DNA of 64,000 nucleotides, from the NCBI GenBank assembly GCA_049418765.1, contig JBMSJJ010000003.1, forward strand, positions 68,921 to 132,920. The letters are read 5' to 3'. This document shows positions 1 through 64,000 of the stretch, one piece after another. The notes under the pieces are model-generated. The model searched no databases and was not told where the DNA came from. It saw nothing but the letters and a program-made list of their open reading frames with translations. The number at the start of each line of letters is the position of its first letter. The stretch's first letter is position 1. A program made the position numbers and the translations under genes. This DNA is from Rickettsiales bacterium. Its GTDB lineage: Bacteria > Pseudomonadota > Alphaproteobacteria > Rickettsiales > UBA1997.

Positions 1-1
1 T

Positions 2-847
2 ATTGCCTATAAGGGTGGATTTTACAAGAAAACTTTAGATATGATTCGAGCTAGCGAAATTGCCATTGGCGAATTTGAGTCTCATAATGCTGATACTGAA
101 TTTAGTCAAGCTATTGAATTTATGAGAAATACCGCTAAAGAACATAATTTAAGCCTTCAAGATCGCAATGTTCAAATTAATATTGGCTTAAATCGTGATG
201 GCGATAATTTATTTAAAATTTCTGATAAAATTCAAGATGGAAAATTACAATTATTTAGTAATGAAATTACCGGTGATTTTGCTAAAATCATTCAACAAAC
301 TTTGTTGCAAACTATCCAAAGCAATCCAGAATTTGAAAGAAAGGGGCAAGGTTTGGTTGGAATCGCCGTTAAGGCGGATCGCAAAAAAGGATTGATTGAT
401 AAAACCAGAGATACCGAATATTTTACATATTACAATCCTTTAAATCCATCTAGCGAGCTTTTAGCAGAATCATCAGCTTTTCCAGTCCATCGACAAAATA
501 CTGGCAAATCCGAAAATATTCGCTTGTCACGAATTAAAGACAATGAAGATGCGGTGTTCGAAGTTCGATTAGTTGCCAATAATCCGCACTGCCCTTATTT
601 TGATGATAAGCCTCGAATAATTGATAATGCGTCCGAAGGATTTACAAAAATTTTCAAAACAAATTTGGAACAAAATTGGCAAGAATATTTAGGAGATAAA
701 AATCCCCAGCAAATAAATGCTAAAATTGATGCCAAAATCGCCATCGATAAAGATGGAAATTTGGTGGGCACCAATCCAGAAATAAGGCAGACTGCGTCCT
801 ATCCAGTTTCACCTTTGAAAAGCAGGTCAAGTTCAAATCATCTTTAA
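2..847 (+). CDS. hypothetical protein, 5' end probably truncated by window edge
   Basis: Frame is open from base 2 with no stop before the listed ATG at 41. Long ORF, no motif I recognise. Confidence 0.45.
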   Translation: MAYKGGFYKKTLDMIRASEIAIGEFESHNADTEFSQAIEFMRNTAKEHNLSLQDRNVQINIGLNRDGDNLFKISDKIQDGKLQLFSNEITGDFAKIIQQTLLQTIQSNPEFERKGQGLVGIAVKADRKKGLIDKTRDTEYFTYYNPLNPSSELLAESSAFPVHRQNTGKSENIRLSRIKDNEDAVFEVRLVANNPHCPYFDDKPRIIDNASEGFTKIFKTNLEQNWQEYLGDKNPQQINAKIDAKIAIDKDGNLVGTNPEIRQTASYPVSPLKSRSSSNHL

Positions 848-851
848 AAGA

Positions 852-1052
852 CTAACCCAAAAATATAATTTTATTAGAATTTTTGGGCACAATAGCATCA
901 AGGGAAATCGGATGAACCGCTGGTGAAGGCTTATCGACGCCATCGGACTTTATTTCTTTTAAATAATTTTTATCCTTTGGATTAATATTAAGATCAAATT
1001 TGTTTTGATAAATCCAATAACTTGGCAAGGTTGAATCTATAACACTTGTCAC
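852..1052 (-). CDS. hypothetical protein fragment (3' piece of the split gene)
   Basis: 66-aa ORF with a GTG start overlapping the upstream TGA (GTGA). The frame stays open upstream through the homopolymer at 1070-1077. Confidence 0.3.
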   Translation of the reverse strand: MTSVIDSTLPSYWIYQNKFDLNINPKDKNYLKEIKSDGVDKPSPAVHPISLDAIVPKNSNKIIFLG

Positions 1053-1939
1053 TTTAATTTCATCATCAATTTTTTTTGTGCTTTAGCTTGTTCTTGCTCA
1101 AATTTTTTTTCCGCTTCAATACGAATTAACTCTTGCCGTTTTTTTTGATTAATTTCCAATGGCGATTCTCCATACGAATATATTGGATTCAATGCCATTT
1201 TTAAAGGACCAAACTCCATTTCACAATCTCGCGGAGCTCCTGGATGTTGGGGTTTATAACCTTTGACCACATCATCAATTTGAGTTTTAATTCTTTCAAT
1301 TTCTCGATGATAAATTGGACTATTTTCTGGAGAAGCGGTTTTTGGAAATTCTTCAATTGGAAATTCTTCAACGGTTTTTTCTTCATAAGATCTATAAACT
1401 TGAGTTGGAGCTAAAAATTCTTGTGGTAAAATAGTTAAATCATCGGCCGATATATTTTGAGTATTTTTCTCACCGAAATAACTTCTGGCATATCCTGCAA
1501 ATTTTTTAATTGGCTTTCTGATTTTAGATAAAGACCATGAACCAAAAGTAATTATTTTTGATGGATTTGTAATCTTATCCTTATTTGGCTTTTCTGCCGA
1601 AACTATTCGGCCGTAGCTATCGGTGGATTTAAGATTTTGAGCAAATTTCTTAAATATTTTCTTTAATTTTTCTTCCCCACCACCTGCTTTAACCGATTCT
1701 TTACTCACCTCTTCACACATTTCTTCAACAGTATTAGTTAATTCTTCGATAACATTTTCTAATCTTTCTTGCCTCAAATTCGCCGATTTTTTTGCTAATT
1801 TATAATTTAACAAAGGCAAAATTGGTACAATCGAACCAACCACTGCGGTAATCGCAAAATTTACCGACTCAGACAAAGATGAAAATCTTGAAAAACTTTT
1901 TTCAGTTGTCGATAATAAAGCCCCCGAAAAATATGACAT
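1049..1939 (-). CDS. hypothetical protein (largest intact piece of the split gene above)
   Basis: 296-aa ORF with 79 further in-frame sense codons upstream (to 2176) that lack any ATG/GTG/TTG. Hydrophobic segments plus a K/E-rich coiled-coil-like C-terminus. Confidence 0.5.
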   Translation of the reverse strand: MSYFSGALLSTTEKSFSRFSSLSESVNFAITAVVGSIVPILPLLNYKLAKKSANLRQERLENVIEELTNTVEEMCEEVSKESVKAGGGEEKLKKIFKKFAQNLKSTDSYGRIVSAEKPNKDKITNPSKIITFGSWSLSKIRKPIKKFAGYARSYFGEKNTQNISADDLTILPQEFLAPTQVYRSYEEKTVEEFPIEEFPKTASPENSPIYHREIERIKTQIDDVVKGYKPQHPGAPRDCEMEFGPLKMALNPIYSYGESPLEINQKKRQELIRIEAEKKFEQEQAKAQKKLMMKLK

Positions 1940-2468
1940 GATTCGATAAATTCCGGATTTATCTTTGGTTTGATGACTTGAAAATTTAGTTGTGGAACCA
2001 AATTCTTCCTCAAAATCCTTTTTTAACTCTTTTAGCGCTGATTGTAATTTATTAGCAAAATGTGAAGATAAATGACCAATATTACCAATATTTCTTTTAG
2101 CCTGCGACTCTGCAATCGAGCTCGCCGAGGTAACGCCAACCGCACAAGCAATTCCAGCAATTGGCGTTAAAAAAATTCAACAATTCTTGCAAACTTTCTT
2201 GATAAAATCTTTTAAAAATATTGACCACATTTTCTTGAAAACCATCGCCTAAAAAGGCTGTTCAAGATTTTGCATCAATTCGCCGTCAGAGCTGGCTCCT
2301 AATCCTCTTAGAAAATCTTGTTTTATAATTTTTGAATCAGTTGTTGGGAATCCGCAGGATTTCATATAAAATATAGTTATTGGATTTTTAACTATATTTT
2401 ATATTTCATATTTTTTATATTAATAAATATATTAGTTATTTTTTTAATATAAATTTATTGTTTCATTT

Positions 2469-5303
2469 TTAACTTAAAGCTTCATCAATAAAGGCTTTTT
2501 GTTCACGAGCGTGATATGACCCATAGCCAGTTGCAGGAGATGCGCAAGCAATGCGTCCAACATATTTTGCCCGAGAATTTTTGTGTTTAATTCCAATCAA
2601 AACCTCTTCAATCAACTCATTAACGAAATGCCAAGCACCCATATTTTTTGGCTCTTCTTGGCACCAAATAATTTCGGCATTAGAATATTTTTGCAATTCA
2701 GATTTAAGTTCTTTACTTGGGAATGGATAAAGTTGCTCAAGACGAATTAATGCAATATTATCAATCTTTTTAGCCTCAGACGCTTCAAGTAAATCGAAAT
2801 AAACCTTGCCTGAACATAAAATTACTTTTTTAACCTTATCGTCTTTGCATAATTTTCTAGAGTCGGCAATCAAGCTACGGAAGTTCAAATCAGTGAATTC
2901 AGCAATATTTGAAACCGCTAATTTATGACGAAGCAAAGATTTTGGCGACATTACCACCAATGGTTTACGGTCTTTACTATGAATTTGACGACGCAAAGCG
3001 TGAAAGAAATTTGCTGGGTTGGTGATATTTACCACTCTTAAATTATTATCCGCACATGATTGTAAATAGCGTTCAAGACGTGCAGATGAATGCTCTGGCC
3101 CTTGTCCTTCAAAACCATGAGGCAATAACATTACTAAACCTGATTTGCGAAGCCATTTCACTTCCGAAGAGGCTACGAATTGGTCAAAAATAATTTGGGC
3201 ACCATTGGCAAAATCACCAAATTGAGCTTCCCAAATCGTTAAAGCATTTGGAGCGGAAAGGGAATAGCCATATTCAAATCCCATAACTCCATATTCCGAA
3301 AGAACTGAGTCATAAACTTCAAATTTTGCTTTATTGGAAATAGCATTGAAAATATTGTGTCTCTTGGCATTTTTACCATCATGTAAAATAGAATGACGAT
3401 GCGAGAATGTTCCGCGTCCTGCGTCTTGACCAGTAATTCTGACATGATGACCTTCTTGAATTAAACTGGCAAATGCCAATGATTCCGCGGTTCCCCAATC
3501 AATATCAACTCCAGCTTCAACAACTTGTTTACGAGCTTCAAGTTGGCGAAGGATTTTTGGATTAGCACTAAAATCTTGCGGTAAATTAGTGGTTTTATGA
3601 ATTAATTCAATCAATGTAGATTTGTTGACTTCGGTTTTAGGATTGGAGTCGTCGCCGTCTTTGATATGCTTCCAATCGCCCTTTAACCAATCTGGCTCCA
3701 GAGCCTTAAAGCTTGACGCCTTATTAAATTCTTCATTAAGGTGAGATTCAAAATTATTGACTAGCTTTTCATATTCACCTTGAGTAATAGAATTTTCTTC
3801 AAGTAATTTTTGTGAATAAATTTTTTCCAGCGAAATATGATCTTTAATTTTATTATACATAATTGGCTGAGTATAAAGTGGCTCATCGCCCTCATTATGA
3901 CCATATTTGCGATAGCAAATTACATCAAGTACTGCATCTTTTTTAAAGGTTTGACGATATTTACTAATAATTCCAGAAATTTTTACCACCGCTTCAACAT
4001 CATCACCATTAACATGAAATATCGGGGCATCAATTGATTTTGCCAAATCTGAAGCGTAGGTTGTGCTTCTTGAATCTGAAGGATTAGCCGTAAAACCAAT
4101 TTGGTTATTGATAATAATGTGGATTACGCCTCCAGTGTCGTAGCCCGCGGTGCCATTCATCATAAGGCTTTCGGCAACTGAACCCTGCCCTGCAAATGCC
4201 GCATCACCGTGAATTAATAGTGCCAAAGCCTTAGTTCTAGATTCATCATTTAAAAGATCTTGCGAAGCGCGAACTCTTCCAGCCACAACTACATTTACCG
4301 CCTCAAGGTGCGATGGATTAAAGGCTAATGACAAGTCAATTTTATTACCATCAATTTCACGAGTTGAAGAATATCCCATATGATATTTAACATCACCAGA
4401 TTTGGTAATTCCTTCAGGAATACCGGGAGTTCCTTGAAATTCGGAGATTAAGCGGTGATAAGGCTTACCCATTACTCCAGTAAGAGTATTTAGCCTGCCT
4501 CTATGCGCCATTCCAACGATAATTTTTTTAACCCCAGCCTTTGCCGATGAATCAATAATTTTTTCTATGGCACAAATTGAAGATTCTCCACCCTCAACCG
4601 AGAATCTTTTGGCTCCAGGAAATCTTTTGTGTAAAAATTGTTCAAATCTTTCGGTGCGAATAATTTCGGCAAGAATTTTTTGCTTTTCTGACTTCGATAA
4701 TGCCGCAAAACTTGCATTCTCAACCTCTGATGCAAGCCAATCTCTTTGCTCTTGACTACGAATATATTCAAATTCACAGCCAATTTTATTGGCATAAATA
4801 TAATTTAAATTAGCGATTGCTTGCGATAATTTAATTTTATTGCCATTATAATTAACTTCTTTTTCTAGATCGGCATTGTCAATATCATTATTTTTTAAAT
4901 CAATTTCATTTACATATTGAGGAGGCGTTAAACCAAGAGGGTCAAGGTTGCAGGCCAAATGTCCAAATCTTTTATAATTTAAAATTAAATTTTGTAAGCG
5001 GATATTTAGATCTTTTCCAGCTTGAATTGCCGGAGTTTTTCCATCTTTTTTTGGCTGTTCTTTTACGGTATTTGAAGAAATATCATAATCTTGCGAACCA
5101 ATAACCTTTAAACCCCTCTTTCCCCATGATGGTCCTTGATAATCGGCAATTATTGACTTTACCTCTTCTTGATTATTAGCAAAAAAATCCGCCCAACTTT
5201 TGTCGATAGAATTTGGATTTTCTAAATATTTTTGATATAGTTCGTTTATAAAAACAATATTGGCACTAAAAAAATGAGAGCTTTGATCTAATTTTTGAGA
5301 CAT
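2469..5303 (-). CDS. sucA: 2-oxoglutarate dehydrogenase E1 component
   Basis: 944 aa. N-terminus SANIVFINELYQKYLENPNSIDKSW and the ThDP-enzyme core (RGRLNTL, GDAAFAGQG, EAQFGDFANGAQ) are typical of SucA. Confidence 0.97.
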   Translation of the reverse strand: MSQKLDQSSHFFSANIVFINELYQKYLENPNSIDKSWADFFANNQEEVKSIIADYQGPSWGKRGLKVIGSQDYDISSNTVKEQPKKDGKTPAIQAGKDLNIRLQNLILNYKRFGHLACNLDPLGLTPPQYVNEIDLKNNDIDNADLEKEVNYNGNKIKLSQAIANLNYIYANKIGCEFEYIRSQEQRDWLASEVENASFAALSKSEKQKILAEIIRTERFEQFLHKRFPGAKRFSVEGGESSICAIEKIIDSSAKAGVKKIIVGMAHRGRLNTLTGVMGKPYHRLISEFQGTPGIPEGITKSGDVKYHMGYSSTREIDGNKIDLSLAFNPSHLEAVNVVVAGRVRASQDLLNDESRTKALALLIHGDAAFAGQGSVAESLMMNGTAGYDTGGVIHIIINNQIGFTANPSDSRSTTYASDLAKSIDAPIFHVNGDDVEAVVKISGIISKYRQTFKKDAVLDVICYRKYGHNEGDEPLYTQPIMYNKIKDHISLEKIYSQKLLEENSITQGEYEKLVNNFESHLNEEFNKASSFKALEPDWLKGDWKHIKDGDDSNPKTEVNKSTLIELIHKTTNLPQDFSANPKILRQLEARKQVVEAGVDIDWGTAESLAFASLIQEGHHVRITGQDAGRGTFSHRHSILHDGKNAKRHNIFNAISNKAKFEVYDSVLSEYGVMGFEYGYSLSAPNALTIWEAQFGDFANGAQIIFDQFVASSEVKWLRKSGLVMLLPHGFEGQGPEHSSARLERYLQSCADNNLRVVNITNPANFFHALRRQIHSKDRKPLVVMSPKSLLRHKLAVSNIAEFTDLNFRSLIADSRKLCKDDKVKKVILCSGKVYFDLLEASEAKKIDNIALIRLEQLYPFPSKELKSELQKYSNAEIIWCQEEPKNMGAWHFVNELIEEVLIGIKHKNSRAKYVGRIACASPATGYGSYHAREQKAFIDEALS

Positions 5304-5419
5304 AATTTATAAATTTTTAATTTTGAAAATTCACTTAAAAAATTGGTTATTAAATTTTACACTAACCAAAATTATTTGCAACCTATGATAAAATTGAGAA
5401 GAAAGATTTGAAGGAAATA

Positions 5420-5495
5420 TGGTAGCGGAGGAGGGAATTGAACCCCCGACACGCGGATTATGATCCCGCTGCTCTACCAACTGAGCTACTCCGCC
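5420..5495 (-). tRNA. tRNA-Met (anticodon CAT); a lysidine-modified Ile2 identity cannot be excluded
   Basis: 76-nt cloverleaf read by hand: acceptor GGCGGAG/CTCCGCT, D arm GCTC..GAGC, anticodon stem GCGGG/TCCGC with loop ATCATAA, T arm GGGGG-TTCAATT-CCCTC, encoded CCA. Confidence 0.9.
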
Positions 5496-5544
5496 ATTAA
5501 TTTATGTATGTAGAAAAATATTATAAATCATAAATTAAAAAAAC

Positions 5545-7620
5545 TCAAATATTTTCTTTAGAGCGTAAATAATTGGCAAGTAAAGCTAATATATAAGCCA
5601 ATGCAATAACATAAAGTAGCTTATGATAACCATATAACATTGAACCATATTCCAACATTCCTCCAATCATTGCCCCAATCATATTATAACCAAATCCCAA
5701 GGCAGATTTCTTTTCCAATGAAAATGTTTGCGAAAAAATTAAACTTGCAAATAACATTGGCGAAAAGCTCACCAAGCAAGATAATAAGTATTTTAAAAAC
5801 CCATCATAATTGCTAAAAAAACTAATTGGAATAGCAATTGAAACCATCAATGAAATTGCCATCATAAAATATAAATTTCGCAATCTAAATTTAATTTTTA
5901 ATTTGATTATTATTGTTGAAATTAAAGCCGTTAATAAAATAGCAAGAATTACTAAAAAATTTACATCCCAAGTTGAGCCAAAAAGCAATTGAAAATTAAT
6001 TATATTTTTAGTTTCAAGCAACATAAATCCAATGCCCAGAAACAGCATATCATATGGTCTTGAATTATTTTTATAATTTGCTTTTTGCTCTTTATTTAAA
6101 TGCAAAAATAAAAATAATACCAACAATAAAATAATTTCAAAAACAACAATTTTTATATAGTTATTAGGAAATGATGGTTTTTTTAAATATAAAAATGGCC
6201 AATTATCGGTTGGAAAAAAAATTTCCGAAGATTCTTTGATAGACTTTTTTGATGTTATCGAATTAGAAATTTCAATGTTTTTAAAGTCTTTTAACTTATA
6301 GCCATTTGCAATAATGGTGAAATTTTTATTTTGATATTGAGTTACTATCGATTGCTGATTAAAAATTTCTTCTAAAATACCCGAAATTTTATCCACAATC
6401 CAATCTTGACGATAATAATTATAAAGCACAATCATGCCGTTTTCAGACAAATGTTCCTTAGCCTTAAGCAATGATTCCTTTGTATATAAATAACTTTCAA
6501 GACGAGTATTCGCTTGAGAAGATGCTAGGGTTAAAGAATCAGTAAGGGCAAAAATTATTAGGTCATATTTTTTTTGATTATTTTCTAAATAATTTCTACC
6601 GTCATTAATATTTATTTTAAGTCTTGGATCTTGGTAAGGCTTATCCAAATGATATTTAAGACCTGATTCATAAATTCTTTGATCAATTTCTACGGCATCG
6701 ACATTTTTAACATTATTTTTTAGGGCATAACTCGCATCATTTCCCATTCCAGATCCTATAATCAAAACATTTTCATATTGTGGGTTTTTAAAAAATTTGT
6801 AAGGAAAACCATACAAAATATCATGATTACTACTGAATTTTTTAGGAACAGCTTGGTGACAGCTTTTATTTACAAATAAATCTACTGAGGTTTGACTTTC
6901 CTGAATGACAATTTTATAATATTTTGTCCAAAAAATTTTATTATAACCAGATTCGATTACCCAAAAACCAAAAACACCAAAAATCATTAAAAACAATTTG
7001 TTATTTCCTTTTTTGCAGAATCGAAATTTGATTTCATCGCTAAAATAAGCTATTAACATCCATGTTAAATTAATAACGATTATCCAAAAAACAATTCCGG
7101 TTTCAAAAAATGATAAAATTGTAAAAAATAATACTCCAAATATACTGCCAGACAAATCAAATAAATAAGCATCGATACTCTTCTTAGATTTATTAAATTC
7201 AATTCCTAACATTTGCCCAAGCGGGTAAAATAAAAAGGCTATATAAATAAAAATAATTATAGTCAAAACCGCATGATTATTATTTAAAAAACTTTTATAC
7301 AAACTAGATTGATACATCACCATATCCATGGCTTCGAAATCAAAAATAATCATAGATGAGCCAGCAATAATTTGAATTACAATCAAAAACGGGAAATAAT
7401 TAAACAGGTTTTTCTTTTTATAAAACAAACAACCCAAACCAATTCCAAAAAAACATGCCATTAAAATTATATTGGAAAAAAAAGCTAAAGAAACAATCTC
7501 AGCCGACAAATACCTTATGGTTGCGAACTCGGTAAATAAAATTAAAAAACTAATTAGAAAAATTTGTAAATGATTTTTACTAAAGAGTTCAAGTTTAAAA
7601 ATATTAAGCATAAAAAACAA
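5545..7620 (-). CDS. polytopic membrane protein with embedded spermidine synthase-like (class I methyltransferase fold) domain
   Basis: 691 aa. Many hydrophobic helices flank VLIIGSGMGNDA...VDAVEIDQRI...PRLKININDGRNYL...YDLIIFALTDS, which matches the aminopropyltransferase motif layout. Confidence 0.75.
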   Translation of the reverse strand: MFFMLNIFKLELFSKNHLQIFLISFLILFTEFATIRYLSAEIVSLAFFSNIILMACFFGIGLGCLFYKKKNLFNYFPFLIVIQIIAGSSMIIFDFEAMDMVMYQSSLYKSFLNNNHAVLTIIIFIYIAFLFYPLGQMLGIEFNKSKKSIDAYLFDLSGSIFGVLFFTILSFFETGIVFWIIVINLTWMLIAYFSDEIKFRFCKKGNNKLFLMIFGVFGFWVIESGYNKIFWTKYYKIVIQESQTSVDLFVNKSCHQAVPKKFSSNHDILYGFPYKFFKNPQYENVLIIGSGMGNDASYALKNNVKNVDAVEIDQRIYESGLKYHLDKPYQDPRLKININDGRNYLENNQKKYDLIIFALTDSLTLASSQANTRLESYLYTKESLLKAKEHLSENGMIVLYNYYRQDWIVDKISGILEEIFNQQSIVTQYQNKNFTIIANGYKLKDFKNIEISNSITSKKSIKESSEIFFPTDNWPFLYLKKPSFPNNYIKIVVFEIILLLVLFLFLHLNKEQKANYKNNSRPYDMLFLGIGFMLLETKNIINFQLLFGSTWDVNFLVILAILLTALISTIIIKLKIKFRLRNLYFMMAISLMVSIAIPISFFSNYDGFLKYLLSCLVSFSPMLFASLIFSQTFSLEKKSALGFGYNMIGAMIGGMLEYGSMLYGYHKLLYVIALAYILALLANYLRSKENI

Positions 7621-7994
7621 TTTTTGAATAATTTTATAATATTAAATTTTTTTCTAAAAAATTAAAACTGAAATTTAAAAATAATTTGTAAAGAATTATT
7701 TTTATTTTTTTATAATTTTTTAATAAAAGTTTATTTTTAGTTAGTTTTATGAATTTTGATTAGTTGTATTGAATAAATTATTTTTTATTGCCTGACATCT
7801 TTATTTATCTAGTATTAACAATAGTTGAGTAGGATTATTATTTATAATTAACAACCTCAGTTTATATATAATTGTATTATTTTAAAACAATTTTGAAATT
7901 TTTTTATTTATTTTATTTTTTATTTAGATTTGTTATTATTATTAACTAATTTAATTATTGATAACTACTTTAATTAACTTTAATTTTTTTATTT

Positions 7995-8213
7995 ATGGAT
8001 ATTAAATCTAAAAACCTCACCATCTCTATGCCATCTGATTTATTCGTTTCTCTTGAGAAATCGGCATCAGCATTAGATAGAAGCAAAAACTATTTGGTTA
8101 GAAAATCACTTGAATTATTCTTGATCAACAACAAATTCTATCAAAAACCAATCAAAAAAATTGGCGAAATTAAACAACGCAAAAAAAGAAAAGCTGAATC
8201 TGCATCAGAGTAA
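7995..8213 (+). CDS. ribbon-helix-helix (CopG/Arc-like) small DNA-binding protein
   Basis: 72 aa. N-terminal beta-strand [10 protein letters not shown] followed by two helices ([27 protein letters not shown]) and a basic tail. No partner toxin ORF is visible. Confidence 0.5.
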
Positions 8214-10169
8214 TAACATCTTTTCAAATTTCTTAATTTGATCTCGAAGGATCACCGCTCTTTCGAAATCGAGTTCAGCTGAAGCCTCCAACATCTCCCT
8301 CTTCATCTTCTCAATATCTTCAAAAGTAATTTTCTTCTTCATATCCTTATCTTCTTCCTTCTTTTTACCATATAAATTTTCTAGATTTGAGCGAATATCT
8401 TTATAGGTAGTTTTTGGTTGAATATTATTTTTTTCATTATGTTCCATTTGAATTTTGCGTCTTCGAGCAGTTTCCGCCATGGCTTTGACAATCGATTTAG
8501 TTTCCTTATCGGCATATAATATAACTTTACTTTCTGAATTTCGCGCCGCCCGACCTATAGTTTGTATCAAAGAAGTTTCGTTGCGTAAAAAACCTTCCTT
8601 ATCCGCATCTAAAATGGCTACCAAAGCGCATTCAGGAATATCCAAACCTTCGCGAAGTAAATTTACTCCAACCAAACAATCATGTTTACCAAGTCGAAGA
8701 TTTTGTATAATTTCAATGCGGTCAAGAGTATCGACATCGGAATGCATATAAACCACATTTATTCCTTGGTCAGCAAAATAATCGGTTAAATCTTCCGCCA
8801 TTTTCTTAGTAAGAGTTGTAACCAAAGTTCGAAAGCCTTTTTCCTTAATTGCCACCACCTCTTTAAGTAAATCAGCAACTTGATTTTTTGCACTTCTAAT
8901 TTCGCAAACAGGGTCAAGAAGTCCAGTTGGACGAATGATTTGCTCAACTATCTCACCATCAGCTTTTTGCAATTCATATTTGCTTGGAGTTGCCGAAACA
9001 TAAATGGTTTGAGGCTTAAAACTCTCCCATTCACTAAATTTTAGCGGGCGGTTATCAAGGGCGCTGGGCAAACGAAATCCATGCTCAACCAATACCGATT
9101 TTCTGGCATTGTCACCTTTCGACATTCCATCAATTTGCGGAACCGAAACATGACTTTCATCAACAAATAATAATGCATTGGATGGCAAATACTCAAATAA
9201 GGTTGGCGGAGGAGACCCCGCTTCCCTTCCCGTCAAATATCTTGAATAATTTTCAATACCTTTACAACTTCCAAGGGCAACCATCAACTCCATATCGTAG
9301 GTAGTTCTTTGATTTAGGCGTTGCATTTCAACAATTTTGCCCATTTTTTCTAATTCTAATAATCGCAAATTTAAATCACTTTTTATTTTCAACAAAGCCT
9401 TTTGCACTATATCGGCAGGAGCGACATAATGCGAAGATGGATAAATGGCAATATTGTTAAATTTTTGAAAAGTCTCCCCCGTTAATGGGTCAAACTCAAC
9501 GATTTCATCAATCTCATCGCCAAACATACCAATTCGCCAAGCCTTATCCTCAAGATGCGAAGGAAAAACATCAATCACATCACCTTGCACTCGAAAATTT
9601 CCGCGCTCAAAATCCATATCATTGCGGGTATATTGCATGTCAACCAAACGCATTATCAATTTTTGTCTATTAATATTTTCACCAAGCTTGAGTCGAAGAA
9701 CCATCTCGCTATAATATTGCGGAGAGCCAATACCATAAATACAAGAAACCGAAGCAATAATTATGGTGTCTTTACGCTCGAACAAAGATCTGGTCGCATT
9801 ATGTCGAAGGCGATCAATTTGTTCATTAATCGAACTATCTTTTTCTATAAAGGTGTCGGTTTTGGCAACATAGGCTTCGGGCTGATAATAATCATAAAAT
9901 GACACAAAATAACCAACTTCATTATCTGGAAAAAATTCCTTCATCTCGCCGTAAAGCTGTGCTGCCAAAGTTTTGTTATGCGCCATAATCAAAGTTGGTC
10001 TCTGGGTTTGTTCGATAATATTTGCCATCGTAAAAGTTTTGCCAGAACCAGTGATACCGAGCAAAATTTGATCATTTTTTTTGTTATTTAATCCATTCAC
10101 CAATTTTTCAATAGCTTTGGGCTGGTCGCCAGCTGGCTGATATTTTGAATGAATTTTAAATTTGGTCAT
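8205..10169 (-). CDS. uvrB: excinuclease ABC subunit B
   Basis: 654 aa. [11 protein letters not shown], Walker [13 protein letters not shown] box, and C-terminal UVR motif [11 protein letters not shown]. Confidence 0.97.
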
Positions 10170-10295
10170 AAAAATTTTATTGTTAAAAAAATAATTTTAA
10201 CATTTAATACCTTTCAATCAAGTAAAGAATAATCTTGCTAATTTTTAAAAAAAAATTAAGCTAATTTATAATTAAATAACTTAAATATTTACAAT

Positions 10296-10937
10296 ATGAC
10301 TGACATCCCAAAACTTGTCTCTGGCTTTCGCTCTTTTAAAGCAACGACTTTTCAAAGAAAACGCGATATTATTCGCCATCTAATTGAACAAGAACAAAAG
10401 CCAACTACCTTAGTAATTTCCTCATGTGATTTACAAATCTCACCTGCCGAAATTTTTTCAGCCAATCCGGGAGAATTTTTTATCTTAAACAATATTGGCG
10501 GTATGGTGCCAAAATACAAAACTCAAGGGATTAGCGGTATTTTATCGGCTTTAGAATACGCAGTTATCAATCTTGAAGTGGAAACAATTTTGGTTCTTAA
10601 TAATGCTCATTGCACCAGCACTAAACTTATAATGTCCGATGATTTTGTGGCTTTTAAAAGTAAAATGTCAGAAACCATGAAAATATGGCTTTCAATTGCA
10701 TCGGAAGCTCGTGATGTTGTTAAACAAGAGATGCCCAAGCATAGCATAGAGGAGCAAGAAACGGCTTTTGAAAAAGAAAGCTTGGTAATTTCCTTAAACA
10801 ACCTCTTGACCTACCCTTATATCAAAGAAAAAGTCGGAAAAAATAAATTAAAAATTTTAGGCTGGCAATTTGATGTGGAAACTGGAGACATTTCGGCATT
10901 TAATCCAGCCACAGGAGTATTTGAAATTATTAATTAG
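10296..10937 (+). CDS. beta-class carbonic anhydrase homologue with non-canonical metal-site residues
   Basis: The fold signature EYAVINLEVETILVL is present. Canonical CSDSR reads SCDLQ and canonical GHxxCG reads NNAHCT. Confidence 0.7.
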   Translation: MTDIPKLVSGFRSFKATTFQRKRDIIRHLIEQEQKPTTLVISSCDLQISPAEIFSANPGEFFILNNIGGMVPKYKTQGISGILSALEYAVINLEVETILVLNNAHCTSTKLIMSDDFVAFKSKMSETMKIWLSIASEARDVVKQEMPKHSIEEQETAFEKESLVISLNNLLTYPYIKEKVGKNKLKILGWQFDVETGDISAFNPATGVFEIIN

Positions 10938-11700
10938 TTTTTAAAATTTTAATAATATTTTCTCGATAAAAATTATTTGATAAACTCGCATTAGCCTTAA
11001 TATTATTATTGATGGTCGCCAAATTTTTGTGTAAAAAATATCCACTTAAACTCAGGCCATCTAGTAAATTATGATTATCGATTTCCACAAGCTTTTCTTG
11101 GTCATTATTTTTTAAAAAATCAGGTAAACGCAATAATTTATGTGCATATTTTTCACCCGCTTCAATCGAGACAGCCTGCGCTGATTTTGGCGATACATAA
11201 GCCAAATTCACCGACGAATTTGACACCACGCAACTTGAAAAATCAACACCATATCCCAAATTCTCAAGAATATTTAATTCTAATTTTACATAATTGGCGA
11301 TTAACTTATTATTAGGAAAATTAAAATCACTTAACTCATCAAAAAAAATTTTAAAATCTTCAAATAAATTACCAAAGACCTGCCTCTCCAAAAAATATTC
11401 GTCAAGCATTGATAATATTGATTTAGCGCAATTTAAACGCAATTTGTCAAAAATAAATTTACTTGAATAATTTGCCACCAAATCACAATTCATAAAGCTA
11501 CCCAGAGCCTCTTCAGTCCTCGCTACATAGTCTAAGGTTATCAAATTGCCAATTTGATAAATTTGCTGAGTTTTTTTGGAAATACCAAATTTCACAAAAC
11601 CGCGAATAATGCCGAGATTCTCGGTAAAAACCTTAACAATAAAAGATTTTTCTCCGTATTTTTTTATGTTAATAATTATACCGCAATCATTAAATTTCAT
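10930..11700 (-). CDS. recO: DNA repair protein RecO
   Basis: 256 aa. The N-terminal OB-fold pattern (CGIIINIKKYGEKSFIVKVFTENLGIIRGFVK) is typical of RecO. Confidence 0.85.
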   Translation of the reverse strand: MKFNDCGIIINIKKYGEKSFIVKVFTENLGIIRGFVKFGISKKTQQIYQIGNLITLDYVARTEEALGSFMNCDLVANYSSKFIFDKLRLNCAKSILSMLDEYFLERQVFGNLFEDFKIFFDELSDFNFPNNKLIANYVKLELNILENLGYGVDFSSCVVSNSSVNLAYVSPKSAQAVSIEAGEKYAHKLLRLPDFLKNNDQEKLVEIDNHNLLDGLSLSGYFLHKNLATINNNIKANASLSNNFYRENIIKILKTN

Positions 11701-11701
11701 A

Positions 11702-12619
11702 TCAAATATTGGTAATTATTTTTTGCATCATATTTTGCGAATTATTGCAATGAATAATATTTTTAAATTGGTGCTTAAACCAAGTAATTTGTCGCTTGGC
11801 ATAGTTGCGAGTTTTTTGAGTGGCAATTTTAATCATGGTTTTTTCATCAATTTTTTTGTCGATAAAATCACGAATTTCTTGAAAGCCCAAAGTTTTATTT
11901 ACCGAAGATTCTTCAAAAAAAACTGGACTATTTAAATAATTTTTAACCTCGTCAACCCCTTTATTTTCAAGCATTTGTAAAAATCTATTATTACAATTTT
12001 TATAATTAATTTCTCGCTCTAAATTCAAATTAAAATGCCAAAAACTAGAATTTTTTATGACCTCATCCTTAAAAAATATTTTATTTGGTAATTTATGAAA
12101 ATACTCTATATCCCTACCCTCTTGCAAAAAAATTTCTGCTCTTCGCAATAATTTTTGTTTATCGATAATTTTTTCATTACCAAATTTCTTTACAAATTCT
12201 TGATGACCAATTTTTTCATATAAATCCAAAGCCTGTTTTTTAAATTCGAGATGAATTTCGGGAATATCCGCAATACCATTAACCAATGCCGACAAATACA
12301 TTCCTGTGCCACCAACAATGATTGGCAAAATATTTTGCGAATATAATTTTTCGATGGCATTAGTGATTAAATTCAGCCAAATACCAACCGATATTTTTTG
12401 CTTTGCGTCAAATATTCCATATAACAAATATTCCACCTCGCTTTGCTCCTGAAGGCTCGGCTGTGCCGATAAAATCGGTAGCTCCCGAAAAATCTGCAAT
12501 GAATCAGCATTTAAAATGCTAGCCTGATATTTTTTGGCAATTTTGTGGGCTAACTCTGATTTACCTGTCGCCGTGGCACCAGAAATTATAACAATTGGAA
12601 ATTTTTTACCCTCAACCAT
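11702..12619 (-). CDS. miaA: tRNA dimethylallyltransferase
   Basis: P-loop SGATATGKS, then NADSLQIFRELPILSAQPS and GGTGMYLSALVNG. Confidence 0.93.
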   Translation of the reverse strand: MVEGKKFPIVIISGATATGKSELAHKIAKKYQASILNADSLQIFRELPILSAQPSLQEQSEVEYLLYGIFDAKQKISVGIWLNLITNAIEKLYSQNILPIIVGGTGMYLSALVNGIADIPEIHLEFKKQALDLYEKIGHQEFVKKFGNEKIIDKQKLLRRAEIFLQEGRDIEYFHKLPNKIFFKDEVIKNSSFWHFNLNLEREINYKNCNNRFLQMLENKGVDEVKNYLNSPVFFEESSVNKTLGFQEIRDFIDKKIDEKTMIKIATQKTRNYAKRQITWFKHQFKNIIHCNNSQNMMQKIITNI

Positions 12620-13595
12620 TATTTTTTAGCAAATTATAAAGTTGCAAAATATCATCAGCTAACGGAATTTCCAGAGACAATTCCTTACCAGTAATTGGAT
12701 GTATAAAATTAATTTTATAAGAATGCAAAGCCTGCCTTGAAAAATTTTGCAAATAATTTTGCAATTTAATGTTGGTATTTTTTGGCAACATTTTTTTGCA
12801 AGAATTATAAAGCTGGTCGCCAATCACCGAATGCTTCATCGACTCAAGATGCAAACGGATTTGGTGAGTTCTTCCTGTTTGCAAATTGCACTCAACTAAA
12901 CTTGCAAAACCATCTAAAAAAACCTCTTTGGTTTCGTAATTGGTAATGGCTTCGCGACCAAGATTTTTCACAATCGCCATTTTTAATCGATTTTTTCTTG
13001 AGCGAATAATATTTTTTTTAATTACTCCTTTTTTTGGGTCCATCACCCCATAAATCAAGGCTAAATAGCTTCGATGAATATCGCGCTCTTTTAACATTTT
13101 ACTTAACAATTGATGAGTTAAATCATCTTTGGCAATTATCATTAAGCCACTGGTATCTTTATCTAAGCGGTGAACAATTCCTACTCTGCTTGTACCAGCA
13201 ATTGATGAAAGTTCATCAGCAAATTCGTAAAGTAAGCCATTAACCAAAGTATCATCATTATTTCCAGCACCAGGATGAACGGTTAAACCAAAAGGCTTAT
13301 TGATAATAATTAAATACTTATCTTGATAAATTATTTCAAAATCGATTTTTTTAGCGATTAAGTCCGATGGCTTATTATCTGGAATTTCTACTGATATTTC
13401 ATCATTGATTTTTAGCTTATATGAGTCAGTGTTGATAATTTTATCGTTAAAATTTTTAACATAATTTTCAGCAATCAAATTTTGAATTTTGCTTCGAGTT
13501 ATTTCTGGTTTTATTAATGCAAATTCTGTTGCCAAATATTTGTCAATTCTAGTTCCTGCAATCTCTTGAGTAATTTTAAAAAAATATTTATTCAT
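12612..13595 (-). CDS. rluD: 23S rRNA pseudouridine synthase, RluD subfamily
   Basis: N-terminal S4-like RIDKYL...SRSKIQNLI, catalytic HRLDKDTSGLMIIAK, GRTHQIRLH. Confidence 0.9.
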   Translation of the reverse strand: MNKYFFKITQEIAGTRIDKYLATEFALIKPEITRSKIQNLIAENYVKNFNDKIINTDSYKLKINDEISVEIPDNKPSDLIAKKIDFEIIYQDKYLIIINKPFGLTVHPGAGNNDDTLVNGLLYEFADELSSIAGTSRVGIVHRLDKDTSGLMIIAKDDLTHQLLSKMLKERDIHRSYLALIYGVMDPKKGVIKKNIIRSRKNRLKMAIVKNLGREAITNYETKEVFLDGFASLVECNLQTGRTHQIRLHLESMKHSVIGDQLYNSCKKMLPKNTNIKLQNYLQNFSRQALHSYKINFIHPITGKELSLEIPLADDILQLYNLLKNNG

Positions 13596-14013
13596 AATTT
13601 ATTGATACAATTCTTGACTCTTCTTGAGCATTATCGGCTTCAATATTTATGCGTATAATATTTTTTGTTAAATATTTTTCAGCTATCTCTGGCCATTCAA
13701 TTAGGGTTACAAAGTTTTTTATGACATGAAAGAAGCCAATATTTTCTAGCTCTTCAGCACTTTTTAGTCGATATAAATCAAAATGATAAATTTCACCCTT
13801 AATGGTTGAATAATTGCAAACTAAATTAAAAGTTGGACTCAAAACGGGAGTCGGATTTATTTGTAAAAAATTTATAAAATTTTTTGCAAAAAAACTCTTG
13901 CCAACCCCCAGACTTCCGCTCAAAGCAAGAATTTTTGGAGCCTCAATTTTTTTAGCCAAATCAATGGCAAGATCTGCCATTTCTTCTTTAGAATTTATTT
14001 TATAATTTAACAT
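13588..14013 (-). CDS. tsaE: tRNA t6A37 biosynthesis ATPase TsaE
   Basis: LSGSLGVGKSFFAK, SPTFNLVCNY, YHFDLYRL. Start moved to internal Met-28 (14013) because the longer ORF would overlap the upstream peptidase gene, which ends at 14015. Confidence 0.85.
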   Translation of the reverse strand: MLNYKINSKEEMADLAIDLAKKIEAPKILALSGSLGVGKSFFAKNFINFLQINPTPVLSPTFNLVCNYSTIKGEIYHFDLYRLKSAEELENIGFFHVIKNFVTLIEWPEIAEKYLTKNIIRINIEADNAQEESRIVSINYE

Positions 14014-14014
14014 T

Positions 14015-14791
14015 TTAATAGATAACGGGCTTACCAACCAACAAACAAATATAGGCGGATAAACATATTGCGGGAGCAAATGGAAAAGTTTCATCTTTCA
14101 TAAATTTTTGCCATAATGTCCCAAAAACTGCACCAATTATACCACTTAAAAACATAAATAAAATAAAATTATTTGTTCCAAGCATAAAACCTGCTATTGC
14201 AAAAAATTTAAAATCGTCAATTCCAAGACCATCAATTCCTGCAGAAAAATAAAAAAACACCCAAACCGCAAAACCAAAACCCAAATATAAAATTGCTGGC
14301 TTAAGTCCGTTTAAAGCGGAGTTAATCTGATTATTGTTGTTATTTACAATCAAAATAAATGCCAAAAAAGCTAAAATATATTGAGTAAAATCTGGGATAA
14401 AATAATGCTCCAAATCCACCACCACCATAATCATAAGAATTACAAAAATTGCCAAATGTATGATTAACTTTAAATCAAATTTTAATCCAAGCGCCAAAAA
14501 CGATAGCAAAAACCCCGTCATTGTAGCAAATTCGATTGCCAAATATCGAGCAGAAATAGGATGCTTACAAAAAATACATTTTCCGCCTTGCAAAATCCAT
14601 GAAAAAATTGGAATTAATGAGCGTAATTTTAAAGTTTTGTGACAATGCGGACATTTTGACCTAGCAAGAATCATCGGCTCTTTGCTGGCCACTCGATAAG
14701 TAACTAAACTTACGAAACTGCCAAATATTGCTCCAAAAATTGCCAAAATTAAAATTTGCATCTCTATATTTACTTCGGAAAAAAAATTCAT
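14015..14791 (-). CDS. pilD: prepilin peptidase (A24 family, PilD/GspO type)
   Basis: 258 aa polytopic protein. N-terminal CPHCHKTL...GKCIFCKHPI zinc-knuckle pair, followed by acidic residues embedded in the membrane helices. Confidence 0.85.
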   Translation of the reverse strand: MNFFSEVNIEMQILILAIFGAIFGSFVSLVTYRVASKEPMILARSKCPHCHKTLKLRSLIPIFSWILQGGKCIFCKHPISARYLAIEFATMTGFLLSFLALGLKFDLKLIIHLAIFVILMIMVVVDLEHYFIPDFTQYILAFLAFILIVNNNNNQINSALNGLKPAILYLGFGFAVWVFFYFSAGIDGLGIDDFKFFAIAGFMLGTNNFILFMFLSGIIGAVFGTLWQKFMKDETFPFAPAICLSAYICLLVGKPVIY

Positions 14792-14872
14792 ATTTATTAT
14801 ATTTTCTTGATTGATAATTTAATCATTAATTATAAACTCTAAATAAGTTTAATTAAAATTTTTTTAAAAAAA

Positions 14873-16306
14873 ATGAATTACTTAGCAATAATATTCTCAA
14901 AATTCTTAATAATTCTTTTATTTTTTTCATTGTCTTCGTGCCTGCAAGAACCTGCGAAAATAATCAATAAAAATAAAACTAATTACAATAAATCTAATCA
15001 ATATAATCAAGATAAATATAAAAACATAACTCAAAATAAAGCAAAAGCTGAAAACAAAGCCAACAAAGAATTATCAATAGTTGAAGATAAAAAAATCGAA
15101 GAAGGCACTAAGGGCAAAATTATTGAAAGCCCAACTCAAAGCAAAGCCTCAGGCAAATCAGTGTCGAATTTAAGCGAAAATATACCCGCAAAAACTGAAA
15201 AATCTCCCAAAGATAATCTTGCTCAAAAAAAAGAAATTAAAGTCGAGCAAGGCGACACCTTATATTCAATTGCCAAAAAGAATAATACCAATTTACGCGA
15301 TATCATTGAATTAAACAATATCCAGCCCCCTTATCAAGTTAAAGTAGGTCAAAACATTAAAATTCCGGTCGCAAGTTATCATGAATCAAGGGATGGCGAC
15401 ACCTTATATTCAATTTCTCGATTATATAACATGAAAGTAAATGATTTGATTGCTATTAATGATTTAAAATTTCCCTACGCCATTTATCCAGGCGATAAAA
15501 TTAAAATCAATGCCGATAAAAACTTAAAAACACCGGAGCAAAAACCTACTGAAAATATTGAAATTGCTCAAAAAAATTCGAAAGATTTAGCAAAAAATTT
15601 AAAGAACGATAAAAATGCCCAAAATATTTCCAAAGAAAAAATCCTAGCCAACTCCAACATTGCAAAAGAAAAGCCACTCAATGAAAATCTACAAAAAAAA
15701 GAAGCCGAAAAAAATTTAGCCAAAGCCAACAATATCGACAAATCCTCCGAAATTGAATCTTATGGACTTAAGCCAACTGAAGTCAGAGCAATGGAGCTTA
15801 GCAAAGCTGATGAAAATTCTAAAACCGTCAAAAATATAATTCCTGCTCAAAATCAAATCGTGCAAACCAAACTCGAAATAAACAAACCAATTGATAAGGA
15901 TGCAATCAAAAAAATTGCCAACAAATCCAATCACTTCACTTGGCCAGTGCGTGGCGAAATTGTTTCAAAATTTGGACCAAAAAGTGCTGGACTCTTTAAT
16001 GATGGTATCAATATTAAGGCAAAATCTGGACAAAATGTGGTAGCCTCTGAAGATGGGATTATCGCTTATGTTGGCAATGAACTTAAAGGCTATGGCAATT
16101 TGGTAATTATAAAACATGCTGGAGGTTGGATTTCAGCCTATGCTCATCTCAAAGACTTTGCGGTAAATCGTGGTCAAAAAATTTATCAAGGACAAAAAAT
16201 TGGCTCCGTTGGCGACTCTGGTAAAGTAAAATATCCGCAATTATATTTTGGTCTTAGAAAGGGGCGTGATGCCGTTAATCCAGAAATTCATTTAAATCAT
16301 CTTTGA
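14873..16306 (+). CDS. LysM-domain M23 family peptidase lipoprotein (NlpD-like)
   Basis: Lipobox FSLSSC. Two LysM repeats (VEQGDTLYSIAKKNN..., SRDGDTLYSISRLYN...). C-terminal M23 core GINIKA...GNLVIIKHAGGWISAYAHL. Confidence 0.85.
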   Translation: MNYLAIIFSKFLIILLFFSLSSCLQEPAKIINKNKTNYNKSNQYNQDKYKNITQNKAKAENKANKELSIVEDKKIEEGTKGKIIESPTQSKASGKSVSNLSENIPAKTEKSPKDNLAQKKEIKVEQGDTLYSIAKKNNTNLRDIIELNNIQPPYQVKVGQNIKIPVASYHESRDGDTLYSISRLYNMKVNDLIAINDLKFPYAIYPGDKIKINADKNLKTPEQKPTENIEIAQKNSKDLAKNLKNDKNAQNISKEKILANSNIAKEKPLNENLQKKEAEKNLAKANNIDKSSEIESYGLKPTEVRAMELSKADENSKTVKNIIPAQNQIVQTKLEINKPIDKDAIKKIANKSNHFTWPVRGEIVSKFGPKSAGLFNDGINIKAKSGQNVVASEDGIIAYVGNELKGYGNLVIIKHAGGWISAYAHLKDFAVNRGQKIYQGQKIGSVGDSGKVKYPQLYFGLRKGRDAVNPEIHLNHL

Positions 16307-16369
16307 TTCTTCTTTGATTATTTTAATTTAAGTTTTATAATTTTTTTAGATTAACAAATTTATCAAATC

Positions 16370-17296
16370 ATGTCATTATTTAAAATATTTTCCAAAGCAA
16401 AAATCACCGATCAACTTAAAAATAGTTCCCAAAAATTTTCGCAAGCTATTAGCGAAATTTTTACCCATAAAAAGCTCGATGAAAACACCATAGAATTACT
16501 CGAAGAAACCCTTATTATTAATGATTTAGGTGCAGATTTTTCAATGGAATTAATCAAAAATCTTCGTGAAAAAAAGTTTAACAAAAATGTTAATATCGAA
16601 GAAATCAAACAATTTCTTGCCGAAGAAATTACCAGAATCCTCAAGCCTTGCGAAGGTAAAATACAATTTGATTCTAAACATAAACCACAAGTAATTATTT
16701 TCAATGGCGTTAATGGCGCAGGCAAAACCACCACCATTGGCAAAATTGCTAATAATTTAAGTTCACAAAATAAAAAAGTTTTAATTGTTGGATGCGATAC
16801 CTTCAGAGCTGGAGCTGGCTCGCAACTTGAGGTTTGGGCAAAAAGAGCAAATTGCGAAATTATTTTATCACTAAAAGATGGTGAAGACCCTGCTTCTGTA
16901 GCTTATCGCGGAGTGGATTATGCCAAAAAAAATGATTTTGATGTCGTGCTAATTGACACTGCTGGGCGTTTACAAAATAAACAAAATTTGATGGATGAGC
17001 TTAAAAAAATTAACAATGTAATTAAAAAGCTTGATGACAGTGCTCCTCATTTAAATTTATTAATCGTAGATGCTACCATCGGACAAAATTCAAAAATGCA
17101 AACTGAAATTTTTAATCAAACCGTTGGCATTGACGGTCTTATTATAACCAAGCTCGATGGCAGTTCTAAGGGTGGAGTTGTCGTTGGAATTTCAAAAATT
17201 TTTGGCAAACCAATTTATGCAATTGGCATTGGCGAAAAAATTGAGGATTTACAAGAATTTGATGCCAAGGAATATGCTCAAAAATTAGTAAATTAA
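16370..17296 (+). CDS. ftsY: signal recognition particle receptor FtsY
   Basis: NG domain: GVNGAGKTTTIGKIA, DTFRAGA, DTAGRL, TKLDGSSKGG. Confidence 0.95.
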   Translation: MSLFKIFSKAKITDQLKNSSQKFSQAISEIFTHKKLDENTIELLEETLIINDLGADFSMELIKNLREKKFNKNVNIEEIKQFLAEEITRILKPCEGKIQFDSKHKPQVIIFNGVNGAGKTTTIGKIANNLSSQNKKVLIVGCDTFRAGAGSQLEVWAKRANCEIILSLKDGEDPASVAYRGVDYAKKNDFDVVLIDTAGRLQNKQNLMDELKKINNVIKKLDDSAPHLNLLIVDATIGQNSKMQTEIFNQTVGIDGLIITKLDGSSKGGVVVGISKIFGKPIYAIGIGEKIEDLQEFDAKEYAQKLVN

Positions 17297-17532
17297 TTTT
17301 ATATCAATTATTACCGACTATTATTTTGAGAACCATTTGATAAGAGATTCTCATGACTTAATCTTCTTAAACTCAAAAGAAAATTATCGTTTTGCACTTC
17401 ACAAGACCAAGAGGTATCAGGATTTATATCAGAATCAATTGTTGGGCATTTGGTATAATTTTCAACTCAATTAAATTTCAATTTCTTTAAATTTTTATCT
17501 AAAAATTGTTTTAAAATAAAATTTTGAAATAT

Positions 17533-17844
17533 TTAAGGATAGGATCGAGATAATCCTTCATTTTTAACTTTTTCAATATCCCGCACTGATGTTGAATTTA
17601 ATGGAGCTTTTTCGCTTAAGGATGAAGATGTTGCTGAACAAGAGCTTGATGATTTTTCATTGCTTTTTGGACTTTGTAAAGTTTCATTTAAAGAATTTGG
17701 ATCTGAATTGCCTGGAAAAAAAACTTCTTCGTTTAATTCAATTGCAAATGCCTGATCAGCTAGACCCATTTCATCATTAGCCTGACTCCCTGAATCTGAA
17801 TTGTTTGTATTGGCAACATATTCGCCTTTTCCAAGATTTTTCAT
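17533..17844 (-). CDS. small acidic Ser-rich hypothetical protein
   Basis: 103-aa ORF whose ATG (17844..17842) directly abuts the lpdA stop codon (17847..17845). Low-complexity composition, no motif. Confidence 0.35.
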   Translation of the reverse strand: MKNLGKGEYVANTNNSDSGSQANDEMGLADQAFAIELNEEVFFPGNSDPNSLNETLQSPKSNEKSSSSCSATSSSLSEKAPLNSTSVRDIEKVKNEGLSRSYP

Positions 17845-19260
17845 TTAAAAGTGAATTGCTTTGCCATATGCATCAAGCACAGCTTCATGCATCATTTCCG
17901 ACATTGTTGGATGAGCAAAAATTGTGTGCATCAAATCTTCCTCGGTGAGTTCAGCTTGTTTAGCAATAACAAAACCCTGAATCATTTCGGTAACTTCAGC
18001 CCCAATTAAATGCGCACCCAAAAGTTCTCCAGTTTTTTCATCAAAAATAACTTTGATTAGCCCTTCTAATTCACCCATAGCAATGGCTTTACCATTGGCT
18101 AAATACGGGAAACGACCTACTTTAATTTTTTTACCCAATTCTTTGGCTTTCTTTTCAGTTAAGCCAATTGAAGCAATTTGTGGCATGGCATAAGTGCAAC
18201 CAGGAACATTTTCCTTTTTAATTGGGTGAGCTTTTTTGCCATCATATTTACCAAGCTTACTAGCGATTTTTTCTGAAGCAATAATGCCTTCATGCGATGC
18301 CTTATGAGCGAGCCACGGCGCCCCAGCGACATCGCCGATGGCAAAAATATTTGGCTCGGAAGTTTCCATATAGCCATTGGTTTCGATGCGACCTTTTTCA
18401 ACCCTAACTTTAGTTTTTTCTAAACCAAGATTTTCAACATTAGCAACAATGCCAACCGCCATTATAACTTTTTGAGCTTTAACTTCTTCAATTTTGCCAG
18501 CAATTTCTACTTTGGCAATCACTTCTTCTTTGGTCTTTGTTAAAGATTTTAGCGAAGCTGAGGTTAAAATTTTTATTCCTTGTTTTTCAAAAGACTTACG
18601 AGCTAATTTAGAAATTTCTTCATCTTCAACAGGCAAAATATTTTCTGCCATTTCAATTAACGTTACTTCGCTTCCCATATTACGATAGAATGAAGCGAAT
18701 TCTGAGCCAATCGCTCCTGAACCAACAACAATAAGGGATTTTGGCAGGGCTTTTGCAGTCATCGCCTCGCGATAAGTCCAAATATTTTCGCCATCCGGCT
18801 CCATTCCTTGGATAATTCTGGCTCTAGCACCAGTTGCCACCACAAAATACGAAGCTTCAATTTGCTCCACTTCTTTTCCATCTTTAGTTACAGAAATTTT
18901 TTTGGCATCTAAAAATTTAGCAAATCCGTCAAAAACTTCTACTTTATTTTTTTTCATCAGACCTGAAATCCCTGTGCTTAAGCGCTTGGAAACTGCACGC
19001 GATCTTTCAATAATTTTGGTAAAATCATGCTGAATATTTTGTGCTGAAAAACCAAATTCAGGCAAATGATGCAACAAATGATTAATTTCCGATGAGCGCA
19101 ATAATGCCTTAGTTGGAATACATCCCCAATTCAAACAGATTCCGCCTAAATGATTTGCCTCAATAATGGCAACTTTCAAACCTAATTGCGAAGCACGAAT
19201 TGCCGAAACATATCCACCAGGACCAGCACCAATCACGCATAAATCAAATTTTTTTGTCAT
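17845..19260 (-). CDS. lpdA: dihydrolipoyl dehydrogenase (E3)
   Basis: GAGPGGY FAD motif, redox-active GGICLNWGCIPTK, C-terminal HAHPTMSE interface motif. Confidence 0.95.
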   Translation of the reverse strand: MTKKFDLCVIGAGPGGYVSAIRASQLGLKVAIIEANHLGGICLNWGCIPTKALLRSSEINHLLHHLPEFGFSAQNIQHDFTKIIERSRAVSKRLSTGISGLMKKNKVEVFDGFAKFLDAKKISVTKDGKEVEQIEASYFVVATGARARIIQGMEPDGENIWTYREAMTAKALPKSLIVVGSGAIGSEFASFYRNMGSEVTLIEMAENILPVEDEEISKLARKSFEKQGIKILTSASLKSLTKTKEEVIAKVEIAGKIEEVKAQKVIMAVGIVANVENLGLEKTKVRVEKGRIETNGYMETSEPNIFAIGDVAGAPWLAHKASHEGIIASEKIASKLGKYDGKKAHPIKKENVPGCTYAMPQIASIGLTEKKAKELGKKIKVGRFPYLANGKAIAMGELEGLIKVIFDEKTGELLGAHLIGAEVTEMIQGFVIAKQAELTEEDLMHTIFAHPTMSEMMHEAVLDAYGKAIHF

Positions 19261-19469
19261 AATTTTTGATTAAATTTTTTGAAATCATATCAGTATTTTT
19301 TTTAACATTATCCCTGAAAATAATTTAAAATCAACCCCTTAAAAATCAAAATTTTAGAAATTTTTAGTAATTAAATTAAAAAATTATATGTATTTTTTTA
19401 AATGTAAAAAAAATATCAAAATTAACTCTTTTTTATTAAAATTTTTTAGCTAGAATAGTCAATATCCAA

Positions 19470-19554
19470 GCGGACGTGGCGAAATTGGCAGACGCACTAG
19501 ACTTAGGATCTAGCGCCTCACGGCATGTGGGTTCAAGTCCCTCCGTCCGCACCA
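19470..19554 (+). tRNA. tRNA-Leu (anticodon TAG), long-variable-arm class
   Basis: GCGGACG...CGTCCGCACCA acceptor. Anticodon stem CTAGA/TCTAG with loop CTTAGGA. Long variable arm, T arm GTGGGTTCAAGTCCC. Confidence 0.93.
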
Positions 19555-19588
19555 AAGTTAAAAAATAATTCAAAAAAATCAGGTTTAA

Positions 19589-20656
19589 TTATTCTTGCGA
19601 TAATTTTTTGGCTTGATCATCAGCAACAAGAGCGTTCACGATTTCATCAAGCTCGCCCATCATAATTTCGTCAATACGATAACTCGTTAAATTAATACGA
19701 TGGTCGGTGACTCGACTTTGTGGAAAATTGTAGGTACGAATTCTTTCGCTTCTATCGCCACTTCCAACCTGCTCTTTGCGCTCCATTGCTCGCTCTCTTT
19801 CTAGGCGCTCGCGCTCTGCCTCATAAATTCTTGAACGCAAAACTTTCATGGCTTTTTCACGATTTTTAATTTGCGATTTTTCATCTTGCATCGAAACCAC
19901 CACACCTGTCGGCAAATGTGTAATTCTAACTGCCGAGTCTGTGGTATTAACCGATTGACCACCCGGACCTGATGAACGAAAAACATCAATTCGCAAATCT
20001 TTTTCTTCAATTTTAATATCAACCTCTTCAGCTTCAGGCAAAACAGCCACTGTTGCTGCCGAAGTGTGAACTCGCCCCGAAGCCTCAGTTTCTGGCACTC
20101 TTTGCACTCGATGCCCACCCGATTCAAATTTTAAACGAGCAAAAACTCCGCGACCAGAAATAATCGCAGACGCTTCTTTATAGCCTCCAAGGCCAGTATC
20201 AGAAATTGACAAAATCTCGAATTTCCAACGATTTTTTTCAGCATAGCGATGATACATTTGAAATAATTTATAGGCAAAAAGTGCCGCCTCTTCGCCTCCA
20301 GTGCCTGCCCTAACCTCAATGATGGCGTTTTTTTCATCGGCTGAATCCTTAGGAATTAAGGCAATTTTAATTTGATGCTCAAGATCTGGAATTTTTTTTG
20401 ACAAATTGAATTTTTCCTCCTCCATCATATCACGCATTTCCTTGTCTAGGGAAGAGTCGGTGAGCATTTGCTCGATATCGACATATTCTTTTTGTGCATT
20501 TTGATATTCGTGAATTATCCCCACAACTTCTTGCATATCGGAATGTTCTTTAGAAATTTTGGCGAAGCTTTGCCCCAAGCCAGTTGGGTCTTGAAGCTTT
20601 TTTTCTAATTCATTAAATTTAGCAACAATGCCCGAAAGTTTTTCTGTAATCGACAT
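19589..20656 (-). CDS. prfA: peptide chain release factor 1
   Basis: 355 aa. PET/PxT-type recognition region ([14 protein letters not shown]) and GGQ motif ([24 protein letters not shown]). Confidence 0.97.
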
Positions 20657-20686
20657 ATTATTTTTTATTTTTACTTTTTGTTTTGG

Positions 20687-21394
20687 TTAGTTTTTGATAA
20701 AATCTTTTAAGAATTTTTTTATATTATTGAATTCTTTGTGATCATAATTAATAAACTTTTTATTAAACTTTGCCGATGCCTCTCTTTGAGCTAGAGTAGC
20801 AATATCTTTAACGGTTTTAAATTCTTTTTTAGAAATTTGGGTTGATAATAAAGCCTGAATAACATTTTTAGGTTTAGCATCTTTTAAATCGCAACATTTG
20901 AAAAATTTAGGAATACAATTTTTAAGAATCTCTTTGTATTCTTTATTATCAAGTGATTTTAAAATTAGAGTTTCTAAATCTGGCTTAAGCAAATCAATCG
21001 AAATTGAAATGGTTATCGGTTTAGTTGATTTTGAGCTTAATGTAATGCCACCGTTTAAAATTATAAAATTAATATCGTTATTTTCTTTATTTAATTTTTC
21101 TATATCTTTAATAATTTCCTTAAATCTATTTTTTTCTCCATCTTCGTCAAAAATAATTGCTAAATTTCTAACATTTTTTTTAAAATTACTATCTTTGATA
21201 ATCATCTTTAATGATTTATCACCCGACCCAAAAATACCCGATATACCGCCTACCTCATGAACATAAATCTTGTCGTCAATTTCCAATTTTTTTAAAAAAG
21301 AAACTATAAATTCTAAATCATCTTTACCTTCTACCAAAATGGCATGTTTGTATTGGAATGGGTCAGGTCTTTGTTTTTTCAAACTCTTTGTCAT
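20687..21394 (-). CDS. Toprim-like nuclease partner (DUF4435/DUF4276/DUF3226-type), AriB-like
   Basis: 235 aa. N-terminal AILVEGKDDLEFI (Toprim Glu) and downstream LAIIFDEDGE (DxD). Lies 4 nt downstream of the ATPase gene on the same strand. Confidence 0.6.
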   Translation of the reverse strand: MTKSLKKQRPDPFQYKHAILVEGKDDLEFIVSFLKKLEIDDKIYVHEVGGISGIFGSGDKSLKMIIKDSNFKKNVRNLAIIFDEDGEKNRFKEIIKDIEKLNKENNDINFIILNGGITLSSKSTKPITISISIDLLKPDLETLILKSLDNKEYKEILKNCIPKFFKCCDLKDAKPKNVIQALLSTQISKKEFKTVKDIATLAQREASAKFNKKFINYDHKEFNNIKKFLKDFIKN

Positions 21395-21398
21395 AATT

Positions 21399-22520
21399 TT
21401 AACGGATTTCGTAGTGATTGTCGATCATTGTTTCAAGCTCTTCTTGAGAGATTGTGGTTTGCAAAATTTTATCATCAAATTTTTCTAATCTTACAATTTG
21501 AAATAAATCTTCATATTCATCTTTAAGGGCAATTTTACTGATATTTTTCAAACAATCATAAGAATGGGTTGTGGTAAAAAGCTGGATATTATATTCTTCG
21601 CATAATTTAATAATTTGTTCCCAGAATAAATCTTGCTTATCGTGATATAAACCATTATCAATTTCATCGATACATAGGATTTTAAACTTGTCTAATCTTT
21701 TACCCATTATCTCTGCTGTGATCAAGATATCGAAAAACTTTTTAAAACCATTTCCCATATTTGAAAAGTTAGTATCATAACCTTCGCTTTTAAAAAATAA
21801 TAAATCATCACCCACAAATCTAATGGTTATTATTTTTGGATCAAATTTTTGTGATAATTTTATGTATTTTTCTTCGGATTTAAGTCCCATTTCAACAATT
21901 CTATTCCACTTGCTAGCAACTTCCTTTGTACTTGGAATATTATCAAATAAAAGCTCAATATCATACTCTTCAAAGTTTTCAATAGATAATTTTCCAGTTC
22001 CCATATTGCTAAAACCAATTTGAGCACTTATTTTTTTATAATTATAATCAACGATGAAGGTTTTATAATCTTCTTTAAAAAGTGCCCGATCTTCTATGCC
22101 GTATCGCCTTATAGCATCTCTATTTGAAAAAATTTCCTCTTTTGAAATTGACATAGAAACATCAATTTTTGAATCATTCAATTCTGACGATATTTGAATT
22201 TTATTTAAATTATCTTTTTTCTTATAAAACAAATATTCAAGCTTAGAAAATGCAAATCTACCAGTTCTAATTCCTATCATATCCGAGTCTCTGTAGGCAA
22301 TAGATTCTCTGGATTGAATAATACCCATATAATTTCTTACAGTTGGATACAACATCCCAACCGCCTCTAGCACACTGCTCTTGCCCGAATTATTATCACC
22401 AACGAAAATATTCACTCTTTTTAAATCTTTAAGGTGAAAATTTTCAAAGCAACGGAAATTTTTAATCGTCAAATTTTTTAATAAAGGCTTGCTAATTTTT
22501 TTGGTTTTTTTCTGCACCAT
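21399..22520 (-). CDS. AAA_15/AAA_21-type ABC ATPase (OLD/AriA-like)
   Basis: 373 aa. IKNFRCFENF...VGDNNSGKSSVLEAV (Walker A), MGNGFKKFF (signature-like), ILCIDEIDNGL (Walker B), FTTTHS (H-loop). Confidence 0.8.
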   Translation of the reverse strand: MVQKKTKKISKPLLKNLTIKNFRCFENFHLKDLKRVNIFVGDNNSGKSSVLEAVGMLYPTVRNYMGIIQSRESIAYRDSDMIGIRTGRFAFSKLEYLFYKKKDNLNKIQISSELNDSKIDVSMSISKEEIFSNRDAIRRYGIEDRALFKEDYKTFIVDYNYKKISAQIGFSNMGTGKLSIENFEEYDIELLFDNIPSTKEVASKWNRIVEMGLKSEEKYIKLSQKFDPKIITIRFVGDDLLFFKSEGYDTNFSNMGNGFKKFFDILITAEIMGKRLDKFKILCIDEIDNGLYHDKQDLFWEQIIKLCEEYNIQLFTTTHSYDCLKNISKIALKDEYEDLFQIVRLEKFDDKILQTTISQEELETMIDNHYEIR

Positions 22521-22575
22521 AGCTTTTATATTAAATTTTCTAATTTAAGATTGATTTGCTTTTAAGCAAAAATTA

Positions 22576-22635
22576 TTAGGAAGTTCGACCTTAGGAAGTT
22601 CAACCTTAGGAAGTTCAACCTTAGGAAGTTCAACT
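22576..22635. repeat. tandem repeat, 4 copies of 15 bp (TTAGGAAGTTCAACC)
   Basis: Read directly: copy 1 has one mismatch (G for A), copies 2 and 3 are identical, copy 4 has one terminal mismatch. Sits between the divergent ATPase gene and metG. Confidence 0.92.
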
Positions 22636-22713
22636 CTAGAAATCTCTATTAATCGCAATTTTACTAGCTTAAGAGTATAATAGCAATAATTTTTTAAACA
22701 ATTTTCAAAGTCT

Positions 22714-24252
22714 ATGTCGTCAAATTTTTATGTAACTTCGCCGATTTATTATGTCAATGATGTTCCGCATATCGGTCATGCCTATACTTCGATTGCCTGC
22801 GACACTATGGCAAGGTTTGAGCGCTTAAAATCGCACCGAGTTTTTTTCTTAACTGGTACTGACGAACATGGGCAAAAGGTAGAGAAATCAGCGCTCGCCA
22901 AAGGTAAAACTCCACAAGAATTTTGCGACGAAGTTTCGCAAAAATTTCGTGAACTCACCACAACTCTTAATCTATCCAATGATGATTTTATTCGCACCAC
23001 CGATGAGCGTCACAAAAAAACTGTGGAAAAATTTTGGAATATTTTATTGCAAAATGGCTTTATTTATAAAGATATTTACGAAGGTTGGTATGCCGTTCGC
23101 GACGAAGCATTTTACAGTGCCGACGAAATTATTGATGGCAAAGCACCAACTGGTGCCGAAGTGACATGGCACCGCGAAGAAAGCTATTTCTTCCGTCTCT
23201 CGGCTTTTCAAGAAAAATTACTAGCTCTTTACGAAGCGGTGCCAGACTTTATTCGTCCCAATTCTCGCTACAATGAAATTGTGAATTTTGTCAAATCTGG
23301 CTTGAAGGATTTATCAATCTCGCGCACCTCATTTTCGTGGGGAATTAAAGTGCCAAATGACGAAAAACATGTGATTTATGTCTGGCTTGACGCCCTGACC
23401 AACTATCTCTCTGCCCTTGATTTTGCTGATAATTCTAGCAATTACCAAGATTTTTGGGTTAATGCAAACAACTCGCCACTTCATATTGTTGGCAAAGATA
23501 TTGTGCGCTTTCATGCCGTTTACTGGCCAGCCTTTTTGATGGCTTGCAACATTAATGTTCCTTATGGAATATATGCTCATGGTTGGTGGACAAATGATGG
23601 TCAAAAAATTTCTAAATCTTTGGGCAATGTGATTGACCCACATGCTGAAATTGCTTGGATTGAGAGTTTTGGTTGCCAAAAGGCAACCGCCAATGATTAT
23701 TTTCGCTATTTTTTACTGCGCGAAGTGCCATTTGGCAATGATGGCGACTATTCAAGAGTAAATTTAGCAACTCGAATTAATGCCGAACTCGCCAACAATA
23801 TCGGCAATTTAGCACAACGAAGCTTGGCGATGATTTATAAAAATTGCGAGGGCAAAATTCCTGCAGGCATCGAACATGCCATCTCTCACCTTGAACCTTT
23901 TAGCGAAAATTATTTCAAAAATTTCAATGATTTAGCTTTTGACAAAGCCATTCAAGCCGTGATCGACTTTGCCAATTTAGTCAATAAAAATTTCAACGAC
24001 ACAGCCCCTTGGAATTTAATGAAGCAAGGCAAAATTGCCGAGATGCACAAATCTCTTCACGAAACCGCCGAGAGCCTGCGTTTAATTGCAATTTTATTAT
24101 TGCCTTTTGTGCCCGTCAGTGCCAATAAAATTTTGGATTTATTGAATATCGAAAATTCCGCTCGCAATTTTGCCCACCTCACCCACACCCTTAAGGCTCA
24201 ACATCAAATCAACGAGCCCAAGGCAGTATTTCCAAGGCTTGAGAGTAGGTAA
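22714..24252 (+). CDS. metG: methionine--tRNA ligase (short form without C-terminal tRNA-binding domain)
   Basis: HIGHAY (HIGH motif), KISKSLGN (KMSKS motif), typical anticodon-binding helical C-terminus. Confidence 0.96.
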   Translation: MSSNFYVTSPIYYVNDVPHIGHAYTSIACDTMARFERLKSHRVFFLTGTDEHGQKVEKSALAKGKTPQEFCDEVSQKFRELTTTLNLSNDDFIRTTDERHKKTVEKFWNILLQNGFIYKDIYEGWYAVRDEAFYSADEIIDGKAPTGAEVTWHREESYFFRLSAFQEKLLALYEAVPDFIRPNSRYNEIVNFVKSGLKDLSISRTSFSWGIKVPNDEKHVIYVWLDALTNYLSALDFADNSSNYQDFWVNANNSPLHIVGKDIVRFHAVYWPAFLMACNINVPYGIYAHGWWTNDGQKISKSLGNVIDPHAEIAWIESFGCQKATANDYFRYFLLREVPFGNDGDYSRVNLATRINAELANNIGNLAQRSLAMIYKNCEGKIPAGIEHAISHLEPFSENYFKNFNDLAFDKAIQAVIDFANLVNKNFNDTAPWNLMKQGKIAEMHKSLHETAESLRLIAILLLPFVPVSANKILDLLNIENSARNFAHLTHTLKAQHQINEPKAVFPRLESR

Positions 24253-24535
24253 AACTAAAATATGATCTTTAAAATTTAAAAAATTAAAATTCTAACTTCA
24301 TATTTTTATCTCAAAAATATTTTTTTATAATTTTATTTAAAGATTGTTTTAGAATAAACTTTAAATTTATTTTTAGCAGGTAGGCTTGTGTTGTTAATTG
24401 AAAATTTGGGCGATAAATTTTCACCCTCCCGATCTGAGATTTTTTTAAATATTGTGAAATAATTTCATTTTTTTTAAGTTTAGAATAACATTTTTTGTGC
24501 TTATTTTATCAAAAACTCAAAAGCTCAACTTTCAA

Positions 24536-24797
24536 AGCGGTCTAATCACCCTCCCCATTTACGAGAGGGTAAAATTTCTTTGCCAAAATTAGCGGTGCCA
24601 TCACCCTCCCCTTGCGGGAGGGTAAAATTTTCTGCAAGAAAATTTTGGGAGGGGGAATTTTGGTTTATCAAAGAAAATTACTTCATCAAATTATTATATC
24701 TTTGGAGTTTTAAATTATAATCCCCTTGCCCCTCCCAAAATTTTTTTTGTAAAAAAAATTTTACCCTCTGAGCCTAGGGAGGTTGATGGCACTGCTC
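24536..24797. repeat. cluster of GC-rich palindromic repeat units (two direct, one inverted), plus a partial copy near 24415-24445
   Basis: Unit AGCGGTnnnATCACCCTCCCC-N-GGGAGGGTAAAATTT... at about 24536-24592 and 24591-24660. The reverse complement of 24721-24797 aligns to the same unit. Confidence 0.75.
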
Positions 24798-25002
24798 TTT
24801 GATAGAGGCTTTCTAAACCATAAAGTCGGGGAGCTAAAAACCACTTGTGCTTCCAGCATTTCAAAAATAGTTTTTTTATTAAAATTACTCGAAACAATAA
24901 TGTAGGGGAGCAAGAACCTCTTATCTTGGGAGTATATTATACAAATTTATTTTAGGTACTTCGACTAGAATTAATGTTAAGAACAAATTGCATTGAATGC
25001 TT

Positions 25003-25677
25003 TTACAAAATCTCAAGCACGAAAGATGCAAAAATACCGATTAAAGAGGGAAAGGTTGTTTCTATCAAAACATGTCTCCACCGATTTATTTTAATAAATC
25101 TCTCCTCGGATTTTTTTATAATACTTTCAAAAGTTCTCCAAATTTCTTTATTATAATTTTCATATTCTGCCTCAATTATTTTTAATTCCTCTTCGATTTC
25201 TTCAATTTTTTCTAATTTTACTTTTTCTAATTTTTTTCTTATTTCTTCAGTTCTTTTTCTCATTATCGATATTTGTAAATTCCACCAAATCGCAATCTTT
25301 GTATTCTCAAATACTTTTTTTTCAAATCTCATCTTATCAACCTTCTCTTGCATGATGGTTGCAAGATACTTATGATGGTATGCAACAAAATGATCATGCG
25401 CCAACCACATGAAGTGAATTAAATGATAACAAACAATCCAAAGCAAAAAAAGGTCTATCATCTCGTGATCTATATGATCAAATTCCAAACCTAAAAAAGA
25501 AAATTTACCAGTTAAAGTTGCGCCGCTTAATTTATAAAACAGTGCAATCACCGAAAAAATTAATAAATTTCTTCTAACGCGAAGAGTATTTTCATCAAAA
25601 TTTTCAAATCTTGAATATTTATCAACTTTAGCAGAATATTTTTGTTTAGATATATCCAATTCTTTATTCTCACTCAT
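25003..25677 (-). CDS. hypothetical membrane protein with central coiled coil
   Basis: 224 aa. Two N-terminal hydrophobic helices, a His-rich stretch (HFMWLAHDHFVAYHHKY), a K/E-rich coiled coil and a C-terminal hydrophobic helix. No family recognised. Confidence 0.5.
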   Translation of the reverse strand: MSENKELDISKQKYSAKVDKYSRFENFDENTLRVRRNLLIFSVIALFYKLSGATLTGKFSFLGLEFDHIDHEMIDLFLLWIVCYHLIHFMWLAHDHFVAYHHKYLATIMQEKVDKMRFEKKVFENTKIAIWWNLQISIMRKRTEEIRKKLEKVKLEKIEEIEEELKIIEAEYENYNKEIWRTFESIIKKSEERFIKINRWRHVLIETTFPSLIGIFASFVLEIL

Positions 25678-25705
25678 TTTTCATAGATAAATGATTTCGT
25701 GAAAA

Positions 25706-27505
25706 TTATATTTTGTCGTAAGAGATTTTTTCCTTTTTAGCACCGCCGTGGGTTGTAGCGCCGTGGCGGGCGGAGCCGACCGTTTGTGCATATTTCCACA
25801 AAACTCCCGAAGAACAATCATTTTCTCTTATATCCCATTTTTTTCTTCTTTTGGCGATTTCCTCATCGGAAATTAAAACATTTATGGTGCCGTTTTCAGC
25901 ATCGATTTTGATTTTGTCGCCATCTTTAAGCAAAGCTATAACCCCGCCAACACTGGCTTCAGGACTAACATGTCCAACACAAAATCCACGAGTTCCACCC
26001 GAAAATCTGCCATCGGTAATAAGGGCGACTTTTTTGCCCATACCCTGACCATAAATCGCCGCAGTTGTTGCCAACATTTCGCGCATTCCAGGGCCTCCTC
26101 TTGGTCCTTCATAGCGGATCACTAGCACATCGCCCTCTTGATATTTTTTTTGTTCAACTGCCTTAAAACATTCTTCTTCGGAGTCAAAGCATCGAGCATT
26201 GCCAATAAAAACCAAATCATCATTTTGCATACCCGCCACTTTTACCACCGCACCGTCAGGCGCCAAATTGCCCTTTAATATCACCACTCCACCACTTGGC
26301 GATAATGGCTTAGAAGGCAAATAAACTACATCTTGTTTTTTGTTAAATTTAATATCCCGCAAATTTTCCGCCATAGTTTTGCCAGTAACAGTAAGGCAAT
26401 CGCCGTGGATAAAACCAGCGTCCAACAAGACTTTCAAAATCATTTGCACACCACCTGCTTCGTATAAATCTTTGGCAACATATTTGCCACCCGGCTTCAT
26501 ATCAGCAATATAAGGGGTGCGCTTAAAAATTTTAGATATAGCAAATACATCAAAATCAATGCCACATTCATTGGCAATCGCTGGCAAGTGAAGCACCGCA
26601 TTAGTAGAGCCACCCGTTGCCGCCACAATTGTTGCCGCATTTTCTAAGGCCTTAAGAGTAACAATATCTCTGGATTTAATGCCAAGTTCAAGCAAATTCA
26701 TCACCGCTTTTCCTGAATAATAAGAATATTCGTCGCGCGATTCGTAAGGCGCAGGAGCACCAGATGACCCAGGTAAAGCCAAACCAATTGCCTCAGAAAC
26801 GCAAGCCATGGTATTGGCAGTAAACTGTCCGCCACAAGCTCCAGCCGAAGGACAAGCTACTTTAGTTAATTCCGCCAAATCCTTTTCATTCATTTTGCCT
26901 GCATCTCTTTGCCCAACCGCTTCAAACACATCAACAATCGTAACATCTTTACCTTTAAATTTTCCGGGTAAAATCGAACCACCATACATAAACACCGAAG
27001 GAATATTGAGTCTACACATCGCCATCATCATGCCAGGTAAAGACTTATCGCAACCAGCCAAACCAACAAGAGCATCATAACAATGTCCACGAACCGTTAA
27101 TTCGATTGAATCGGCGATAACTTCACGAGAAACTAAAGATGATTTCATGCCTTGATGTCCGTTGGCAATGCCATCAGTGACGGTTATAGTGGTAAATTCA
27201 CGGGGAGTTCCGCCAAAATCTTTGACTCCTTTTTTAGCAGGTTGTGCCTGTCTTGCCAAAGCGATGTTGCATGGCGCAGCCTCGTTCCAAGCGCTTACCA
27301 CTCCAACGAATGGCTTTTGAATATCTTCTTCACTTAAACCCTTTGGATATAATTCGGTTTTGATATTGTAAAGCATGGTTTTGCGACCTTCGCAACCATG
27401 GGAAGAAGTTACATATCGTGAAGGTAATTTTGATTTATCGATTGATTTTTTAGTGTTTTTTAAAGCTGAGTTTCTTGATTTTGCTTTTTGTATTTTTTTT
27501 GCCAT
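25706..27505 (-). CDS. ilvD: dihydroxy-acid dehydratase
   Basis: 599 aa. [32 protein letters not shown], and a Lys-rich N-terminal extension of about 25 aa. Confidence 0.96.
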
Positions 27506-27521
27506 AAATTATTGAATTAAA

Positions 27522-28556
27522 TTAAAAATCATTTGCCTTGAAACCATAATGCTTCAAAAATCTGATGTCATTTTCAAAGAGCATTCGTAAATCGGTAATG
27601 CCATATTTAAGCATGGTAAGCCTTTCAATGCCAATGCCAAAAGCGAAGCCCTGAAACTCATCTGGATTAATATTGCAATTGCTTAAAACATTGCGATGAA
27701 TCATACCACAACCCAAAATTTCCATAAATTTATCGCCCTTGCCAATTTTAATTTTACCATTTTCGATGCCATAATTAATATCAACTTCAGCCGATGGCTC
27801 GGTGAAAGGAAAAAAGCTCGGACGGAAACGCAACTCTAAATTTTTTACTTCAAAAAATTGTTCTAAAAAATTTTCAAGTGTTGCCTTTAAATGCCCCATA
27901 TGCACTGACTTATCGACAACAAAACCTTCAAATTGATGAAACATCGGCGTGTGAGTTTGGTCGGAGTCGCGACGAAAAACTCGTCCCAAAGCACAAACTC
28001 TAAGCGGTGGCTTTGAGTTTAACATTTTACGAATTTGTGTATTTGAGGTGTGAGTTCGAAGCAAAAATTCAGAATTTTCTAGGTAAAAAGTGTCTTGCAT
28101 TTGCCGTGCAGGATGGTCTTTTGGCATATTTAAAGCGGTGAAATTATGAAAATCATCTTCGATTTCTGGACCTTGAGCAAATTCAAAGCCAAGAGCGTTA
28201 AAAATATTTTCAATATCCGCCATAACTTTATTTATCGGATGAATCAAGCCTTGATTTTGCGAACGAACTGGCTCGGAAATATCAATTTTTTCCGCGATTA
28301 ATTTTTGTTCTAACTCGGCATTTTCAAAAATGATTTTTTGCTCATCAATTTTTTGCGTTATTAAGTTTCTGGCTTCATTTATCTGAGCGCCAAAAGATTT
28401 TTTTTCTTCCGCCGAAAGATTTTTTAATGTTACAAATAGGTCATTCAAAGCTGATTTCTTCCCCAAAAACTGCACGCGAATTTCCTCAAGCTGATTTTTA
28501 TTTTTAACATTTTCAAATTGTAAATTGAAATCAGATAAAATATTTTCTATACTCAT
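27522..28556 (-). CDS. pheS: phenylalanine--tRNA ligase alpha subunit
   Basis: 344 aa. HPARQMQDTFY, class II motifs (GRVFRRD, FGIGIERLTML). Confidence 0.96.
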   Translation of the reverse strand: MSIENILSDFNLQFENVKNKNQLEEIRVQFLGKKSALNDLFVTLKNLSAEEKKSFGAQINEARNLITQKIDEQKIIFENAELEQKLIAEKIDISEPVRSQNQGLIHPINKVMADIENIFNALGFEFAQGPEIEDDFHNFTALNMPKDHPARQMQDTFYLENSEFLLRTHTSNTQIRKMLNSKPPLRVCALGRVFRRDSDQTHTPMFHQFEGFVVDKSVHMGHLKATLENFLEQFFEVKNLELRFRPSFFPFTEPSAEVDINYGIENGKIKIGKGDKFMEILGCGMIHRNVLSNCNINPDEFQGFAFGIGIERLTMLKYGITDLRMLFENDIRFLKHYGFKANDF

Positions 28557-28643
28557 TTTAAAATTTATTATGATTTTTTGTGATAATTTAATTCTATTAT
28601 AAAAATTTTATCATCATTTTACTAAATTTAAACAAAAATATTT

Positions 28644-29411
28644 ATGTCGACAAATTGGTTTGGAACTTTCACTCTTCTAAAAAAAGAAGTTTATCGTTTT
28701 TTTAAAGTCTATCATCAGACACTATTTTCGCCCGTAGTCAACATAGTTCTATTCTTAGCGGTTTTTAATTTATCCGTTGGTAATCACATTCAAACTATTG
28801 AAGGCGTTGATTTTGCGATATTTATGTCGGCGGGTCTGATTATGATGGCTTCAATCCAAAATGCCTTCGCCAACTCTTCCTCATCTTTTGTGATGGGTAA
28901 AGTGATGGGGCATATTGTCGATTATCTAATTCCTCCTCTTGGGGCAATGGAATTACTGCTAGCATTTACGCTTGGAGCAATTATACGTGGCATTTGTGTT
29001 GGGATTGTAGCTTATTTGACCATCTTGATTTTTGTACCACTTGGATTTCATAATTTCTTTATTACCTTTTTTTATTTATTTATTGGCTGTATGTTGCTGG
29101 GGCTTCTTGGGGTTTTATGTGGAATTTTATCGGAAGGATTCGACCAAATGTCGGCAATGACGAGTTATTTAATCACGCCATTAACTTTTTTATCAGGTAC
29201 TTTTTATTCGACCAATTCCTTGCCAGAATTTTGGAAAAATATATCGCATTTTAATCCATTTTTTTACATGATTGATGGCTTTAGATATGGCATTACTGGC
29301 CATAATGATGGCAATCTTACAATTGGTGCAATTTATCTTATTTTCATAAATTTGGCGCTTGGATTAGTGATTTATAGAATGTTTAGAATTGGATATAAAA
29401 TAAAACAATAA
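28644..29411 (+). CDS. ABC-2 type transporter permease
   Basis: 255 aa, six predicted hydrophobic helices, YadH-like N-terminus (LLKKEVYRFFKVYHQTLFSP). No adjacent ATPase gene. Confidence 0.8.
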   Translation: MSTNWFGTFTLLKKEVYRFFKVYHQTLFSPVVNIVLFLAVFNLSVGNHIQTIEGVDFAIFMSAGLIMMASIQNAFANSSSSFVMGKVMGHIVDYLIPPLGAMELLLAFTLGAIIRGICVGIVAYLTILIFVPLGFHNFFITFFYLFIGCMLLGLLGVLCGILSEGFDQMSAMTSYLITPLTFLSGTFYSTNSLPEFWKNISHFNPFFYMIDGFRYGITGHNDGNLTIGAIYLIFINLALGLVIYRMFRIGYKIKQ

Positions 29412-29593
29412 ATAGGTTTTATAAGATATTTTATTTTTGTGATGTTCTCAAAATGTTTTATTTTGAAATAAAATAAAAATTTATTTTAAAATTTCTTGCA
29501 AGCTATGTTTTTTCATTAAATAATTTAGAAAAGTTTTATTTTAATTTCAATTAACATTAAATTTATCTCATATTAATTTAAACCCTTCGCCAC

Positions 29594-30715
29594 ATGAAAA
29601 CAAAAAATTTAGAAAATATCTCAAACATTTCTCAAGCAGAAATTATTGACAATATCCAATTGATTCGCTCTGAAAATATTGGTCCGATTACCTATTATAA
29701 AATTCTAGAAAAATTTGGCACTGCCAGAAATGCCATAGAAAATTTTAATGAGGTCAGCAAAATTAACAATCGCCATGTAAAATTATGCAATCGCCTCAAC
29801 GCCGAGAGAGAATTTGAGCTAACCGAAAAATTTGGCGCTAAAATCATTCTTCACAGCGACCCTAATTACCCAAAATTGCTCAAAGAAATTAGCGATGCCC
29901 CACCAATTATTTCAGTTAAGGGCGATTTAGAATTACTCAATGGCGAAAAAATCGCAGTTGTTGGACCTCGCAATGCATCGCATAATGCAATTTCATATGC
30001 CAAAAAATTTGCTTTGCTTCTTGGACAAAGTTCAATCGTTAGTGTTTCTGGAATGGCACGAGGAGTTGATACCGCAGTTCATGAAGCCTCAATTTTAAGC
30101 GGAACAATCGCAGTTTTAGCGGGCGGAATTAACAATATTTACCCACATGAAAACACCAAATTATATCATCAAATTGCCGATTGTGGTTTAGTTTTGTCTG
30201 AAATGTCTTTTGGCTTCGAACCAAAAGGTTCAAATTTTTTACAAAGAAATCGACTAATTTCTGGCTTATCTGTTGCCACCGTAATTATTGAAGCGGGTCT
30301 TCAATCTGGCAGTTTGGCAACCGCCAAACATGCAATGGAACAAAATCGCGAAGTATTTGCAGTTCCTGGCTCGCCCTTTGACCCAAGATGCCAAGGCACC
30401 AATCGCTTAATTAAAGATGGAGCAAATATTATCACTGAGGTTGAAGATATTTTAAATTCTACATCGAAAAAAAATCACCTCATGAAAAAAGCTTCAACAA
30501 TTTCCAAAATCAAAAAAGATTATAATTTTTCCAATGACGAGATTGGCGTTGCTGGCGAAGAAATCCTTAACAAATTAAACACCGAACCAACCAATATTGA
30601 TTTTCTAATTTCGCAACTGCAAATCCCCATCAACCTATTTAACACAGCGGTTATGGAGCTTGAGCTTTACAATAAGGTTGCAGTAAATTATGGCAAAATT
30701 ATGAAGCTGGTTTAG
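29594..30715 (+). CDS. dprA: DNA-processing protein DprA
   Basis: 373 aa. Rossmann-like core VVGPRNAS...SGMARGVDTAVHEA...RNRLISGLS...VIIEAGLQSGSLATA. Confidence 0.9.
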   Translation: MKTKNLENISNISQAEIIDNIQLIRSENIGPITYYKILEKFGTARNAIENFNEVSKINNRHVKLCNRLNAEREFELTEKFGAKIILHSDPNYPKLLKEISDAPPIISVKGDLELLNGEKIAVVGPRNASHNAISYAKKFALLLGQSSIVSVSGMARGVDTAVHEASILSGTIAVLAGGINNIYPHENTKLYHQIADCGLVLSEMSFGFEPKGSNFLQRNRLISGLSVATVIIEAGLQSGSLATAKHAMEQNREVFAVPGSPFDPRCQGTNRLIKDGANIITEVEDILNSTSKKNHLMKKASTISKIKKDYNFSNDEIGVAGEEILNKLNTEPTNIDFLISQLQIPINLFNTAVMELELYNKVAVNYGKIMKLV

Positions 30716-30991
30716 TTAAATTCGGTGGAATTTTTGAATTGCCGAAATTAATTTTTGATATTGATCTGGGGTTTTTACCTTATTTAAAATCCAGTCATAA
30801 ATTTCCCAATCATCTTCCTGCAAAAAATTTTCGCATAAATTTAAATCGAAATCACCTAGCTCATTTATCTTTGCCTCAAAAAAATTGCCTAATAAAAAGT
30901 CGGTTTCTTTACAACCTCGATGCAAAGAGCGATATAGGATTTTTCTGAGTTGATTAGAATTTTCGCTTGGATTTTCAAGTTTATGATTCAT
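30716..30991 (-). CDS. sdhE: succinate dehydrogenase FAD assembly factor SdhE (SDHAF2/DUF339)
   Basis: 91 aa. RKILYRSLHRGCKETD (RGxxE motif) and DWEIYDWI. Confidence 0.8.
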   Translation of the reverse strand: MNHKLENPSENSNQLRKILYRSLHRGCKETDFLLGNFFEAKINELGDFDLNLCENFLQEDDWEIYDWILNKVKTPDQYQKLISAIQKFHRI

Positions 30992-31397
30992 GATATTTTT
31001 GGATTTTATTTTGTAATTTTTCTAAAATTTTTGTAAGATTTGCCCCGCAATATTTTACACTTTCGGCATTGCCCCAGACTGGCCTTGGGAATGTTTTATC
31101 ATGGGTATTTCTGGCGATAATATGTATATGAAGTTGCGAAACTACATTACCAAGATTAGCGATATTTAGCTTGTCGCACTTAAATTCTTGTTTTAAAATT
31201 TGGGCAATAAAATTTATTTCTTTTAGCAAAATAATTTGGTCATTGAAATCTAGGTCAATAATATCTTTCAAATCAGGTTTTTTTGGCACCAAAATAATCC
31301 ATGGATAATTTGCATCATTCATTAGAAGAGCCGCCGACAAATCTAAATCGCCCAAATAAAAACTATCTTCTTGCAATTTTTTATCCAACTTAAACAT
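30981..31397 (-). CDS. HIT family hydrolase
   Basis: 138 aa. Histidine-triad region VVSQLHIHIIARN. Confidence 0.85.
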   Translation of the reverse strand: MFKLDKKLQEDSFYLGDLDLSAALLMNDANYPWIILVPKKPDLKDIIDLDFNDQIILLKEINFIAQILKQEFKCDKLNIANLGNVVSQLHIHIIARNTHDKTFPRPVWGNAESVKYCGANLTKILEKLQNKIQKYHES

Positions 31398-31481
31398 TTT
31401 TAACTTAAAAATTTTATTTGTAGAATTTAATTATAAAATTAAAATATTTTCATATTTTATATAAAATTTAATTAGTGTAAA

Positions 31482-33170
31482 GTGTTAAAATTTTTAGCAA
31501 TAAACAATATTGTTTTAATTAATAAGGCTGAAATAAATTTTCAAAAAGGTCTTAGCATTTTATCGGGCGAAACTGGATCAGGAAAATCAATTTTACTCGA
31601 CGCCATCGGTTTAATAATTGGCTTTCGCTCCAATCAAAGACTAATCGGAAACTTCGACAATAAATCCTCAGTAATTGCTGAATTTGATATTAGCGATAAC
31701 GAAAATTGCAAAAAAATTCTTGCCGAAAATTCTATAAATTTTGATGAAGAAAATAGCTTAATCATTCGCCGAAACATCGCCGAAAATCTTAATAAAATTT
31801 TTGCCAATGACACCATAATTGGAGTTAATTTGTTGGCAAAAATTGGTGAAACTCTTGTTGAAATTCATGGTCAGCATGAACAGCATGGCTTGCTAAATCA
31901 GGCAACTCATCAAAAAATATTAGATGAATTTGCAGGAAATGAAAAATTATGTCTTGATTTAAAAAAAATCTATGAAGAACTTACAAATATCGATCAAAAA
32001 ATTACTCAATATCAAGAAAGAAAAGATAAAATTCAACGCGAACAAGATTTTTTAAACCACACCATAAACGAGATAAATCAAGCCTCAATCATTGAAAATG
32101 AAGAAGAAATATTGGTTCAAAAAAAAGACCAAATTAATGCTAAAAATAAAATTAATAATTTTTTTGGTGAAGTCAAAAATAATTTAAACGAAGTTCAAAT
32201 TAACATTATTAATTGCCAAAAAATTATTTCTAGAAATCATAATTTAATTGAAAATAACCTTAGCGAATATCAAGAATCGATTAACCAAATCAGCATTAAT
32301 AACGAAGAATTTATCGAAAAATCCCAAGATGATCTAAAAAATATTGAGATTATTTTACGACAAATCAATGCCAATGAAGACTCGCTTCCAGAAATCGAAG
32401 AAAGATTATTTTTGCTTCGAAATTTAGCAAAAAAACATCAATGTCAAATTTCAGAATTAAATGAATTTGCCATAAAATGCCAAAACCAGCTAGACTTAAT
32501 CATTAATGAAGAACAATTGTCGCAAAATATTTTGCAAAACAGAATAAAATTACTTAAAGAATTTCATAAAATTGCTGAAGAATTATCACTAAAACGAAAA
32601 AAATCAGCGATTGAATTAGCAAAAAAAGTCGAAGAAGAGTTAGATTTTCTAAAAATGCAAGGCACTAAATTTTTGGTAGAAATAATTAGTTTAAAAAATG
32701 AAAATCAACAACAGGAATATTTTTTAAACGGTTTTGAAAGAGTTAAATTTAAAGCATCACTTAACAAAAACTCCTTTGATGAAATCACTAAAATCGCTTC
32801 AGGTGGAGAATTATCAAGATTTATGTTGGCACTTAAAGTTGCATTAATAAATGTAAAATCGGTTCCAACCATGATCTTTGATGAAATCGATACAGGAATT
32901 AGCGGAAGCACCTGTGACGCTGTCGGCAAAAGACTTAAATCACTGGCAACAAAATCACAAATTTTAGTAGTGACCCACCATCCACAAATCGCCAGTAAAG
33001 CCGATGTAAATTATCAAATTAGTAAAACCGAAAAAGATGGAAAAATCAACAGCTTCATCAAAATTTTAAATGCTGAAGAAAAAACCTTGGAAATCGCTAG
33101 AATGTTATCTGGAGAAGATGTGAGCAACGAAGCAATTAGCACTGCCAAAAAATTGATAAATACTAATTAA
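31482..33170 (+). CDS. recN: DNA repair protein RecN
   Basis: GTG start. SGETGSGKSILLDA Walker A, long coiled coil, SGGELSRFMLALKV signature, MIFDEIDTGISG Walker B. Confidence 0.93.
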   Translation: MLKFLAINNIVLINKAEINFQKGLSILSGETGSGKSILLDAIGLIIGFRSNQRLIGNFDNKSSVIAEFDISDNENCKKILAENSINFDEENSLIIRRNIAENLNKIFANDTIIGVNLLAKIGETLVEIHGQHEQHGLLNQATHQKILDEFAGNEKLCLDLKKIYEELTNIDQKITQYQERKDKIQREQDFLNHTINEINQASIIENEEEILVQKKDQINAKNKINNFFGEVKNNLNEVQINIINCQKIISRNHNLIENNLSEYQESINQISINNEEFIEKSQDDLKNIEIILRQINANEDSLPEIEERLFLLRNLAKKHQCQISELNEFAIKCQNQLDLIINEEQLSQNILQNRIKLLKEFHKIAEELSLKRKKSAIELAKKVEEELDFLKMQGTKFLVEIISLKNENQQQEYFLNGFERVKFKASLNKNSFDEITKIASGGELSRFMLALKVALINVKSVPTMIFDEIDTGISGSTCDAVGKRLKSLATKSQILVVTHHPQIASKADVNYQISKTEKDGKINSFIKILNAEEKTLEIARMLSGEDVSNEAISTAKKLINTN

Positions 33171-34074
33171 CAAAAGAATTTTCAGGAACATTTACACCGT
33201 ATTTTTCTGCTAAATATTTTTGCACTTTGTAGCGAAAATTATCAGACAAATTTGTGCCCAATACAATAATTTCATAATATTCAACTCCATTTGCATCGGA
33301 ACCAATATTAAAAAAACCAATATAATCTTGTCGCTTATATGGCGTTGCTGTAGAATTTTTGTAAGCAATGCCATTAGAAAAAATATTAACATTATTTTCA
33401 TTTCCAACTACGCTAATAATTTCAATTTCATTGCCACTGCCATCCTTGGCTTTAGAGGCTATATCAGCAACAACAGTTGCGGGTGCCGAAGCTCCTGTAA
33501 AAGTAATTTTAGCTTTTTTATCAACATCATATTGCAAATATAACTGGGAATTTCCAGTGCAAGTAGTGACATTTGAAGTTTGTGGACAAAATTTTAAAAT
33601 CGATTTACTAGCTGATGGCTTAACTACAGCGAATATAGTAAAACCATTTTCATCAAAAATACTTGAATAATTTATTGATTTACTTGAATCTATTGCACCC
33701 AAAGGCTTTAAACTTGGTAGAGTTGAAAAGCCTCCATCCTTATAATAAAAATTGCCAGTAAATTTAAAACCTAAATCGGAAGAAATTTGTTGATTTAAAT
33801 CATTCCAAAAAACTGGCTTATTGGCGGTGCTATTATATTCGCTCTCACCCCTTTTATTATCTTGCCATGATTCTGATGTAGAGGTTTCTAGCCATAAAAC
33901 TAAATTTGGAATTCTGATGATTTGCGAACCTTTGGTAACTGACCTTGCTGAATTTATCTTTGAATCTATTATTAAATCTATTGCCTTGGATATGCCTGCA
34001 ATCAAAATACCCACAATTAATATAACTATGGATATTTCGATCAGGCTAAAAGCTTTCTTCAAGCTTAATTTCAT
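33163..34074 (-). CDS. type IV pilin-like protein with LamG-like C-terminal domain (paralogue 2)
   Basis: N-terminus KKAFSLIEISIVILIVGILIAGISKA (prepilin cleavage/methylation-type with Glu at +5). C-terminus YEIIVLGTNLSDNFRYKVQKYLAEKYGV. Confidence 0.75.
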   Translation of the reverse strand: MKLSLKKAFSLIEISIVILIVGILIAGISKAIDLIIDSKINSARSVTKGSQIIRIPNLVLWLETSTSESWQDNKRGESEYNSTANKPVFWNDLNQQISSDLGFKFTGNFYYKDGGFSTLPSLKPLGAIDSSKSINYSSIFDENGFTIFAVVKPSASKSILKFCPQTSNVTTCTGNSQLYLQYDVDKKAKITFTGASAPATVVADIASKAKDGSGNEIEIISVVGNENNVNIFSNGIAYKNSTATPYKRQDYIGFFNIGSDANGVEYYEIIVLGTNLSDNFRYKVQKYLAEKYGVNVPENSFVN

Positions 34075-34077
34075 AAA

Positions 34078-34983
34078 CTAGGTTGCTGAAAAAGCAGTAA
34101 CTCCTCTCTTATTAGAATCAACTGGAACCGAATATTTGTCAAATAAATATTTTTCAACTTTTTGTCTCATTGAATCTTCCATGAACTCTCCAACCACAAT
34201 GATTTCATAAATTTCGGCTCCATTTTCTAAGACAAATAATCCATTAACAAAACCAACTAAAGGAGCGGCAGTGGCTGGTTTTCCAAGATTTTTACCAAAA
34301 CTAAAAATGTTTGCATTTGAACCATTAGCAGTTGCAGTAATAATATCAATTTTATCACCACCAAAATCAAAATCTGATGCAGCAGATGCAGTGGCGGTTT
34401 CATCAACAGAGCCAGTTTTAGGATAAGTCATTTTAGCTACACCTGAAGCATTAAATTCCAACAATATTTTAGAACCAGCAGCACTACAAGCTGCCACACT
34501 ACAAAAAGCAAAAAGAGGTTGGTTAGATTTTTTCTTGGCAACAACAAATATAGTATAGCCTCTACCATTTAAATCAAACAATGACGAATAAGGCACCGCA
34601 GTTGAAGGAGCAGAAATATCGGCATTTGGTCTTAAATAAGGTAAGTTAGAACCATTATTTTCAGTGTAATTAAAGCTTCCTGTAAATTTAAAACCAACTG
34701 TTGGAGGGGTTTGTGGATTTAAATCAGTGAATGTTGATGACGTATAAGCTTGAGTTCCGCGCTTATTATCGGGCCAAGAATCGACTTGACTAACATCCAA
34801 CCACAATACTAAATTTGATAATCTTGGAACAATAGATCCTCTTGCTATCGACCTAGCACTTTTAAGCCTAGAGTCTGCGAGCATATCTGCAGCCTTAGAA
34901 ATGCCGGCTATTAATAAACCGATGATTAAGATAACAATTGAAATTTCAATTAAGCTAAATGCTTTTTTTGGATAATTTTTCAT
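34078..34983 (-). CDS. type IV pilin-like protein with LamG-like C-terminal domain (paralogue 1)
   Basis: N-terminus KKAFSLIEISIVILIIGLLIAGISKA. LVLWLDVSQVDSW and C-terminal YEIIVVGEFMEDSMRQKVEKYLFDKYSV. Confidence 0.75.
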   Translation of the reverse strand: MKNYPKKAFSLIEISIVILIIGLLIAGISKAADMLADSRLKSARSIARGSIVPRLSNLVLWLDVSQVDSWPDNKRGTQAYTSSTFTDLNPQTPPTVGFKFTGSFNYTENNGSNLPYLRPNADISAPSTAVPYSSLFDLNGRGYTIFVVAKKKSNQPLFAFCSVAACSAAGSKILLEFNASGVAKMTYPKTGSVDETATASAASDFDFGGDKIDIITATANGSNANIFSFGKNLGKPATAAPLVGFVNGLFVLENGAEIYEIIVVGEFMEDSMRQKVEKYLFDKYSVPVDSNKRGVTAFSAT

Positions 34984-35242
34984 TTTTTGAAATAATTTGA
35001 TTTATGATTAATATTTTATTTTAAATTTTTTTCAATTTTTTTAAAAACTCAAATCTAATCTATTGGATTTTTTGGTTTTTGATAAACTAGGTTTTTTTTG
35101 AAACAAATTAAATTAACAATTAATTTTTTTTGAAAAATTTATCAAATCAAATTAAACTCTTGACTAAAGACATTAAATGTGGAAAAATTGGCAAAATAAA
35201 ATTAACAATCTAAATAACTCAATTAATTTCAAGGAGTCCATT

Positions 35243-35437
35243 ATGGCAGGCAAACCTAAAGCATCTAAATCTAAAAGAAATTCCATTTTATTCAAAATGG
35301 TTAGCAGTGCTGGCACTGGCTTTTATTACTTAGCAAGAAGAAACCCTAAGCAAAAAACCGAAAAAATGGTTTTCAGCAAATATGACCCAATCGTGCGCAA
35401 ACATGTTGAGTTTAAAGAGCAAAAATTATCTAGCTAA
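35243..35437 (+). CDS. rpmG: 50S ribosomal protein L33
   Basis: Start moved to the internal Met preceded by AAGGAG. SSAGTGFYYLARRNPK...KYDPIVRKHVEFKE is the L33 signature. Confidence 0.93.
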   Translation: MAGKPKASKSKRNSILFKMVSSAGTGFYYLARRNPKQKTEKMVFSKYDPIVRKHVEFKEQKLSS

Positions 35438-35489
35438 TTTTTACTAACACCACTTAAAGCTCCTCTTTTAAATTTTTTATCATAAATTT

Positions 35490-36434
35490 ATGCTTACCTC
35501 TCTATCCTCGCAAATCATAAATGTTGTTGAAAAAGCTGCAATTGCCTGTTACGACTGGATCGGCATGGGCGATAATAAATCCGCTGATAATGAAGCTGTA
35601 GTTTCAATGCGACAAAATTTAAATAAGATGGATATTGATGGCACCATCGTAATTGGCGAAGGTGAGCGCGATGAGGCTCCAATGCTTTACATTGGTGAAA
35701 AAGTTGGCAAAGGTAAAACAAAAGTTGATATTGCTCTTGACCCTCTTGAAGGAACTACCATTTGTGCTAATGCTGGAGAATCTTCATTGGCGGTAATTGC
35801 ATTTGCTGAAAATGGTGGATTTCTTCATGCCCCAGATGTTTACATGGAAAAAATCGCTGTAGGAGCTGGTCTTCCTAAAGATATAATCGACCTCGATGAT
35901 TCCGCAAAAACTAATATTCAAAATATTGCTAAAGCCAAAAAATGTAGCACCAATGAATTAACGGTAATGATACTCGACCGCCCTCGCCACGAAGAGCTTA
36001 TTGCCAAGGTTCGCGAAGCTGGAGCCAGAGTTCGTCTTATCGGTGATGGAGATGTTGCCGGAGTAATTGCCTGCACTTCAGGTCATACTAAAATCGATGC
36101 CTATATGGGAACAGGTGGTGCTCCTGAAGGAGTATTGGCTGCGGCTGCACTTAGAGTTATAGGCGGACAAATGATGGGTAGATTAGTTTTTCACAACAAC
36201 ACCAAACAAATCGAAAGAGCTAAAAAAATGGGCATCAAAGATATAAACAAAAAATATCTTGTTAAAGATATGGCTAGAGGCGATGTAATATTTGCATGCG
36301 CAGGAGTGACCGATGGCTATATGCTAAAAGGGGTAAAAAAATGTAAAGCGGAAAATAAAATTTATGTCAACTCCCTTTTGCTCGACTCATTTGCTAAAAA
36401 AGTAACTCAAACAACCTCAGAAATTTATTTGTAA
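35490..36434 (+). CDS. glpX: fructose-1,6-bisphosphatase class II
   Basis: 314 aa. GEGERDEAPMLYIGE, DPLEGTT, MGTGGAPEGVLAAAALR. Confidence 0.93.
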   Translation: MLTSLSSQIINVVEKAAIACYDWIGMGDNKSADNEAVVSMRQNLNKMDIDGTIVIGEGERDEAPMLYIGEKVGKGKTKVDIALDPLEGTTICANAGESSLAVIAFAENGGFLHAPDVYMEKIAVGAGLPKDIIDLDDSAKTNIQNIAKAKKCSTNELTVMILDRPRHEELIAKVREAGARVRLIGDGDVAGVIACTSGHTKIDAYMGTGGAPEGVLAAAALRVIGGQMMGRLVFHNNTKQIERAKKMGIKDINKKYLVKDMARGDVIFACAGVTDGYMLKGVKKCKAENKIYVNSLLLDSFAKKVTQTTSEIYL

Positions 36435-37529
36435 TGCAATTTGAAGTTAAAGAAATTTTAAATCAAATAAATGACTCGCTTGATTTAATTGCGAGGTGTC
36501 TTTGACCTTGACAAACTCAGATCTCAACTCATCAAACTAAATGATTTTTGTGCCGATGAAAATTTGTGGAATGACAAAAATCATGCCCAAAAAATTCTTA
36601 AAGAAAAATCGGTAATTGAACAAAAAATACAAAATTATGATAATTTGCTTGCTAAATTTAATGACAACAAAACCTATCTAACTCTTGCTGAAAACGAAAA
36701 TGACAGTGATTTATTTCAAGATATTTTTTTAGAAATTTCTCAACTGCAAAAGCAAATTAAAAATTTTGAAATTGAATGTTTATTTTCCGAAGAAAATGAT
36801 ATCAACAACTCCTTCCTCGACATTAATGCTGGAGCTGGCGGAACCGATTCTTGTGATTTCGCCTTAATGCTACTTAGAATGTATGAAAGATTTGCCAATC
36901 GTCATAATTTTAAAACCGACATCATCGATATTCTTGATGGCGAAGAGGCTGGCATCCGCTCTGCAACTTTAAAAATTTCTGGACATAATGCCTTTGGTTG
37001 GCTTAAAAATGAAATTGGTATTCATCGCTTGGTGCGAATTTCGCCCTTTAATTCTAACGGCAAAAGACAGACTAGCTTTGCTTCGGTCTGGGCTTATCCA
37101 GAAATTGATGATGATATTAATATCGAAATCCTTGAGAAGGATTTAAGAATCGACACTTTTCGCGCTTCTGGCGCTGGCGGTCAACATGTCAACAAAACTG
37201 ACTCGGCGGTTAGAATTACTCACTTACCAACCAATATTTCTGTTCAATGCCAAAGCGACCGCTCACAACTTCGAAATCGAGTTGAAGCCATGAAAATGTT
37301 AAAATCAAAATTATATGAAATTGAAATTAACAAAAAACAACAAGAATTGAATAATCTAGAAAATTCAAAAAGCGATAATAGCTTTGGTCATCAAATAAGA
37401 TCTTATGTTTTACATCCATATCAAATGGTCAAAGATTTGAGATCGGACTACGAAACTGGCAATATTCAGCAAGTTTTTGATGGCAATATTGATGATTTTA
37501 TTAAAGCAATGTTGGTAAAAAAATTATAA
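36434..37529 (+). CDS. prfB: peptide chain release factor 2, programmed +1 frameshift: join(36434..36502,36504..37529)
   Basis: Frame 0 runs from ATG 36434 (overlapping the glpX TAA) for 23 codons to CTT TGA at 36500-36505. The +1 frame continues DLDKLRSQL... and carries SPF (RISPFNS) and GGQ ([22 protein letters not shown]). Confidence 0.93.
36493..36506 (+). promoter_or_regulatory. RF2 autoregulatory +1 frameshift site (SD-like GAGGTG, then CTT TGA C)
   Basis: Sequence GAGGTGTCTTTGAC read directly. Same architecture as the classical prfB recoding site. Confidence 0.88.
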
Positions 37530-37532
37530 TTT

Positions 37533-38738
37533 ATGACACAAAAAATTTCTAACCTCAAACACCGCAATAAAAAGGAAAAACGCTTTGTAGCGTTGGCGGT
37601 TGGGTCAATCAGTTTTTCGATTTTGTTCTTGATATTGCTAATTTCAGCAATTTTTTACAAAGGCTATAACGGTTTTTTTGTAACTAAAATTCAATTAAAT
37701 ATTCCCCCACAAATTCTTGAACAACAAAATCCAAATTATCGAGAAATTATTAAGGATGAATTAAAAAATATTGCCCTAAAACTCAATATTACCAATAGTT
37801 TAGAGCTTAATCAAATTTATCAACTAATCAGCAAAATCAGTAATTTAGAGCTTGAGGAGCAGCACATTAAGAATCCGAAAAATGAAAAATTTTGGCTACT
37901 TGCTAGCTCAAAAATTGACAGCTATTTAAAATATAATGAAGAAAATAATTTAAGCGAATCGCAACTTAAATTTATTAATCATTTAAAAACTAATCAACTT
38001 TTAAAAACCACATTTAATATTAATTTTTTTTACCACACAGATTCTCGCCAACCTGAAATTGCTGGGATTTTTTCAAGCTTAATGGGTTCGCTTTTTATGA
38101 TGTTGGTTTTTTTGGTTTTCGCCTTTCCTATCGCTATTTTTTGTGCTTTTTATCTTGAAGAATTTGCCAAGAAAAATAAATTCACCGATTTCATAGAAAT
38201 TAGCATTAACAATCTGGCGGGCATTCCCTCCATTATTTACGGACTTTTGGGCCTGACTTTATATTTACAAATTATGCACCTACCCCGTTCCTCAACCTTA
38301 GTTGGTGGCCTTACTCTATTTATGCTAGTTCTTCCAGTTATTATCATTGCTACTCGTAATACCATTCGAACTATTCCAAGTTCAATTCGCGATGGCGCCC
38401 TTGCCATCGGCGCTTCTAAAATGCAATTAATTTGGCACCACTTATTGCCTTTGTCGATTCCAGGTATTATGACAGGAACAATTTTGGCAATCTCTAGAGC
38501 AATTGGCGAAACCGCTCCACTTTTGATGATTGGAATGGTTGCTTTCATTGCCGACGCCCCAAGTAATTTTCTCGACCCTGCATCGGCACTTTCGGTGCAA
38601 ATTTATTTATGGTCTGACCTACCAGAACAAGGCTTTGTAGAAAAGACTTCGGCGGGAATTATTGTATTAATTGGATTATTAATTTTATTAAATCTTGGAG
38701 CCATAATTTTACGCAAAAAATTTGAAAAAAAATGGTAA
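37533..38738 (+). CDS. pstA: phosphate ABC transporter permease PstA
   Basis: 401 aa. N-terminal TM helix, long periplasmic loop, then a permease core with ISRAIGETAPLLMIG (PstA-type EAA loop). Confidence 0.85.
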   Translation: MTQKISNLKHRNKKEKRFVALAVGSISFSILFLILLISAIFYKGYNGFFVTKIQLNIPPQILEQQNPNYREIIKDELKNIALKLNITNSLELNQIYQLISKISNLELEEQHIKNPKNEKFWLLASSKIDSYLKYNEENNLSESQLKFINHLKTNQLLKTTFNINFFYHTDSRQPEIAGIFSSLMGSLFMMLVFLVFAFPIAIFCAFYLEEFAKKNKFTDFIEISINNLAGIPSIIYGLLGLTLYLQIMHLPRSSTLVGGLTLFMLVLPVIIIATRNTIRTIPSSIRDGALAIGASKMQLIWHHLLPLSIPGIMTGTILAISRAIGETAPLLMIGMVAFIADAPSNFLDPASALSVQIYLWSDLPEQGFVEKTSAGIIVLIGLLILLNLGAIILRKKFEKKW

Positions 38739-39571
38739 ATTTTTCAGCCAAAGCCACAACTAAACTTCCAAAAATTATCGGCATTCTCAACATCACTCCA
38801 GATTCTTTCAGCGATAGCGGAAAATTTTATCAAGAAGAAAATGCAATCAATCATTTAGAAAAATTATTGCAAGAAGGAGCCGATATTATTGACATAGGCG
38901 CAGAATCAACTCGTCCAAATAGTCAAATTTTAAGCGCTAAAGAAGAAATTGATAGGCTAAAAAATATTTTACCAAAAATTAGCAGAAATGTCGAAGAATT
39001 TAACAAAGCTAATAAAAAAAATATAATGGTTAGTATCGACACTTATCATTACGAAACCTTAGTTTTTGCTCATCAAAATGGAGTCAATATTGCCAATGAT
39101 GTGAGTGGATTAATCGACAAAAACATCATTAAATATATTGCCAAAAATAATCTTATGGCAGTTTTAATGCATAATTTATCTATTCATGCCAATCCAAATA
39201 TCATCATTAATCGCGAATTAAATGTTTTTGACGAAATTTGCTCTTGGACCAAAGAGAAATTACAAATTTTGGAACAAGAAAATATCAAAAAATCGCAAAT
39301 AATTTTCGACCCTGGAATCGGCTTTTCTAAAAACGCCAAACAATCTTTGCGTATTATAAAAAATATTCAATCATACCAAATTTTGGGCATGAAAATAATG
39401 GTTGGACATTCCAAAAAAAGTTTTTTAGATGAATTAAAAATTCCAAAGAATCCAAATTTAAATCGCGATGAAAAAACTCTAATTCTTTCAAAATATTTGG
39501 CGAAAAAAAATGTTGATTACCTTCGACTTCATGATGTTTATGGCAATATTCAGGCTATTTTAAATCAATAA
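38732..39571 (+). CDS. folP: dihydropteroate synthase
   Basis: ILNITPDSFSDSGKF, DIGAESTRP, DPGIGFSK, GHSKKSF. Confidence 0.92.
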   Translation: MVNFSAKATTKLPKIIGILNITPDSFSDSGKFYQEENAINHLEKLLQEGADIIDIGAESTRPNSQILSAKEEIDRLKNILPKISRNVEEFNKANKKNIMVSIDTYHYETLVFAHQNGVNIANDVSGLIDKNIIKYIAKNNLMAVLMHNLSIHANPNIIINRELNVFDEICSWTKEKLQILEQENIKKSQIIFDPGIGFSKNAKQSLRIIKNIQSYQILGMKIMVGHSKKSFLDELKIPKNPNLNRDEKTLILSKYLAKKNVDYLRLHDVYGNIQAILNQ

Positions 39572-41951
39572 TAATATTTTCTCTGTTTAAAAAATCATGA
39601 TTTTCAATAATACCAAGGTTAGAAAATTTATTAACGCATTTTGGAAGTTTATATTTTTTGGAGAAATTTACCACCATCCTATATTTTTTTAAAAATTTTT
39701 TTTGACAAATTTTAGAAATTTTTAAGCGGTTTTTTACCACCAAAAACAATTTATTTTCAATTTTTAATTCTTCATATTTTTTAAAATTTTTTTTACATAT
39801 ACTCAAATTATTATTGCAATTTTTAATCAAGTTAAAGCTATTTTGATTAAAGGAATGAAGCCATCTTGCAACCTGCTTGGTGCCTTTATTTTCTTTAGAG
39901 AAATATAATTTATTATTTAAAAAAACCGCATAAAATTTTTGCGATTTTTCAAAAATTATTTGATTTTTTGCTGGAGAAAAAGCACTCAAAATCAAAGCCA
40001 AAAAGCCTATAACAAAAAAAATTTTTAAGCAATTATTTCTGCTAATACAAAAAAAAGCCAAAAGCAGTAAACAACCTGCCAAAGCATGATTTTCAAGATA
40101 TGGGGTTGGCAAATAACTAAATTGGAAATTTGCAAAATAATCCGCAATTTTTATGAAAAAATTTAAAGCGAATTTTAATAAAAATAATGGCAAAATTTGT
40201 GCGTTACAAATCATCAATAAAAGAGCCAAAAAACTCAAAGGCATTACTATAAAACTAACGAAGGGAATGGCAATCAAATTGGCAAGAAAGCCACTCAAAC
40301 TTACAGTTTGAAAGTTATTCATAATAACTGGCAGTGTTGCAATCTGGATTGCCAGTGTAAGAAAAAAAATCTCCATAAAATATAATCTTATTTTACTTAA
40401 AAAGCCTGTGATGAATTTTTCTTCCAATCCCAAATTTGCATCTGGAAAAATTTTTAGACGCCAATTTTGATAATAACAGACTATAATTAAAACTGCCGAA
40501 AAGGATAATAAAAAACTCACTTGAAAAATCGCTAAAGGATTGATTAAAATCAAAATAATTAATGCAAAAAACAGCGCTCTTATTGCATTAAATTTGCTAT
40601 CAAAAATCAGGGCAAACATTGCTAGCCAAACCATAATTAAAGCCCTTTGCGCTGGAATTGGTGCATCAGCAATTTTTAAGTAAATAAAGCTGGCACAAAT
40701 GGCAAAAATTGCCGAAATTTTTTTTATATCAAATCGCAAGGCAATGTATTCAATATTTGCCAATAAAAATCTGATGCTTACAAAAAAAATCGCACTTGCT
40801 AATGACAAATGAAAACCCGAAATCGAAAGCAAATGCGAAAGGCCTGACTTACGAATATTTTGCAATAAATCATTAGCAATAAATTTTTGATCACCAATCA
40901 ATAATGCAATAGCAATTGAAGCTGAGCTGGGCGGTAAATACTCCTTTATTTTTTGCGAAATAATTAGCCTTTTTTGCAAAATATACTCGTCAAAATTATT
41001 AATTTTTTGACGCTGAATAATTTGTGGAAATTTAATAAAATAACCAAATGCACCTATATTTTTAGCCATTGCATCGAATTTTGGATTAAAATTTTTTTTA
41101 AATTCTTGTTTCGAAATCGGTGAAATTAAAGCATTAAAATTAATTAAATCATTTATTTGATATTGACCTGAATATTTACTCAAAATTAGACTCATTTTTG
41201 TTGGCGGATTTTCTAGGATTGAATCTTGATTTTTAATAATCCAAGGCGGTTGGTTATAGAATTTTTTATAATCAATAAATTGCCTATCAATTTCCAAATA
41301 ATTATTTACATTTAGGTAATTTTTATAAATTTTTTTGGCAATTTTCTTAAGTTTTTTTGATGAATTTTTAGATTTTTTTAAAATTTTCTTTGCAAATTTT
41401 TTTGAATTTTTGGTTTTTTTCTTTTTTGGTTTTTTGGATTTTTGAAATTTCTTAACAGCCTTTTTATTTGGCAAAAATTCCATTTTTTTCAACTCAAGAT
41501 TCTTTAGTAAAATATTAGCTCCAACCAGCCGAGTCTGGCTATTATAAAATGGCTTAATATCTATAATTTTTGCAGTCGAATTTATATAAAATTTATGTTC
41601 ATAATATTTGTCTTTACTAAAATAATGAAAATAAATTTTGCCATAAAAAATTCCTAAAATAAAAATTATTAATGCCTTTAACAAAATATTTTCACCCAAC
41701 CAAAAACTCAATAAACAAATTATTAAAACATAAATAAAAATTAAAATAATAACAGGAAAAAATTTATCACAATTCGCTTGAAAATACAGATAATAAGAGG
41801 TTCCAGCGATGAAAATTACAATCGAATAAAAGAAATAATTGGTAATTTCTTGCTGAAGAATTTCGGAGCGAAAAAAATTATTTTTGAAAACTAAAAAAAA
41901 CCTTGCAAAAAGGTCGAGGAAGTTAGAATAGGATTTTTGGGTTCGCATCAA
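39555..41951 (-). CDS. comEC: ComEC/Rec2 DNA internalisation channel protein
   Basis: 798 aa. Competence-domain motif RKSGLSHLLSISGFHLSL and many TM helices. I see no HxHxDH metallo-beta-lactamase motif in the C-terminal ~150 aa. Confidence 0.88.
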   Translation of the reverse strand: MMRTQKSYSNFLDLFARFFLVFKNNFFRSEILQQEITNYFFYSIVIFIAGTSYYLYFQANCDKFFPVIILIFIYVLIICLLSFWLGENILLKALIIFILGIFYGKIYFHYFSKDKYYEHKFYINSTAKIIDIKPFYNSQTRLVGANILLKNLELKKMEFLPNKKAVKKFQKSKKPKKKKTKNSKKFAKKILKKSKNSSKKLKKIAKKIYKNYLNVNNYLEIDRQFIDYKKFYNQPPWIIKNQDSILENPPTKMSLILSKYSGQYQINDLINFNALISPISKQEFKKNFNPKFDAMAKNIGAFGYFIKFPQIIQRQKINNFDEYILQKRLIISQKIKEYLPPSSASIAIALLIGDQKFIANDLLQNIRKSGLSHLLSISGFHLSLASAIFFVSIRFLLANIEYIALRFDIKKISAIFAICASFIYLKIADAPIPAQRALIMVWLAMFALIFDSKFNAIRALFFALIILILINPLAIFQVSFLLSFSAVLIIVCYYQNWRLKIFPDANLGLEEKFITGFLSKIRLYFMEIFFLTLAIQIATLPVIMNNFQTVSLSGFLANLIAIPFVSFIVMPLSFLALLLMICNAQILPLFLLKFALNFFIKIADYFANFQFSYLPTPYLENHALAGCLLLLAFFCISRNNCLKIFFVIGFLALILSAFSPAKNQIIFEKSQKFYAVFLNNKLYFSKENKGTKQVARWLHSFNQNSFNLIKNCNNNLSICKKNFKKYEELKIENKLFLVVKNRLKISKICQKKFLKKYRMVVNFSKKYKLPKCVNKFSNLGIIENHDFLNRENIIIDLK

Positions 41952-42000
41952 TGGTGATTATAAAAAATTTTGGTAGCAAAAAAATTATAGAATTTAATTT

Positions 42001-42714
42001 TTAATAATTCCAATAATTTTCTTTAAAATTTTTTTTAATAAATGCTTGATGAGCTTCTAATTCTTGAACGGACGGGCTATAATCGCGGGCTTCAATAATG
42101 AGTTTATCTTTTTTAACAATTTTCTTTTGTAAAAAATTATCCTGCGATTTTGGTTGTTCTTTTTTGGCAATATTATCATTGTCAAAACCAAAGCCACCTT
42201 GCGCACCACCCATTAACTCAATATATACATCGCAAAGCAACTCGGTATCGATTAAAGCACCGTGCTTTTGTCTTTTTGATAAATCCAAGTCGAACCTCTT
42301 ACATAAGGCGTCCAGCGAATTTGGCGACCCTGGAAATTTTTTTCTTGCCAAGACTAAACTATCAACCACCTTACTCATATTTAACGGTTTCTTTTGCACC
42401 AAATTCAGTTCGTAATTTAAAAATTTAGTATCAAAAGGAGCATTATGAATAACGATGATGTCGTCGCCGATAAAATTCAAAAACTTATCAACGATTAAAT
42501 CAAAAATCGGTTTATCTTTTAAAAATTCTCCAGAAATTCCATGAATTCGAAAAGCCTCTTCAGGCATATCCCTTCTGGGATTAACAAAGCTATGAAAAAA
42601 CTTTCCGGTCTTAACTTTGTCAAGCAATTCAAAACACGCAATTTCTACAATTTTATGCCCTTCCCTCGGGTCTAAGCCCGTGGTTTCTATATCTAAACAG
42701 ATTTCTCTAAGCAT
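42001..42714 (-). CDS. dnaQ: DNA polymerase III epsilon subunit (3'-5' exonuclease)
   Basis: Exo[10 protein letters not shown], Exo[15 protein letters not shown], Exo[17 protein letters not shown]. Confidence 0.93.
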
Positions 42715-42715
42715 G

Positions 42716-43510
42716 TTATTTTTGGTTTTTTGGTTGACAAAATGAACGAGAAGTTTCGGAATTTATGAATTTTATAACTTCATTAACCAAATTAAATTCT
42801 GTATAATTTTCGGCAATTTTTTTGGCTCTAGCGCTGAAATTTTCTTCAATATTTTCTAGAAAAACTGCTTTAAAATAATTTCTTAAAGCGTGAATTTCAT
42901 CACGAGAAAAATTATTCCTTTTTAAGCCAACCAAATTTAAACCTGCTAAAAATGCCCTTTCTCCCATAACTAAGCCAAAAGGAATTACATCACTTTCAAC
43001 TCCCGACATTCCGCCAATCATTGCTCCCTTACCGATTCTAACAAATTGATGAACTGCAGATAATCCGCCGATTACCACATTATTTTCAATTTGTACATGA
43101 CCGGCAAGAGTGGCGTTATTGGCTAATATCACATGGTCTCCAACCAAGCAATCATGAGCAATATGAACTCCAACCATCAGCAAATTATTGCTTCCGATTT
43201 TTGTAATCATTCCGCCATCTTTGGTGCCACGATGAATGGTAACATGTTCGCGAATTTTATTATTATCACCAATAACTAATTTCGAATCTTCGCCATGGAA
43301 CTTTAAGTCTTGAGGCTCTAGGCCAATAGTTGCAAATGGATAAATTATATTATTCATTCCAATTTCGCAATCACCCTCAATAACCACATGGCTTTTGATT
43401 TTGGTTCCCGAATTTATTTTAACCTTATCTCCAATTACAACATAAGGACCGATTTCAACATTATCGGCAATCTTTGCATTGGCATGAATTATTGCTGTGC
43501 TATGAATCAT
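42716..43510 (-). CDS. lpxA: acyl-ACP--UDP-N-acetylglucosamine O-acyltransferase
   Basis: 264 aa. Left-handed beta-helix hexapeptide repeats from [27 protein letters not shown], helical C-terminal domain. Confidence 0.95.
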
Positions 43511-43513
43511 AAA

Positions 43514-43966
43514 TTAAACAATTTTTTTTTCTTTTTCTACAATCATCGCCGAAAATTCTGCTTCCGAAACTTTAACGCCATCAACAAAAGCATTTCCTGA
43601 CAACTTCCATACTGAACCACGATTGTGAATTACTTCAACCTTAAGCTCCAAAACATCACCTGGAATAACTGGCTTTCTAAATTTGGCCGCCTCAATCGAC
43701 ATGAAATATACAAGATTTTCTTCTGATTTAAAATCCTCTCCTAAAGTAACAATTAACGCTCCAGCCTGAGCCATAGCCTCAATAATCAAAACGCCCGGCA
43801 TAATTGGATGATCAGGGAAATGGCCAAGAAAATGGGGCTCGTTAAAGGTTACATTTTTAACCGCTACGATTGATTTACCAACATTAAGCTCCACAACTTT
43901 ATCAACCAATAAAATTGGATAGCGGTGAGGAAGGGATTTTAAAATTTTTTCAATATTTATTTTCAT
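43514..43966 (-). CDS. fabZ: 3-hydroxyacyl-ACP dehydratase FabZ
   Basis: 150 aa. LPHRYPILLVD, FNEPHFLGHFPDHPIMPGVLIIEAMAQ. Confidence 0.96.
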   Translation of the reverse strand: MKINIEKILKSLPHRYPILLVDKVVELNVGKSIVAVKNVTFNEPHFLGHFPDHPIMPGVLIIEAMAQAGALIVTLGEDFKSEENLVYFMSIEAAKFRKPVIPGDVLELKVEVIHNRGSVWKLSGNAFVDGVKVSEAEFSAMIVEKEKKIV

Positions 43967-44160
43967 TGTAGTAAGTTATTATTTTGAGAGTAATTTTTAA
44001 ATTAACAATTAATGATTTTTAAAGTTTAATTTTTATTTTAGGTCATCTTATAAATTAAATCCTTAAAATCAAATTCAATTTTTTGCTTGAAGAGAAATTT
44101 TAAAGAGATATAATTTTAAACTTAAATTCCAATGATTTCAAGTTTACAATTTACAAAAAA

Positions 44161-45933
44161 ATGCATAAACTCGCAGAAACTAACAAATTAACTGGCGCTC
44201 AAATTATCGTTCAAGCATTGATAAATGAAGGTGTCGATACTATTTTCGGCTATCCAGGTGGAGCTATTTTGCCTTTTTATGACGCCCTATTTTTACAAAA
44301 TCAAATTACTCATATTTTAACCCGCCATGAGCAAGCCGCCTCACATGCTGCCGAAGGATATGCTCGCTCGACAGGCAAAGTTGGGGTCATCACCGTAACT
44401 TCTGGGCCCGGTGCAACTAATGCAATTACTGGCCTTACCGATGCCCAAATGGACTCAGTTCCATTGGTTTGCTTTTCAGGGCAAGTAGCCACCAGCGTTA
44501 TCGGAACTGATGGCTTTCAAGAAGCTGATATTACAGGCTTAACACGGTCTTGCACAAAACATAATTATTTGGTAAAAGATATAAATGATTTGGGCTATAT
44601 AATCCACGAGGCCTTTCATATTGCCCGCACTAATCGGCCAGGGCCAGTTTTAATCGACATTCCAAAAGATGTACAAAATAGCCATGGAATTTATTTAGGC
44701 AAATCGATTATTAATCGCAAATCTTATCAACTTAAAGAAAATAAATTTTCCTTAAATCACGATAATATTTCTAATGCGGTAGATTTAATTTTATCAGCAA
44801 AAAAACCAATTTTTTATGTCGGTGGTGGCATTATTAACTCTGGAGATGAGGCTTGTGGATTACTCACAAAATTAGTTCGACATTTAGGATTTCCAATTAC
44901 CAACACTCTAATGGGACTTGGTGCTTTTCCAGCTACCGATCATCATTTTATTGGTATGCTTGGAATGCACGGCACCTACGAAGCTAATATGGCAATGCAT
45001 GATTGCGATGTAATGATTAATATTGGCGCTAGATTTGACGATCGCGTTACCGGAAGAGTTTCCGGATTCTCACCAAATTCTAAAAAAATTCACATCGATA
45101 TTGACCAATGCTCTATCGACAAAATCATCAAAGTCGATGTTGCTATTAATGCCGATGCAAAAACTGCAATTATTGAAATTCTCAACGAATTAGAGCGTCG
45201 CAAAATCGGCAATCGCTCCAAAGAAATTAAAGAATGGTGGACTCAAATCAACAAATGGCAAGCCATTAAATCCTTATCATTTGAAGAATCCAAAAAAACC
45301 ATTAAGCCTGAATACGCTCTGCAAAGACTCAATGCCCTAACCAAAGATGCCGAGCCTTTTGTTTCAACCGATGTTGGACAACATCAAATGTGGAGTGCAC
45401 AATATATTCAATTCAATCAGCCAAAAAAATGGCTAACCTCTGGTGGACTTGGAACCATGGGCTATGGAGTTCCTTCTGCAGTTGGTGCCCAAATTGCCAA
45501 TCCAAATAATTTAGTAATTTGCGTAAGCGGTGATGCTAGCTTCTTAATGAATATGCAAGAATTATGCACCATCAAACAATATCAACTTCCTGTAAAAATT
45601 TTTATTATCAATAATCGTTATATGGGCATGGTGCGTCAATGGCAAGAATTGATTTATGAAAAACGCGAAAGCCAATCTTATATGGAATCGCTTCCAGATT
45701 TTATGAAACTAGCAGAGTCATTTGGCATCAAAGGAATTGAGTGTGATAACCCAGCTAAGCTCGATGAAAAAATTCTTGAAATGGTCAATCATAAAGGTCC
45801 AGTTCTATTTAATTGCCTCGTCGATAAGGCGGAAAATGTATTTCCGATGATACCAGCTGGTTCGGCTCACAACGAAATTTTACTTGGAAGCCAAGCCAAG
45901 CAATATATAACAAAAGACATTAACGCCGTATAG
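44161..45933 (+). CDS. ilvB: acetolactate synthase large (catalytic) subunit
   Basis: 590 aa. IFGYPGGAILPFYDAL, ThDP motif GGLGTMGYGVPSAVGAQ...SGDASFLMNMQEL. Confidence 0.96.
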   Translation: MHKLAETNKLTGAQIIVQALINEGVDTIFGYPGGAILPFYDALFLQNQITHILTRHEQAASHAAEGYARSTGKVGVITVTSGPGATNAITGLTDAQMDSVPLVCFSGQVATSVIGTDGFQEADITGLTRSCTKHNYLVKDINDLGYIIHEAFHIARTNRPGPVLIDIPKDVQNSHGIYLGKSIINRKSYQLKENKFSLNHDNISNAVDLILSAKKPIFYVGGGIINSGDEACGLLTKLVRHLGFPITNTLMGLGAFPATDHHFIGMLGMHGTYEANMAMHDCDVMINIGARFDDRVTGRVSGFSPNSKKIHIDIDQCSIDKIIKVDVAINADAKTAIIEILNELERRKIGNRSKEIKEWWTQINKWQAIKSLSFEESKKTIKPEYALQRLNALTKDAEPFVSTDVGQHQMWSAQYIQFNQPKKWLTSGGLGTMGYGVPSAVGAQIANPNNLVICVSGDASFLMNMQELCTIKQYQLPVKIFIINNRYMGMVRQWQELIYEKRESQSYMESLPDFMKLAESFGIKGIECDNPAKLDEKILEMVNHKGPVLFNCLVDKAENVFPMIPAGSAHNEILLGSQAKQYITKDINAV

Positions 45934-45936
45934 CTT

Positions 45937-46452
45937 ATGACCGAAATTTCAAAAAGACATGTGATTGCCGTTTTAATTGACAATGAATTCGGAGCTCTAG
46001 CCCGAGTAGTAGAATTATTTTCCGCTCGAGGCTATAATATCGAGACCCTAAGCGTTGCTCCAGTTTCAAGTGACAAAAAATTATCAAGAATTACCATCAC
46101 TACTTTTGGAACCGATAAAACTATCGATTTAATTTGTAAATTGCTTTGCCGAATTGTGCCAGTTCACTACGCAGCCGAGCTAACCAAAAACGATGATTAT
46201 ATTGAACGAGAACTTTGTTTAGCTCAAATTATTTGCGATAAAATTCAATTAAAAAACGCTATTGAAAATTTGCAACAATTCCGCTCTCAAATTATTGACA
46301 AGGAAGAAGATTCTTCAGTTTTTGAAATTATTGGCACTTCATTTGAAATTGAAGAAGCCATTAAAATCCTTGAAAATTATGGCTTAACAACAGTTTCAAG
46401 AACTGGAATTGCCGGTGGCTTTAGAGGAAAAAAACGACTCGACCAAATATAA
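45937..46452 (+). CDS. ilvN: acetolactate synthase small (regulatory) subunit
   Basis: 171 aa. ACT domain start HVIAVLIDNEFGALARVVELFSARGYNIETLSV. Confidence 0.92.
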   Translation: MTEISKRHVIAVLIDNEFGALARVVELFSARGYNIETLSVAPVSSDKKLSRITITTFGTDKTIDLICKLLCRIVPVHYAAELTKNDDYIERELCLAQIICDKIQLKNAIENLQQFRSQIIDKEEDSSVFEIIGTSFEIEEAIKILENYGLTTVSRTGIAGGFRGKKRLDQI

Positions 46453-46454
46453 TC

Positions 46455-47717
46455 ATGATTGACTTAAAATTAATTCGCGAAAATCCACAAAAATTTGATG
46501 ATGCCATGAAGTCTCGTGGTAACTCTCTTCGTAGTGAAAAAATTTTATATCTTGACGAGCAAAATCGTCAAAAAATCTTTTCAATTCAAGAATTACAAGC
46601 CAAAAGAAATAAAATTGCTCAAGAAATTGCCATCGTTAAAAAAAATCAAGGCGAGGCCAGTAATTTATTGAATGAATCTAAAAAAATTAATTCCGAATTA
46701 TCGGCTTTGGAACAAGATTTTACTATTGATGAAGAGCTACAAGAAATCTTACTCAATATTCCAAATTTGCCAAGCAATGATGTGCCAATTGGAATCGATG
46801 AAAATGATAATTTAGAAATTGAAAAATATGGAAAGCCAAGAGTTTTTGATTTTCAGCCAAAACCGCATGATGAAATCGGTGAGGCACTCAAAATGTTGGA
46901 TTTTGAACAATCATCATTAATGTCGGGCGCAAGATTTTCTACATTAAGCGCAGATTTAGCCAGATTAGAGAGAGTTTTAGCAAATTTTATGCTAGATTTT
47001 GCTTTAGAAAATGGCTACACCGAAATTTCGCCACCAAATTTAGTAAAATCCGAAGCAATGAAATTTTCTGGGCAATTGCCTAAATTTTCAGAGGAAGCCT
47101 TTGTTACAACTGATGGCTACTGGCTAATCCCAACCTCCGAAGTCTCGCTAGTAAATTTAGTTGCCAAAAAAACTTTAACAAATTTAGATTTGCCAATTCG
47201 TTTCACCGCCCTCACCCCATGTTTTCGCCGAGAAGCCGGCTCTGCAGGTCGCGACACTCGAGGCATGATTCGCCAACATCAATTTAAAAAAGTTGAATTA
47301 GTATCCATCACTTCTCAAGAGCAGTCAAATCAAGAGCATGAAAGAATGACCAATATCGCTTGTCAAATTTTACAAAAACTTGAATTGCCTTATCGTAAAA
47401 TTTTGTTATGCACTGGCGATATGGGATTTTGTTCACAAAAAACTTATGATATTGAGGTTTGGATGCCTTCACAAAATAAATATCGAGAAATTTCAAGCTG
47501 TTCAAATTGTGGCGATTTCCAAGCCAGAAGAGCTTCAATTAAATATAAAAACTCCGAAGGAAAAAATGTTTTTGCCCACACCTTAAACGGCTCTTCCCTT
47601 GCGGTTGGACGCACTTTAGTAGCTATTTTAGAAAATTATCAAAATTTTGATGGCTCAATCAAAATTCCAGAAATTTTGCAAATGCAAATGGGCAAAAAAA
47701 TAATCACAAGATCTTGA
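46455..47717 (+). CDS. serS: serine--tRNA ligase
   Basis: MIDLKLIRENP, coiled-coil arm, class II motifs (FRREAGSAGRDTRGMIRQHQF, GSSLAVGRTLVAILEN). Confidence 0.96.
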   Translation: MIDLKLIRENPQKFDDAMKSRGNSLRSEKILYLDEQNRQKIFSIQELQAKRNKIAQEIAIVKKNQGEASNLLNESKKINSELSALEQDFTIDEELQEILLNIPNLPSNDVPIGIDENDNLEIEKYGKPRVFDFQPKPHDEIGEALKMLDFEQSSLMSGARFSTLSADLARLERVLANFMLDFALENGYTEISPPNLVKSEAMKFSGQLPKFSEEAFVTTDGYWLIPTSEVSLVNLVAKKTLTNLDLPIRFTALTPCFRREAGSAGRDTRGMIRQHQFKKVELVSITSQEQSNQEHERMTNIACQILQKLELPYRKILLCTGDMGFCSQKTYDIEVWMPSQNKYREISSCSNCGDFQARRASIKYKNSEGKNVFAHTLNGSSLAVGRTLVAILENYQNFDGSIKIPEILQMQMGKKIITRS

Positions 47718-47967
47718 ATCATACTTAAATGATTAATTCGAAGATTTATCAAAATGGCTTTGGATTATTAAAAATATTAGAACAAATTTAATTCAAGCAC
47801 CATCTTCAAATTTAAAGACATCCAATTGCTCAAGGTCATTTATATCTTGTGATGAGAGGCGTATGAATTGGTTGAAAAAATAAAAATCTTGCTTAACAAA
47901 AATTTTTATTTATAATTACCGCCCTAAAATTTCTAACTAAAAATTAAAACTATTTTTAAAATTATCT

Positions 47968-48237
47968 ATGGCTAATACTAAATCTGCAAAAAAAGCTTTT
48001 CGCGCTAGCGAAAGAAAAAATATCGTTAACACCTCTAGAATCAATCGCATTCGTACCTTTATCAAAAAAGTTGATGGTGCCATCAAAACTGGTGACGAAG
48101 TCAAAGCTCGTGAAGCATTCAAAGCTCTTGAACCAGAAATTATGAAAGGTGTAACCAAAAAAGTTTTAAAACATAACACCGCTTCAAGAAAGCTATCAAG
48201 GCTTGCCAGTGCTATTCGCAAAATTAAAAAAGGTTAA
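47968..48237 (+). CDS. rpsT: 30S ribosomal protein S20
   Basis: MANTKSAKKAFRASERKN... The basic helical 89-aa protein is typical of S20. Confidence 0.93.
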   Translation: MANTKSAKKAFRASERKNIVNTSRINRIRTFIKKVDGAIKTGDEVKAREAFKALEPEIMKGVTKKVLKHNTASRKLSRLASAIRKIKKG

Positions 48238-48257
48238 TTTTAAATTAACAAATTTTC

Positions 48258-49238
48258 ATGTCAGCACTTAGCAAATTTCGCAAAATTTTTAGCAATACCA
48301 AAATTGATTTCATGTCAATTCATAATTTTGCTTTAATTTTTTCGATAATTTGCATCATCGGCTCAATTGCCTTAGTTTACTTCAAAGGTTTAAATTTTGG
48401 AATTGATTTTGCAGGTGGAGTTTTAATCGAAGCCCGCTTCAACGAGAAACCAGAAATCTCGAAAATCCGCGAACTTTTATCCAGCTCCATCAAAGATATA
48501 CAAATTCAAGAAACTAAGGGGCAAGAAACTAAGGGGCAAGAAACCAAGGGGCAAGAAACCACCCCCAATGAAAGCGAAAAACAAAATGGAAATTACGATA
48601 TTTTAATTAGAATATCAAAAACCAGCGATGATCAATCGAGTCAAATCAAAAAAATTCAAGAACTTCTCAATCAAAACTATCAAAATATTGAATATCGCAA
48701 GGTAGATTTTGTCGGACCTCAAGTGGGATCAGAACTTATTTTTAAAGGCTCGCTGGCACTAGCTTTATCATTCGTTTTTATAATGATTTACATTTGGATT
48801 CGTTTTGATTGGCAATTTGGTTTAGGCGGAATTTTTGCCCTAATTCACGATACTGCCTTAACCCTTGGTTTTTTTGCAATTACAGGCTTAGAATTTAATC
48901 TAACTTCAATTGCTTCAATTTTAACAATTATTGGCTATTCCATCAATGACTCGGTAGTTATTTACGATCGCATCCGTGAAAATTTAATTTTAAACCAAAA
49001 AATGGATTTAACACAGCTTATAAATTCCAGCACCAACTCAACATTGAGCAGAACCATCTTAACTTCAGGCACTACCCTAATTTCTTTATTGGCTTTAATT
49101 TTATTTGGTGGCGACACGCTTTTTAGTTTTAGTATGGCTACTTTTTTTGGAATTTTAGTTGGCACCTATTCTTCAATTTACATCTCTGCTCCAATCCTTC
49201 TATATTTTGACCCTCGTCAAAAAAAACCTAAGAAGTAG
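48258..49238 (+). CDS. secF: protein translocase subunit SecF
   Basis: 326 aa. GLNFGIDFAGG, six-TM SecDF core (IGYSINDSVVIYDRIREN). Contains the in-frame QETKG repeat. Confidence 0.92.
   Translation: MSALSKFRKIFSNTKIDFMSIHNFALIFSIICIIGSIALVYFKGLNFGIDFAGGVLIEARFNEKPEISKIRELLSSSIKDIQIQETKGQETKGQETKGQETTPNESEKQNGNYDILIRISKTSDDQSSQIKKIQELLNQNYQNIEYRKVDFVGPQVGSELIFKGSLALALSFVFIMIYIWIRFDWQFGLGGIFALIHDTALTLGFFAITGLEFNLTSIASILTIIGYSINDSVVIYDRIRENLILNQKMDLTQLINSSTNSTLSRTILTSGTTLISLLALILFGGDTLFSFSMATFFGILVGTYSSIYISAPILLYFDPRQKKPKK
48507..48561 (+). repeat. in-frame 15-bp tandem repeat (CAAGAAACTAAGGGG, 3.7 copies) inside secF
   Basis: Read directly. Encodes QETKG-QETKG-QETKG-QET in the first periplasmic loop. 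Confidence 0.92.
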
Positions 49239-49587
49239 TGCAAACGCATTTAAACAAGCGCCTTTTAATTTTTTTATAAATTGATAAGTTTATAGCTTCT
49301 TTCTTAATATAAAATCTGCAAAACCTCATGATGATAGCAAGACAAACATTACAATTTGTTTTTTATTTATAAGAGATTTTCCCAAAAGAAACTCAGCAAA
49401 AGGATCAATTTCTTAGTTTTATATTTTTACATAGACCATCAAAATTCAATAAATCCAAAAATAAATAATTTAAAGACAATATAAATATTTAGTTAAATAG
49501 TAATTTATTTAAATAATTTTTAATACTTGTTAATTTATTTTTATTATAATTTGTTATTTTATATTATGAATTAATATAAAATAACAA

Positions 49588-51225
49588 ATGTTCGATTTAA
49601 ATCAAAAAAAGAAATCTCTGAAGCTGATTTTTTCAATCTAATTAGGGAAAATAAAACAGATGAATTGTCTAAAATTATTGAATCAAATCCTGATTTAATT
49701 GATGCGGTAGATAATGAAACTAAATTGGGGGCAATATTTTTTGCTATTAAATTTAATAAAATTGATTGTTTAAAATTATTATTAGAAATTGAGGATTGCC
49801 TACTCGATTCTAAAAACAACAAAAATCATAATCCAATCTTTTATGCGATTAGCGAAGATAATGCCGAAGCTGTTAAGGCAATATTAGAAATCGATTTAAG
49901 CGAATTAAGTCGAGATCACGAAACTGATAACATTAATCCATTATTATTTGCCGTAAGCAATTCAAAACCAATGAGCCTAGAGGTATTACTAAGTTTTTGC
50001 AAAGATATAGATTTATCCAAGCAACTAAATTCTGAAAATGATAAAAATATTTTTTTTAAAGCCATAAAAAAATATTTTGAATTTGAATATGATAAAATCA
50101 ATCCCAAACCTTTAATCATTTTAAATCAACTCTATAAAAAAATTTTTGATAGCGATACCGAACTTACTGAAAATCAACGCGATAATATCAAGGTTTATTT
50201 TGAAAATTTTATGCTAATAAATTTGTCAGTTATAGGAGATTTGGGAAGTAAAGAAAAATTTTTAAGAAAATTGCTTGTTAAGGAGATTTTTCAATCAGAG
50301 AGCTCAGATAGTTTTTTACAATCACTGCAATCAGAGATAAACCCTATTATTAATAGTATTAAAAACCATTTTTAGCTAAAGATAAGAAGCTTTATATTTT
50401 TGATAGCGACTTAACTGACCACTCATCATTTTTTATTTTTCATACAGATTTAGACAATAAAATTGAGGCCATTTCTTATATTGATGGAAGCCAAGATATA
50501 TCCAATCAAAATTCTGATGGCTATGTATATGGAGCTAAAACTTTTAGATTAAAAGAAAAAATAAATTTTGATCATAATTTACTTGAAGATTTTATGGATC
50601 AGACTAATAGAAAAAATGCTTATTATTTGCGACAAAATCTTTTAAATTTTGAAATTAATGGACAAAAACTCAGTGATTTAACTCAAGAAGAGTCGGTTTT
50701 AACAAGAAATCAGAAATGGGGCAATTGCACCTTTAAATCAAATATGCTTTTGTTAAAATTTTTAGCAGAGAAAAGAATTGGCGATGGCTCACAAGAAATT
50801 ATTGAAAATAAATATAAGGAATTAAAACCCAACTTAAGATTCAAGCTTTTAAAAATTTACATAAATTAAAAAATTCTCTGGATACAGAGAGTGTTTTAGA
50901 TAATTTTTTAGCAAAACAAATTGATGACATACTACTAAAATCTAAGGCCAGATTATTAGAAAAAACTGAAGCAAAAACCTCAGATTATGAATTGAGAATT
51001 TTAAAAGCCATTGATGGATCAACCTCTCCTAGAGTTGGACAAAAAAGAATTATTGCGGATGATTTATCAACGCCAATATCAAAAAAATATTTATATTTAT
51101 TTATGGATTCATTCGATGCGGATAATTTTATATCACCACAAACTGAAATTAAAACTCAAATCGGAGCTGCGCAACATCAGAAATTAATTCAAAACGATCC
51201 AACTTCAACCATTTTAAGATTTTAG
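49588..51225 (+). pseudogene. ankyrin-repeat effector-like gene split over four frames
   Basis: ATG 49588 with stop at 49639-49641. Frame 0 is open 49575-50375, frame 2 is open 50363-50869, and frame 1 is open 50818-51225. The first two junctions coincide with A/T runs; the third overlap (50818-50869) contains A/T runs but is not localised. Confidence 0.55.
49665..50375 (+). CDS. ankyrin-repeat protein (largest intact piece of a split gene)
   Basis: Three ANK-like units (ETKLGAIFFAIKFNKIDCLKLLLE, NHNPIFYAISEDNAEAVKAILE, NINPLLFAVSNSKPMSLEVLLS). The frame is open back to 49575 with ANK-cap-like sequence but no canonical start codon. Confidence 0.65.
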   Translation: MSKIIESNPDLIDAVDNETKLGAIFFAIKFNKIDCLKLLLEIEDCLLDSKNNKNHNPIFYAISEDNAEAVKAILEIDLSELSRDHETDNINPLLFAVSNSKPMSLEVLLSFCKDIDLSKQLNSENDKNIFFKAIKKYFEFEYDKINPKPLIILNQLYKKIFDSDTELTENQRDNIKVYFENFMLINLSVIGDLGSKEKFLRKLLVKEIFQSESSDSFLQSLQSEINPIINSIKNHF

Positions 51226-51314
51226 AAAAAAAAGCAAATATAAGTTAATATTTATTTTTACTTTCTAAAACAAGTCTCTTAATTTAATTTTTTTAAAAAT
51301 TACTCCATCTATTG

Positions 51315-51848
51315 TTATAATTCTCTATGAGAATTATTAGTATTCAAAACTGGATAAACCCTGCAAAGTAAAGGTGTTATGCTAGGATTTGAAAATGTTT
51401 TTGGAAACTCGTCTTGTAAATTCGCAGCCTCCTTATAGATTGGAGAAAAATTTGCCTTAAACGATAGTTTTCCTTTGTCATCAATTTTAACTTCTCTAAT
51501 ATTGCCAAAATAAAAACCCGTCTGTGTATATGATTCTTGATCGACAATGTGCCTCCCAATATCATCAAAAGATTTTTTATATTGAAGATATATTGGCGAA
51601 TCTTTTCCGCTACATTTCTCAATTAATTCAAGTTTTTTTGTCATTAATTCACTATATTCAGATGATTCAAAAAATTTTTTTGCCTCAATTTTAATATCAT
51701 CCTTTTCAATACCAAATAATTTAGAAAATTCCTTATATGGTATTATTGGTAATGACATTGAATCTACATCTATAACTGTTATCTGATTATTTAATATAAC
51801 TATATTATTTGGATTATAAATAAGGTCAGTGATCCCAACTCCAAGCAT
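51315..51848 (-). CDS. hypothetical protein
   Basis: 177-aa ORF overlapping the 3' end of the upstream ORF by 23 nt. No family recognised. Confidence 0.45.
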   Translation of the reverse strand: MLGVGITDLIYNPNNIVILNNQITVIDVDSMSLPIIPYKEFSKLFGIEKDDIKIEAKKFFESSEYSELMTKKLELIEKCSGKDSPIYLQYKKSFDDIGRHIVDQESYTQTGFYFGNIREVKIDDKGKLSFKANFSPIYKEAANLQDEFPKTFSNPSITPLLCRVYPVLNTNNSHREL

Positions 51849-52275
51849 CGAAGCCTTTCTTTAAAAAACTTTGCCAGTTTTCTTCAACATAACCATATCT
51901 TTGATATTTACCTAAAATCTCAACATTTTGCTCTTCTCGCATTTGACCAACAATATCTGTTAAATATTCATCTGGATTCGAGCCATCAGGCTTAATTTTG
52001 ACAACTATTTTTTCTAACTCTGGAACATTTTCACTTACTAAGCCAAATTTTCTTAAAATATCATCATGAACCCATGCCACCTCTCCTCCCGTTGCCTTTG
52101 TTACTTTACCATTACATATTTTTGAATCCCTAATTTCGTTTCCAGAAAAAATGCAATCGTTAGACCTTAAAATTTCATTAGCGGGAGATGTGTGTTTTTT
52201 ATCGGCAACTATCAAACCCGCTAAAGATGTTGATGCTAAAAGCAAATAATATATGTTTTTGGCAAGATATGGCAT
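51826..52275 (-). CDS. hypothetical secreted protein
   Basis: 149 aa with a signal-peptide-like N-terminus (NIYYLLLASTSLAGLIVA). No family recognised. Confidence 0.5.
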   Translation of the reverse strand: MPYLAKNIYYLLLASTSLAGLIVADKKHTSPANEILRSNDCIFSGNEIRDSKICNGKVTKATGGEVAWVHDDILRKFGLVSENVPELEKIVVKIKPDGSNPDEYLTDIVGQMREEQNVEILGKYQRYGYVEENWQSFLKKGFDAWSWDH

Positions 52276-52334
52276 AATTTTAACTTATATTTATCAATTT
52301 TTTATTTAATTTTTATAATAAAATAAATATCTCT

Positions 52335-55154
52335 TTAATTTTGTGGTGATGAAATTTGTTCAGAATTATCATCGGTTGTTTCTTCGCCAGTTTCCGCTTC
52401 ATCGACATCTTTATTGCCGGTATGAGCTATTCTAGCCACAGAAACCACAGTTTCGTCTTTAGTTTTAATTAAGGTTACCCCTTGGGTATTGCGACCACTA
52501 ATACGAACGGTACCTATTTCGGTGCGAATTAAAGTGCCCTTGTCGGTGATAATCATCACTTGATCCTTGCTTTCAACTGGGAAACTTGCCACAACCAATC
52601 CATTTCGTTTTGAGGTAATGATATTGGTTATACCAGATCCACCTCGATTTGTAATGCGATATTCGTAGGCCGAAGAGCGTTTTCCAAAACCATTTGCGGT
52701 GATGGTTAAAATAAATTCTTCATCAACTGCCATTTTTTCAATGGTTTTTTGATCAAGCTCTGCCCCTTTAATTTGTGGAATTTCCATAGGCTGAGCCAAT
52801 AAATCTTCTGGCGGATTTTCGGCAAGCATTTTGTTATAAATCAAAGCATCACGCAATGCTAGTCTTTGATCTAAATCGATTTTTAAATATTTATCTTTAA
52901 TTTCAGAATCTTCTTTGGCATGTTTAATGATTGACAAAGCAATAACTTTATTGCCTGCATCCAATTTAATTCCTCGCACACCTGTTGAATTACGGCTTTG
53001 GAATACGCGAAGCTTTTCAACTGGGAAGCGAATGCATTTGCCATCTTTGGTTGAAAGTAAAATATCATCTTTTTCAGAGCATAGAGCCACTCCAACAAGG
53101 GCTTCATCGCCCTCGAGTTTCATGGCAATTTTGCCACTCGAACGAATATCAACGAATTGATCCATTGAATTACGACGGATATCGCCATTTGAAGTAGCAA
53201 AAACAATACTTAAATCTTTCCAGCTTTCTTCATTTTCAGGCAATGCTAAAATAGTGCTGATTTTTTCATCACCTTCAAGTGGAAGTAAATTTACTAAAGC
53301 ACGACCACGAGCTTGCGGTGTTCCAAGTGGAAGCTTATAAGTCTTAAGCTTATAACACTTACCTTTGCTAGAAAAGAATAAAATTGGGGTGTGAGTATTA
53401 GTAGCAAAAATATCGGTAGCGATATCTTCTTCACGCACATCCATAGCACTTCGACCCTTACCGCCTCGGCGTTGAGTTCGATATGAAGACAAGGCAACCC
53501 TTTTAATATAGCCATTCATAGTGGCAACTACCACCATCTCTTCTTTTGGAATTAAATCCTCAATGTCCACTTCAAATTCAGAATCTTCAATGGTTGATTT
53601 ACGAGGTGTTGCAAATTCATCTTTAATGGCGATTAATTCTTTTTTAACCAATGCCATCATTTTTAATTTATCCGACAATAATTCAAGATAGCCAGAAATT
53701 TCATTTGCTAAAGCCTTAAGCTCATCGGTGATTTTTTCCATTTCTAAGCCCGTTAATCTTGCAAGCCTCATTTCAAGTATTGCTCTAGCTTGAGCCTCGG
53801 TGAAATAAAATTTACCATCTTTGATAACATTGCCCTTATCTTGAACCAATTTAATCATGGCTTCAACTATGCCTGCAGGCCAACTGCGAGCAAGAAGTTT
53901 TTCACGGGCTTCGTTAACATCTTTTGATTTTTTGATTAAATCGACAATCTCATCAATATTGGCAACGGCGACAGCCAAGCCAATTAAAATATGGGATTTA
54001 TCTCTTGCCTTATTTAATAAAAAATTGGTTCTTCTAGTGGTAACATTAAAACGGAAATCGACGAAAACCCTAATTACCTCAAGCAAATTCATTAATTTTG
54101 GCTGTCCGTAATTTAAGGCAAGCATATTAACGCTAAAATTACATTGTAATTCGGTGAAGCTGTAAAGCTGATTAATAATTACCTCTTCCATCGCATCTTT
54201 ACGCAATTCAATCACAACCCTAATGCCATCGCGGTCAGATTCGTCTCGCAAATCAGTAATGCCTTCAATCTTTTTTTCTTTTACCAATTCGGCAATTTTT
54301 TCAACTAATTTTGCCTTATTAACTTGATAAGGAATTTCGGTAATAACAATTGAATTTTTGCCCCCTGATTTTTTTTCGATATTATGGCGTCCCCTCATTA
54401 CAACCGAACCTCTACCCGTGCGAGATGCCGAATCGTGACCCGAACGTCCTAAAATTATACCGCCAGTAGGAAAATCGGGTCCAGGAATGATTTTGATAAG
54501 CTCATCAACCGTGACTTCGTTATTATCGATAAATGCCAAACAGCCATCGATCATTTCGCCTAAATTATGTGGCGGAATATTTGTTGCCATTCCAACCGCA
54601 ATTCCACCCGAACCATTAACCAATAAATTTGGAAAGCGAGCTGGCAAAACCTTTGGCTCTTTTTCGTTGCCATCATAATTTGGCACAAAATCAACAGTGT
54701 CTTTATCAAGATCATCAAGCATTGTGTGCGAAATCTTTTCAAGCCTAGACTCAGTATAACGCATGGCCGCAGGAGGATCATCATCAATCGAACCAAAATT
54801 TCCTTGGCCATCAATTAGTGGCACTCTCATTGAGAAATCTTGCGCCATTCTAACCAAAGATTCATAGATCGCCGAATCGCCATGTGGGTGATATTTACCC
54901 ATAACTTCACCGACAATTCTAGCAGATTTTTTAAATGGCTTATTATAATCATAGCTACCCTCATGCATTGCATATAAAATGCGTCTATGCACAGGTTTTA
55001 AGCCATCGCAAGCATCGGGAATGGCGCGTGAAACTATGACGCTCATGGCATAATCAAGGTAAGATTTACGCATTTCGCCAACTAGCGAAACTGGCTGAAT
55101 ATCTTTGCCAGTAGCAGGCACAATAATATTTGGTATGTTGTTGTCGTTTGTCAT
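52335..55154 (-). CDS. gyrA: DNA gyrase subunit A
   Basis: 939 aa. [19 protein letters not shown] (catalytic Tyr), [11 protein letters not shown] (QRDR), C-terminal beta-pinwheel repeats and an acidic tail. Confidence 0.97.
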
Positions 55155-55372
55155 TATAAATTTGGTGAGTATTGAACGATAATTTATCGCTTAAAATTAA
55201 TTAATGATGATAACTTAACTTGCTCTTAAGTTCAAGTAAAAATTTTAAAATAAGACCATAAATATAAATTATTTTTTATAAAAAAATACAGAATTAATAA
55301 ATTATTTGTCAAATGTTATAAATTTATATAGATTTTTAGAATTTGTAGTAAAATTTTTAAAAAAATCAAATT

Positions 55373-56401
55373 ATGCTAGAAATTACTCCTGATAACACCG
55401 TACAAAGCTCTTCCCTAAAAATTGACAAACAAATTTCTGAATTAAAAAAATTAACAAAGACAATAAAAGAGACATTTCAGGCTCGCATTTTTTTAAATTA
55501 AATCAACTAATCTTGGCCAGCGACTTAAATTGCGAAGAGATAAATCAAGCAATGATTGATTATTTTAAAGAAACCGAAATTCTCAATGAAGCCGACAAAA
55601 AATTACTAAAAATAATGCTTTTTAATTATTGGGTACCACCCCAAGATTTTCCTGATTTTGAATTTGAATATTCCAAAAATCAATTTTATGGAACATCAAA
55701 TATTAAAGTAGCAAATTATAAGAAATTAAAAAATCCAGAAAATCTTTATGGATTTAAAATTTCAGTTGAAGAAATTTTGAGTTATAATGAAATTTTTAAA
55801 GCACAACAAAAATATCTCAAGTCCGGAAGATTCTTATAAAATTTCCTTAAATTCCGATGAGTTTTGCTTTCTTTCCTCTTTTGGCTTAGTTAGGTTTTTT
55901 GATGCAATTAAATTTTCGCAATCTTCAATGGTCGATGAATCATTATTTAAAAATCAACAATTCCGTAACTTTCTCGACGAAATCAATCGTGATTATGTTC
56001 TAATGCAAAATCAAAATAATAAGGATTTGTTAGAATCCACAATGAATGGCTCACTTACAATTAAATATTTATTAACCGATCAGGAATTAAAAAGTTCTTT
56101 TGAAATTACTCGAATATCGCTTTCAAATTACACCCCTAGAACATCGCAAGATATATCAACGAGGGCACATGAAACTATTTTTTTAACACCTAGTGGAGTA
56201 TTTTTAGAAAATCAACAACCGCAAAATTTATGCGATAATTTAAAAAGTTTATACACATCATGCTTGGCATTTTTTGGATGTATTTCGGCATTGAAAACGC
56301 ATGAAATAAAAAGTGACGATCATTCTTTTCACCCCAGAAATATTGTCTCCTCAGCAATCTATGTTCCTGCGAATTATTCAAGAGATTTGGCGATAGATTA
56401 A
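55373..56401 (+). pseudogene. lineage-specific gene split over three frames
   Basis: ATG 55373 gives 42 codons and stops at 55499-55501. The adjacent frame is open through the T7 run (55488-55494) into ORF 55513..55839. The third piece, 55787..56401, returns to the first frame, with a junction window of 55781-55839. Confidence 0.5.
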
Positions 56402-56405
56402 ATAT

Positions 56406-57308
56406 TTACAATGTTGCAATAGCATCAACAATATTAACAAATTTAAAATCATATCCGTTTTCCTGAGCCTTTTGCGGAGCAATTTTTTGCGAGGATAAGA
56501 GCAATTCTTCGCCCATTTGGCCAAAAATAGTTTTTACTACGAATTTTGGCATATGAAAAAAACATGGTCGATTAAATTTTTTCGCCAAAACCCCAGAAAA
56601 TTCTGCATTCGAGCACGGATTTGGCGAAGAAAGATTAATGGCACCTTTGATGGTGGCGTTATTAATTATCAAATTAATAATTCCAATTACATCATCTAAA
56701 TGAATCCAGCTCATAATTTGCTTACCATCGCCAATATTACCACCCAAACCCATTTTAAATGGCGGAGTCAATTTTTTAATAATACCACCACCCTGCCCGA
56801 TTACAACTGAAGTTCGAAGCAAAACAATGCGAGTTAAATCTGAAACTCTCTGCGTTTCAGCTTCCCAAGCCTTGCAAAGATTTTGTGAAAATAAATTTTG
56901 AGTGGTTGGCGAAGAATTTTCACTGAAAATTGTGGCTTCAGAAGTTCCGTAAAAACCAATTGCCGAACCACTAATAAAAAGCTTAGGCGGGGTTTTGGTT
57001 GTGGAAATTTTATCAACAATTTTTTTGGTGGTATTAATACGACTTTCATAAATTTCTTGACGATTTCTTGTGTTCCAATTCACTGAAATCGGCGCTCCCG
57101 CCAAATTGATAATAATGTCAAAATCAAATTCCAAATCAACAAAATCATTGATATAATGCAAATTTTTATTTTCAGATTTTAAATTTTTCTTTCGAGTCAA
57201 CGCAAAAATTTGATGACCATCTTGTAATAATTCATCGACTAATCTTTTACCGATAAAACCAGTAGCACCAGTGATTAAAAATTTGCATTTTTGTTGTAAA
57301 AGTTTCAT
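56406..57308 (-). CDS. TIGR01777/YfcH-type NAD-dependent epimerase family protein (with DUF1731-like C-terminus)
   Basis: ITGATGFIGKRLVDEL Rossmann motif. The ~300 aa length and C-terminal pattern are typical of the SDR39U1/YfcH family. Confidence 0.85.
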   Translation of the reverse strand: MKLLQQKCKFLITGATGFIGKRLVDELLQDGHQIFALTRKKNLKSENKNLHYINDFVDLEFDFDIIINLAGAPISVNWNTRNRQEIYESRINTTKKIVDKISTTKTPPKLFISGSAIGFYGTSEATIFSENSSPTTQNLFSQNLCKAWEAETQRVSDLTRIVLLRTSVVIGQGGGIIKKLTPPFKMGLGGNIGDGKQIMSWIHLDDVIGIINLIINNATIKGAINLSSPNPCSNAEFSGVLAKKFNRPCFFHMPKFVVKTIFGQMGEELLLSSQKIAPQKAQENGYDFKFVNIVDAIATL

Positions 57309-57335
57309 TATATTAAAAAAATTAAATTTAAAATT

Positions 57336-58070
57336 ATGGCAAATTATCTTATACTGTCCGCATCTAGCGAAATTGGCGAATTAACAGCTAAAAATTTAGT
57401 TGAAAATAATCATAAAATTTTTATCACCGCCAGAAATTCCGACAAATTAGAGTCTCTCAAATCTAAATTTAATTGCAACGGAAATCTTCTTGATTGCTCA
57501 AATTTCAGTGAAGTTGACAAAACTTTTGAACAAGCAATCCAAGAGCTTGGCACTATTGATGGCGTCGCCTGCTTTGCCGGTTCTGTTTTACTTAAACCCG
57601 CTCACCTCACCAGTTTTGAAGAATACCAACATACAATGAATTCAAATATTGCACCCGCCTTTGCCTGCGTTCGAAGCGCTGGTAAATATTTCAAAAATGG
57701 CGGTAGTGTAGTTTTATTGGCGTCAGCAGTTGCGATGCATGGACTTGCCAATCACGAAGCTATTGCCAGTGCTAAAGGTGCAATTGTTGCCCTTGCCAAA
57801 TCGGCTTCATCAAGCTATGCTTTAAAAAATATTCGCTTTAATGTTGTGGCTCCGGGGTTAACGCAAACAAAATTAACTCAAAAAATTACCGAAAACGAAA
57901 CTAGCTTAAATTACTCCAAGGCAATGCATGCTCTGGCTCGCATCGGCAAGGCTCAAGATGTTGCCAATGCAGTAAATTTTTTACTCGATACCAACAATGA
58001 TTTTATCACTGGACAGGTCTTGGCGGTTGACGGTGGACTTAGCTCGGTAATGCCAAAAATAAAAATTTAA
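57336..58070 (+). CDS. short-chain dehydrogenase/reductase family protein, atypical active site
   Basis: SDR layout (RFNVVAPGL, ITGQVLAVDGG). The expected YxxxK reads IASAK and the Gly motif reads SASSEIG. Confidence 0.75.
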   Translation: MANYLILSASSEIGELTAKNLVENNHKIFITARNSDKLESLKSKFNCNGNLLDCSNFSEVDKTFEQAIQELGTIDGVACFAGSVLLKPAHLTSFEEYQHTMNSNIAPAFACVRSAGKYFKNGGSVVLLASAVAMHGLANHEAIASAKGAIVALAKSASSSYALKNIRFNVVAPGLTQTKLTQKITENETSLNYSKAMHALARIGKAQDVANAVNFLLDTNNDFITGQVLAVDGGLSSVMPKIKI

Positions 58071-58071
58071 T

Positions 58072-59631
58072 ATGCGTAATTTAATTTATATCTTGGGTGA
58101 TCAATTAAATTTAAATATTTCTTCCTTACAAAATTTTGACAAAAAACATGATGCCATTTTAATGACCGAAATTTGGGACGAAACCAATTATGTCAAGCAT
58201 CACAAAAAGAAATTAGTTTTGATTTTATCAGCAATGCGTGAATTTGCTGATTTACTTCGTCAAAATAATTTTAAAGTTTTTTACAAAAAATTAGATGATA
58301 CCAACAATTTGGGTAGCTTTGATAAAGAGCTTGAATATTTTATCGACAAACAAAAACCGCAAAAAATTATCGTCACCGAACCTTCAGAATATAGGGTTTT
58401 GCAAATTTTTAATAATTATTTTTCCAGAAAGAAAATTAATTATGAAATTCGCAATGATGAAAGATTTATATGCTCACACCATGAATTTGCTAGCTATGCC
58501 AAAGATAAAAAAAATTTACTACTCGAAAATTTTTACCATTTAATGCGTCAAAAAACTAAAATTTTGATGGAAGAAAATAAAAATACCAAAAAAAATTCTG
58601 GCACTTTAAAACCAGTTGGCGGTAAATGGAATTACGATAAAGAAAATCGCGGAACCATGCCAAATGATGTTCGCCAGCCAAAGATTCAACATATTAAAAT
58701 TAACAAAAATACCCAAGATGTAATTGATTTAGTCAAAAATAATTTTGCAAAAAATTTTGGTTCACTTGAAAATTTTAACTTGGCAACCAATCATTTAGAG
58801 GCCGAAAATCAATTTGCAGATTTTATTAAAAATCGTTTAATTAATTTTGGAATTTATCAAGACGCCATGCGTGAAGATGTTGATTTTGGCTTTCATAGCG
58901 TGATTTCAATGTATATCAATATTGGCTTGCTTGACCCACTTGATTGCGCTAAAAAAGTTGAGGCTGAATATCATCTAGGAAATTGCGATATTGCGAGTGC
59001 CGAAGGATTTATTCGCCAAATTATTGGCTGGAGAGAATATATTCGCGGAATCTATTGGCACTTTATGCCAAAATACGCAAAATTAAATTATTTCAATCAC
59101 AAAAGAAACTTACCAGAATTTTATTGGAACGAAGACGAAACTGCAATGAATTGCTTGAAAACCGCCATCAAACACACTCGACTTCACGCATACAGCCATC
59201 ATATTCAACGCCTAATGATTACAGGCAATTTTGCTCTTCTTGCAGAAATCGACCCAGATCAAGTTGAGGAGTGGTATTTGGCGGTTTACGCCGATGCTTT
59301 TGAATGGGTAGAAATGCCAAATACTCGAGGCATGGCGCTATTTGCCGATGGGGGAATTGTTGCTTCAAAACCTTATTGCTCGAGTGGAAATTATATTAAC
59401 AAAATGTCAAATTTTTGCAAAAACTGTCAATATGATGTCAAATTAACAACTGGTGACAAGGCCTGCCCTTTTAATTATTTATACTGGAATTTTTTAATCA
59501 AAAACCAAGAATTACTAAAAAATAATGGTCGGCTTTTTTATCCATATGCTAATTTAAAACGCAAAACCGAAAAGGAAATATTGGCAATTAAAGAATCGGC
59601 ACAAAAATTTTTTAAGAAAATAAAAATTTAA
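58072..59631 (+). CDS. cryptochrome/photolyase family protein of the FeS-BCP (CryB/PhrB-like, COG3046) type
   Basis: 519 aa. N-terminus LIYILGDQLN. The C-terminal Cys cluster YCSSGNYINKMSNFCKNCQYD...ACPFNYLYWNF is consistent with a 4Fe-4S site. Confidence 0.85.
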   Translation: MRNLIYILGDQLNLNISSLQNFDKKHDAILMTEIWDETNYVKHHKKKLVLILSAMREFADLLRQNNFKVFYKKLDDTNNLGSFDKELEYFIDKQKPQKIIVTEPSEYRVLQIFNNYFSRKKINYEIRNDERFICSHHEFASYAKDKKNLLLENFYHLMRQKTKILMEENKNTKKNSGTLKPVGGKWNYDKENRGTMPNDVRQPKIQHIKINKNTQDVIDLVKNNFAKNFGSLENFNLATNHLEAENQFADFIKNRLINFGIYQDAMREDVDFGFHSVISMYINIGLLDPLDCAKKVEAEYHLGNCDIASAEGFIRQIIGWREYIRGIYWHFMPKYAKLNYFNHKRNLPEFYWNEDETAMNCLKTAIKHTRLHAYSHHIQRLMITGNFALLAEIDPDQVEEWYLAVYADAFEWVEMPNTRGMALFADGGIVASKPYCSSGNYINKMSNFCKNCQYDVKLTTGDKACPFNYLYWNFLIKNQELLKNNGRLFYPYANLKRKTEKEILAIKESAQKFFKKIKI

Positions 59632-59638
59632 TTTTGAT

Positions 59639-60391
59639 ATGCTAACTAAACAGCAACAGGATTTATATATTCGCAACATTATTTTACCAGAAATTGGTGA
59701 AGCTGGTCAAGAAAAATTACTTAAGGCAAAAATTTTAGTAATTGGTGCTGGCGGTCTTGGCTCTAGCGCTTTACAATATCTAACTTGCGCAGGCATTGGC
59801 AATATTGGCATCATCGATGATGACAAAGTGGAGATTTCAAATTTGCAACGCCAAATTATTCATAATTTTGATAATCTTGGGCAAGAAAAAATCCTTAGCG
59901 CCAAAGAAAAATTAGAAAAATTATCCCCTGATTTAAAAATAAATTTAATTAATCAACGAGCCAATTATGATTTATTATCAAAGGAAGTTAATGATTACGA
60001 TATTGTAATGGATTGCACCGATAATTTTCCGACTCGATTTATAATCAATCAAGTTTGTTTTGAGCAAAAAAAACCTCTAATTTTTGGGGCGGTAAAAGGA
60101 TTTCTTGGGCAGTTGTCGGTATTTAAATCTTACCTTGAAAATCAACCTTGCTATGCATGTTTTAATCCAAATATTGTCGATGAAAATTTTCAGTTACCAC
60201 TTCATGAAAAAGGTATTTTAGGAGCAGTAGCCGGCAGTATTGGAGCTATGCAGGCGATTTATGCCATAAAAGAAATTTTAAAAATCGATAATGATATTTC
60301 TGGGCAGATTTTATTTTACGATTTTTTAAAAAATAATTTTCGTAAAACCAAATTAAGTAAAAATAAAAATTGCAAAATTTGCGGAAATTAA
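59639..60391 (+). CDS. HesA/MoeB/ThiF family adenylyltransferase
   Basis: RNIILPEIGEAGQEKL, GAGGLGS, NLQRQ, CxxC pairs (CYACF and CKICG). Confidence 0.88.
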   Translation: MLTKQQQDLYIRNIILPEIGEAGQEKLLKAKILVIGAGGLGSSALQYLTCAGIGNIGIIDDDKVEISNLQRQIIHNFDNLGQEKILSAKEKLEKLSPDLKINLINQRANYDLLSKEVNDYDIVMDCTDNFPTRFIINQVCFEQKKPLIFGAVKGFLGQLSVFKSYLENQPCYACFNPNIVDENFQLPLHEKGILGAVAGSIGAMQAIYAIKEILKIDNDISGQILFYDFLKNNFRKTKLSKNKNCKICGN

Positions 60392-60439
60392 AAATTATAA
60401 CTAAATAATTTAATTAGTTTTGTAAAAATTAATTAAATT

Positions 60440-60874
60440 ATGCCACAAAAATCATATTTTCTTATTAGTGCAAGTGATATTGCTAAAAATAACACTCAAT
60501 TAATTCTGGAACAAAATATAATTCTTCAAAAATTATTTCCCTATGAAAACCCCGAAGATTTGCGCTCAAAATTATCACAAATACTCATCGATGATTTTAA
60601 AGAAGAAAACCCAATCTTAGTCGCAAAATGCCTCTTAGAACAAATTGACTCAGATTTTATTAAGAGATTTTCTGATGAGTCAAGTTTTATTGATGAATTT
60701 AAATTTCAATATCTCCAAAATCAAAGATTAATTCAAAAAGATTTGGAAGATTACCAAATCGCATCAACCGCTCCAAGCTCACAAAATTTTTTCAAGGAAG
60801 TTGCGCTTGGGTCAATTGGTGAACTTGTAGAAGATGCTCGAAACATTTTCAAAACAACAATGGAAGATCTCTAA
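60440..60874 (+). CDS. small acidic hypothetical protein
   Basis: 144-aa ORF, 15 nt upstream of the secreted protein gene on the same strand. No motif recognised. Confidence 0.45.
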   Translation: MPQKSYFLISASDIAKNNTQLILEQNIILQKLFPYENPEDLRSKLSQILIDDFKEENPILVAKCLLEQIDSDFIKRFSDESSFIDEFKFQYLQNQRLIQKDLEDYQIASTAPSSQNFFKEVALGSIGELVEDARNIFKTTMEDL

Positions 60875-60889
60875 ACTAATGGTCAAAAT

Positions 60890-62599
60890 ATGCCATTATC
60901 AACCTCTTCTCTTTCGGTTTTACTCGGATTGGCTTTTATGACCAAATCTATTTCGGCTCAAAGCGATTCTTTAATTTTAAGAGATTCCACTTTACCAAGA
61001 AATGTAACATTAGGCGCTAAATCTAGCGCACCAACAACATCTAATTTTGCAACACCAGCGCCAAAATTTGAATATAAAAAATATGTTGAAAATTTGAACA
61101 GCAAAATTTCATTAATTCGCCAAGAATTATTAACAAAAAATCATGGTGAACTTCCAGAATTTACAGAGGTAATGACTAGATTAAAATCTTCAAATACTGA
61201 ATTATTTGATGAAAGTGGTAAATTAATTGCAGATTCTAATTCGATATTTGGAGAATTTTATGAAGGTTTAGATTTATCAAAAATGAAAATTAAATATGAG
61301 GATTTTAAATTTTTTAACAACGATAATGCAAAATTTAAAGATGTTAATTTTTCAGGCTCAGAAATCGGCAATGAAACGCCTCCGACTTCAATAAATATTG
61401 GAGTAAATATTTTAAGCGGAAATCTGAGTAATTGTGTATTTAAAAATTTTCCAAGATTGGCAATTGGTGAAGACATATTTTACAAGTATAATATAGCTAT
61501 GGATCGCAATGCCAATTCAGGAATTGGTAAAATTGATAAATCGGGTAACATCGAAATTTCATCAATCACAAATCCTGAACTTTATAATCAACAAAAGGAA
61601 ATATTTGATGGCTTAAAAATAGATTTAACCGATACAAAATTTTTAGGAATTTTTTATAATTCCAATTTTGCTTCTGGCGATTACAAAACTGCAAATTTTG
61701 CTGACGCCTCATTTCTTCATCTTGAAGAAATGTCTTTTAGCAAAAAAATACCTTTTGGGGCAAGAACACAAAATGCCGATTTATCGAAAACTAAATTTGG
61801 CTCTTTTGAAGCGCAAGAAACAAATCAAGAATATCAAGTAATTTCTTCTGAAGTAAAAAGCGTTGGCGCCTCAGAGCTAGCCTTATCCAAGGACATGCTG
61901 GATCTAACTGAAAGTCGCTATATTTTACAAAGTAAAATCGATGAATTATCCAAGAATAAACCAATTTATATTCGAGTAAATTTTGGAAATGCCACTAATG
62001 ATGATAAGGCGCAAAGTTTTAAGGAATTATTTAAAATATCTAAGGATGTGGACGAAAAAACTAAGAAAGAATTGATTGATAGGGTTAAAGAAGTAATAAA
62101 ACATGAATTTGAAAAATTTAATATAATTGCGGTTGATGAAGATGCTAAAATCCCCGATGATGCAATTGTTAAGAATTTAACTATTTATGCTCAAGATGGC
62201 AAAGGCTCTGCTTCACAATTTGCAGAATTTTTAGATGATCAATCTACAATTATATTTGGTCTTAAACAGCCAAGCAGAGGGTTTGTTGTTAGTCATGAAC
62301 TTGGACATGGCTTAGCCGGATTTGATCATCCCACAGAGATGAGGCAATCGGTTATGGGATATGCAAATTTTTTAAATAAATTAGGAGAGAATGGGGAATT
62401 ATCTTCAACCCCAAAATATATTTTCTTCACCGCCGAAGATAGAAGAACAGTCGGCGAGATAATGAAACAAGTTGGAAGACATGAAATTGCAACCAAAGAT
62501 GATGAAATTTTAGAATATAGCGATTTAACAAAATTGGACACTCGCTCAACCAGCTATTTGGGAGGTAGCGATAAAACCAGAATTTTAAAAAAAGCATAA
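60890..62599 (+). CDS. secreted protein with pentapeptide-like repeats and a C-terminal metzincin-like zinc-protease motif
   Basis: Signal peptide (LSVLLGLAFMTKSISAQS). Repeats such as FKDVNFSGSEI, ANFADASFLHL, ADLSKTKFGSF. HELGHGLAGFDHP at 62294-62332, followed by SVMGY (Met-turn-like). Confidence 0.65.
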   Translation: MPLSTSSLSVLLGLAFMTKSISAQSDSLILRDSTLPRNVTLGAKSSAPTTSNFATPAPKFEYKKYVENLNSKISLIRQELLTKNHGELPEFTEVMTRLKSSNTELFDESGKLIADSNSIFGEFYEGLDLSKMKIKYEDFKFFNNDNAKFKDVNFSGSEIGNETPPTSINIGVNILSGNLSNCVFKNFPRLAIGEDIFYKYNIAMDRNANSGIGKIDKSGNIEISSITNPELYNQQKEIFDGLKIDLTDTKFLGIFYNSNFASGDYKTANFADASFLHLEEMSFSKKIPFGARTQNADLSKTKFGSFEAQETNQEYQVISSEVKSVGASELALSKDMLDLTESRYILQSKIDELSKNKPIYIRVNFGNATNDDKAQSFKELFKISKDVDEKTKKELIDRVKEVIKHEFEKFNIIAVDEDAKIPDDAIVKNLTIYAQDGKGSASQFAEFLDDQSTIIFGLKQPSRGFVVSHELGHGLAGFDHPTEMRQSVMGYANFLNKLGENGELSSTPKYIFFTAEDRRTVGEIMKQVGRHEIATKDDEILEYSDLTKLDTRSTSYLGGSDKTRILKKA

Positions 62600-62632
62600 A
62601 CCGATATTAAAAACTCCCACCGAATTTCCATT

Positions 62633-63114
62633 ATGAAGGCAAGCGATGTAATGCTAACTTGCCTGAAAACGCCATTTCCTAAAGATTGCCTCAAAGATGA
62701 AACTCTCCAAAACTCCACGGCACTTGTAATTTACGACCCTTACGACGAATTTCCAGAGAAAATGTAAAACATATTTTTATATTTGATAAAGGCAAAAATT
62801 TTGTTGAAATTATCGACAAAAATGGCACTTCGCATCGTTTCGAAGTCAATTCAGAAAATTTTAGTGAACAACAACAAAAAATAATTTTTGACCAAGGAAA
62901 AATAACTAGCGAAAGTAAATCTAATGAAGGACTAAAAAACCCAGAAATTGCTGGAATAGTTGCTGGTGCAGTGTTAAGTTTACTGGGTGTAGCTTATGGC
63001 GTCAAAAAATGCTTGAATCAAGAAAGACCAGAAAACATTGCGACTAGTCCAACCCCATCGCCAAGGGCGACCTTTAGATCATTTCAAAATGAAGGGATTG
63101 AATTAGCAGTTTAA
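62633..63114 (+). pseudogene. small TM-anchored protein gene split over two frames
   Basis: ATG 62633 gives 44 codons and stops at 62765-62767. The second frame is open 62701-63114 and encodes a TM helix (IAGIVAGAVLSLLGVAYGV), but has no start codon near its 5' end. Confidence 0.4.
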
Positions 63115-63199
63115 CTAATTTAATTTTAAAAAATCAACTTCTTAAAAATAAGATTTTACTTTTAAAATAAATTTCAATAAAATTAAAAAATATTTTGTA

Positions 63200-63273
63200 A
63201 GCGGGTGTAGCTCAACGGTAGAGTTCTAGCCTTCCAAGCTAGCCGTGAGGGTTCGATTCCCTTCACCCGCTCC
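63200..63273 (+). tRNA. tRNA-Gly (anticodon TCC)
   Basis: GCGGGTG...CACCCGCTCCA acceptor. Anticodon stem CTAGC/GCTAG with loop CTTCCAA. T arm AGGGTTCGATTCCCT. Confidence 0.93.
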
Positions 63274-63335
63274 ATTTTAATTCATAGCTTTATTTAAAAA
63301 TTAGAAGCACAATTAAAATATTTCAAAGCAATATT

Positions 63336-63421
63336 GGAGAGGTGGCCGAGTGGTCAATGGCAGCAGACTGTAAATCTGCCCGCGTAAGCGTTCGCAGGTT
63401 CAAATCCTGCCCTCTCCACCA
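63336..63421 (+). tRNA. tRNA-Tyr (anticodon GTA), long variable arm
   Basis: GGAGAGG...CCTCTCCACCA acceptor. Anticodon stem GCAGA/TCTGC with loop CTGTAAA. Long variable arm, T arm GCAGGTTCAAATCCTGC. Confidence 0.93.
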
Positions 63422-63441
63422 CAAAAATTCCTTCGACTCAC

Positions 63442-64000
63442 CTAAGATTGCGATAATTCGATTTCATACATTTTTTTGTAAAAGCCAGAATTATTGACGT
63501 CATTTTTGATTAATTCTTGATGGGTGCCAACTTCAACAATTTCACCATCTTTAACAAAAATAATCTTATCAACATTGATGATGGAAGAAAGCTTGTGGGC
63601 AATGGTAATTACGGTTTTGTCTTTGGCATAATTTAATAAAGCCTTTTGCAAAAACTGCTCATTCTCATTATCTAAAGCCGAAGTAGCCTCATCTAATAGC
63701 AAAATTGGCGAATCCTTGATAATAGCACGAGCAAAGGCTAATCGCTGGCGTTCACCACCTGAAAGTTTAATGCCCTTTTCACCAACAAAACTATCGATTC
63801 CATCTGGCAAATTTTTGATAAATTGAAGAGCAGAATTTTCTTCAATAATTTTTTCAACCTCTTTTTTAGTGACATTTTTATTAACATAAGCAATGTTTTC
63901 GTAAATTGTTCCAGAAAAAATAAAGCAATCCTGAGAAATATAGGCAAAATTTTGACGCAAATCCTTAAAACTTAAATCCCTAATATCAATATTATTAATC
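63442..64000 (-). CDS. ABC transporter ATP-binding/permease protein (MsbA-like exporter), C-terminal part; gene continues beyond the window
   Basis: LSGGERQRLAFARAI signature, ILLLDEATSALD Walker B, TIAHKLS H-loop. The frame stays open to the window end. Confidence 0.9.
   Translation of the reverse strand, partial: INNIDIRDLSFKDLRQNFAYISQDCFIFSGTIYENIAYVNKNVTKKEVEKIIEENSALQFIKNLPDGIDSFVGEKGIKLSGGERQRLAFARAIIKDSPILLLDEATSALDNENEQFLQKALLNYAKDKTVITIAHKLSSIINVDKIIFVKDGEIVEVGTHQELIKNDVNNSGFYKKMYEIELSQS

Follow-up and report, generated by a model that had tools for sequence, protein, structure and literature searches.

The five broken loci of the window, by which we mean the whole 64,000-nt stretch analyzed here, are very probably young pseudogenes that arose by ordinary recent pseudogenization of clade-restricted accessory genes in an uncultured, aquatic Rickettsiales-like bacterium. 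The lesions are real, are absent from intact orthologs, have built up stepwise, and differ between strains. Relaxed selection with ongoing pseudogenization of accessory genes was one of the four explanations offered, without a choice among them, in the original prediction, and it is supported by comparative and population evidence. The products of the five genes are presumably neither made nor needed any longer.

Distribution of the lesions in the window

Ten frame-breaking lesions are confirmed at the five loci where frame switches had been predicted (Table 1), and every one of them was located by alignment with relatives (plus-strand coordinates). Ten single-site edits give clean ORFs of the mended lengths listed in the table, and no extra stop codons have accumulated in the mended frames. 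Five switches had originally been pinned to A/T runs of 5–8 nt, but the relatives place seven of the ten lesions there, as ±1 or −2 changes. The remaining three are not homopolymer events: a TTT to TT change, a GG to G change, and a 4-nt tandem duplication. Seven of the nine single-base lesions are deletions, and locus 1 additionally has an in-frame deletion.

Table 1. Coordinates of the broken loci, their lesions, and two comparison genes in the window
Feature	Position	Strand	Description
Locus 1, broken gene	852–2365	−	Frame map and mended read-through, 504 codons; three frameshifts and 120-nt deletion
Locus 1, lesion 1	2251–2255	−	A5 on plus strand (T5 in gene), one base short
Locus 1, lesion 2	2169–2175	−	A7; −2 versus A9 in near-identical strain L081
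Locus 1, in-frame deletion	between 2183 and 2184	−	120 nt (40 codons), beside lesion 2; window versus L081 (GCA_023256705.1)
Locus 1, lesion 3	1070–1077	−	T8 on plus strand (A8 in gene), one base short
Locus 2, broken gene	49588–51225	+	546 codons mended; three frameshifts
Locus 2, lesion 0	49604–49610	+	A7 versus A8 in in-frame alleles; six codons past ATG
Locus 2, lesion 1	50361–50365	+	A5 versus A6 in in-frame alleles (SIKKPFLAKD)
Locus 2, lesion 2	50822–50823	+	TT versus TTT in in-frame alleles
Locus 3, broken gene	51315–52275	−	318 codons mended; clade-restricted, signal-like N-terminus
Locus 3, lesion	51855–51862	−	Tandem duplication CTTT CTTT on plus strand (AAAG AAAG in gene), +4 frameshift; versus L001
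Locus 4, broken gene	55373–56401	+	342 codons mended; two frameshifts; fast-evolving, no assigned family
Locus 4, lesion 1	55444–55450	+	A7 versus A8 in frame in L064
Locus 4, lesion 2	55808–55812	+	A5 versus A4 in frame in L064
Locus 5, broken gene	62633–63114	+	160 codons mended; one frameshift; one TM segment near C-terminus
Locus 5, lesion	62747	+	G for GG
prfB	36434–37529	+	Programmed +1 frameshift, CTT TGA C at 36500–36506
Intact clade-restricted comparison gene	60890–62599	+	569 aa, signal-like N-terminus, HELGHGLAGFDH motif, metalloprotease-like

About 50 other genes in the window stay in one frame apart from the programmed prfB, as had been claimed. All clear matches to NCBIfam or Pfam families cover the full profile length, and only partial profile matches are found for comEC and two weakly matched ORFs (10296–10937 and 5545–7620); the profile scan left out the ORFs at 60440–60874 and 63442–63960. 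The intergenic gaps, read in six frames for more gene remnants, contain rpsT, rpmG, and a small RHH gene but no other obvious broken gene. The downstream frame of prfB spans the full profile, and this is the sole frame change in a conserved gene of the window. A shift site of the prfB type is absent from all five loci, and programmed ribosomal frameshifting was rejected for them, as relatives read through each of the sites in frame.

A/T runs of at least 5 nt number 767 in the intact coding sequences (14.3 per kb) and 93 in the broken loci (16.5 per kb), and the longest A/T run in the window is no more than 9 nt. As broken and intact genes are equally dense in homopolymers, target size is not the explanation of the pattern. 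All ten lesions fall within the 9.5% of coding bases that the broken loci represent (naive P = 6e-11). Counted per gene, the 5 broken genes are all among the about 11–13 clade-restricted members of 56 genes (hypergeometric P ~1e-4 to 3e-4). The clustering of lesions in the broken loci exceeds chance in the one 64-kb window of the genome that the comparison covers.

The class of the affected genes should be noted. The breaks are confined to lineage-specific genes, as predicted, but clade-restricted genes at 1–847, 17533–17844, 25003–25677, 33163–34074, and 60890–62599 are intact. The further claim that secreted or membrane proteins are affected appears to hold for locus 1 (two TM segments), locus 5, and locus 3, the signal-like N-terminus of which was recognized by eye, but not for loci 2 and 4, in which no TM segment or secretion signal was found. 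The homolog of the intact metalloprotease-like gene is itself broken in the sister lineage L064, where the start codon ATG is changed to ATA, the Tyr232 codon TAT to TAA, and the stop codon TAA to CAA. In the minor strain of sequencing run X5, the same gene carries an additional G at 62559.

Intact relatives and decay of the five genes

The mended frames match full-length homologs (160–562 aa) end to end, with the relative of locus 3 in L001 incomplete, and each of the five gene families is tiny. Long-term dN/dS values are 0.30, 0.26, 0.40, 0.19, and 0.375 for loci 1–5, respectively, compared with 0.009–0.10 for neighboring housekeeping genes. The presence of intact homologs together with these values (0.19–0.40) indicates functional, fast-evolving genes that were recently broken.

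The mended protein of locus 1 is clade-restricted and matches no Pfam family above its cut-off. Its intact homologs have 490–541 aa (P0001, 541 aa and 81% identical; also P0004–P0007). An extra A at 2251–2255 in run X2 joins the first two frames, and the window state at this site is also found in X1, X3, X6, X13, and L081. The strain L081 has two of the lesions as in the window, but has neither the −2 change nor the 120-nt deletion. The 40 residues deleted from the window are present in P0001 and P0002, and the window state at 2169–2184 is common to X2, X3, X6, and X13. Lesion 3 is one of those shared with L081; P0002 has the identical out-of-frame tail AQKKLMMKLK, and no indel relative to the window is found at 1070–1077 in the contigs of X1–X6 or X13.

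The mended protein of locus 2 has N-terminal ankyrin repeats (Pfam Ank_2 at 1.3e-8), and its intact homologs are P0008 (544 aa, 90% identical) and P0010–P0017 (545–562 aa). The in-frame A8 at lesion 0 is found in L082 and in the one X5 contig that spans the site. The in-frame state at lesion 1 is found in the alignment with L082, in the minor allele of X5, and in the sequences of P0008 and P0009, and the TTT state at lesion 2 in L082 and in minor alleles in X4 and X5. Three differently broken alleles are observed, namely the window type, the L082 type with a shift at 50610, and the minor type of X4, X5, and X6 with a shift at 50143. Comparison with L082 gives an omega of 0.55 from small counts (14 nonsynonymous and 6 synonymous changes), only a modest rise in recent dN/dS, which weighs against the pseudogene reading. 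In the AlphaFold model of an intact homolog, pLDDT is 85–94 for the ankyrin part and 35–37 around an invariant Cys, and searches with this homolog by Foldseek and against PDB sequences return ankyrin proteins only. The order of the invariant His286, Asp300, Gln376, and Cys381, read by eye, is a lead to a possible CE-clan-like protease domain.

Locus 3 has matches in 9 clusters among 1.84 billion representatives, the best being P0019 (327 aa). Its homolog in L001 is in one frame as far as the contig reaches, the contig ending before the gene does. No indel relative to the window is found at the duplication in the contigs of X1, X2, X4, X5, X6, and X13. An intact distant homolog of locus 4 (24% identical) adjoins gyrA in L003, and L064, in frame at both window lesions, breaks the gene by another frameshift near 55542. 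Both lesion states of locus 4 are identical in X1–X6, X13, and X15; they are kept across nine geographically separate populations without further decay. At locus 5, the intact allele is carried by L064, X3, and the minor strain of X5, and the broken one by X1, X2, X4, the major strain of X5, X6, X13, and X15.

The decay is ongoing and parallel, judging from the differing alleles of locus 2, the gene of locus 3 missing in one strain, and the metalloprotease-like gene broken in L064. Further disabling is found as the −2 change and 120-nt deletion of locus 1 relative to L081, as the three alleles of locus 2, and as the absence of the locus 3 gene, by alignment, from the corresponding position in the strain L082/L083. 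The five genes were probably once working accessory genes, rapidly evolving and restricted to this clade, and constraint on them has probably lapsed recently in the species-level population, unless their loss was favored. The genome, at 32% G+C, is rich in short A/T runs, and replication slippage there, along with other small indels, would then have produced the lesions. Indels, including the 4-nt duplication and the 120-nt deletion, would now go unpurged in the five genes, while selection would purge like mutations from the about 50 genes still in use.

Selected loss, switching, slippage, and error as alternatives

The losses may have been non-neutral, that is, convergent selected loss of host-interaction genes, with the secF–gyrA interval as a recombining island that shuffles alleles; we regard this as rather unlikely. 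At least three independent events inactivated the ankyrin-repeat gene in strains that occur together, and the breakage or deletion of neighboring surface or secreted genes differs from lineage to lineage. As for a recombining island, dS is 0.02 inside locus 2 versus 0.15–0.26 in the flanks. If true, selected loss might mean, for example, escape from host or predator recognition, or a sequel of host change.

Contingency loci, in which A/T tracts act as hypermutable on/off switches of surface or effector genes through slipped-strand mispairing, are very unlikely here. Seven lesions do lie in A/T runs, the A7/A8 tract of locus 2 is only six codons past the start, and the sites at 2251, 49604, and 62747, as well as other tracts of locus 2, vary between populations. 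However, loci 1 and 2 need three corrections each and locus 4 needs two, while locus 3 needs removal of its 4-nt duplication. With two or three lesions at once, no single switch restores loci 1, 2, and 4. Each of the five loci has at least one lesion at a non-hypermutable site (A5, TT, G, or the two-unit 4-nt duplication); the sites are A5–A8 tracts, TT, and G rather than hypermutable 5′ or promoter tracts, and only the A7 of locus 2 is near a start codon. Tract lengths were read from contigs, and the states are mostly fixed between populations. The states of locus 4, locus 3, and lesion 3 of locus 1 are identical in 6–9 populations from different studies. Alternative tract lengths always occur on contigs with flanking SNPs and therefore represent strain alleles. 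No fully in-frame allele of locus 1, 2, 3, or 4 is found within the species-level cluster.

Slippage of RNA polymerase at poly(A/T) tracts could instead mend the frame in some transcripts, so that the genes are still functional. This reading draws on the lesions that sit in A7–A8 tracts, on frames that are open otherwise, and on the lesions of locus 4 kept among distant populations, since a like pattern in insect endosymbionts, with single indels in long tracts, was read as rescue (PMC3017870). The same study, however, deems rescuable only those genes whose sole indel lies in a poly(A/T) tract (PMC3017870). The tracts here are 1–8 nt, the window has no A/T run longer than 9 nt, at least one lesion per locus is beyond mending by slippage, and sister lineages are in frame at these sites, where the frameshifts are not conserved. 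No RNA sequencing runs containing the loci were found. Since each locus has a nonslippery lesion, several have multiple lesions, and the tract variants lie on SNP haplotypes, neither contingency switching nor slippage rescue is supported, and rescue is highly improbable.

The last alternative, homopolymer errors that were mended by homology-guided polishing only where homologs exist, is refuted by independent assemblies. Twenty runs, drawn from ten or more studies, contain the window sequence. The lesions and the intact housekeeping frames recur in Logan contigs for eight runs, which belong to seven further studies; these contigs are not polished against protein references and have depths of about 7–35x except for X15 (5x). 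The contigs of X2–X6, X13, and X15 reproduce the lesions, a 38-kb contig of X1 matches the window without a difference over 14.3 kb, and the NCBI MAG L081 also reproduces them. Indels that distinguish strains are located between genes, in the five loci, and in further orphan ORFs. Across the roughly 55 kb that were compared, conserved coding sequences contain no indel other than a 1-nt deletion inside gyrA in the 5x contig of X15, which means that shallow contigs are not error-free. The majority of the lesions sit in homopolymers and reference-based tools for gene-fragmenting errors exist (PMC12007338), but three lesions lie outside homopolymers and the sister lineage has a nonsense substitution and a start-codon loss in another accessory gene. 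Recurrence of the lesions in independent unpolished contigs therefore rules out this explanation.

Implications and comparison with known systems

Gene decay of this kind is already well known as a phenomenon. The fragmented ORFs of the genome are biology and not error, and they should be annotated as pseudogenes rather than mended or split. With broken and intact genes alike in homopolymer density, the window illustrates cleanly, in nature, how purifying selection sorts indels between gene classes. A small, fast-evolving set, comprising an ankyrin protein, membrane proteins, and a secreted metalloprotease-like protein, is being shed in parallel in wild populations of this widely distributed bacterium. 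Proteins of this kind are commonly suspected of a role in host interaction, and their turnover is therefore a lead to lifestyle.

Phase-variable contingency loci with simple-sequence repeats occur in Haemophilus, Neisseria, and Campylobacter. The present loci resemble them in encoding putative surface or host-interaction proteins and in strain-varying tract lengths at a few sites. Unlike them, the loci here have no long repeat tract and several lesions per gene, the state of each tract stays the same from population to population and is tied to SNP haplotypes, and four of the five genes have no in-frame allele in the species cluster.

Frameshifted genes in Buchnera and Blochmannia are reported to be rescued by transcriptional slippage (PMC3017870, PMC5574713). 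The likeness lies in frameshifts at A/T homopolymers, an AT-rich genome, frames open otherwise, and some lesions kept in distant populations. The tracts here, however, are at most 8 nt, whereas 9 bp or more is counted as long and tracts up to 12 bp are cited (PMC3017870). Several lesions per gene are found here, some outside homopolymers, and the genes are accessory, not essential, with lesions that are not conserved in sister lineages.

Gene-fragmenting indel errors in long-read assemblies, for which reference-based correction is available (PMC12007338), likewise break ORFs at homopolymers with an apparent bias to genes without references. In contrast, the lesions here recur across unpolished assemblies, and the indels track natural selection, being found only in intergenic DNA and accessory genes.

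Split genes, pseudogenes, and decay under relaxed selection are known from Rickettsia, namely R. prowazekii and R. conorii, and from other host-associated bacteria. As in these bacteria, the genome is AT-rich, small frameshifting indels and short deletions are found with deletions exceeding insertions, and accessory genes decay while orthologs in relatives are intact, the losses differing by lineage. The evidence here comes from wild metagenome populations and not from isolate genomes. The organism also differs in being uncultured and aquatic and in having ilvBHD, glpX, comEC/dprA, type IV pilus parts, and a photolyase-related gene, and is therefore not obviously an extreme reductive endosymbiont; the reductive genome named in the original prediction is borne out only in part.

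The five broken loci and the intact genes around them

The window has a G+C content of ~32%. A GyrA scan of GTDB genomes gave 80 loci, nearly all in MAGs that come from lakes or other waters and carry the label Rickettsiales or Alphaproteobacteria. L064, an Illumina MAG of a sister lineage, shows 93.7% DNA identity to the window across 53347–64000.

All five loci in which the original prediction saw broken frames, L1–L5, are fragmented, and ten edits, one per site and placed by alignment to relatives, give clean ORFs of 504, 546, 318, 342, and 160 codons, respectively, with no other stops. Seven of the ten lesions lie inside A/T runs of 5–8 nt and three outside, and deletions make up seven of the nine single-base lesions.

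Lesions at the five broken loci, in window coordinates
Locus	Span (strand)	Lesion	Position	Compared with
L1	852–2365 (−)	A5	2251–2255	relatives
L1	852–2365 (−)	A7	2169–2175	A9 in a 99.4–99.9% identical strain
L1	852–2365 (−)	T8	1070–1077	relatives
L1	852–2365 (−)	in-frame deletion, 120 nt	between 2183 and 2184	relatives
L2	49588–51225 (+)	A7	49604–49610	relatives
L2	49588–51225 (+)	A5	50361–50365	relatives
L2	49588–51225 (+)	TT	50822–50823	relatives
L3	51315–52275 (−)	4-nt tandem duplication	51855–51862	relatives
L4	55373–56401 (+)	A7	55444–55450	relatives
L4	55373–56401 (+)	A5	55808–55812	relatives
L5	62633–63114 (+)	G instead of GG	62747	relatives

About 50 other genes had been read as intact apart from the programmed frameshift of prfB, and the profile matches agree. 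They include sucA, uvrB, recO, miaA, rluD, tsaE, a prepilin peptidase gene, ftsY, lpdA, prfA, metG, ilvD, pheS, dprA, recN, glpX, prfB, pstA, folP, comEC, dnaQ, lpxA, fabZ, ilvBH, serS, rpsT, secF, and gyrA, and there are four tRNAs. Every clear NCBIfam/Pfam family match spans the full profile length; coverage is partial for comEC and two weakly matched ORFs, and the scan did not include 60440–60874 and 63442–63960. The +1 site of prfB is the classic CTT TGA C (36500–36506). The T8 run near the 5′ end of ilvD (27493–27500) does lie within the first ~30 codons of the ORF, but these form an N-terminal extension that no IlvD profile matches, so that the real gene may begin downstream of the run. 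An adjacent intact pair on the minus strand (20687–22520) encodes a DUF3226 protein and an AAA ATPase that weakly matches RecF, PtuA, and retron-effector ATPases; together the two genes may form a defence-like module.

The lesions had been described as confined to lineage-specific genes for secreted or membrane proteins. All five broken genes are indeed clade-restricted, but several clade-restricted ORFs are intact in the window (17533–17844, 25003–25677, 33163–34074, and 60890–62599), and the 730-aa orphan gene that ends in window 1–847 is intact in L081 (MAG GCA_023256705.1). Only three of the five look secreted or membrane-bound: L1 with two TM segments, L5 with one, and L3 with a signal-like N-terminus (judged by eye). 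L2 and L4 do not.

Lesions are concentrated in these loci more than chance allows. A/T runs of at least 5 nt number 767 in intact CDS (14.3 per kb) versus 93 in the broken loci (16.5 per kb), and runs of at least 7 nt occur at 2.6 versus 2.7 per kb. Since 9.5% of coding bases belong to the broken loci, the naive probability that all ten lesions fall there is 6e-11. Counted by gene, the five broken ones are all among the ~11–13 clade-restricted genes of 56 (P ~1e-4 to 3e-4 by our own arithmetic). In intact CDS there are 416, 212, 96, and 42 A/T runs of 5, 6, 7, and 8 nt, respectively, one of 9 nt, and none longer; geometric decay predicts ~37 runs of at least 9 nt (Poisson P ~5e-15 for the observed cut-off). 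The cut-off is likewise abrupt in the intergenic DNA of the window.

Homologues and past constraint

Mended by one edit per lesion site, L1 is 81% identical over its full length to an intact protein of 541 aa (P0001). It has four further relatives of 490–524 aa, and only 7 proteins among 5.8 billion match. Mended L2 is 90% identical to a 544-aa protein (P0008) and has eight further relatives of 545–562 aa, with only 11 matching proteins in all. L3 runs in a single frame up to the contig end in the related locus L001, and its C-terminal half aligns with positions 151–315 of a protein of 327 aa; the matches number only 9 clusters among 1.84 billion representatives. An intact homologue of L4 adjoins gyrA in another relative, L003, with 24% identity versus 91% for GyrA there, and L5 is intact in L064.

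Long-term dN/dS values are 0.30, 0.26, 0.40, 0.19, and 0.375 for L1–L5, respectively, versus 0.009–0.10 for gyrA, sucA, secF, and other neighbours. The loci therefore evolved fast yet were constrained for most of their history, and the lesions are recent. L1–L5 were real genes.

The N-terminus of L2 consists of ankyrin repeats. C-terminal to them, His286, Asp300, Gln376, and Cys381 are invariant in the family (alignment A1), an order that we take to recall clan CE (Ulp1-like) cysteine proteases. At pLDDT 35–37, this part of the structure model is too poor for testing the idea.

Lesions across strains and metagenomes

Near-unchanged window sequence is found in 20 public metagenome runs of aquatic origin, drawn from at least ten studies; these were compared as Logan contigs, assembled without polishing against protein references. 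A 38-kb contig of run X1 is identical to the window across 14.3 kb. The contig of X2, from another study, spans 49000–63276 with 51 substitutions and has gaps solely in the intergenic stretch 5′ of L2; it therefore carries every lesion of L2–L5. All L1 lesions recur in X1, X3, X6, and X13, the L3 duplication in X1, X2, X4, X5, X6, and X13, and the L4 lesions in X3–X6, X13, and X15, and L081 shares two of the L1 break sites with the window. The contigs also agree with the intact housekeeping frames. Homology-guided polishing, by which frames would have been corrected only where homologues exist, and plain sequencing error are therefore excluded. An X15 contig with 5x depth shows a 1-nt deletion in gyrA at a non-repetitive site (54912). 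The most likely cause is an error, or foreign DNA where the conserved gyrA of other organisms piles up; very shallow contigs can therefore contain errors.

This X15 contig excepted, no 1-nt indel was found in a conserved gene across the ~55 kb compared with other strains. Such variants are located in intergenic DNA, the five broken loci, and other orphan ORFs (25003–25677 and the end of 60890–62599), and ORF 60440–60874 has a compensated pair within its last two codons. This distribution reflects purifying selection acting on real mutations.

The states of the loci differ among strains. L081 retains in L1 a T9 tract, which is T7 in the window, and the 120 nt, so the decay is further advanced in the window lineage. 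At least three differently broken forms of L2 exist within the species-level cluster: the window type with three lesions, the type of relatives L082 and L083, in frame at those three sites but shifted at 50610, and a type with a 1-nt deletion at 50143 in a minor strain of X4, X5, and X6. L064 has a separate frameshift in L4. The metalloprotease-like gene 60890–62599, encoding a secreted protein with a metzincin-like motif (HELGHGLAGFDH), is intact in the window and broken in L064 (reverse complement 7544–9253) by ATG>ATA, Tyr232 TAT>TAA, and a lost stop codon; in the minor strain of X5, the gene carries +G at 62559.

L082 lacks L3 at the position that it occupies in the window and carries an additional 341-aa orphan gene between secF and L2, and dS between window 49480–51232 and L082 2134–3883 is 0.02 for L2, with 0.15 for the flanking secF and 0.26 for gyrA. 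The secF–gyrA interval looks like a recombining variable island. Against the near-identical L081, window 1977–2178 holds 11 substitutions within 200 nt adjoining the 120-nt deletion; 8 of the 10 classified downstream of the deletion are synonymous. The segment resembles a short stretch imported by recombination from an allele that was diverged but functional.

The intact orphan ORF 25003–25677 (224 aa) has two 1-nt deletions (25220 and 25222) in variant contigs of X2, X4, and X6, and most of it is missing from an X5 variant that skips 24344–25522. Possibly this ORF is one more accessory gene in flux. The intergenic 750 nt at 24253–25002, partly missing from the same variant, hold nested G+C-rich inverted and direct repeats (CACCCTCCC ... 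GGGAGGGTAAAATTT). The depth of the core reaches 1150 versus a baseline of ~40 in metagenome contigs, so the element exists in multiple copies somewhere in these communities; neither the window nor the fetched loci contain a further copy.

Decay, switching, and slippage rescue

The five loci are best read as clade-restricted accessory genes undergoing pseudogenisation of an ordinary kind, recent and still continuing, as one of the proposed explanations had it, with stepwise, parallel, and lineage-specific lesions across strains. Comparison across many wild populations makes this an unusually well documented case. That the ankyrin gene (L2) and its neighbours were knocked out repeatedly and independently may, with lower probability, reflect selection for loss rather than mere relaxed constraint.

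Contingency switching at A/T tracts would turn these genes on and off by slippage. The lesions argue against it, since each locus has at least one outside slippery tracts: L1, L2, and L4 each have an A5, L2 also has the TT, L3 has the 4-nt duplication, and L5 has the G. Moreover, L1, L2, and L4 need two or three simultaneous corrections each. In addition, each alternative tract length in the metagenomes is on a contig with flanking SNPs, which marks these lengths as probable alleles of distinct strains, not the outcome of rapid switching.

Rescue by transcriptional slippage at poly(A/T) tracts is likewise improbable, judging from the tracts themselves. Slippage becomes exponentially more frequent as runs lengthen (PMC5574713). 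A study of endosymbionts classes a gene as rescuable only if it has just one indel and this lies in a poly(A/T) tract, and regards tracts as long from 9 bp upwards (PMC3017870). No A/T run in the window exceeds 9 nt, L1, L2, and L4 carry two or three lesions each, and every locus has one or more outside slippery tracts.

Follow-up and report, generated by a model that had tools for sequence, protein, structure and literature searches.

The main result of this analysis is a locus: among related freshwater bacteria, the single slot between metG and prfA holds very different versions of one two-gene cassette, or none. In the window, i.e., the whole 64-kb stretch of DNA analyzed, the cassette encodes an ABC ATPase and a separate Toprim protein and, as assigned from profile matches and predicted folds, the pair is of the OLD-like kind and belongs to the DUF3226/PADLOC PDC-M38 subtype. 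This kind of system is already known; its population pattern is unusual. We favor, with reasonable confidence, the interpretation that these genes form a conflict cassette, in which an OLD-like ABC ATPase is paired with a Toprim nuclease on a second polypeptide, that occupies one fixed slot and is exchanged by recombination in the flanks. Such a cassette is probably either anti-phage or selfish.

Organization and domain identity of the gene pair

The two genes are found on the minus strand between prfA and metG, with the ATPase gene (positions 21399-22520, 373 amino acids) preceding the DUF3226 gene (20687-21394, 235 amino acids). The operon junction consists of a stop codon and a 4-nt spacer (21395-21398, minus strand), and the ORFs are separate genes in all homologous loci. 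The initial annotation had described two co-oriented genes 4 nt apart, which was verified, though on the minus strand, and the motifs it quoted were all located in both proteins. The ATPase-then-DUF3226 order, with genes overlapping or nearly abutting, is observed in all related loci compared. The right flank is the conserved prfA gene (release factor 1; 19589-20656, minus strand), recognized by PCRF/RF-1 domains in homologous loci, which starts 30 nt downstream of the DUF3226 stop codon (gap at 20657-20686, minus strand). On the other side, a divergent intergenic region of 193 nt (22521-22713) separates the ATPase gene from the conserved left flank, metG (methionyl-tRNA synthetase; 22714-24252, plus strand), recognized by a tRNA-synt_1g domain in homologous loci. 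The GC content of the cassette is 27% versus approximately 40% in the flanks, and neither known defence genes nor mobile-element genes were found beside it within the 64-kb window. ComEC and DprA are encoded in this same window.

No terminator-like site was found between the DUF3226 gene and prfA, so that read-through into prfA is implied by the short gap, and prfA is probably co-transcribed with the cassette. The promoter driving ATPase, DUF3226 and prfA transcription likely lies inside the ATPase-metG intergenic region, where one promoter-like site is present on the minus strand at 22686-22658. Since promoter-like sites in this region are no commoner than in shuffled sequences, no promoter was assigned. 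A conserved internal prfA promoter in the 3′ end of the DUF3226 gene was also considered but not supported, as this end is no better conserved in DNA sequence than the remainder of the cassette.

The assignment of the first gene to the AAA_15/AAA_21 ABC ATPases, already made in the initial annotation, was supported by Pfam matches far beyond chance (AAA_15, 6.4e-21; AAA_21, 2e-19). The protein carries NFRCF at residues 21-25, the Walker A motif GDNNSGKSS at 41-49, the Walker B motif CIDEIDNGL at 283-291 and the H-loop TTTHS at 316-320. Across 17 homologs with identities as low as 23%, the Walker A residues G41..G46-K47, the signature residues G256/G258, D285-E286 and T317-T318-H319 are invariant. 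In PADLOC, the top match was AbiLi (PDLC02336, 2.5e-49, positions 2-340 of 340), and PDC-M38A was likewise matched over nearly the entire model (PDLC04611, 2.6e-45, positions 2-383 of 383); both models were matched by 17/17 homologs, with a best value of 8.7e-78 for PDC-M38A. The AlphaFold2 model (pLDDT 84, pTM 0.87) resembled most closely Thermus OLD (6P74, 1.5e-12), GajA, retron PtuA and Rad50, and its insert is mainly composed of β-strands, with no long coiled coil. Among 69 alleles of the clade, mean pairwise column identity is 0.15-0.43 in residues ~61-150, a hypervariable segment inserted after Walker A (22071-22340, minus strand), whereas blocks 21-60 and 281-320, which hold the motifs, reach 0.7-0.99; the hypervariable segment may represent the trigger-recognition region of a putative sensor or regulator subunit. 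Mosaic ATPase alleles also occur, such as P0030, whose ends are similar to the window allele and whose middle is similar to P0034.

The second protein was matched over its full length by Pfam DUF3226 (1.4e-13, far beyond chance) and by PDC-M38B (PDLC04623, 5.3e-7, positions 3-217 of 219), which in PADLOC also matched 19/20 of its homologs (best 3.4e-12). It harbors AILVEGKDDLEFI at residues 18-30 and IIFDEDGE at 80-87. The earlier proposal of a Toprim-type protein was corroborated, given that the glutamate and the DxD motif are conserved through the family: E22, G23, D83, E141 and K176 do not vary among 73 diverse members at 20-40% identity, and within the clade this is also true of D26, D85, C160 and C167, the family consensus at DxD being DAD. 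Additionally, OLD-like_TOPRIM from Pfam was weakly matched by 14/20 homologs (best 3.2e-4, below the gathering threshold). The AlphaFold2 model (pLDDT 85, pTM 0.83) comprises a Toprim and a helical domain, consistent with a nuclease effector, and its top four Foldseek matches were C-terminal regions of class 2 OLD proteins (6NJV/6NK8, probability 0.97-0.98), followed by Toprim domains of topoisomerase II; the similarity to OLD is moderate (TM 0.37-0.45, E ~2e-3). In this model, E141 starts the first post-Toprim helix and K176 lies in helix 175-186. The partner residues E22/D26/D83/D85/E141/K176 match in order the Burkholderia (Bp) OLD residues E400/E404/D455/D457/E508/K562, which makes D26, E141 and K176 candidate counterparts of E404, E508 and K562, the second metal site and the catalytic lysine contributed by the helical domain. 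These Bp OLD residues were demonstrated to be catalytic (PMC6755086). In sequence searches, the partner gave nothing meaningful against PDB sequences, either singly or as a profile, and no match against NCBIfam or PHROGs.

Occupancy and divergence of the metG-prfA slot

The metG and prfA genes lie side by side in divergent orientation in every case within a clade of freshwater Rickettsiales-like alphaproteobacteria; across the loci compared, prfA is 78-100% and metG 65-98% identical. The slot between them is occupied in at least nine loci (the window, L001, L003, L004, L006, L013, L015, L051 and L090), in all of which the cassette is co-oriented with prfA and no more than 30 nt away from it; in the loci other than the window, the DUF3226-prfA gap is 1-3 nt or the genes overlap by 10 nt. 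In six related species (L010, L011, L012, L014, L016 and L017) the slot is empty and the two flanking genes are directly adjacent, which supported the earlier view of the pair as an accessory insertion between prfA and metG; in L010 this is so although its prfA is 92% identical. Where an occupied and an empty locus were compared (L006/L012), only the first ~100 nt beside metG could be aligned, the remaining AT-rich spacer being unalignable.

The content of the slot changes abruptly between very similar hosts. The prfA genes of L013, L003 and L004 are 98-99% identical, yet the L013 ATPase is only 47-50% identical to theirs and 80% identical to that of the window, and partner identity between hosts with prfA this similar is 29-32%. 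At the cassette edges DNA identity drops from 93-100% to 31-74%, whereas the ATPase-metG intergenic region remains 95-100% identical among L013, L003 and L004 despite their differing cassettes. Synonymous divergence is also discordant in both directions: between L013 and L004, dS reaches 0.96-1.4 in the cassette versus 0.14-0.29 in the flanks, and between L004 and L006 it is 0.32 in the DUF3226 gene versus 1.0-1.3 in the flanks. This discordance indicates lateral exchange, and half-cassettes have been shuffled between loci. The cassette genes are under purifying selection, with dN/dS of 0.11-0.47 where dS is below 1 and of 0.79 in one DUF3226 pair near dS saturation. No integrase is present at the cassette, and a search for att-like direct or inverted repeats flanking it returned only short AT-rich chance pairs. 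As read from these comparisons, the pattern fits a model in which homologous recombination in the conserved flanks replaces the cassette. However, part of the high divergence could stem from relaxed constraint and not from an arms race.

Hosts that are nearly identical thus carry cassettes sharing 47-50% identity, or lack a cassette, and the boundaries are razor-sharp at the ends of the genes, which makes the locus a natural experiment and a good system for studying the integrase-free turnover of immunity genes in small, mobile-element-poor genomes. Moreover, it could reveal which part of an ABC-ATPase sensor faces diversifying pressure, residues 61-150 being the candidate.

The pair adjoins an AAA_21 plus DUF4276 pair in L007, and the ATPase-then-DUF3226 order was also found in Nostoc, in another phylum and on five IMG/VR viral contigs, one of which carries the pair beside AbiEii. 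The pairs on viral contigs were detected only by an ATPase-anchored scan combined with an HMM search of the neighboring ORFs; an alignment-based scan of viral contigs gave no tblastn-confirmed partner. Against GenBank phages, the ATPase produced two partial matches only; for the partner, GenBank phages and PLSDB plasmids yielded no match at the sensitivity of tblastn.

Known systems and alternative explanations

The closest described entity is PDC-M38, both of whose component HMMs were matched full length here and whose gene order and adjacency are alike. The genes on which the definition of PDC-M38 is based lie inside BREX, DISARM or type I RM loci, and PDC-M38 is one of 145 PDCs that their authors term untested candidates (10.1101/2024.01.29.577857). 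The present pair, in contrast, is found outside any defence locus, between two translation genes and in a putative prfA operon. No paper mentioning DUF3226 or PDC-M38 was found in the literature searched. According to its top single PADLOC match, the ATPase is of the type of AbiLi, the ATPase of the Lactococcus abortive-infection system AbiL, and AbiLii is a predicted Toprim/OLD-type nuclease whose structural match, 6NJV (PMC13064643), is also the top match of the partner analyzed here. However, the partner in AbiL is AbiLii/RloB-like, whereas here it is DUF3226, with no AbiLii match at E<=1 in PADLOC for the window protein and single matches in its family to AbiLii (1/20, 0.0058) and to RloB from Pfam (1/20, 0.009); AbiL is also plasmid-borne in Firmicutes, unlike this pair. 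A relation to the MAD3/MAD4 ATPase-Toprim pair of the methylation-associated defence system MADS is visible in a weak match of the ATPase to NCBIfam MAD3 (9.6e-8, far below the cutoff) and in mad4 matches of 16/20 partner homologs (best 1.3e-6), the mad4 model spanning the N-terminal Toprim core of ~90 residues, but no methyltransferase or other MADS genes are found nearby.

In terms of solved folds, OLD (class 1 from P2 and Thermus, class 2 from Burkholderia and Xanthomonas) and GajA provide the nearest structures, 6P74 and GajA for the ATPase and 6NJV and 6NK8 for the Toprim plus helical region of the partner, in which the metal-binding acids and helical-domain lysine of the OLD family have putative counterparts. 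Nevertheless, OLD and GajA combine ATPase and Toprim in a single polypeptide, whereas two genes encode them here, and no helicase accompanies them, whereas class 2 OLD pairs with a UvrD-like helicase and GajA with GajB in Gabija. Integrase-free hotspots between core genes are known from the Pseudomonas core defence hotspots and from the pneumococcal capsule locus between dexB and aliA. The metG-prfA slot resembles them in its fixed position, its divergent or missing cargo and a likely exchange by homologous recombination in the flanks. However, those hotspots hold diverse systems and this slot only variants of one two-gene system, which immediately precede an essential gene in a ~1.5-Mb genome.

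The initial annotation had labeled the pair PARIS-like, i.e., related to a system whose AriA hexamer recognizes anti-restriction proteins such as Ocr and then sets free AriB, a nuclease that cuts tRNA-Lys. In PARIS, as here, the Toprim effector is encoded separately from, and after, an ABC ATPase of AAA_15/21 type, and the PARIS logic of a sensor ATPase with a sequestered nuclease is likely shared; AbiL and MADS3-4 have in fact been grouped with PARIS as ABC+Toprim systems (PMC11464382). The AriA models of PADLOC also match the ATPase, at 1.6e-21, although this is far below AbiLi and PDC-M38A, and AriA structures are missing from its top 50 fold matches, being less close in fold than OLD, GajA and PtuA. 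As for the effector, the Toprim domain of AriB lies within DUF4435 (PF14491), and neither DUF4435 (Pfam) nor AriB (PADLOC) was matched by the partner at E<=1, with AriB matching 0/20 family members at E<=0.01. Both proteins were correctly noted to be shorter than their PARIS counterparts, at 373 and 235 amino acids (~100 and 65 fewer) compared with AriA of 53-55 kDa and AriB of 35 kDa (PMC11464382), and in place of the coiled-coil inserts IS1/IS2 that build the AriA hexamer, the ATPase model shows a mostly β-strand insert. That this is a true PARIS system is therefore hardly credible. From the earlier description, an ATPase with a separate Toprim nuclease as an accessory, defence-type insertion was retained, and the label was corrected to the DUF3226/PDC-M38 branch of ABC-ATPase plus Toprim systems; in the Pfam and PADLOC searches that had been suggested, DUF3226, AAA_15/AAA_21 and PDC-M38 were matched and DUF4435 was absent.

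A housekeeping pair conserved in the prfA operon, with a RecF/Rad50-like ATPase and a nuclease serving DNA repair or linked to translation, is very unlikely. It would agree with the likely co-transcription with prfA, with the weak N-terminal matches to RecF and Rad50 models and with a slot that stays beside a 78-100% identical prfA across the clade. Conserved core synteny, named in the initial annotation as an opposing outcome, indeed holds for the position, conserved across a deep clade, but not for the content; such hypervariable content, in many cases missing altogether, speaks against a housekeeping function. In fact, the six empty sites, including that of L010, largely refute it, and the identity of the pair is 37-50% between hosts that share 79-99% identity in the flanking genes, in addition to the lateral exchange indicated by dS; the match to the RecF model TIGR00611 was confined to residues 14-58 and, at 46.8 bits, stayed below the cutoff of 172. 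Low GC and high amino-acid divergence could otherwise suggest the decaying, non-functional remnant of an old insertion, which is scarcely believable in view of ORFs that are intact in every occupied locus, dN/dS below 1 and catalytic residues invariant in both proteins. A selfish addiction cassette of toxin-antitoxin type, whose loss would be harmful through nuclease toxicity and the lost prfA promoter and which would bring no net anti-phage benefit, is improbable but deserves more weight. PARIS acts as a type II TA pair (PMC13064643), the cassette has no defence-island neighbors in the clade, and it separates prfA from the region upstream, the distance to prfA being at most 30 nt, or an overlap, with no terminator. 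On the other hand, the clean empty sites in six species indicate that cassette loss is tolerated, the concentration of variation in the putative sensing insert is not predicted by pure addiction, and distant relatives occur on viral contigs, beside AbiEii. Addiction and defence are, moreover, compatible.

Proposed mechanism and neighboring elements

In the favored reading of a two-gene conflict cassette, the ATPase would hold the Toprim nuclease inactive, by analogy with PARIS, OLD and Gabija, while its hypervariable insert would monitor for an infection cue. Once the cue is sensed, ATP binding or hydrolysis would release or activate the nuclease, which would cleave nucleic acid, either DNA or RNA, by two-metal catalysis, halting the phage or the infected cell. 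From the residue order relative to Bp OLD, E22/D83/D85 are predicted to coordinate metal A and D26/E141 metal B, K176 acting as a general acid or stabilizer, and these six residues constitute a concrete catalytic hypothesis for the DUF3226 branch. The cassette would be spliced between prfA and its promoter region in the fixed metG-prfA slot, and would be swapped, replaced or deleted through homologous recombination in the flanking genes, with no need for an integrase. It is unusual for a nuclease cassette to separate an essential gene from its likely promoter, and this arrangement could stabilize the cassette.

A more specific proposal, which we put forward only tentatively, is that the metG-prfA junction is an integrase-free "immune allele" locus, in which phage-driven balancing selection would keep many deeply divergent alleles, plus a null allele, of one ABC-ATPase/Toprim cassette wired into the prfA operon. 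Species would exchange whole and half-cassettes through natural transformation followed by homologous recombination in the conserved translation-gene flanks. If this is true, a single defence system would show trans-species polymorphism in a streamlined ~1.5-Mb genome.

Two neighboring elements had been taken as signs of a small defence islet. The nearby tRNA-Leu(tag) was verified at 19470-19554; since it lies beyond prfA as seen from the cassette and the other occupied loci lack it, it is lineage-specific and not linked to the cassette, and it was rejected as an integration target. The tandem repeat upstream of the pair is also present, with a 15-bp unit, GGTTGAACTTCCTAA, in about 4 copies (x3.9) from 22576 to about 22634 on the minus strand (TRF score 111), 56 nt upstream of the ATPase start codon. 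Both as an islet sign and as a generally conserved regulatory element it was discarded, because it is restricted to the window and to L001/L002, which hold two degenerate copies, the other loci having none. Within the window, where it is found nowhere else, the unit has 4 matches versus 0.10 expected, a count reached in 0/100 shuffles, and its copy number varies among relatives.

The ATPase and its Toprim-type partner

Both genes of the module were confirmed on the minus strand, namely an ABC ATPase gene (21399-22520, ORF of 373 aa) followed after 4 nt by a DUF3226 partner gene (20687-21394, ORF of 235 aa), and every sequence motif named in the initial annotation was found in these ORFs. The proposed assignment of the first product to the AAA_15/AAA_21 ABC ATPases was borne out by Pfam (AAA_15, 6.4e-21; AAA_21, 2e-19). 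Among 17 homologs with identity down to 23%, no change occurs in Walker A (G41..G46-K47), the glycines of the signature region (G256/G258), Walker B (D285-E286) or the H-loop (T317-T318-H319). Variation concentrates in residues 61-150, an insert after Walker A, as opposed to motif blocks that are 70-99% identical; additionally, certain alleles are mosaic, with conserved ends and a swapped middle. In a structure search with the AlphaFold model (pLDDT 84, pTM 0.87), the nearest fold was Thermus OLD (6P74, E 1.5e-12), followed by Gabija GajA, retron/Septu PtuA and Rad50 heads, and the PARIS component AriA was absent from the top 50 matches.

The second gene had been read as a Toprim nuclease, and a Toprim-type product was supported by an OLD-like predicted fold and conserved Glu/DxD residues; its own matches to the OLD-like Toprim Pfam models were sub-threshold. 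Among the families suggested for it, the partner matched Pfam DUF3226 over its full length (1.4e-13) and not DUF4435; AriB (PADLOC) and NCBIfam models likewise gave no match, and nothing was found when its sequence was compared with the PDB. Across the family, OLD-like_TOPRIM matched 14 of 20 members weakly (best, 3.2e-4). The AlphaFold model (pLDDT 85, pTM 0.83) comprises a beta-alpha Toprim core and then a helical domain, and its top four PDB matches were class 2 OLD C-terminal catalytic regions (6NJV, 6NK8; probability 0.97-0.98, E about 2e-3, TM 0.37-0.45), followed by topoisomerase II Toprim domains. In an alignment of 73 members (20-40% identity), E22, G23, D83, E141 and K176 are invariant, as are D26, D85, C160 and C167 inside the freshwater Rickettsiales-like clade. 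Mutagenesis of Burkholderia OLD supports a two-metal cleavage in which metal A is bound by E400, D455 and D457 and metal B by E404 and E508, the latter on the helix that opens the helical domain, with the helical-domain lysine K562 also contributing (PMC6755086). Since E22, D26, D83, D85, E141 and K176 of the partner occur in the same order and on matching secondary-structure elements, we infer from alignment and model that its conserved residues correspond to this catalytic set.

In PADLOC, the best ATPase matches were AbiLi (2.5e-49) and PDC-M38A (2.6e-45), both full-length, the AriA models reaching only about 1e-21. PDC-M38A was matched by all 17 ATPases of the family (best, 8.7e-78), and among 20 partners, 19 matched PDC-M38B, 16 MADS mad4, one AbiLii and none AriB. 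Therefore, by profile matches, the pair is of the PDC-M38 type, a candidate system that is one of 145 PADLOC candidates drawn from genes within BREX, DISARM or type I RM loci (10.1101/2024.01.29.577857). The general kind of system is known, and HMMs for this particular subtype exist in PADLOC; the pair is neither PARIS nor categorically new. No mention of DUF3226 was found in the literature searched; the family is of modest size, with 2034 clusters at 50% identity in a collection of 1.84 billion representatives.

An accessory pair in the metG-prfA slot

The partner stop codon lies 30 nt before the start of prfA (19589-20656, minus), beyond which a tRNA-Leu(tag) is found at 19470-19554, and metG (22714-24252, plus) diverges 193 nt from the ATPase start. 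The closest genomes by prfA are freshwater Rickettsiales-like alphaproteobacterial MAGs, one of them with a 1.52-Mb contig, and the nearest named genus is Candidatus Megaera (prfA 66% identical). At prfA identities of 78% or more, the metG and prfA genes are always adjacent and divergently oriented. The slot between them is empty in six species representatives (L010, L011, L012, L014, L016 and L017), where the gap is just 75-349 nt and the pair is untraceable, and occupied in nine independent loci (the window, L001, L003, L004, L006, L013, L015, L051 and L090), always with pair and prfA on the same strand and with the partner 30 nt or 1-3 nt from the prfA start or overlapping it by 10 nt. The pair is thus accessory, and its reading as an insertion between prfA and metG stood; the adjacency of the two anchors is clade-wide, and the same slot is used in all nine occupied loci.

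Next to the cassette there is neither an integrase or transposase nor an att-like repeat, and the tRNA-Leu is limited to the window/L001 lineage. A 15-bp unit, GGTTGAACTTCCTAA (coding strand), is repeated four times in tandem at 22576-22635, with no further copy in the window; four matches arose in none of 100 shuffles. Two degenerate copies occur in L001/L002 (a 90%-identical allele) and none in the other alleles examined, and the repeat may tune expression or represent neutral slippage.

Some records of these loci call for comment. Four freshwater MAGs of the clade (L012, L013, L015 and L017) carry the public title 'Rickettsia typhi', which looks like a mis-assignment; their prfA is 79-89% identical to that of the window, and their gene content is of the metG/ilvD free-living type. 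In L092 (GCA_002359655.1, 7701-8682), gene calling splits the prfA that follows the cassette into ORFs of 52 aa and 266 aa, probably through a sequencing frameshift; L090 and L091, with an identical partner protein, have an intact prfA of 354 aa. Between metG and ilvD, the window encodes a 224-aa ORF without a Pfam match (25003-25677, minus) and L001 has an unannotated ORF of 155 aa in the corresponding position (5077-5544), with ilvD and metG 98% identical; variability may thus extend to this short interval as a second spot.

Exchange of the cassette, whole and in halves

Compared with L003, L004 and L006, the window shares 79-84% identity in metG and 87-89% in prfA, against 37-42% in the ATPase and 27% or less in the partner. 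The hosts of L013, L003 and L004 are near-identical (metG 97-99%, prfA 98-99% for L013 against the other two), yet the L013 ATPase shares 47-50% and the L013 partner 29-32% with those of L003 and L004, and the L013 cassette is nearer to that of the more distant window host (metG 84%, prfA 86%, ATPase 80%, partner 66%). When the DNA of L013 and L004 is aligned, metG and the intergenic region are 93-100% identical, the stretch from ATPase start to partner stop 31-74%, and prfA again 98%; dS is 0.96-1.4 in the cassette and 0.14-0.29 in the flanks. Synonymous divergence is discordant for single genes as well: dS is 0.32 for the L004-L006 partner (flanks, 1.0-1.3) and 0.35 for the window-L001 ATPase (flanks, 0.11-0.16), and L004 is itself a mosaic, with its ATPase nearest that of L003 (70%) and its partner nearest that of L006 (76%). 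The cassette has therefore been swapped among lineages, sometimes whole and sometimes by halves, and the swapped segments begin and end where the genes do.

Cassette GC is 27%, against about 40% in the flanks. Cassette dN/dS is below 1 (0.11-0.47 in comparisons with dS <1; 0.79 between the L013 and L004 partners, whose dS nears saturation), and flank values are 0-0.10. Both genes are intact in all occupied loci and are therefore functional, the pressure on them being relaxed or diversifying. In metagenomes, the clade ATPase forms about 70 distinct 90%-identity clusters (P0020-P0089), mostly on 1-5 kb contigs, which fits a hypervariable locus breaking assemblies.

Proposed function, alternatives and occurrence elsewhere

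The pair combines an intact OLD-like ABC ATPase with a separate Toprim-type protein bearing a full OLD-like set of putative catalytic residues. By analogy with PARIS, OLD and Gabija, the ATPase would hold the nuclease silent and sense an infection cue via its variable insert, and ATP-dependent release or activation would let the nuclease cut nucleic acid, aborting the infection; a single active-site layout serves different substrates, namely DNA in OLD, tRNA in AriB and rRNA in RNase M5 (PMC11464382, PMC6755086, PMC13064643). Neither a terminator nor a conserved internal promoter was found ahead of prfA, so that, from the anatomy of the locus, prfA transcription probably starts in the region upstream of the cassette. 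The same anatomy suggests that alleles are probably replaced and deleted through homologous recombination in metG and prfA, a plausible route because ComEC (39555-41951, minus; Competence domain, 3.5e-58) and DprA (29594-30715, plus; DNA_processg_A, 6.4e-70) are encoded in the same window. Judged by these genes, the host probably has natural-transformation machinery, which would give a route for the cassette swaps.

Among other explanations, a purely selfish addiction cassette is unlikely: it is compatible with PARIS-like toxin/antitoxin logic, but tolerated loss and insert-focused variation better fit defence. A housekeeping role tied to prfA, which the initial annotation had named as the alternative under conserved synteny, is very improbable, as it conflicts with the six cleanly empty sites and with lateral exchange. 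True membership of PARIS, to which the initial annotation had likened the pair, appears slightly more improbable still and fails on both effector family and ATPase clade, given a partner without a DUF4435/AriB match and AriA scores far below those of AbiLi/PDC-M38A. Pseudogenisation is scarcely credible with intact ORFs and conserved catalytic residues. For the favoured reading as a defence pair, nothing is surprising at the level of mechanism; the unusual features are a slot between two translation genes that holds a single system and is integrase-free, deep allelic diversity plus a null allele among near-identical hosts, and, in a genome of about 1.5 Mb, a cassette spliced into the prfA operon. 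The pair offers a testable way into this OLD-like branch and into the defence turnover of streamlined genomes.

The ATPase-then-DUF3226 order, with genes overlapping or nearly abutting, was also found in Nostoc, in another phylum, in a polysaccharide gene cluster and on five IMG/VR viral contigs; this recurrence in unrelated settings indicates a conserved two-gene unit with company typical of defence genes. In the polysaccharide case (L007, a distant genome of 45% GC), the pair (8001-9670) adjoins an AAA_21+DUF4276 pair (4669-6476) 1.5 kb away, two different split-OLD-type pairs thus lying side by side inside a glycosyltransferase cluster. On the viral contig L101, an AbiEii toxin gene (8864-9793, 5.5e-39) lies some 2 kb from the pair (4983-6691), with a 693-aa amidase-domain protein nearby, an arrangement that resembles a small group of defence genes carried by a phage or prophage.

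Within the window, GC content is lowest at 6-8 kb (23%) and at 50-52 kb (27%), and these stretches contain, respectively, a 691-aa protein whose sole domain is spermidine-synthase-like (5545-7620, minus) and an ankyrin-repeat protein (49665-50375, plus). A 668-aa ankyrin protein also lies downstream of prfA in L003, and such proteins hint at a host-associated lifestyle.
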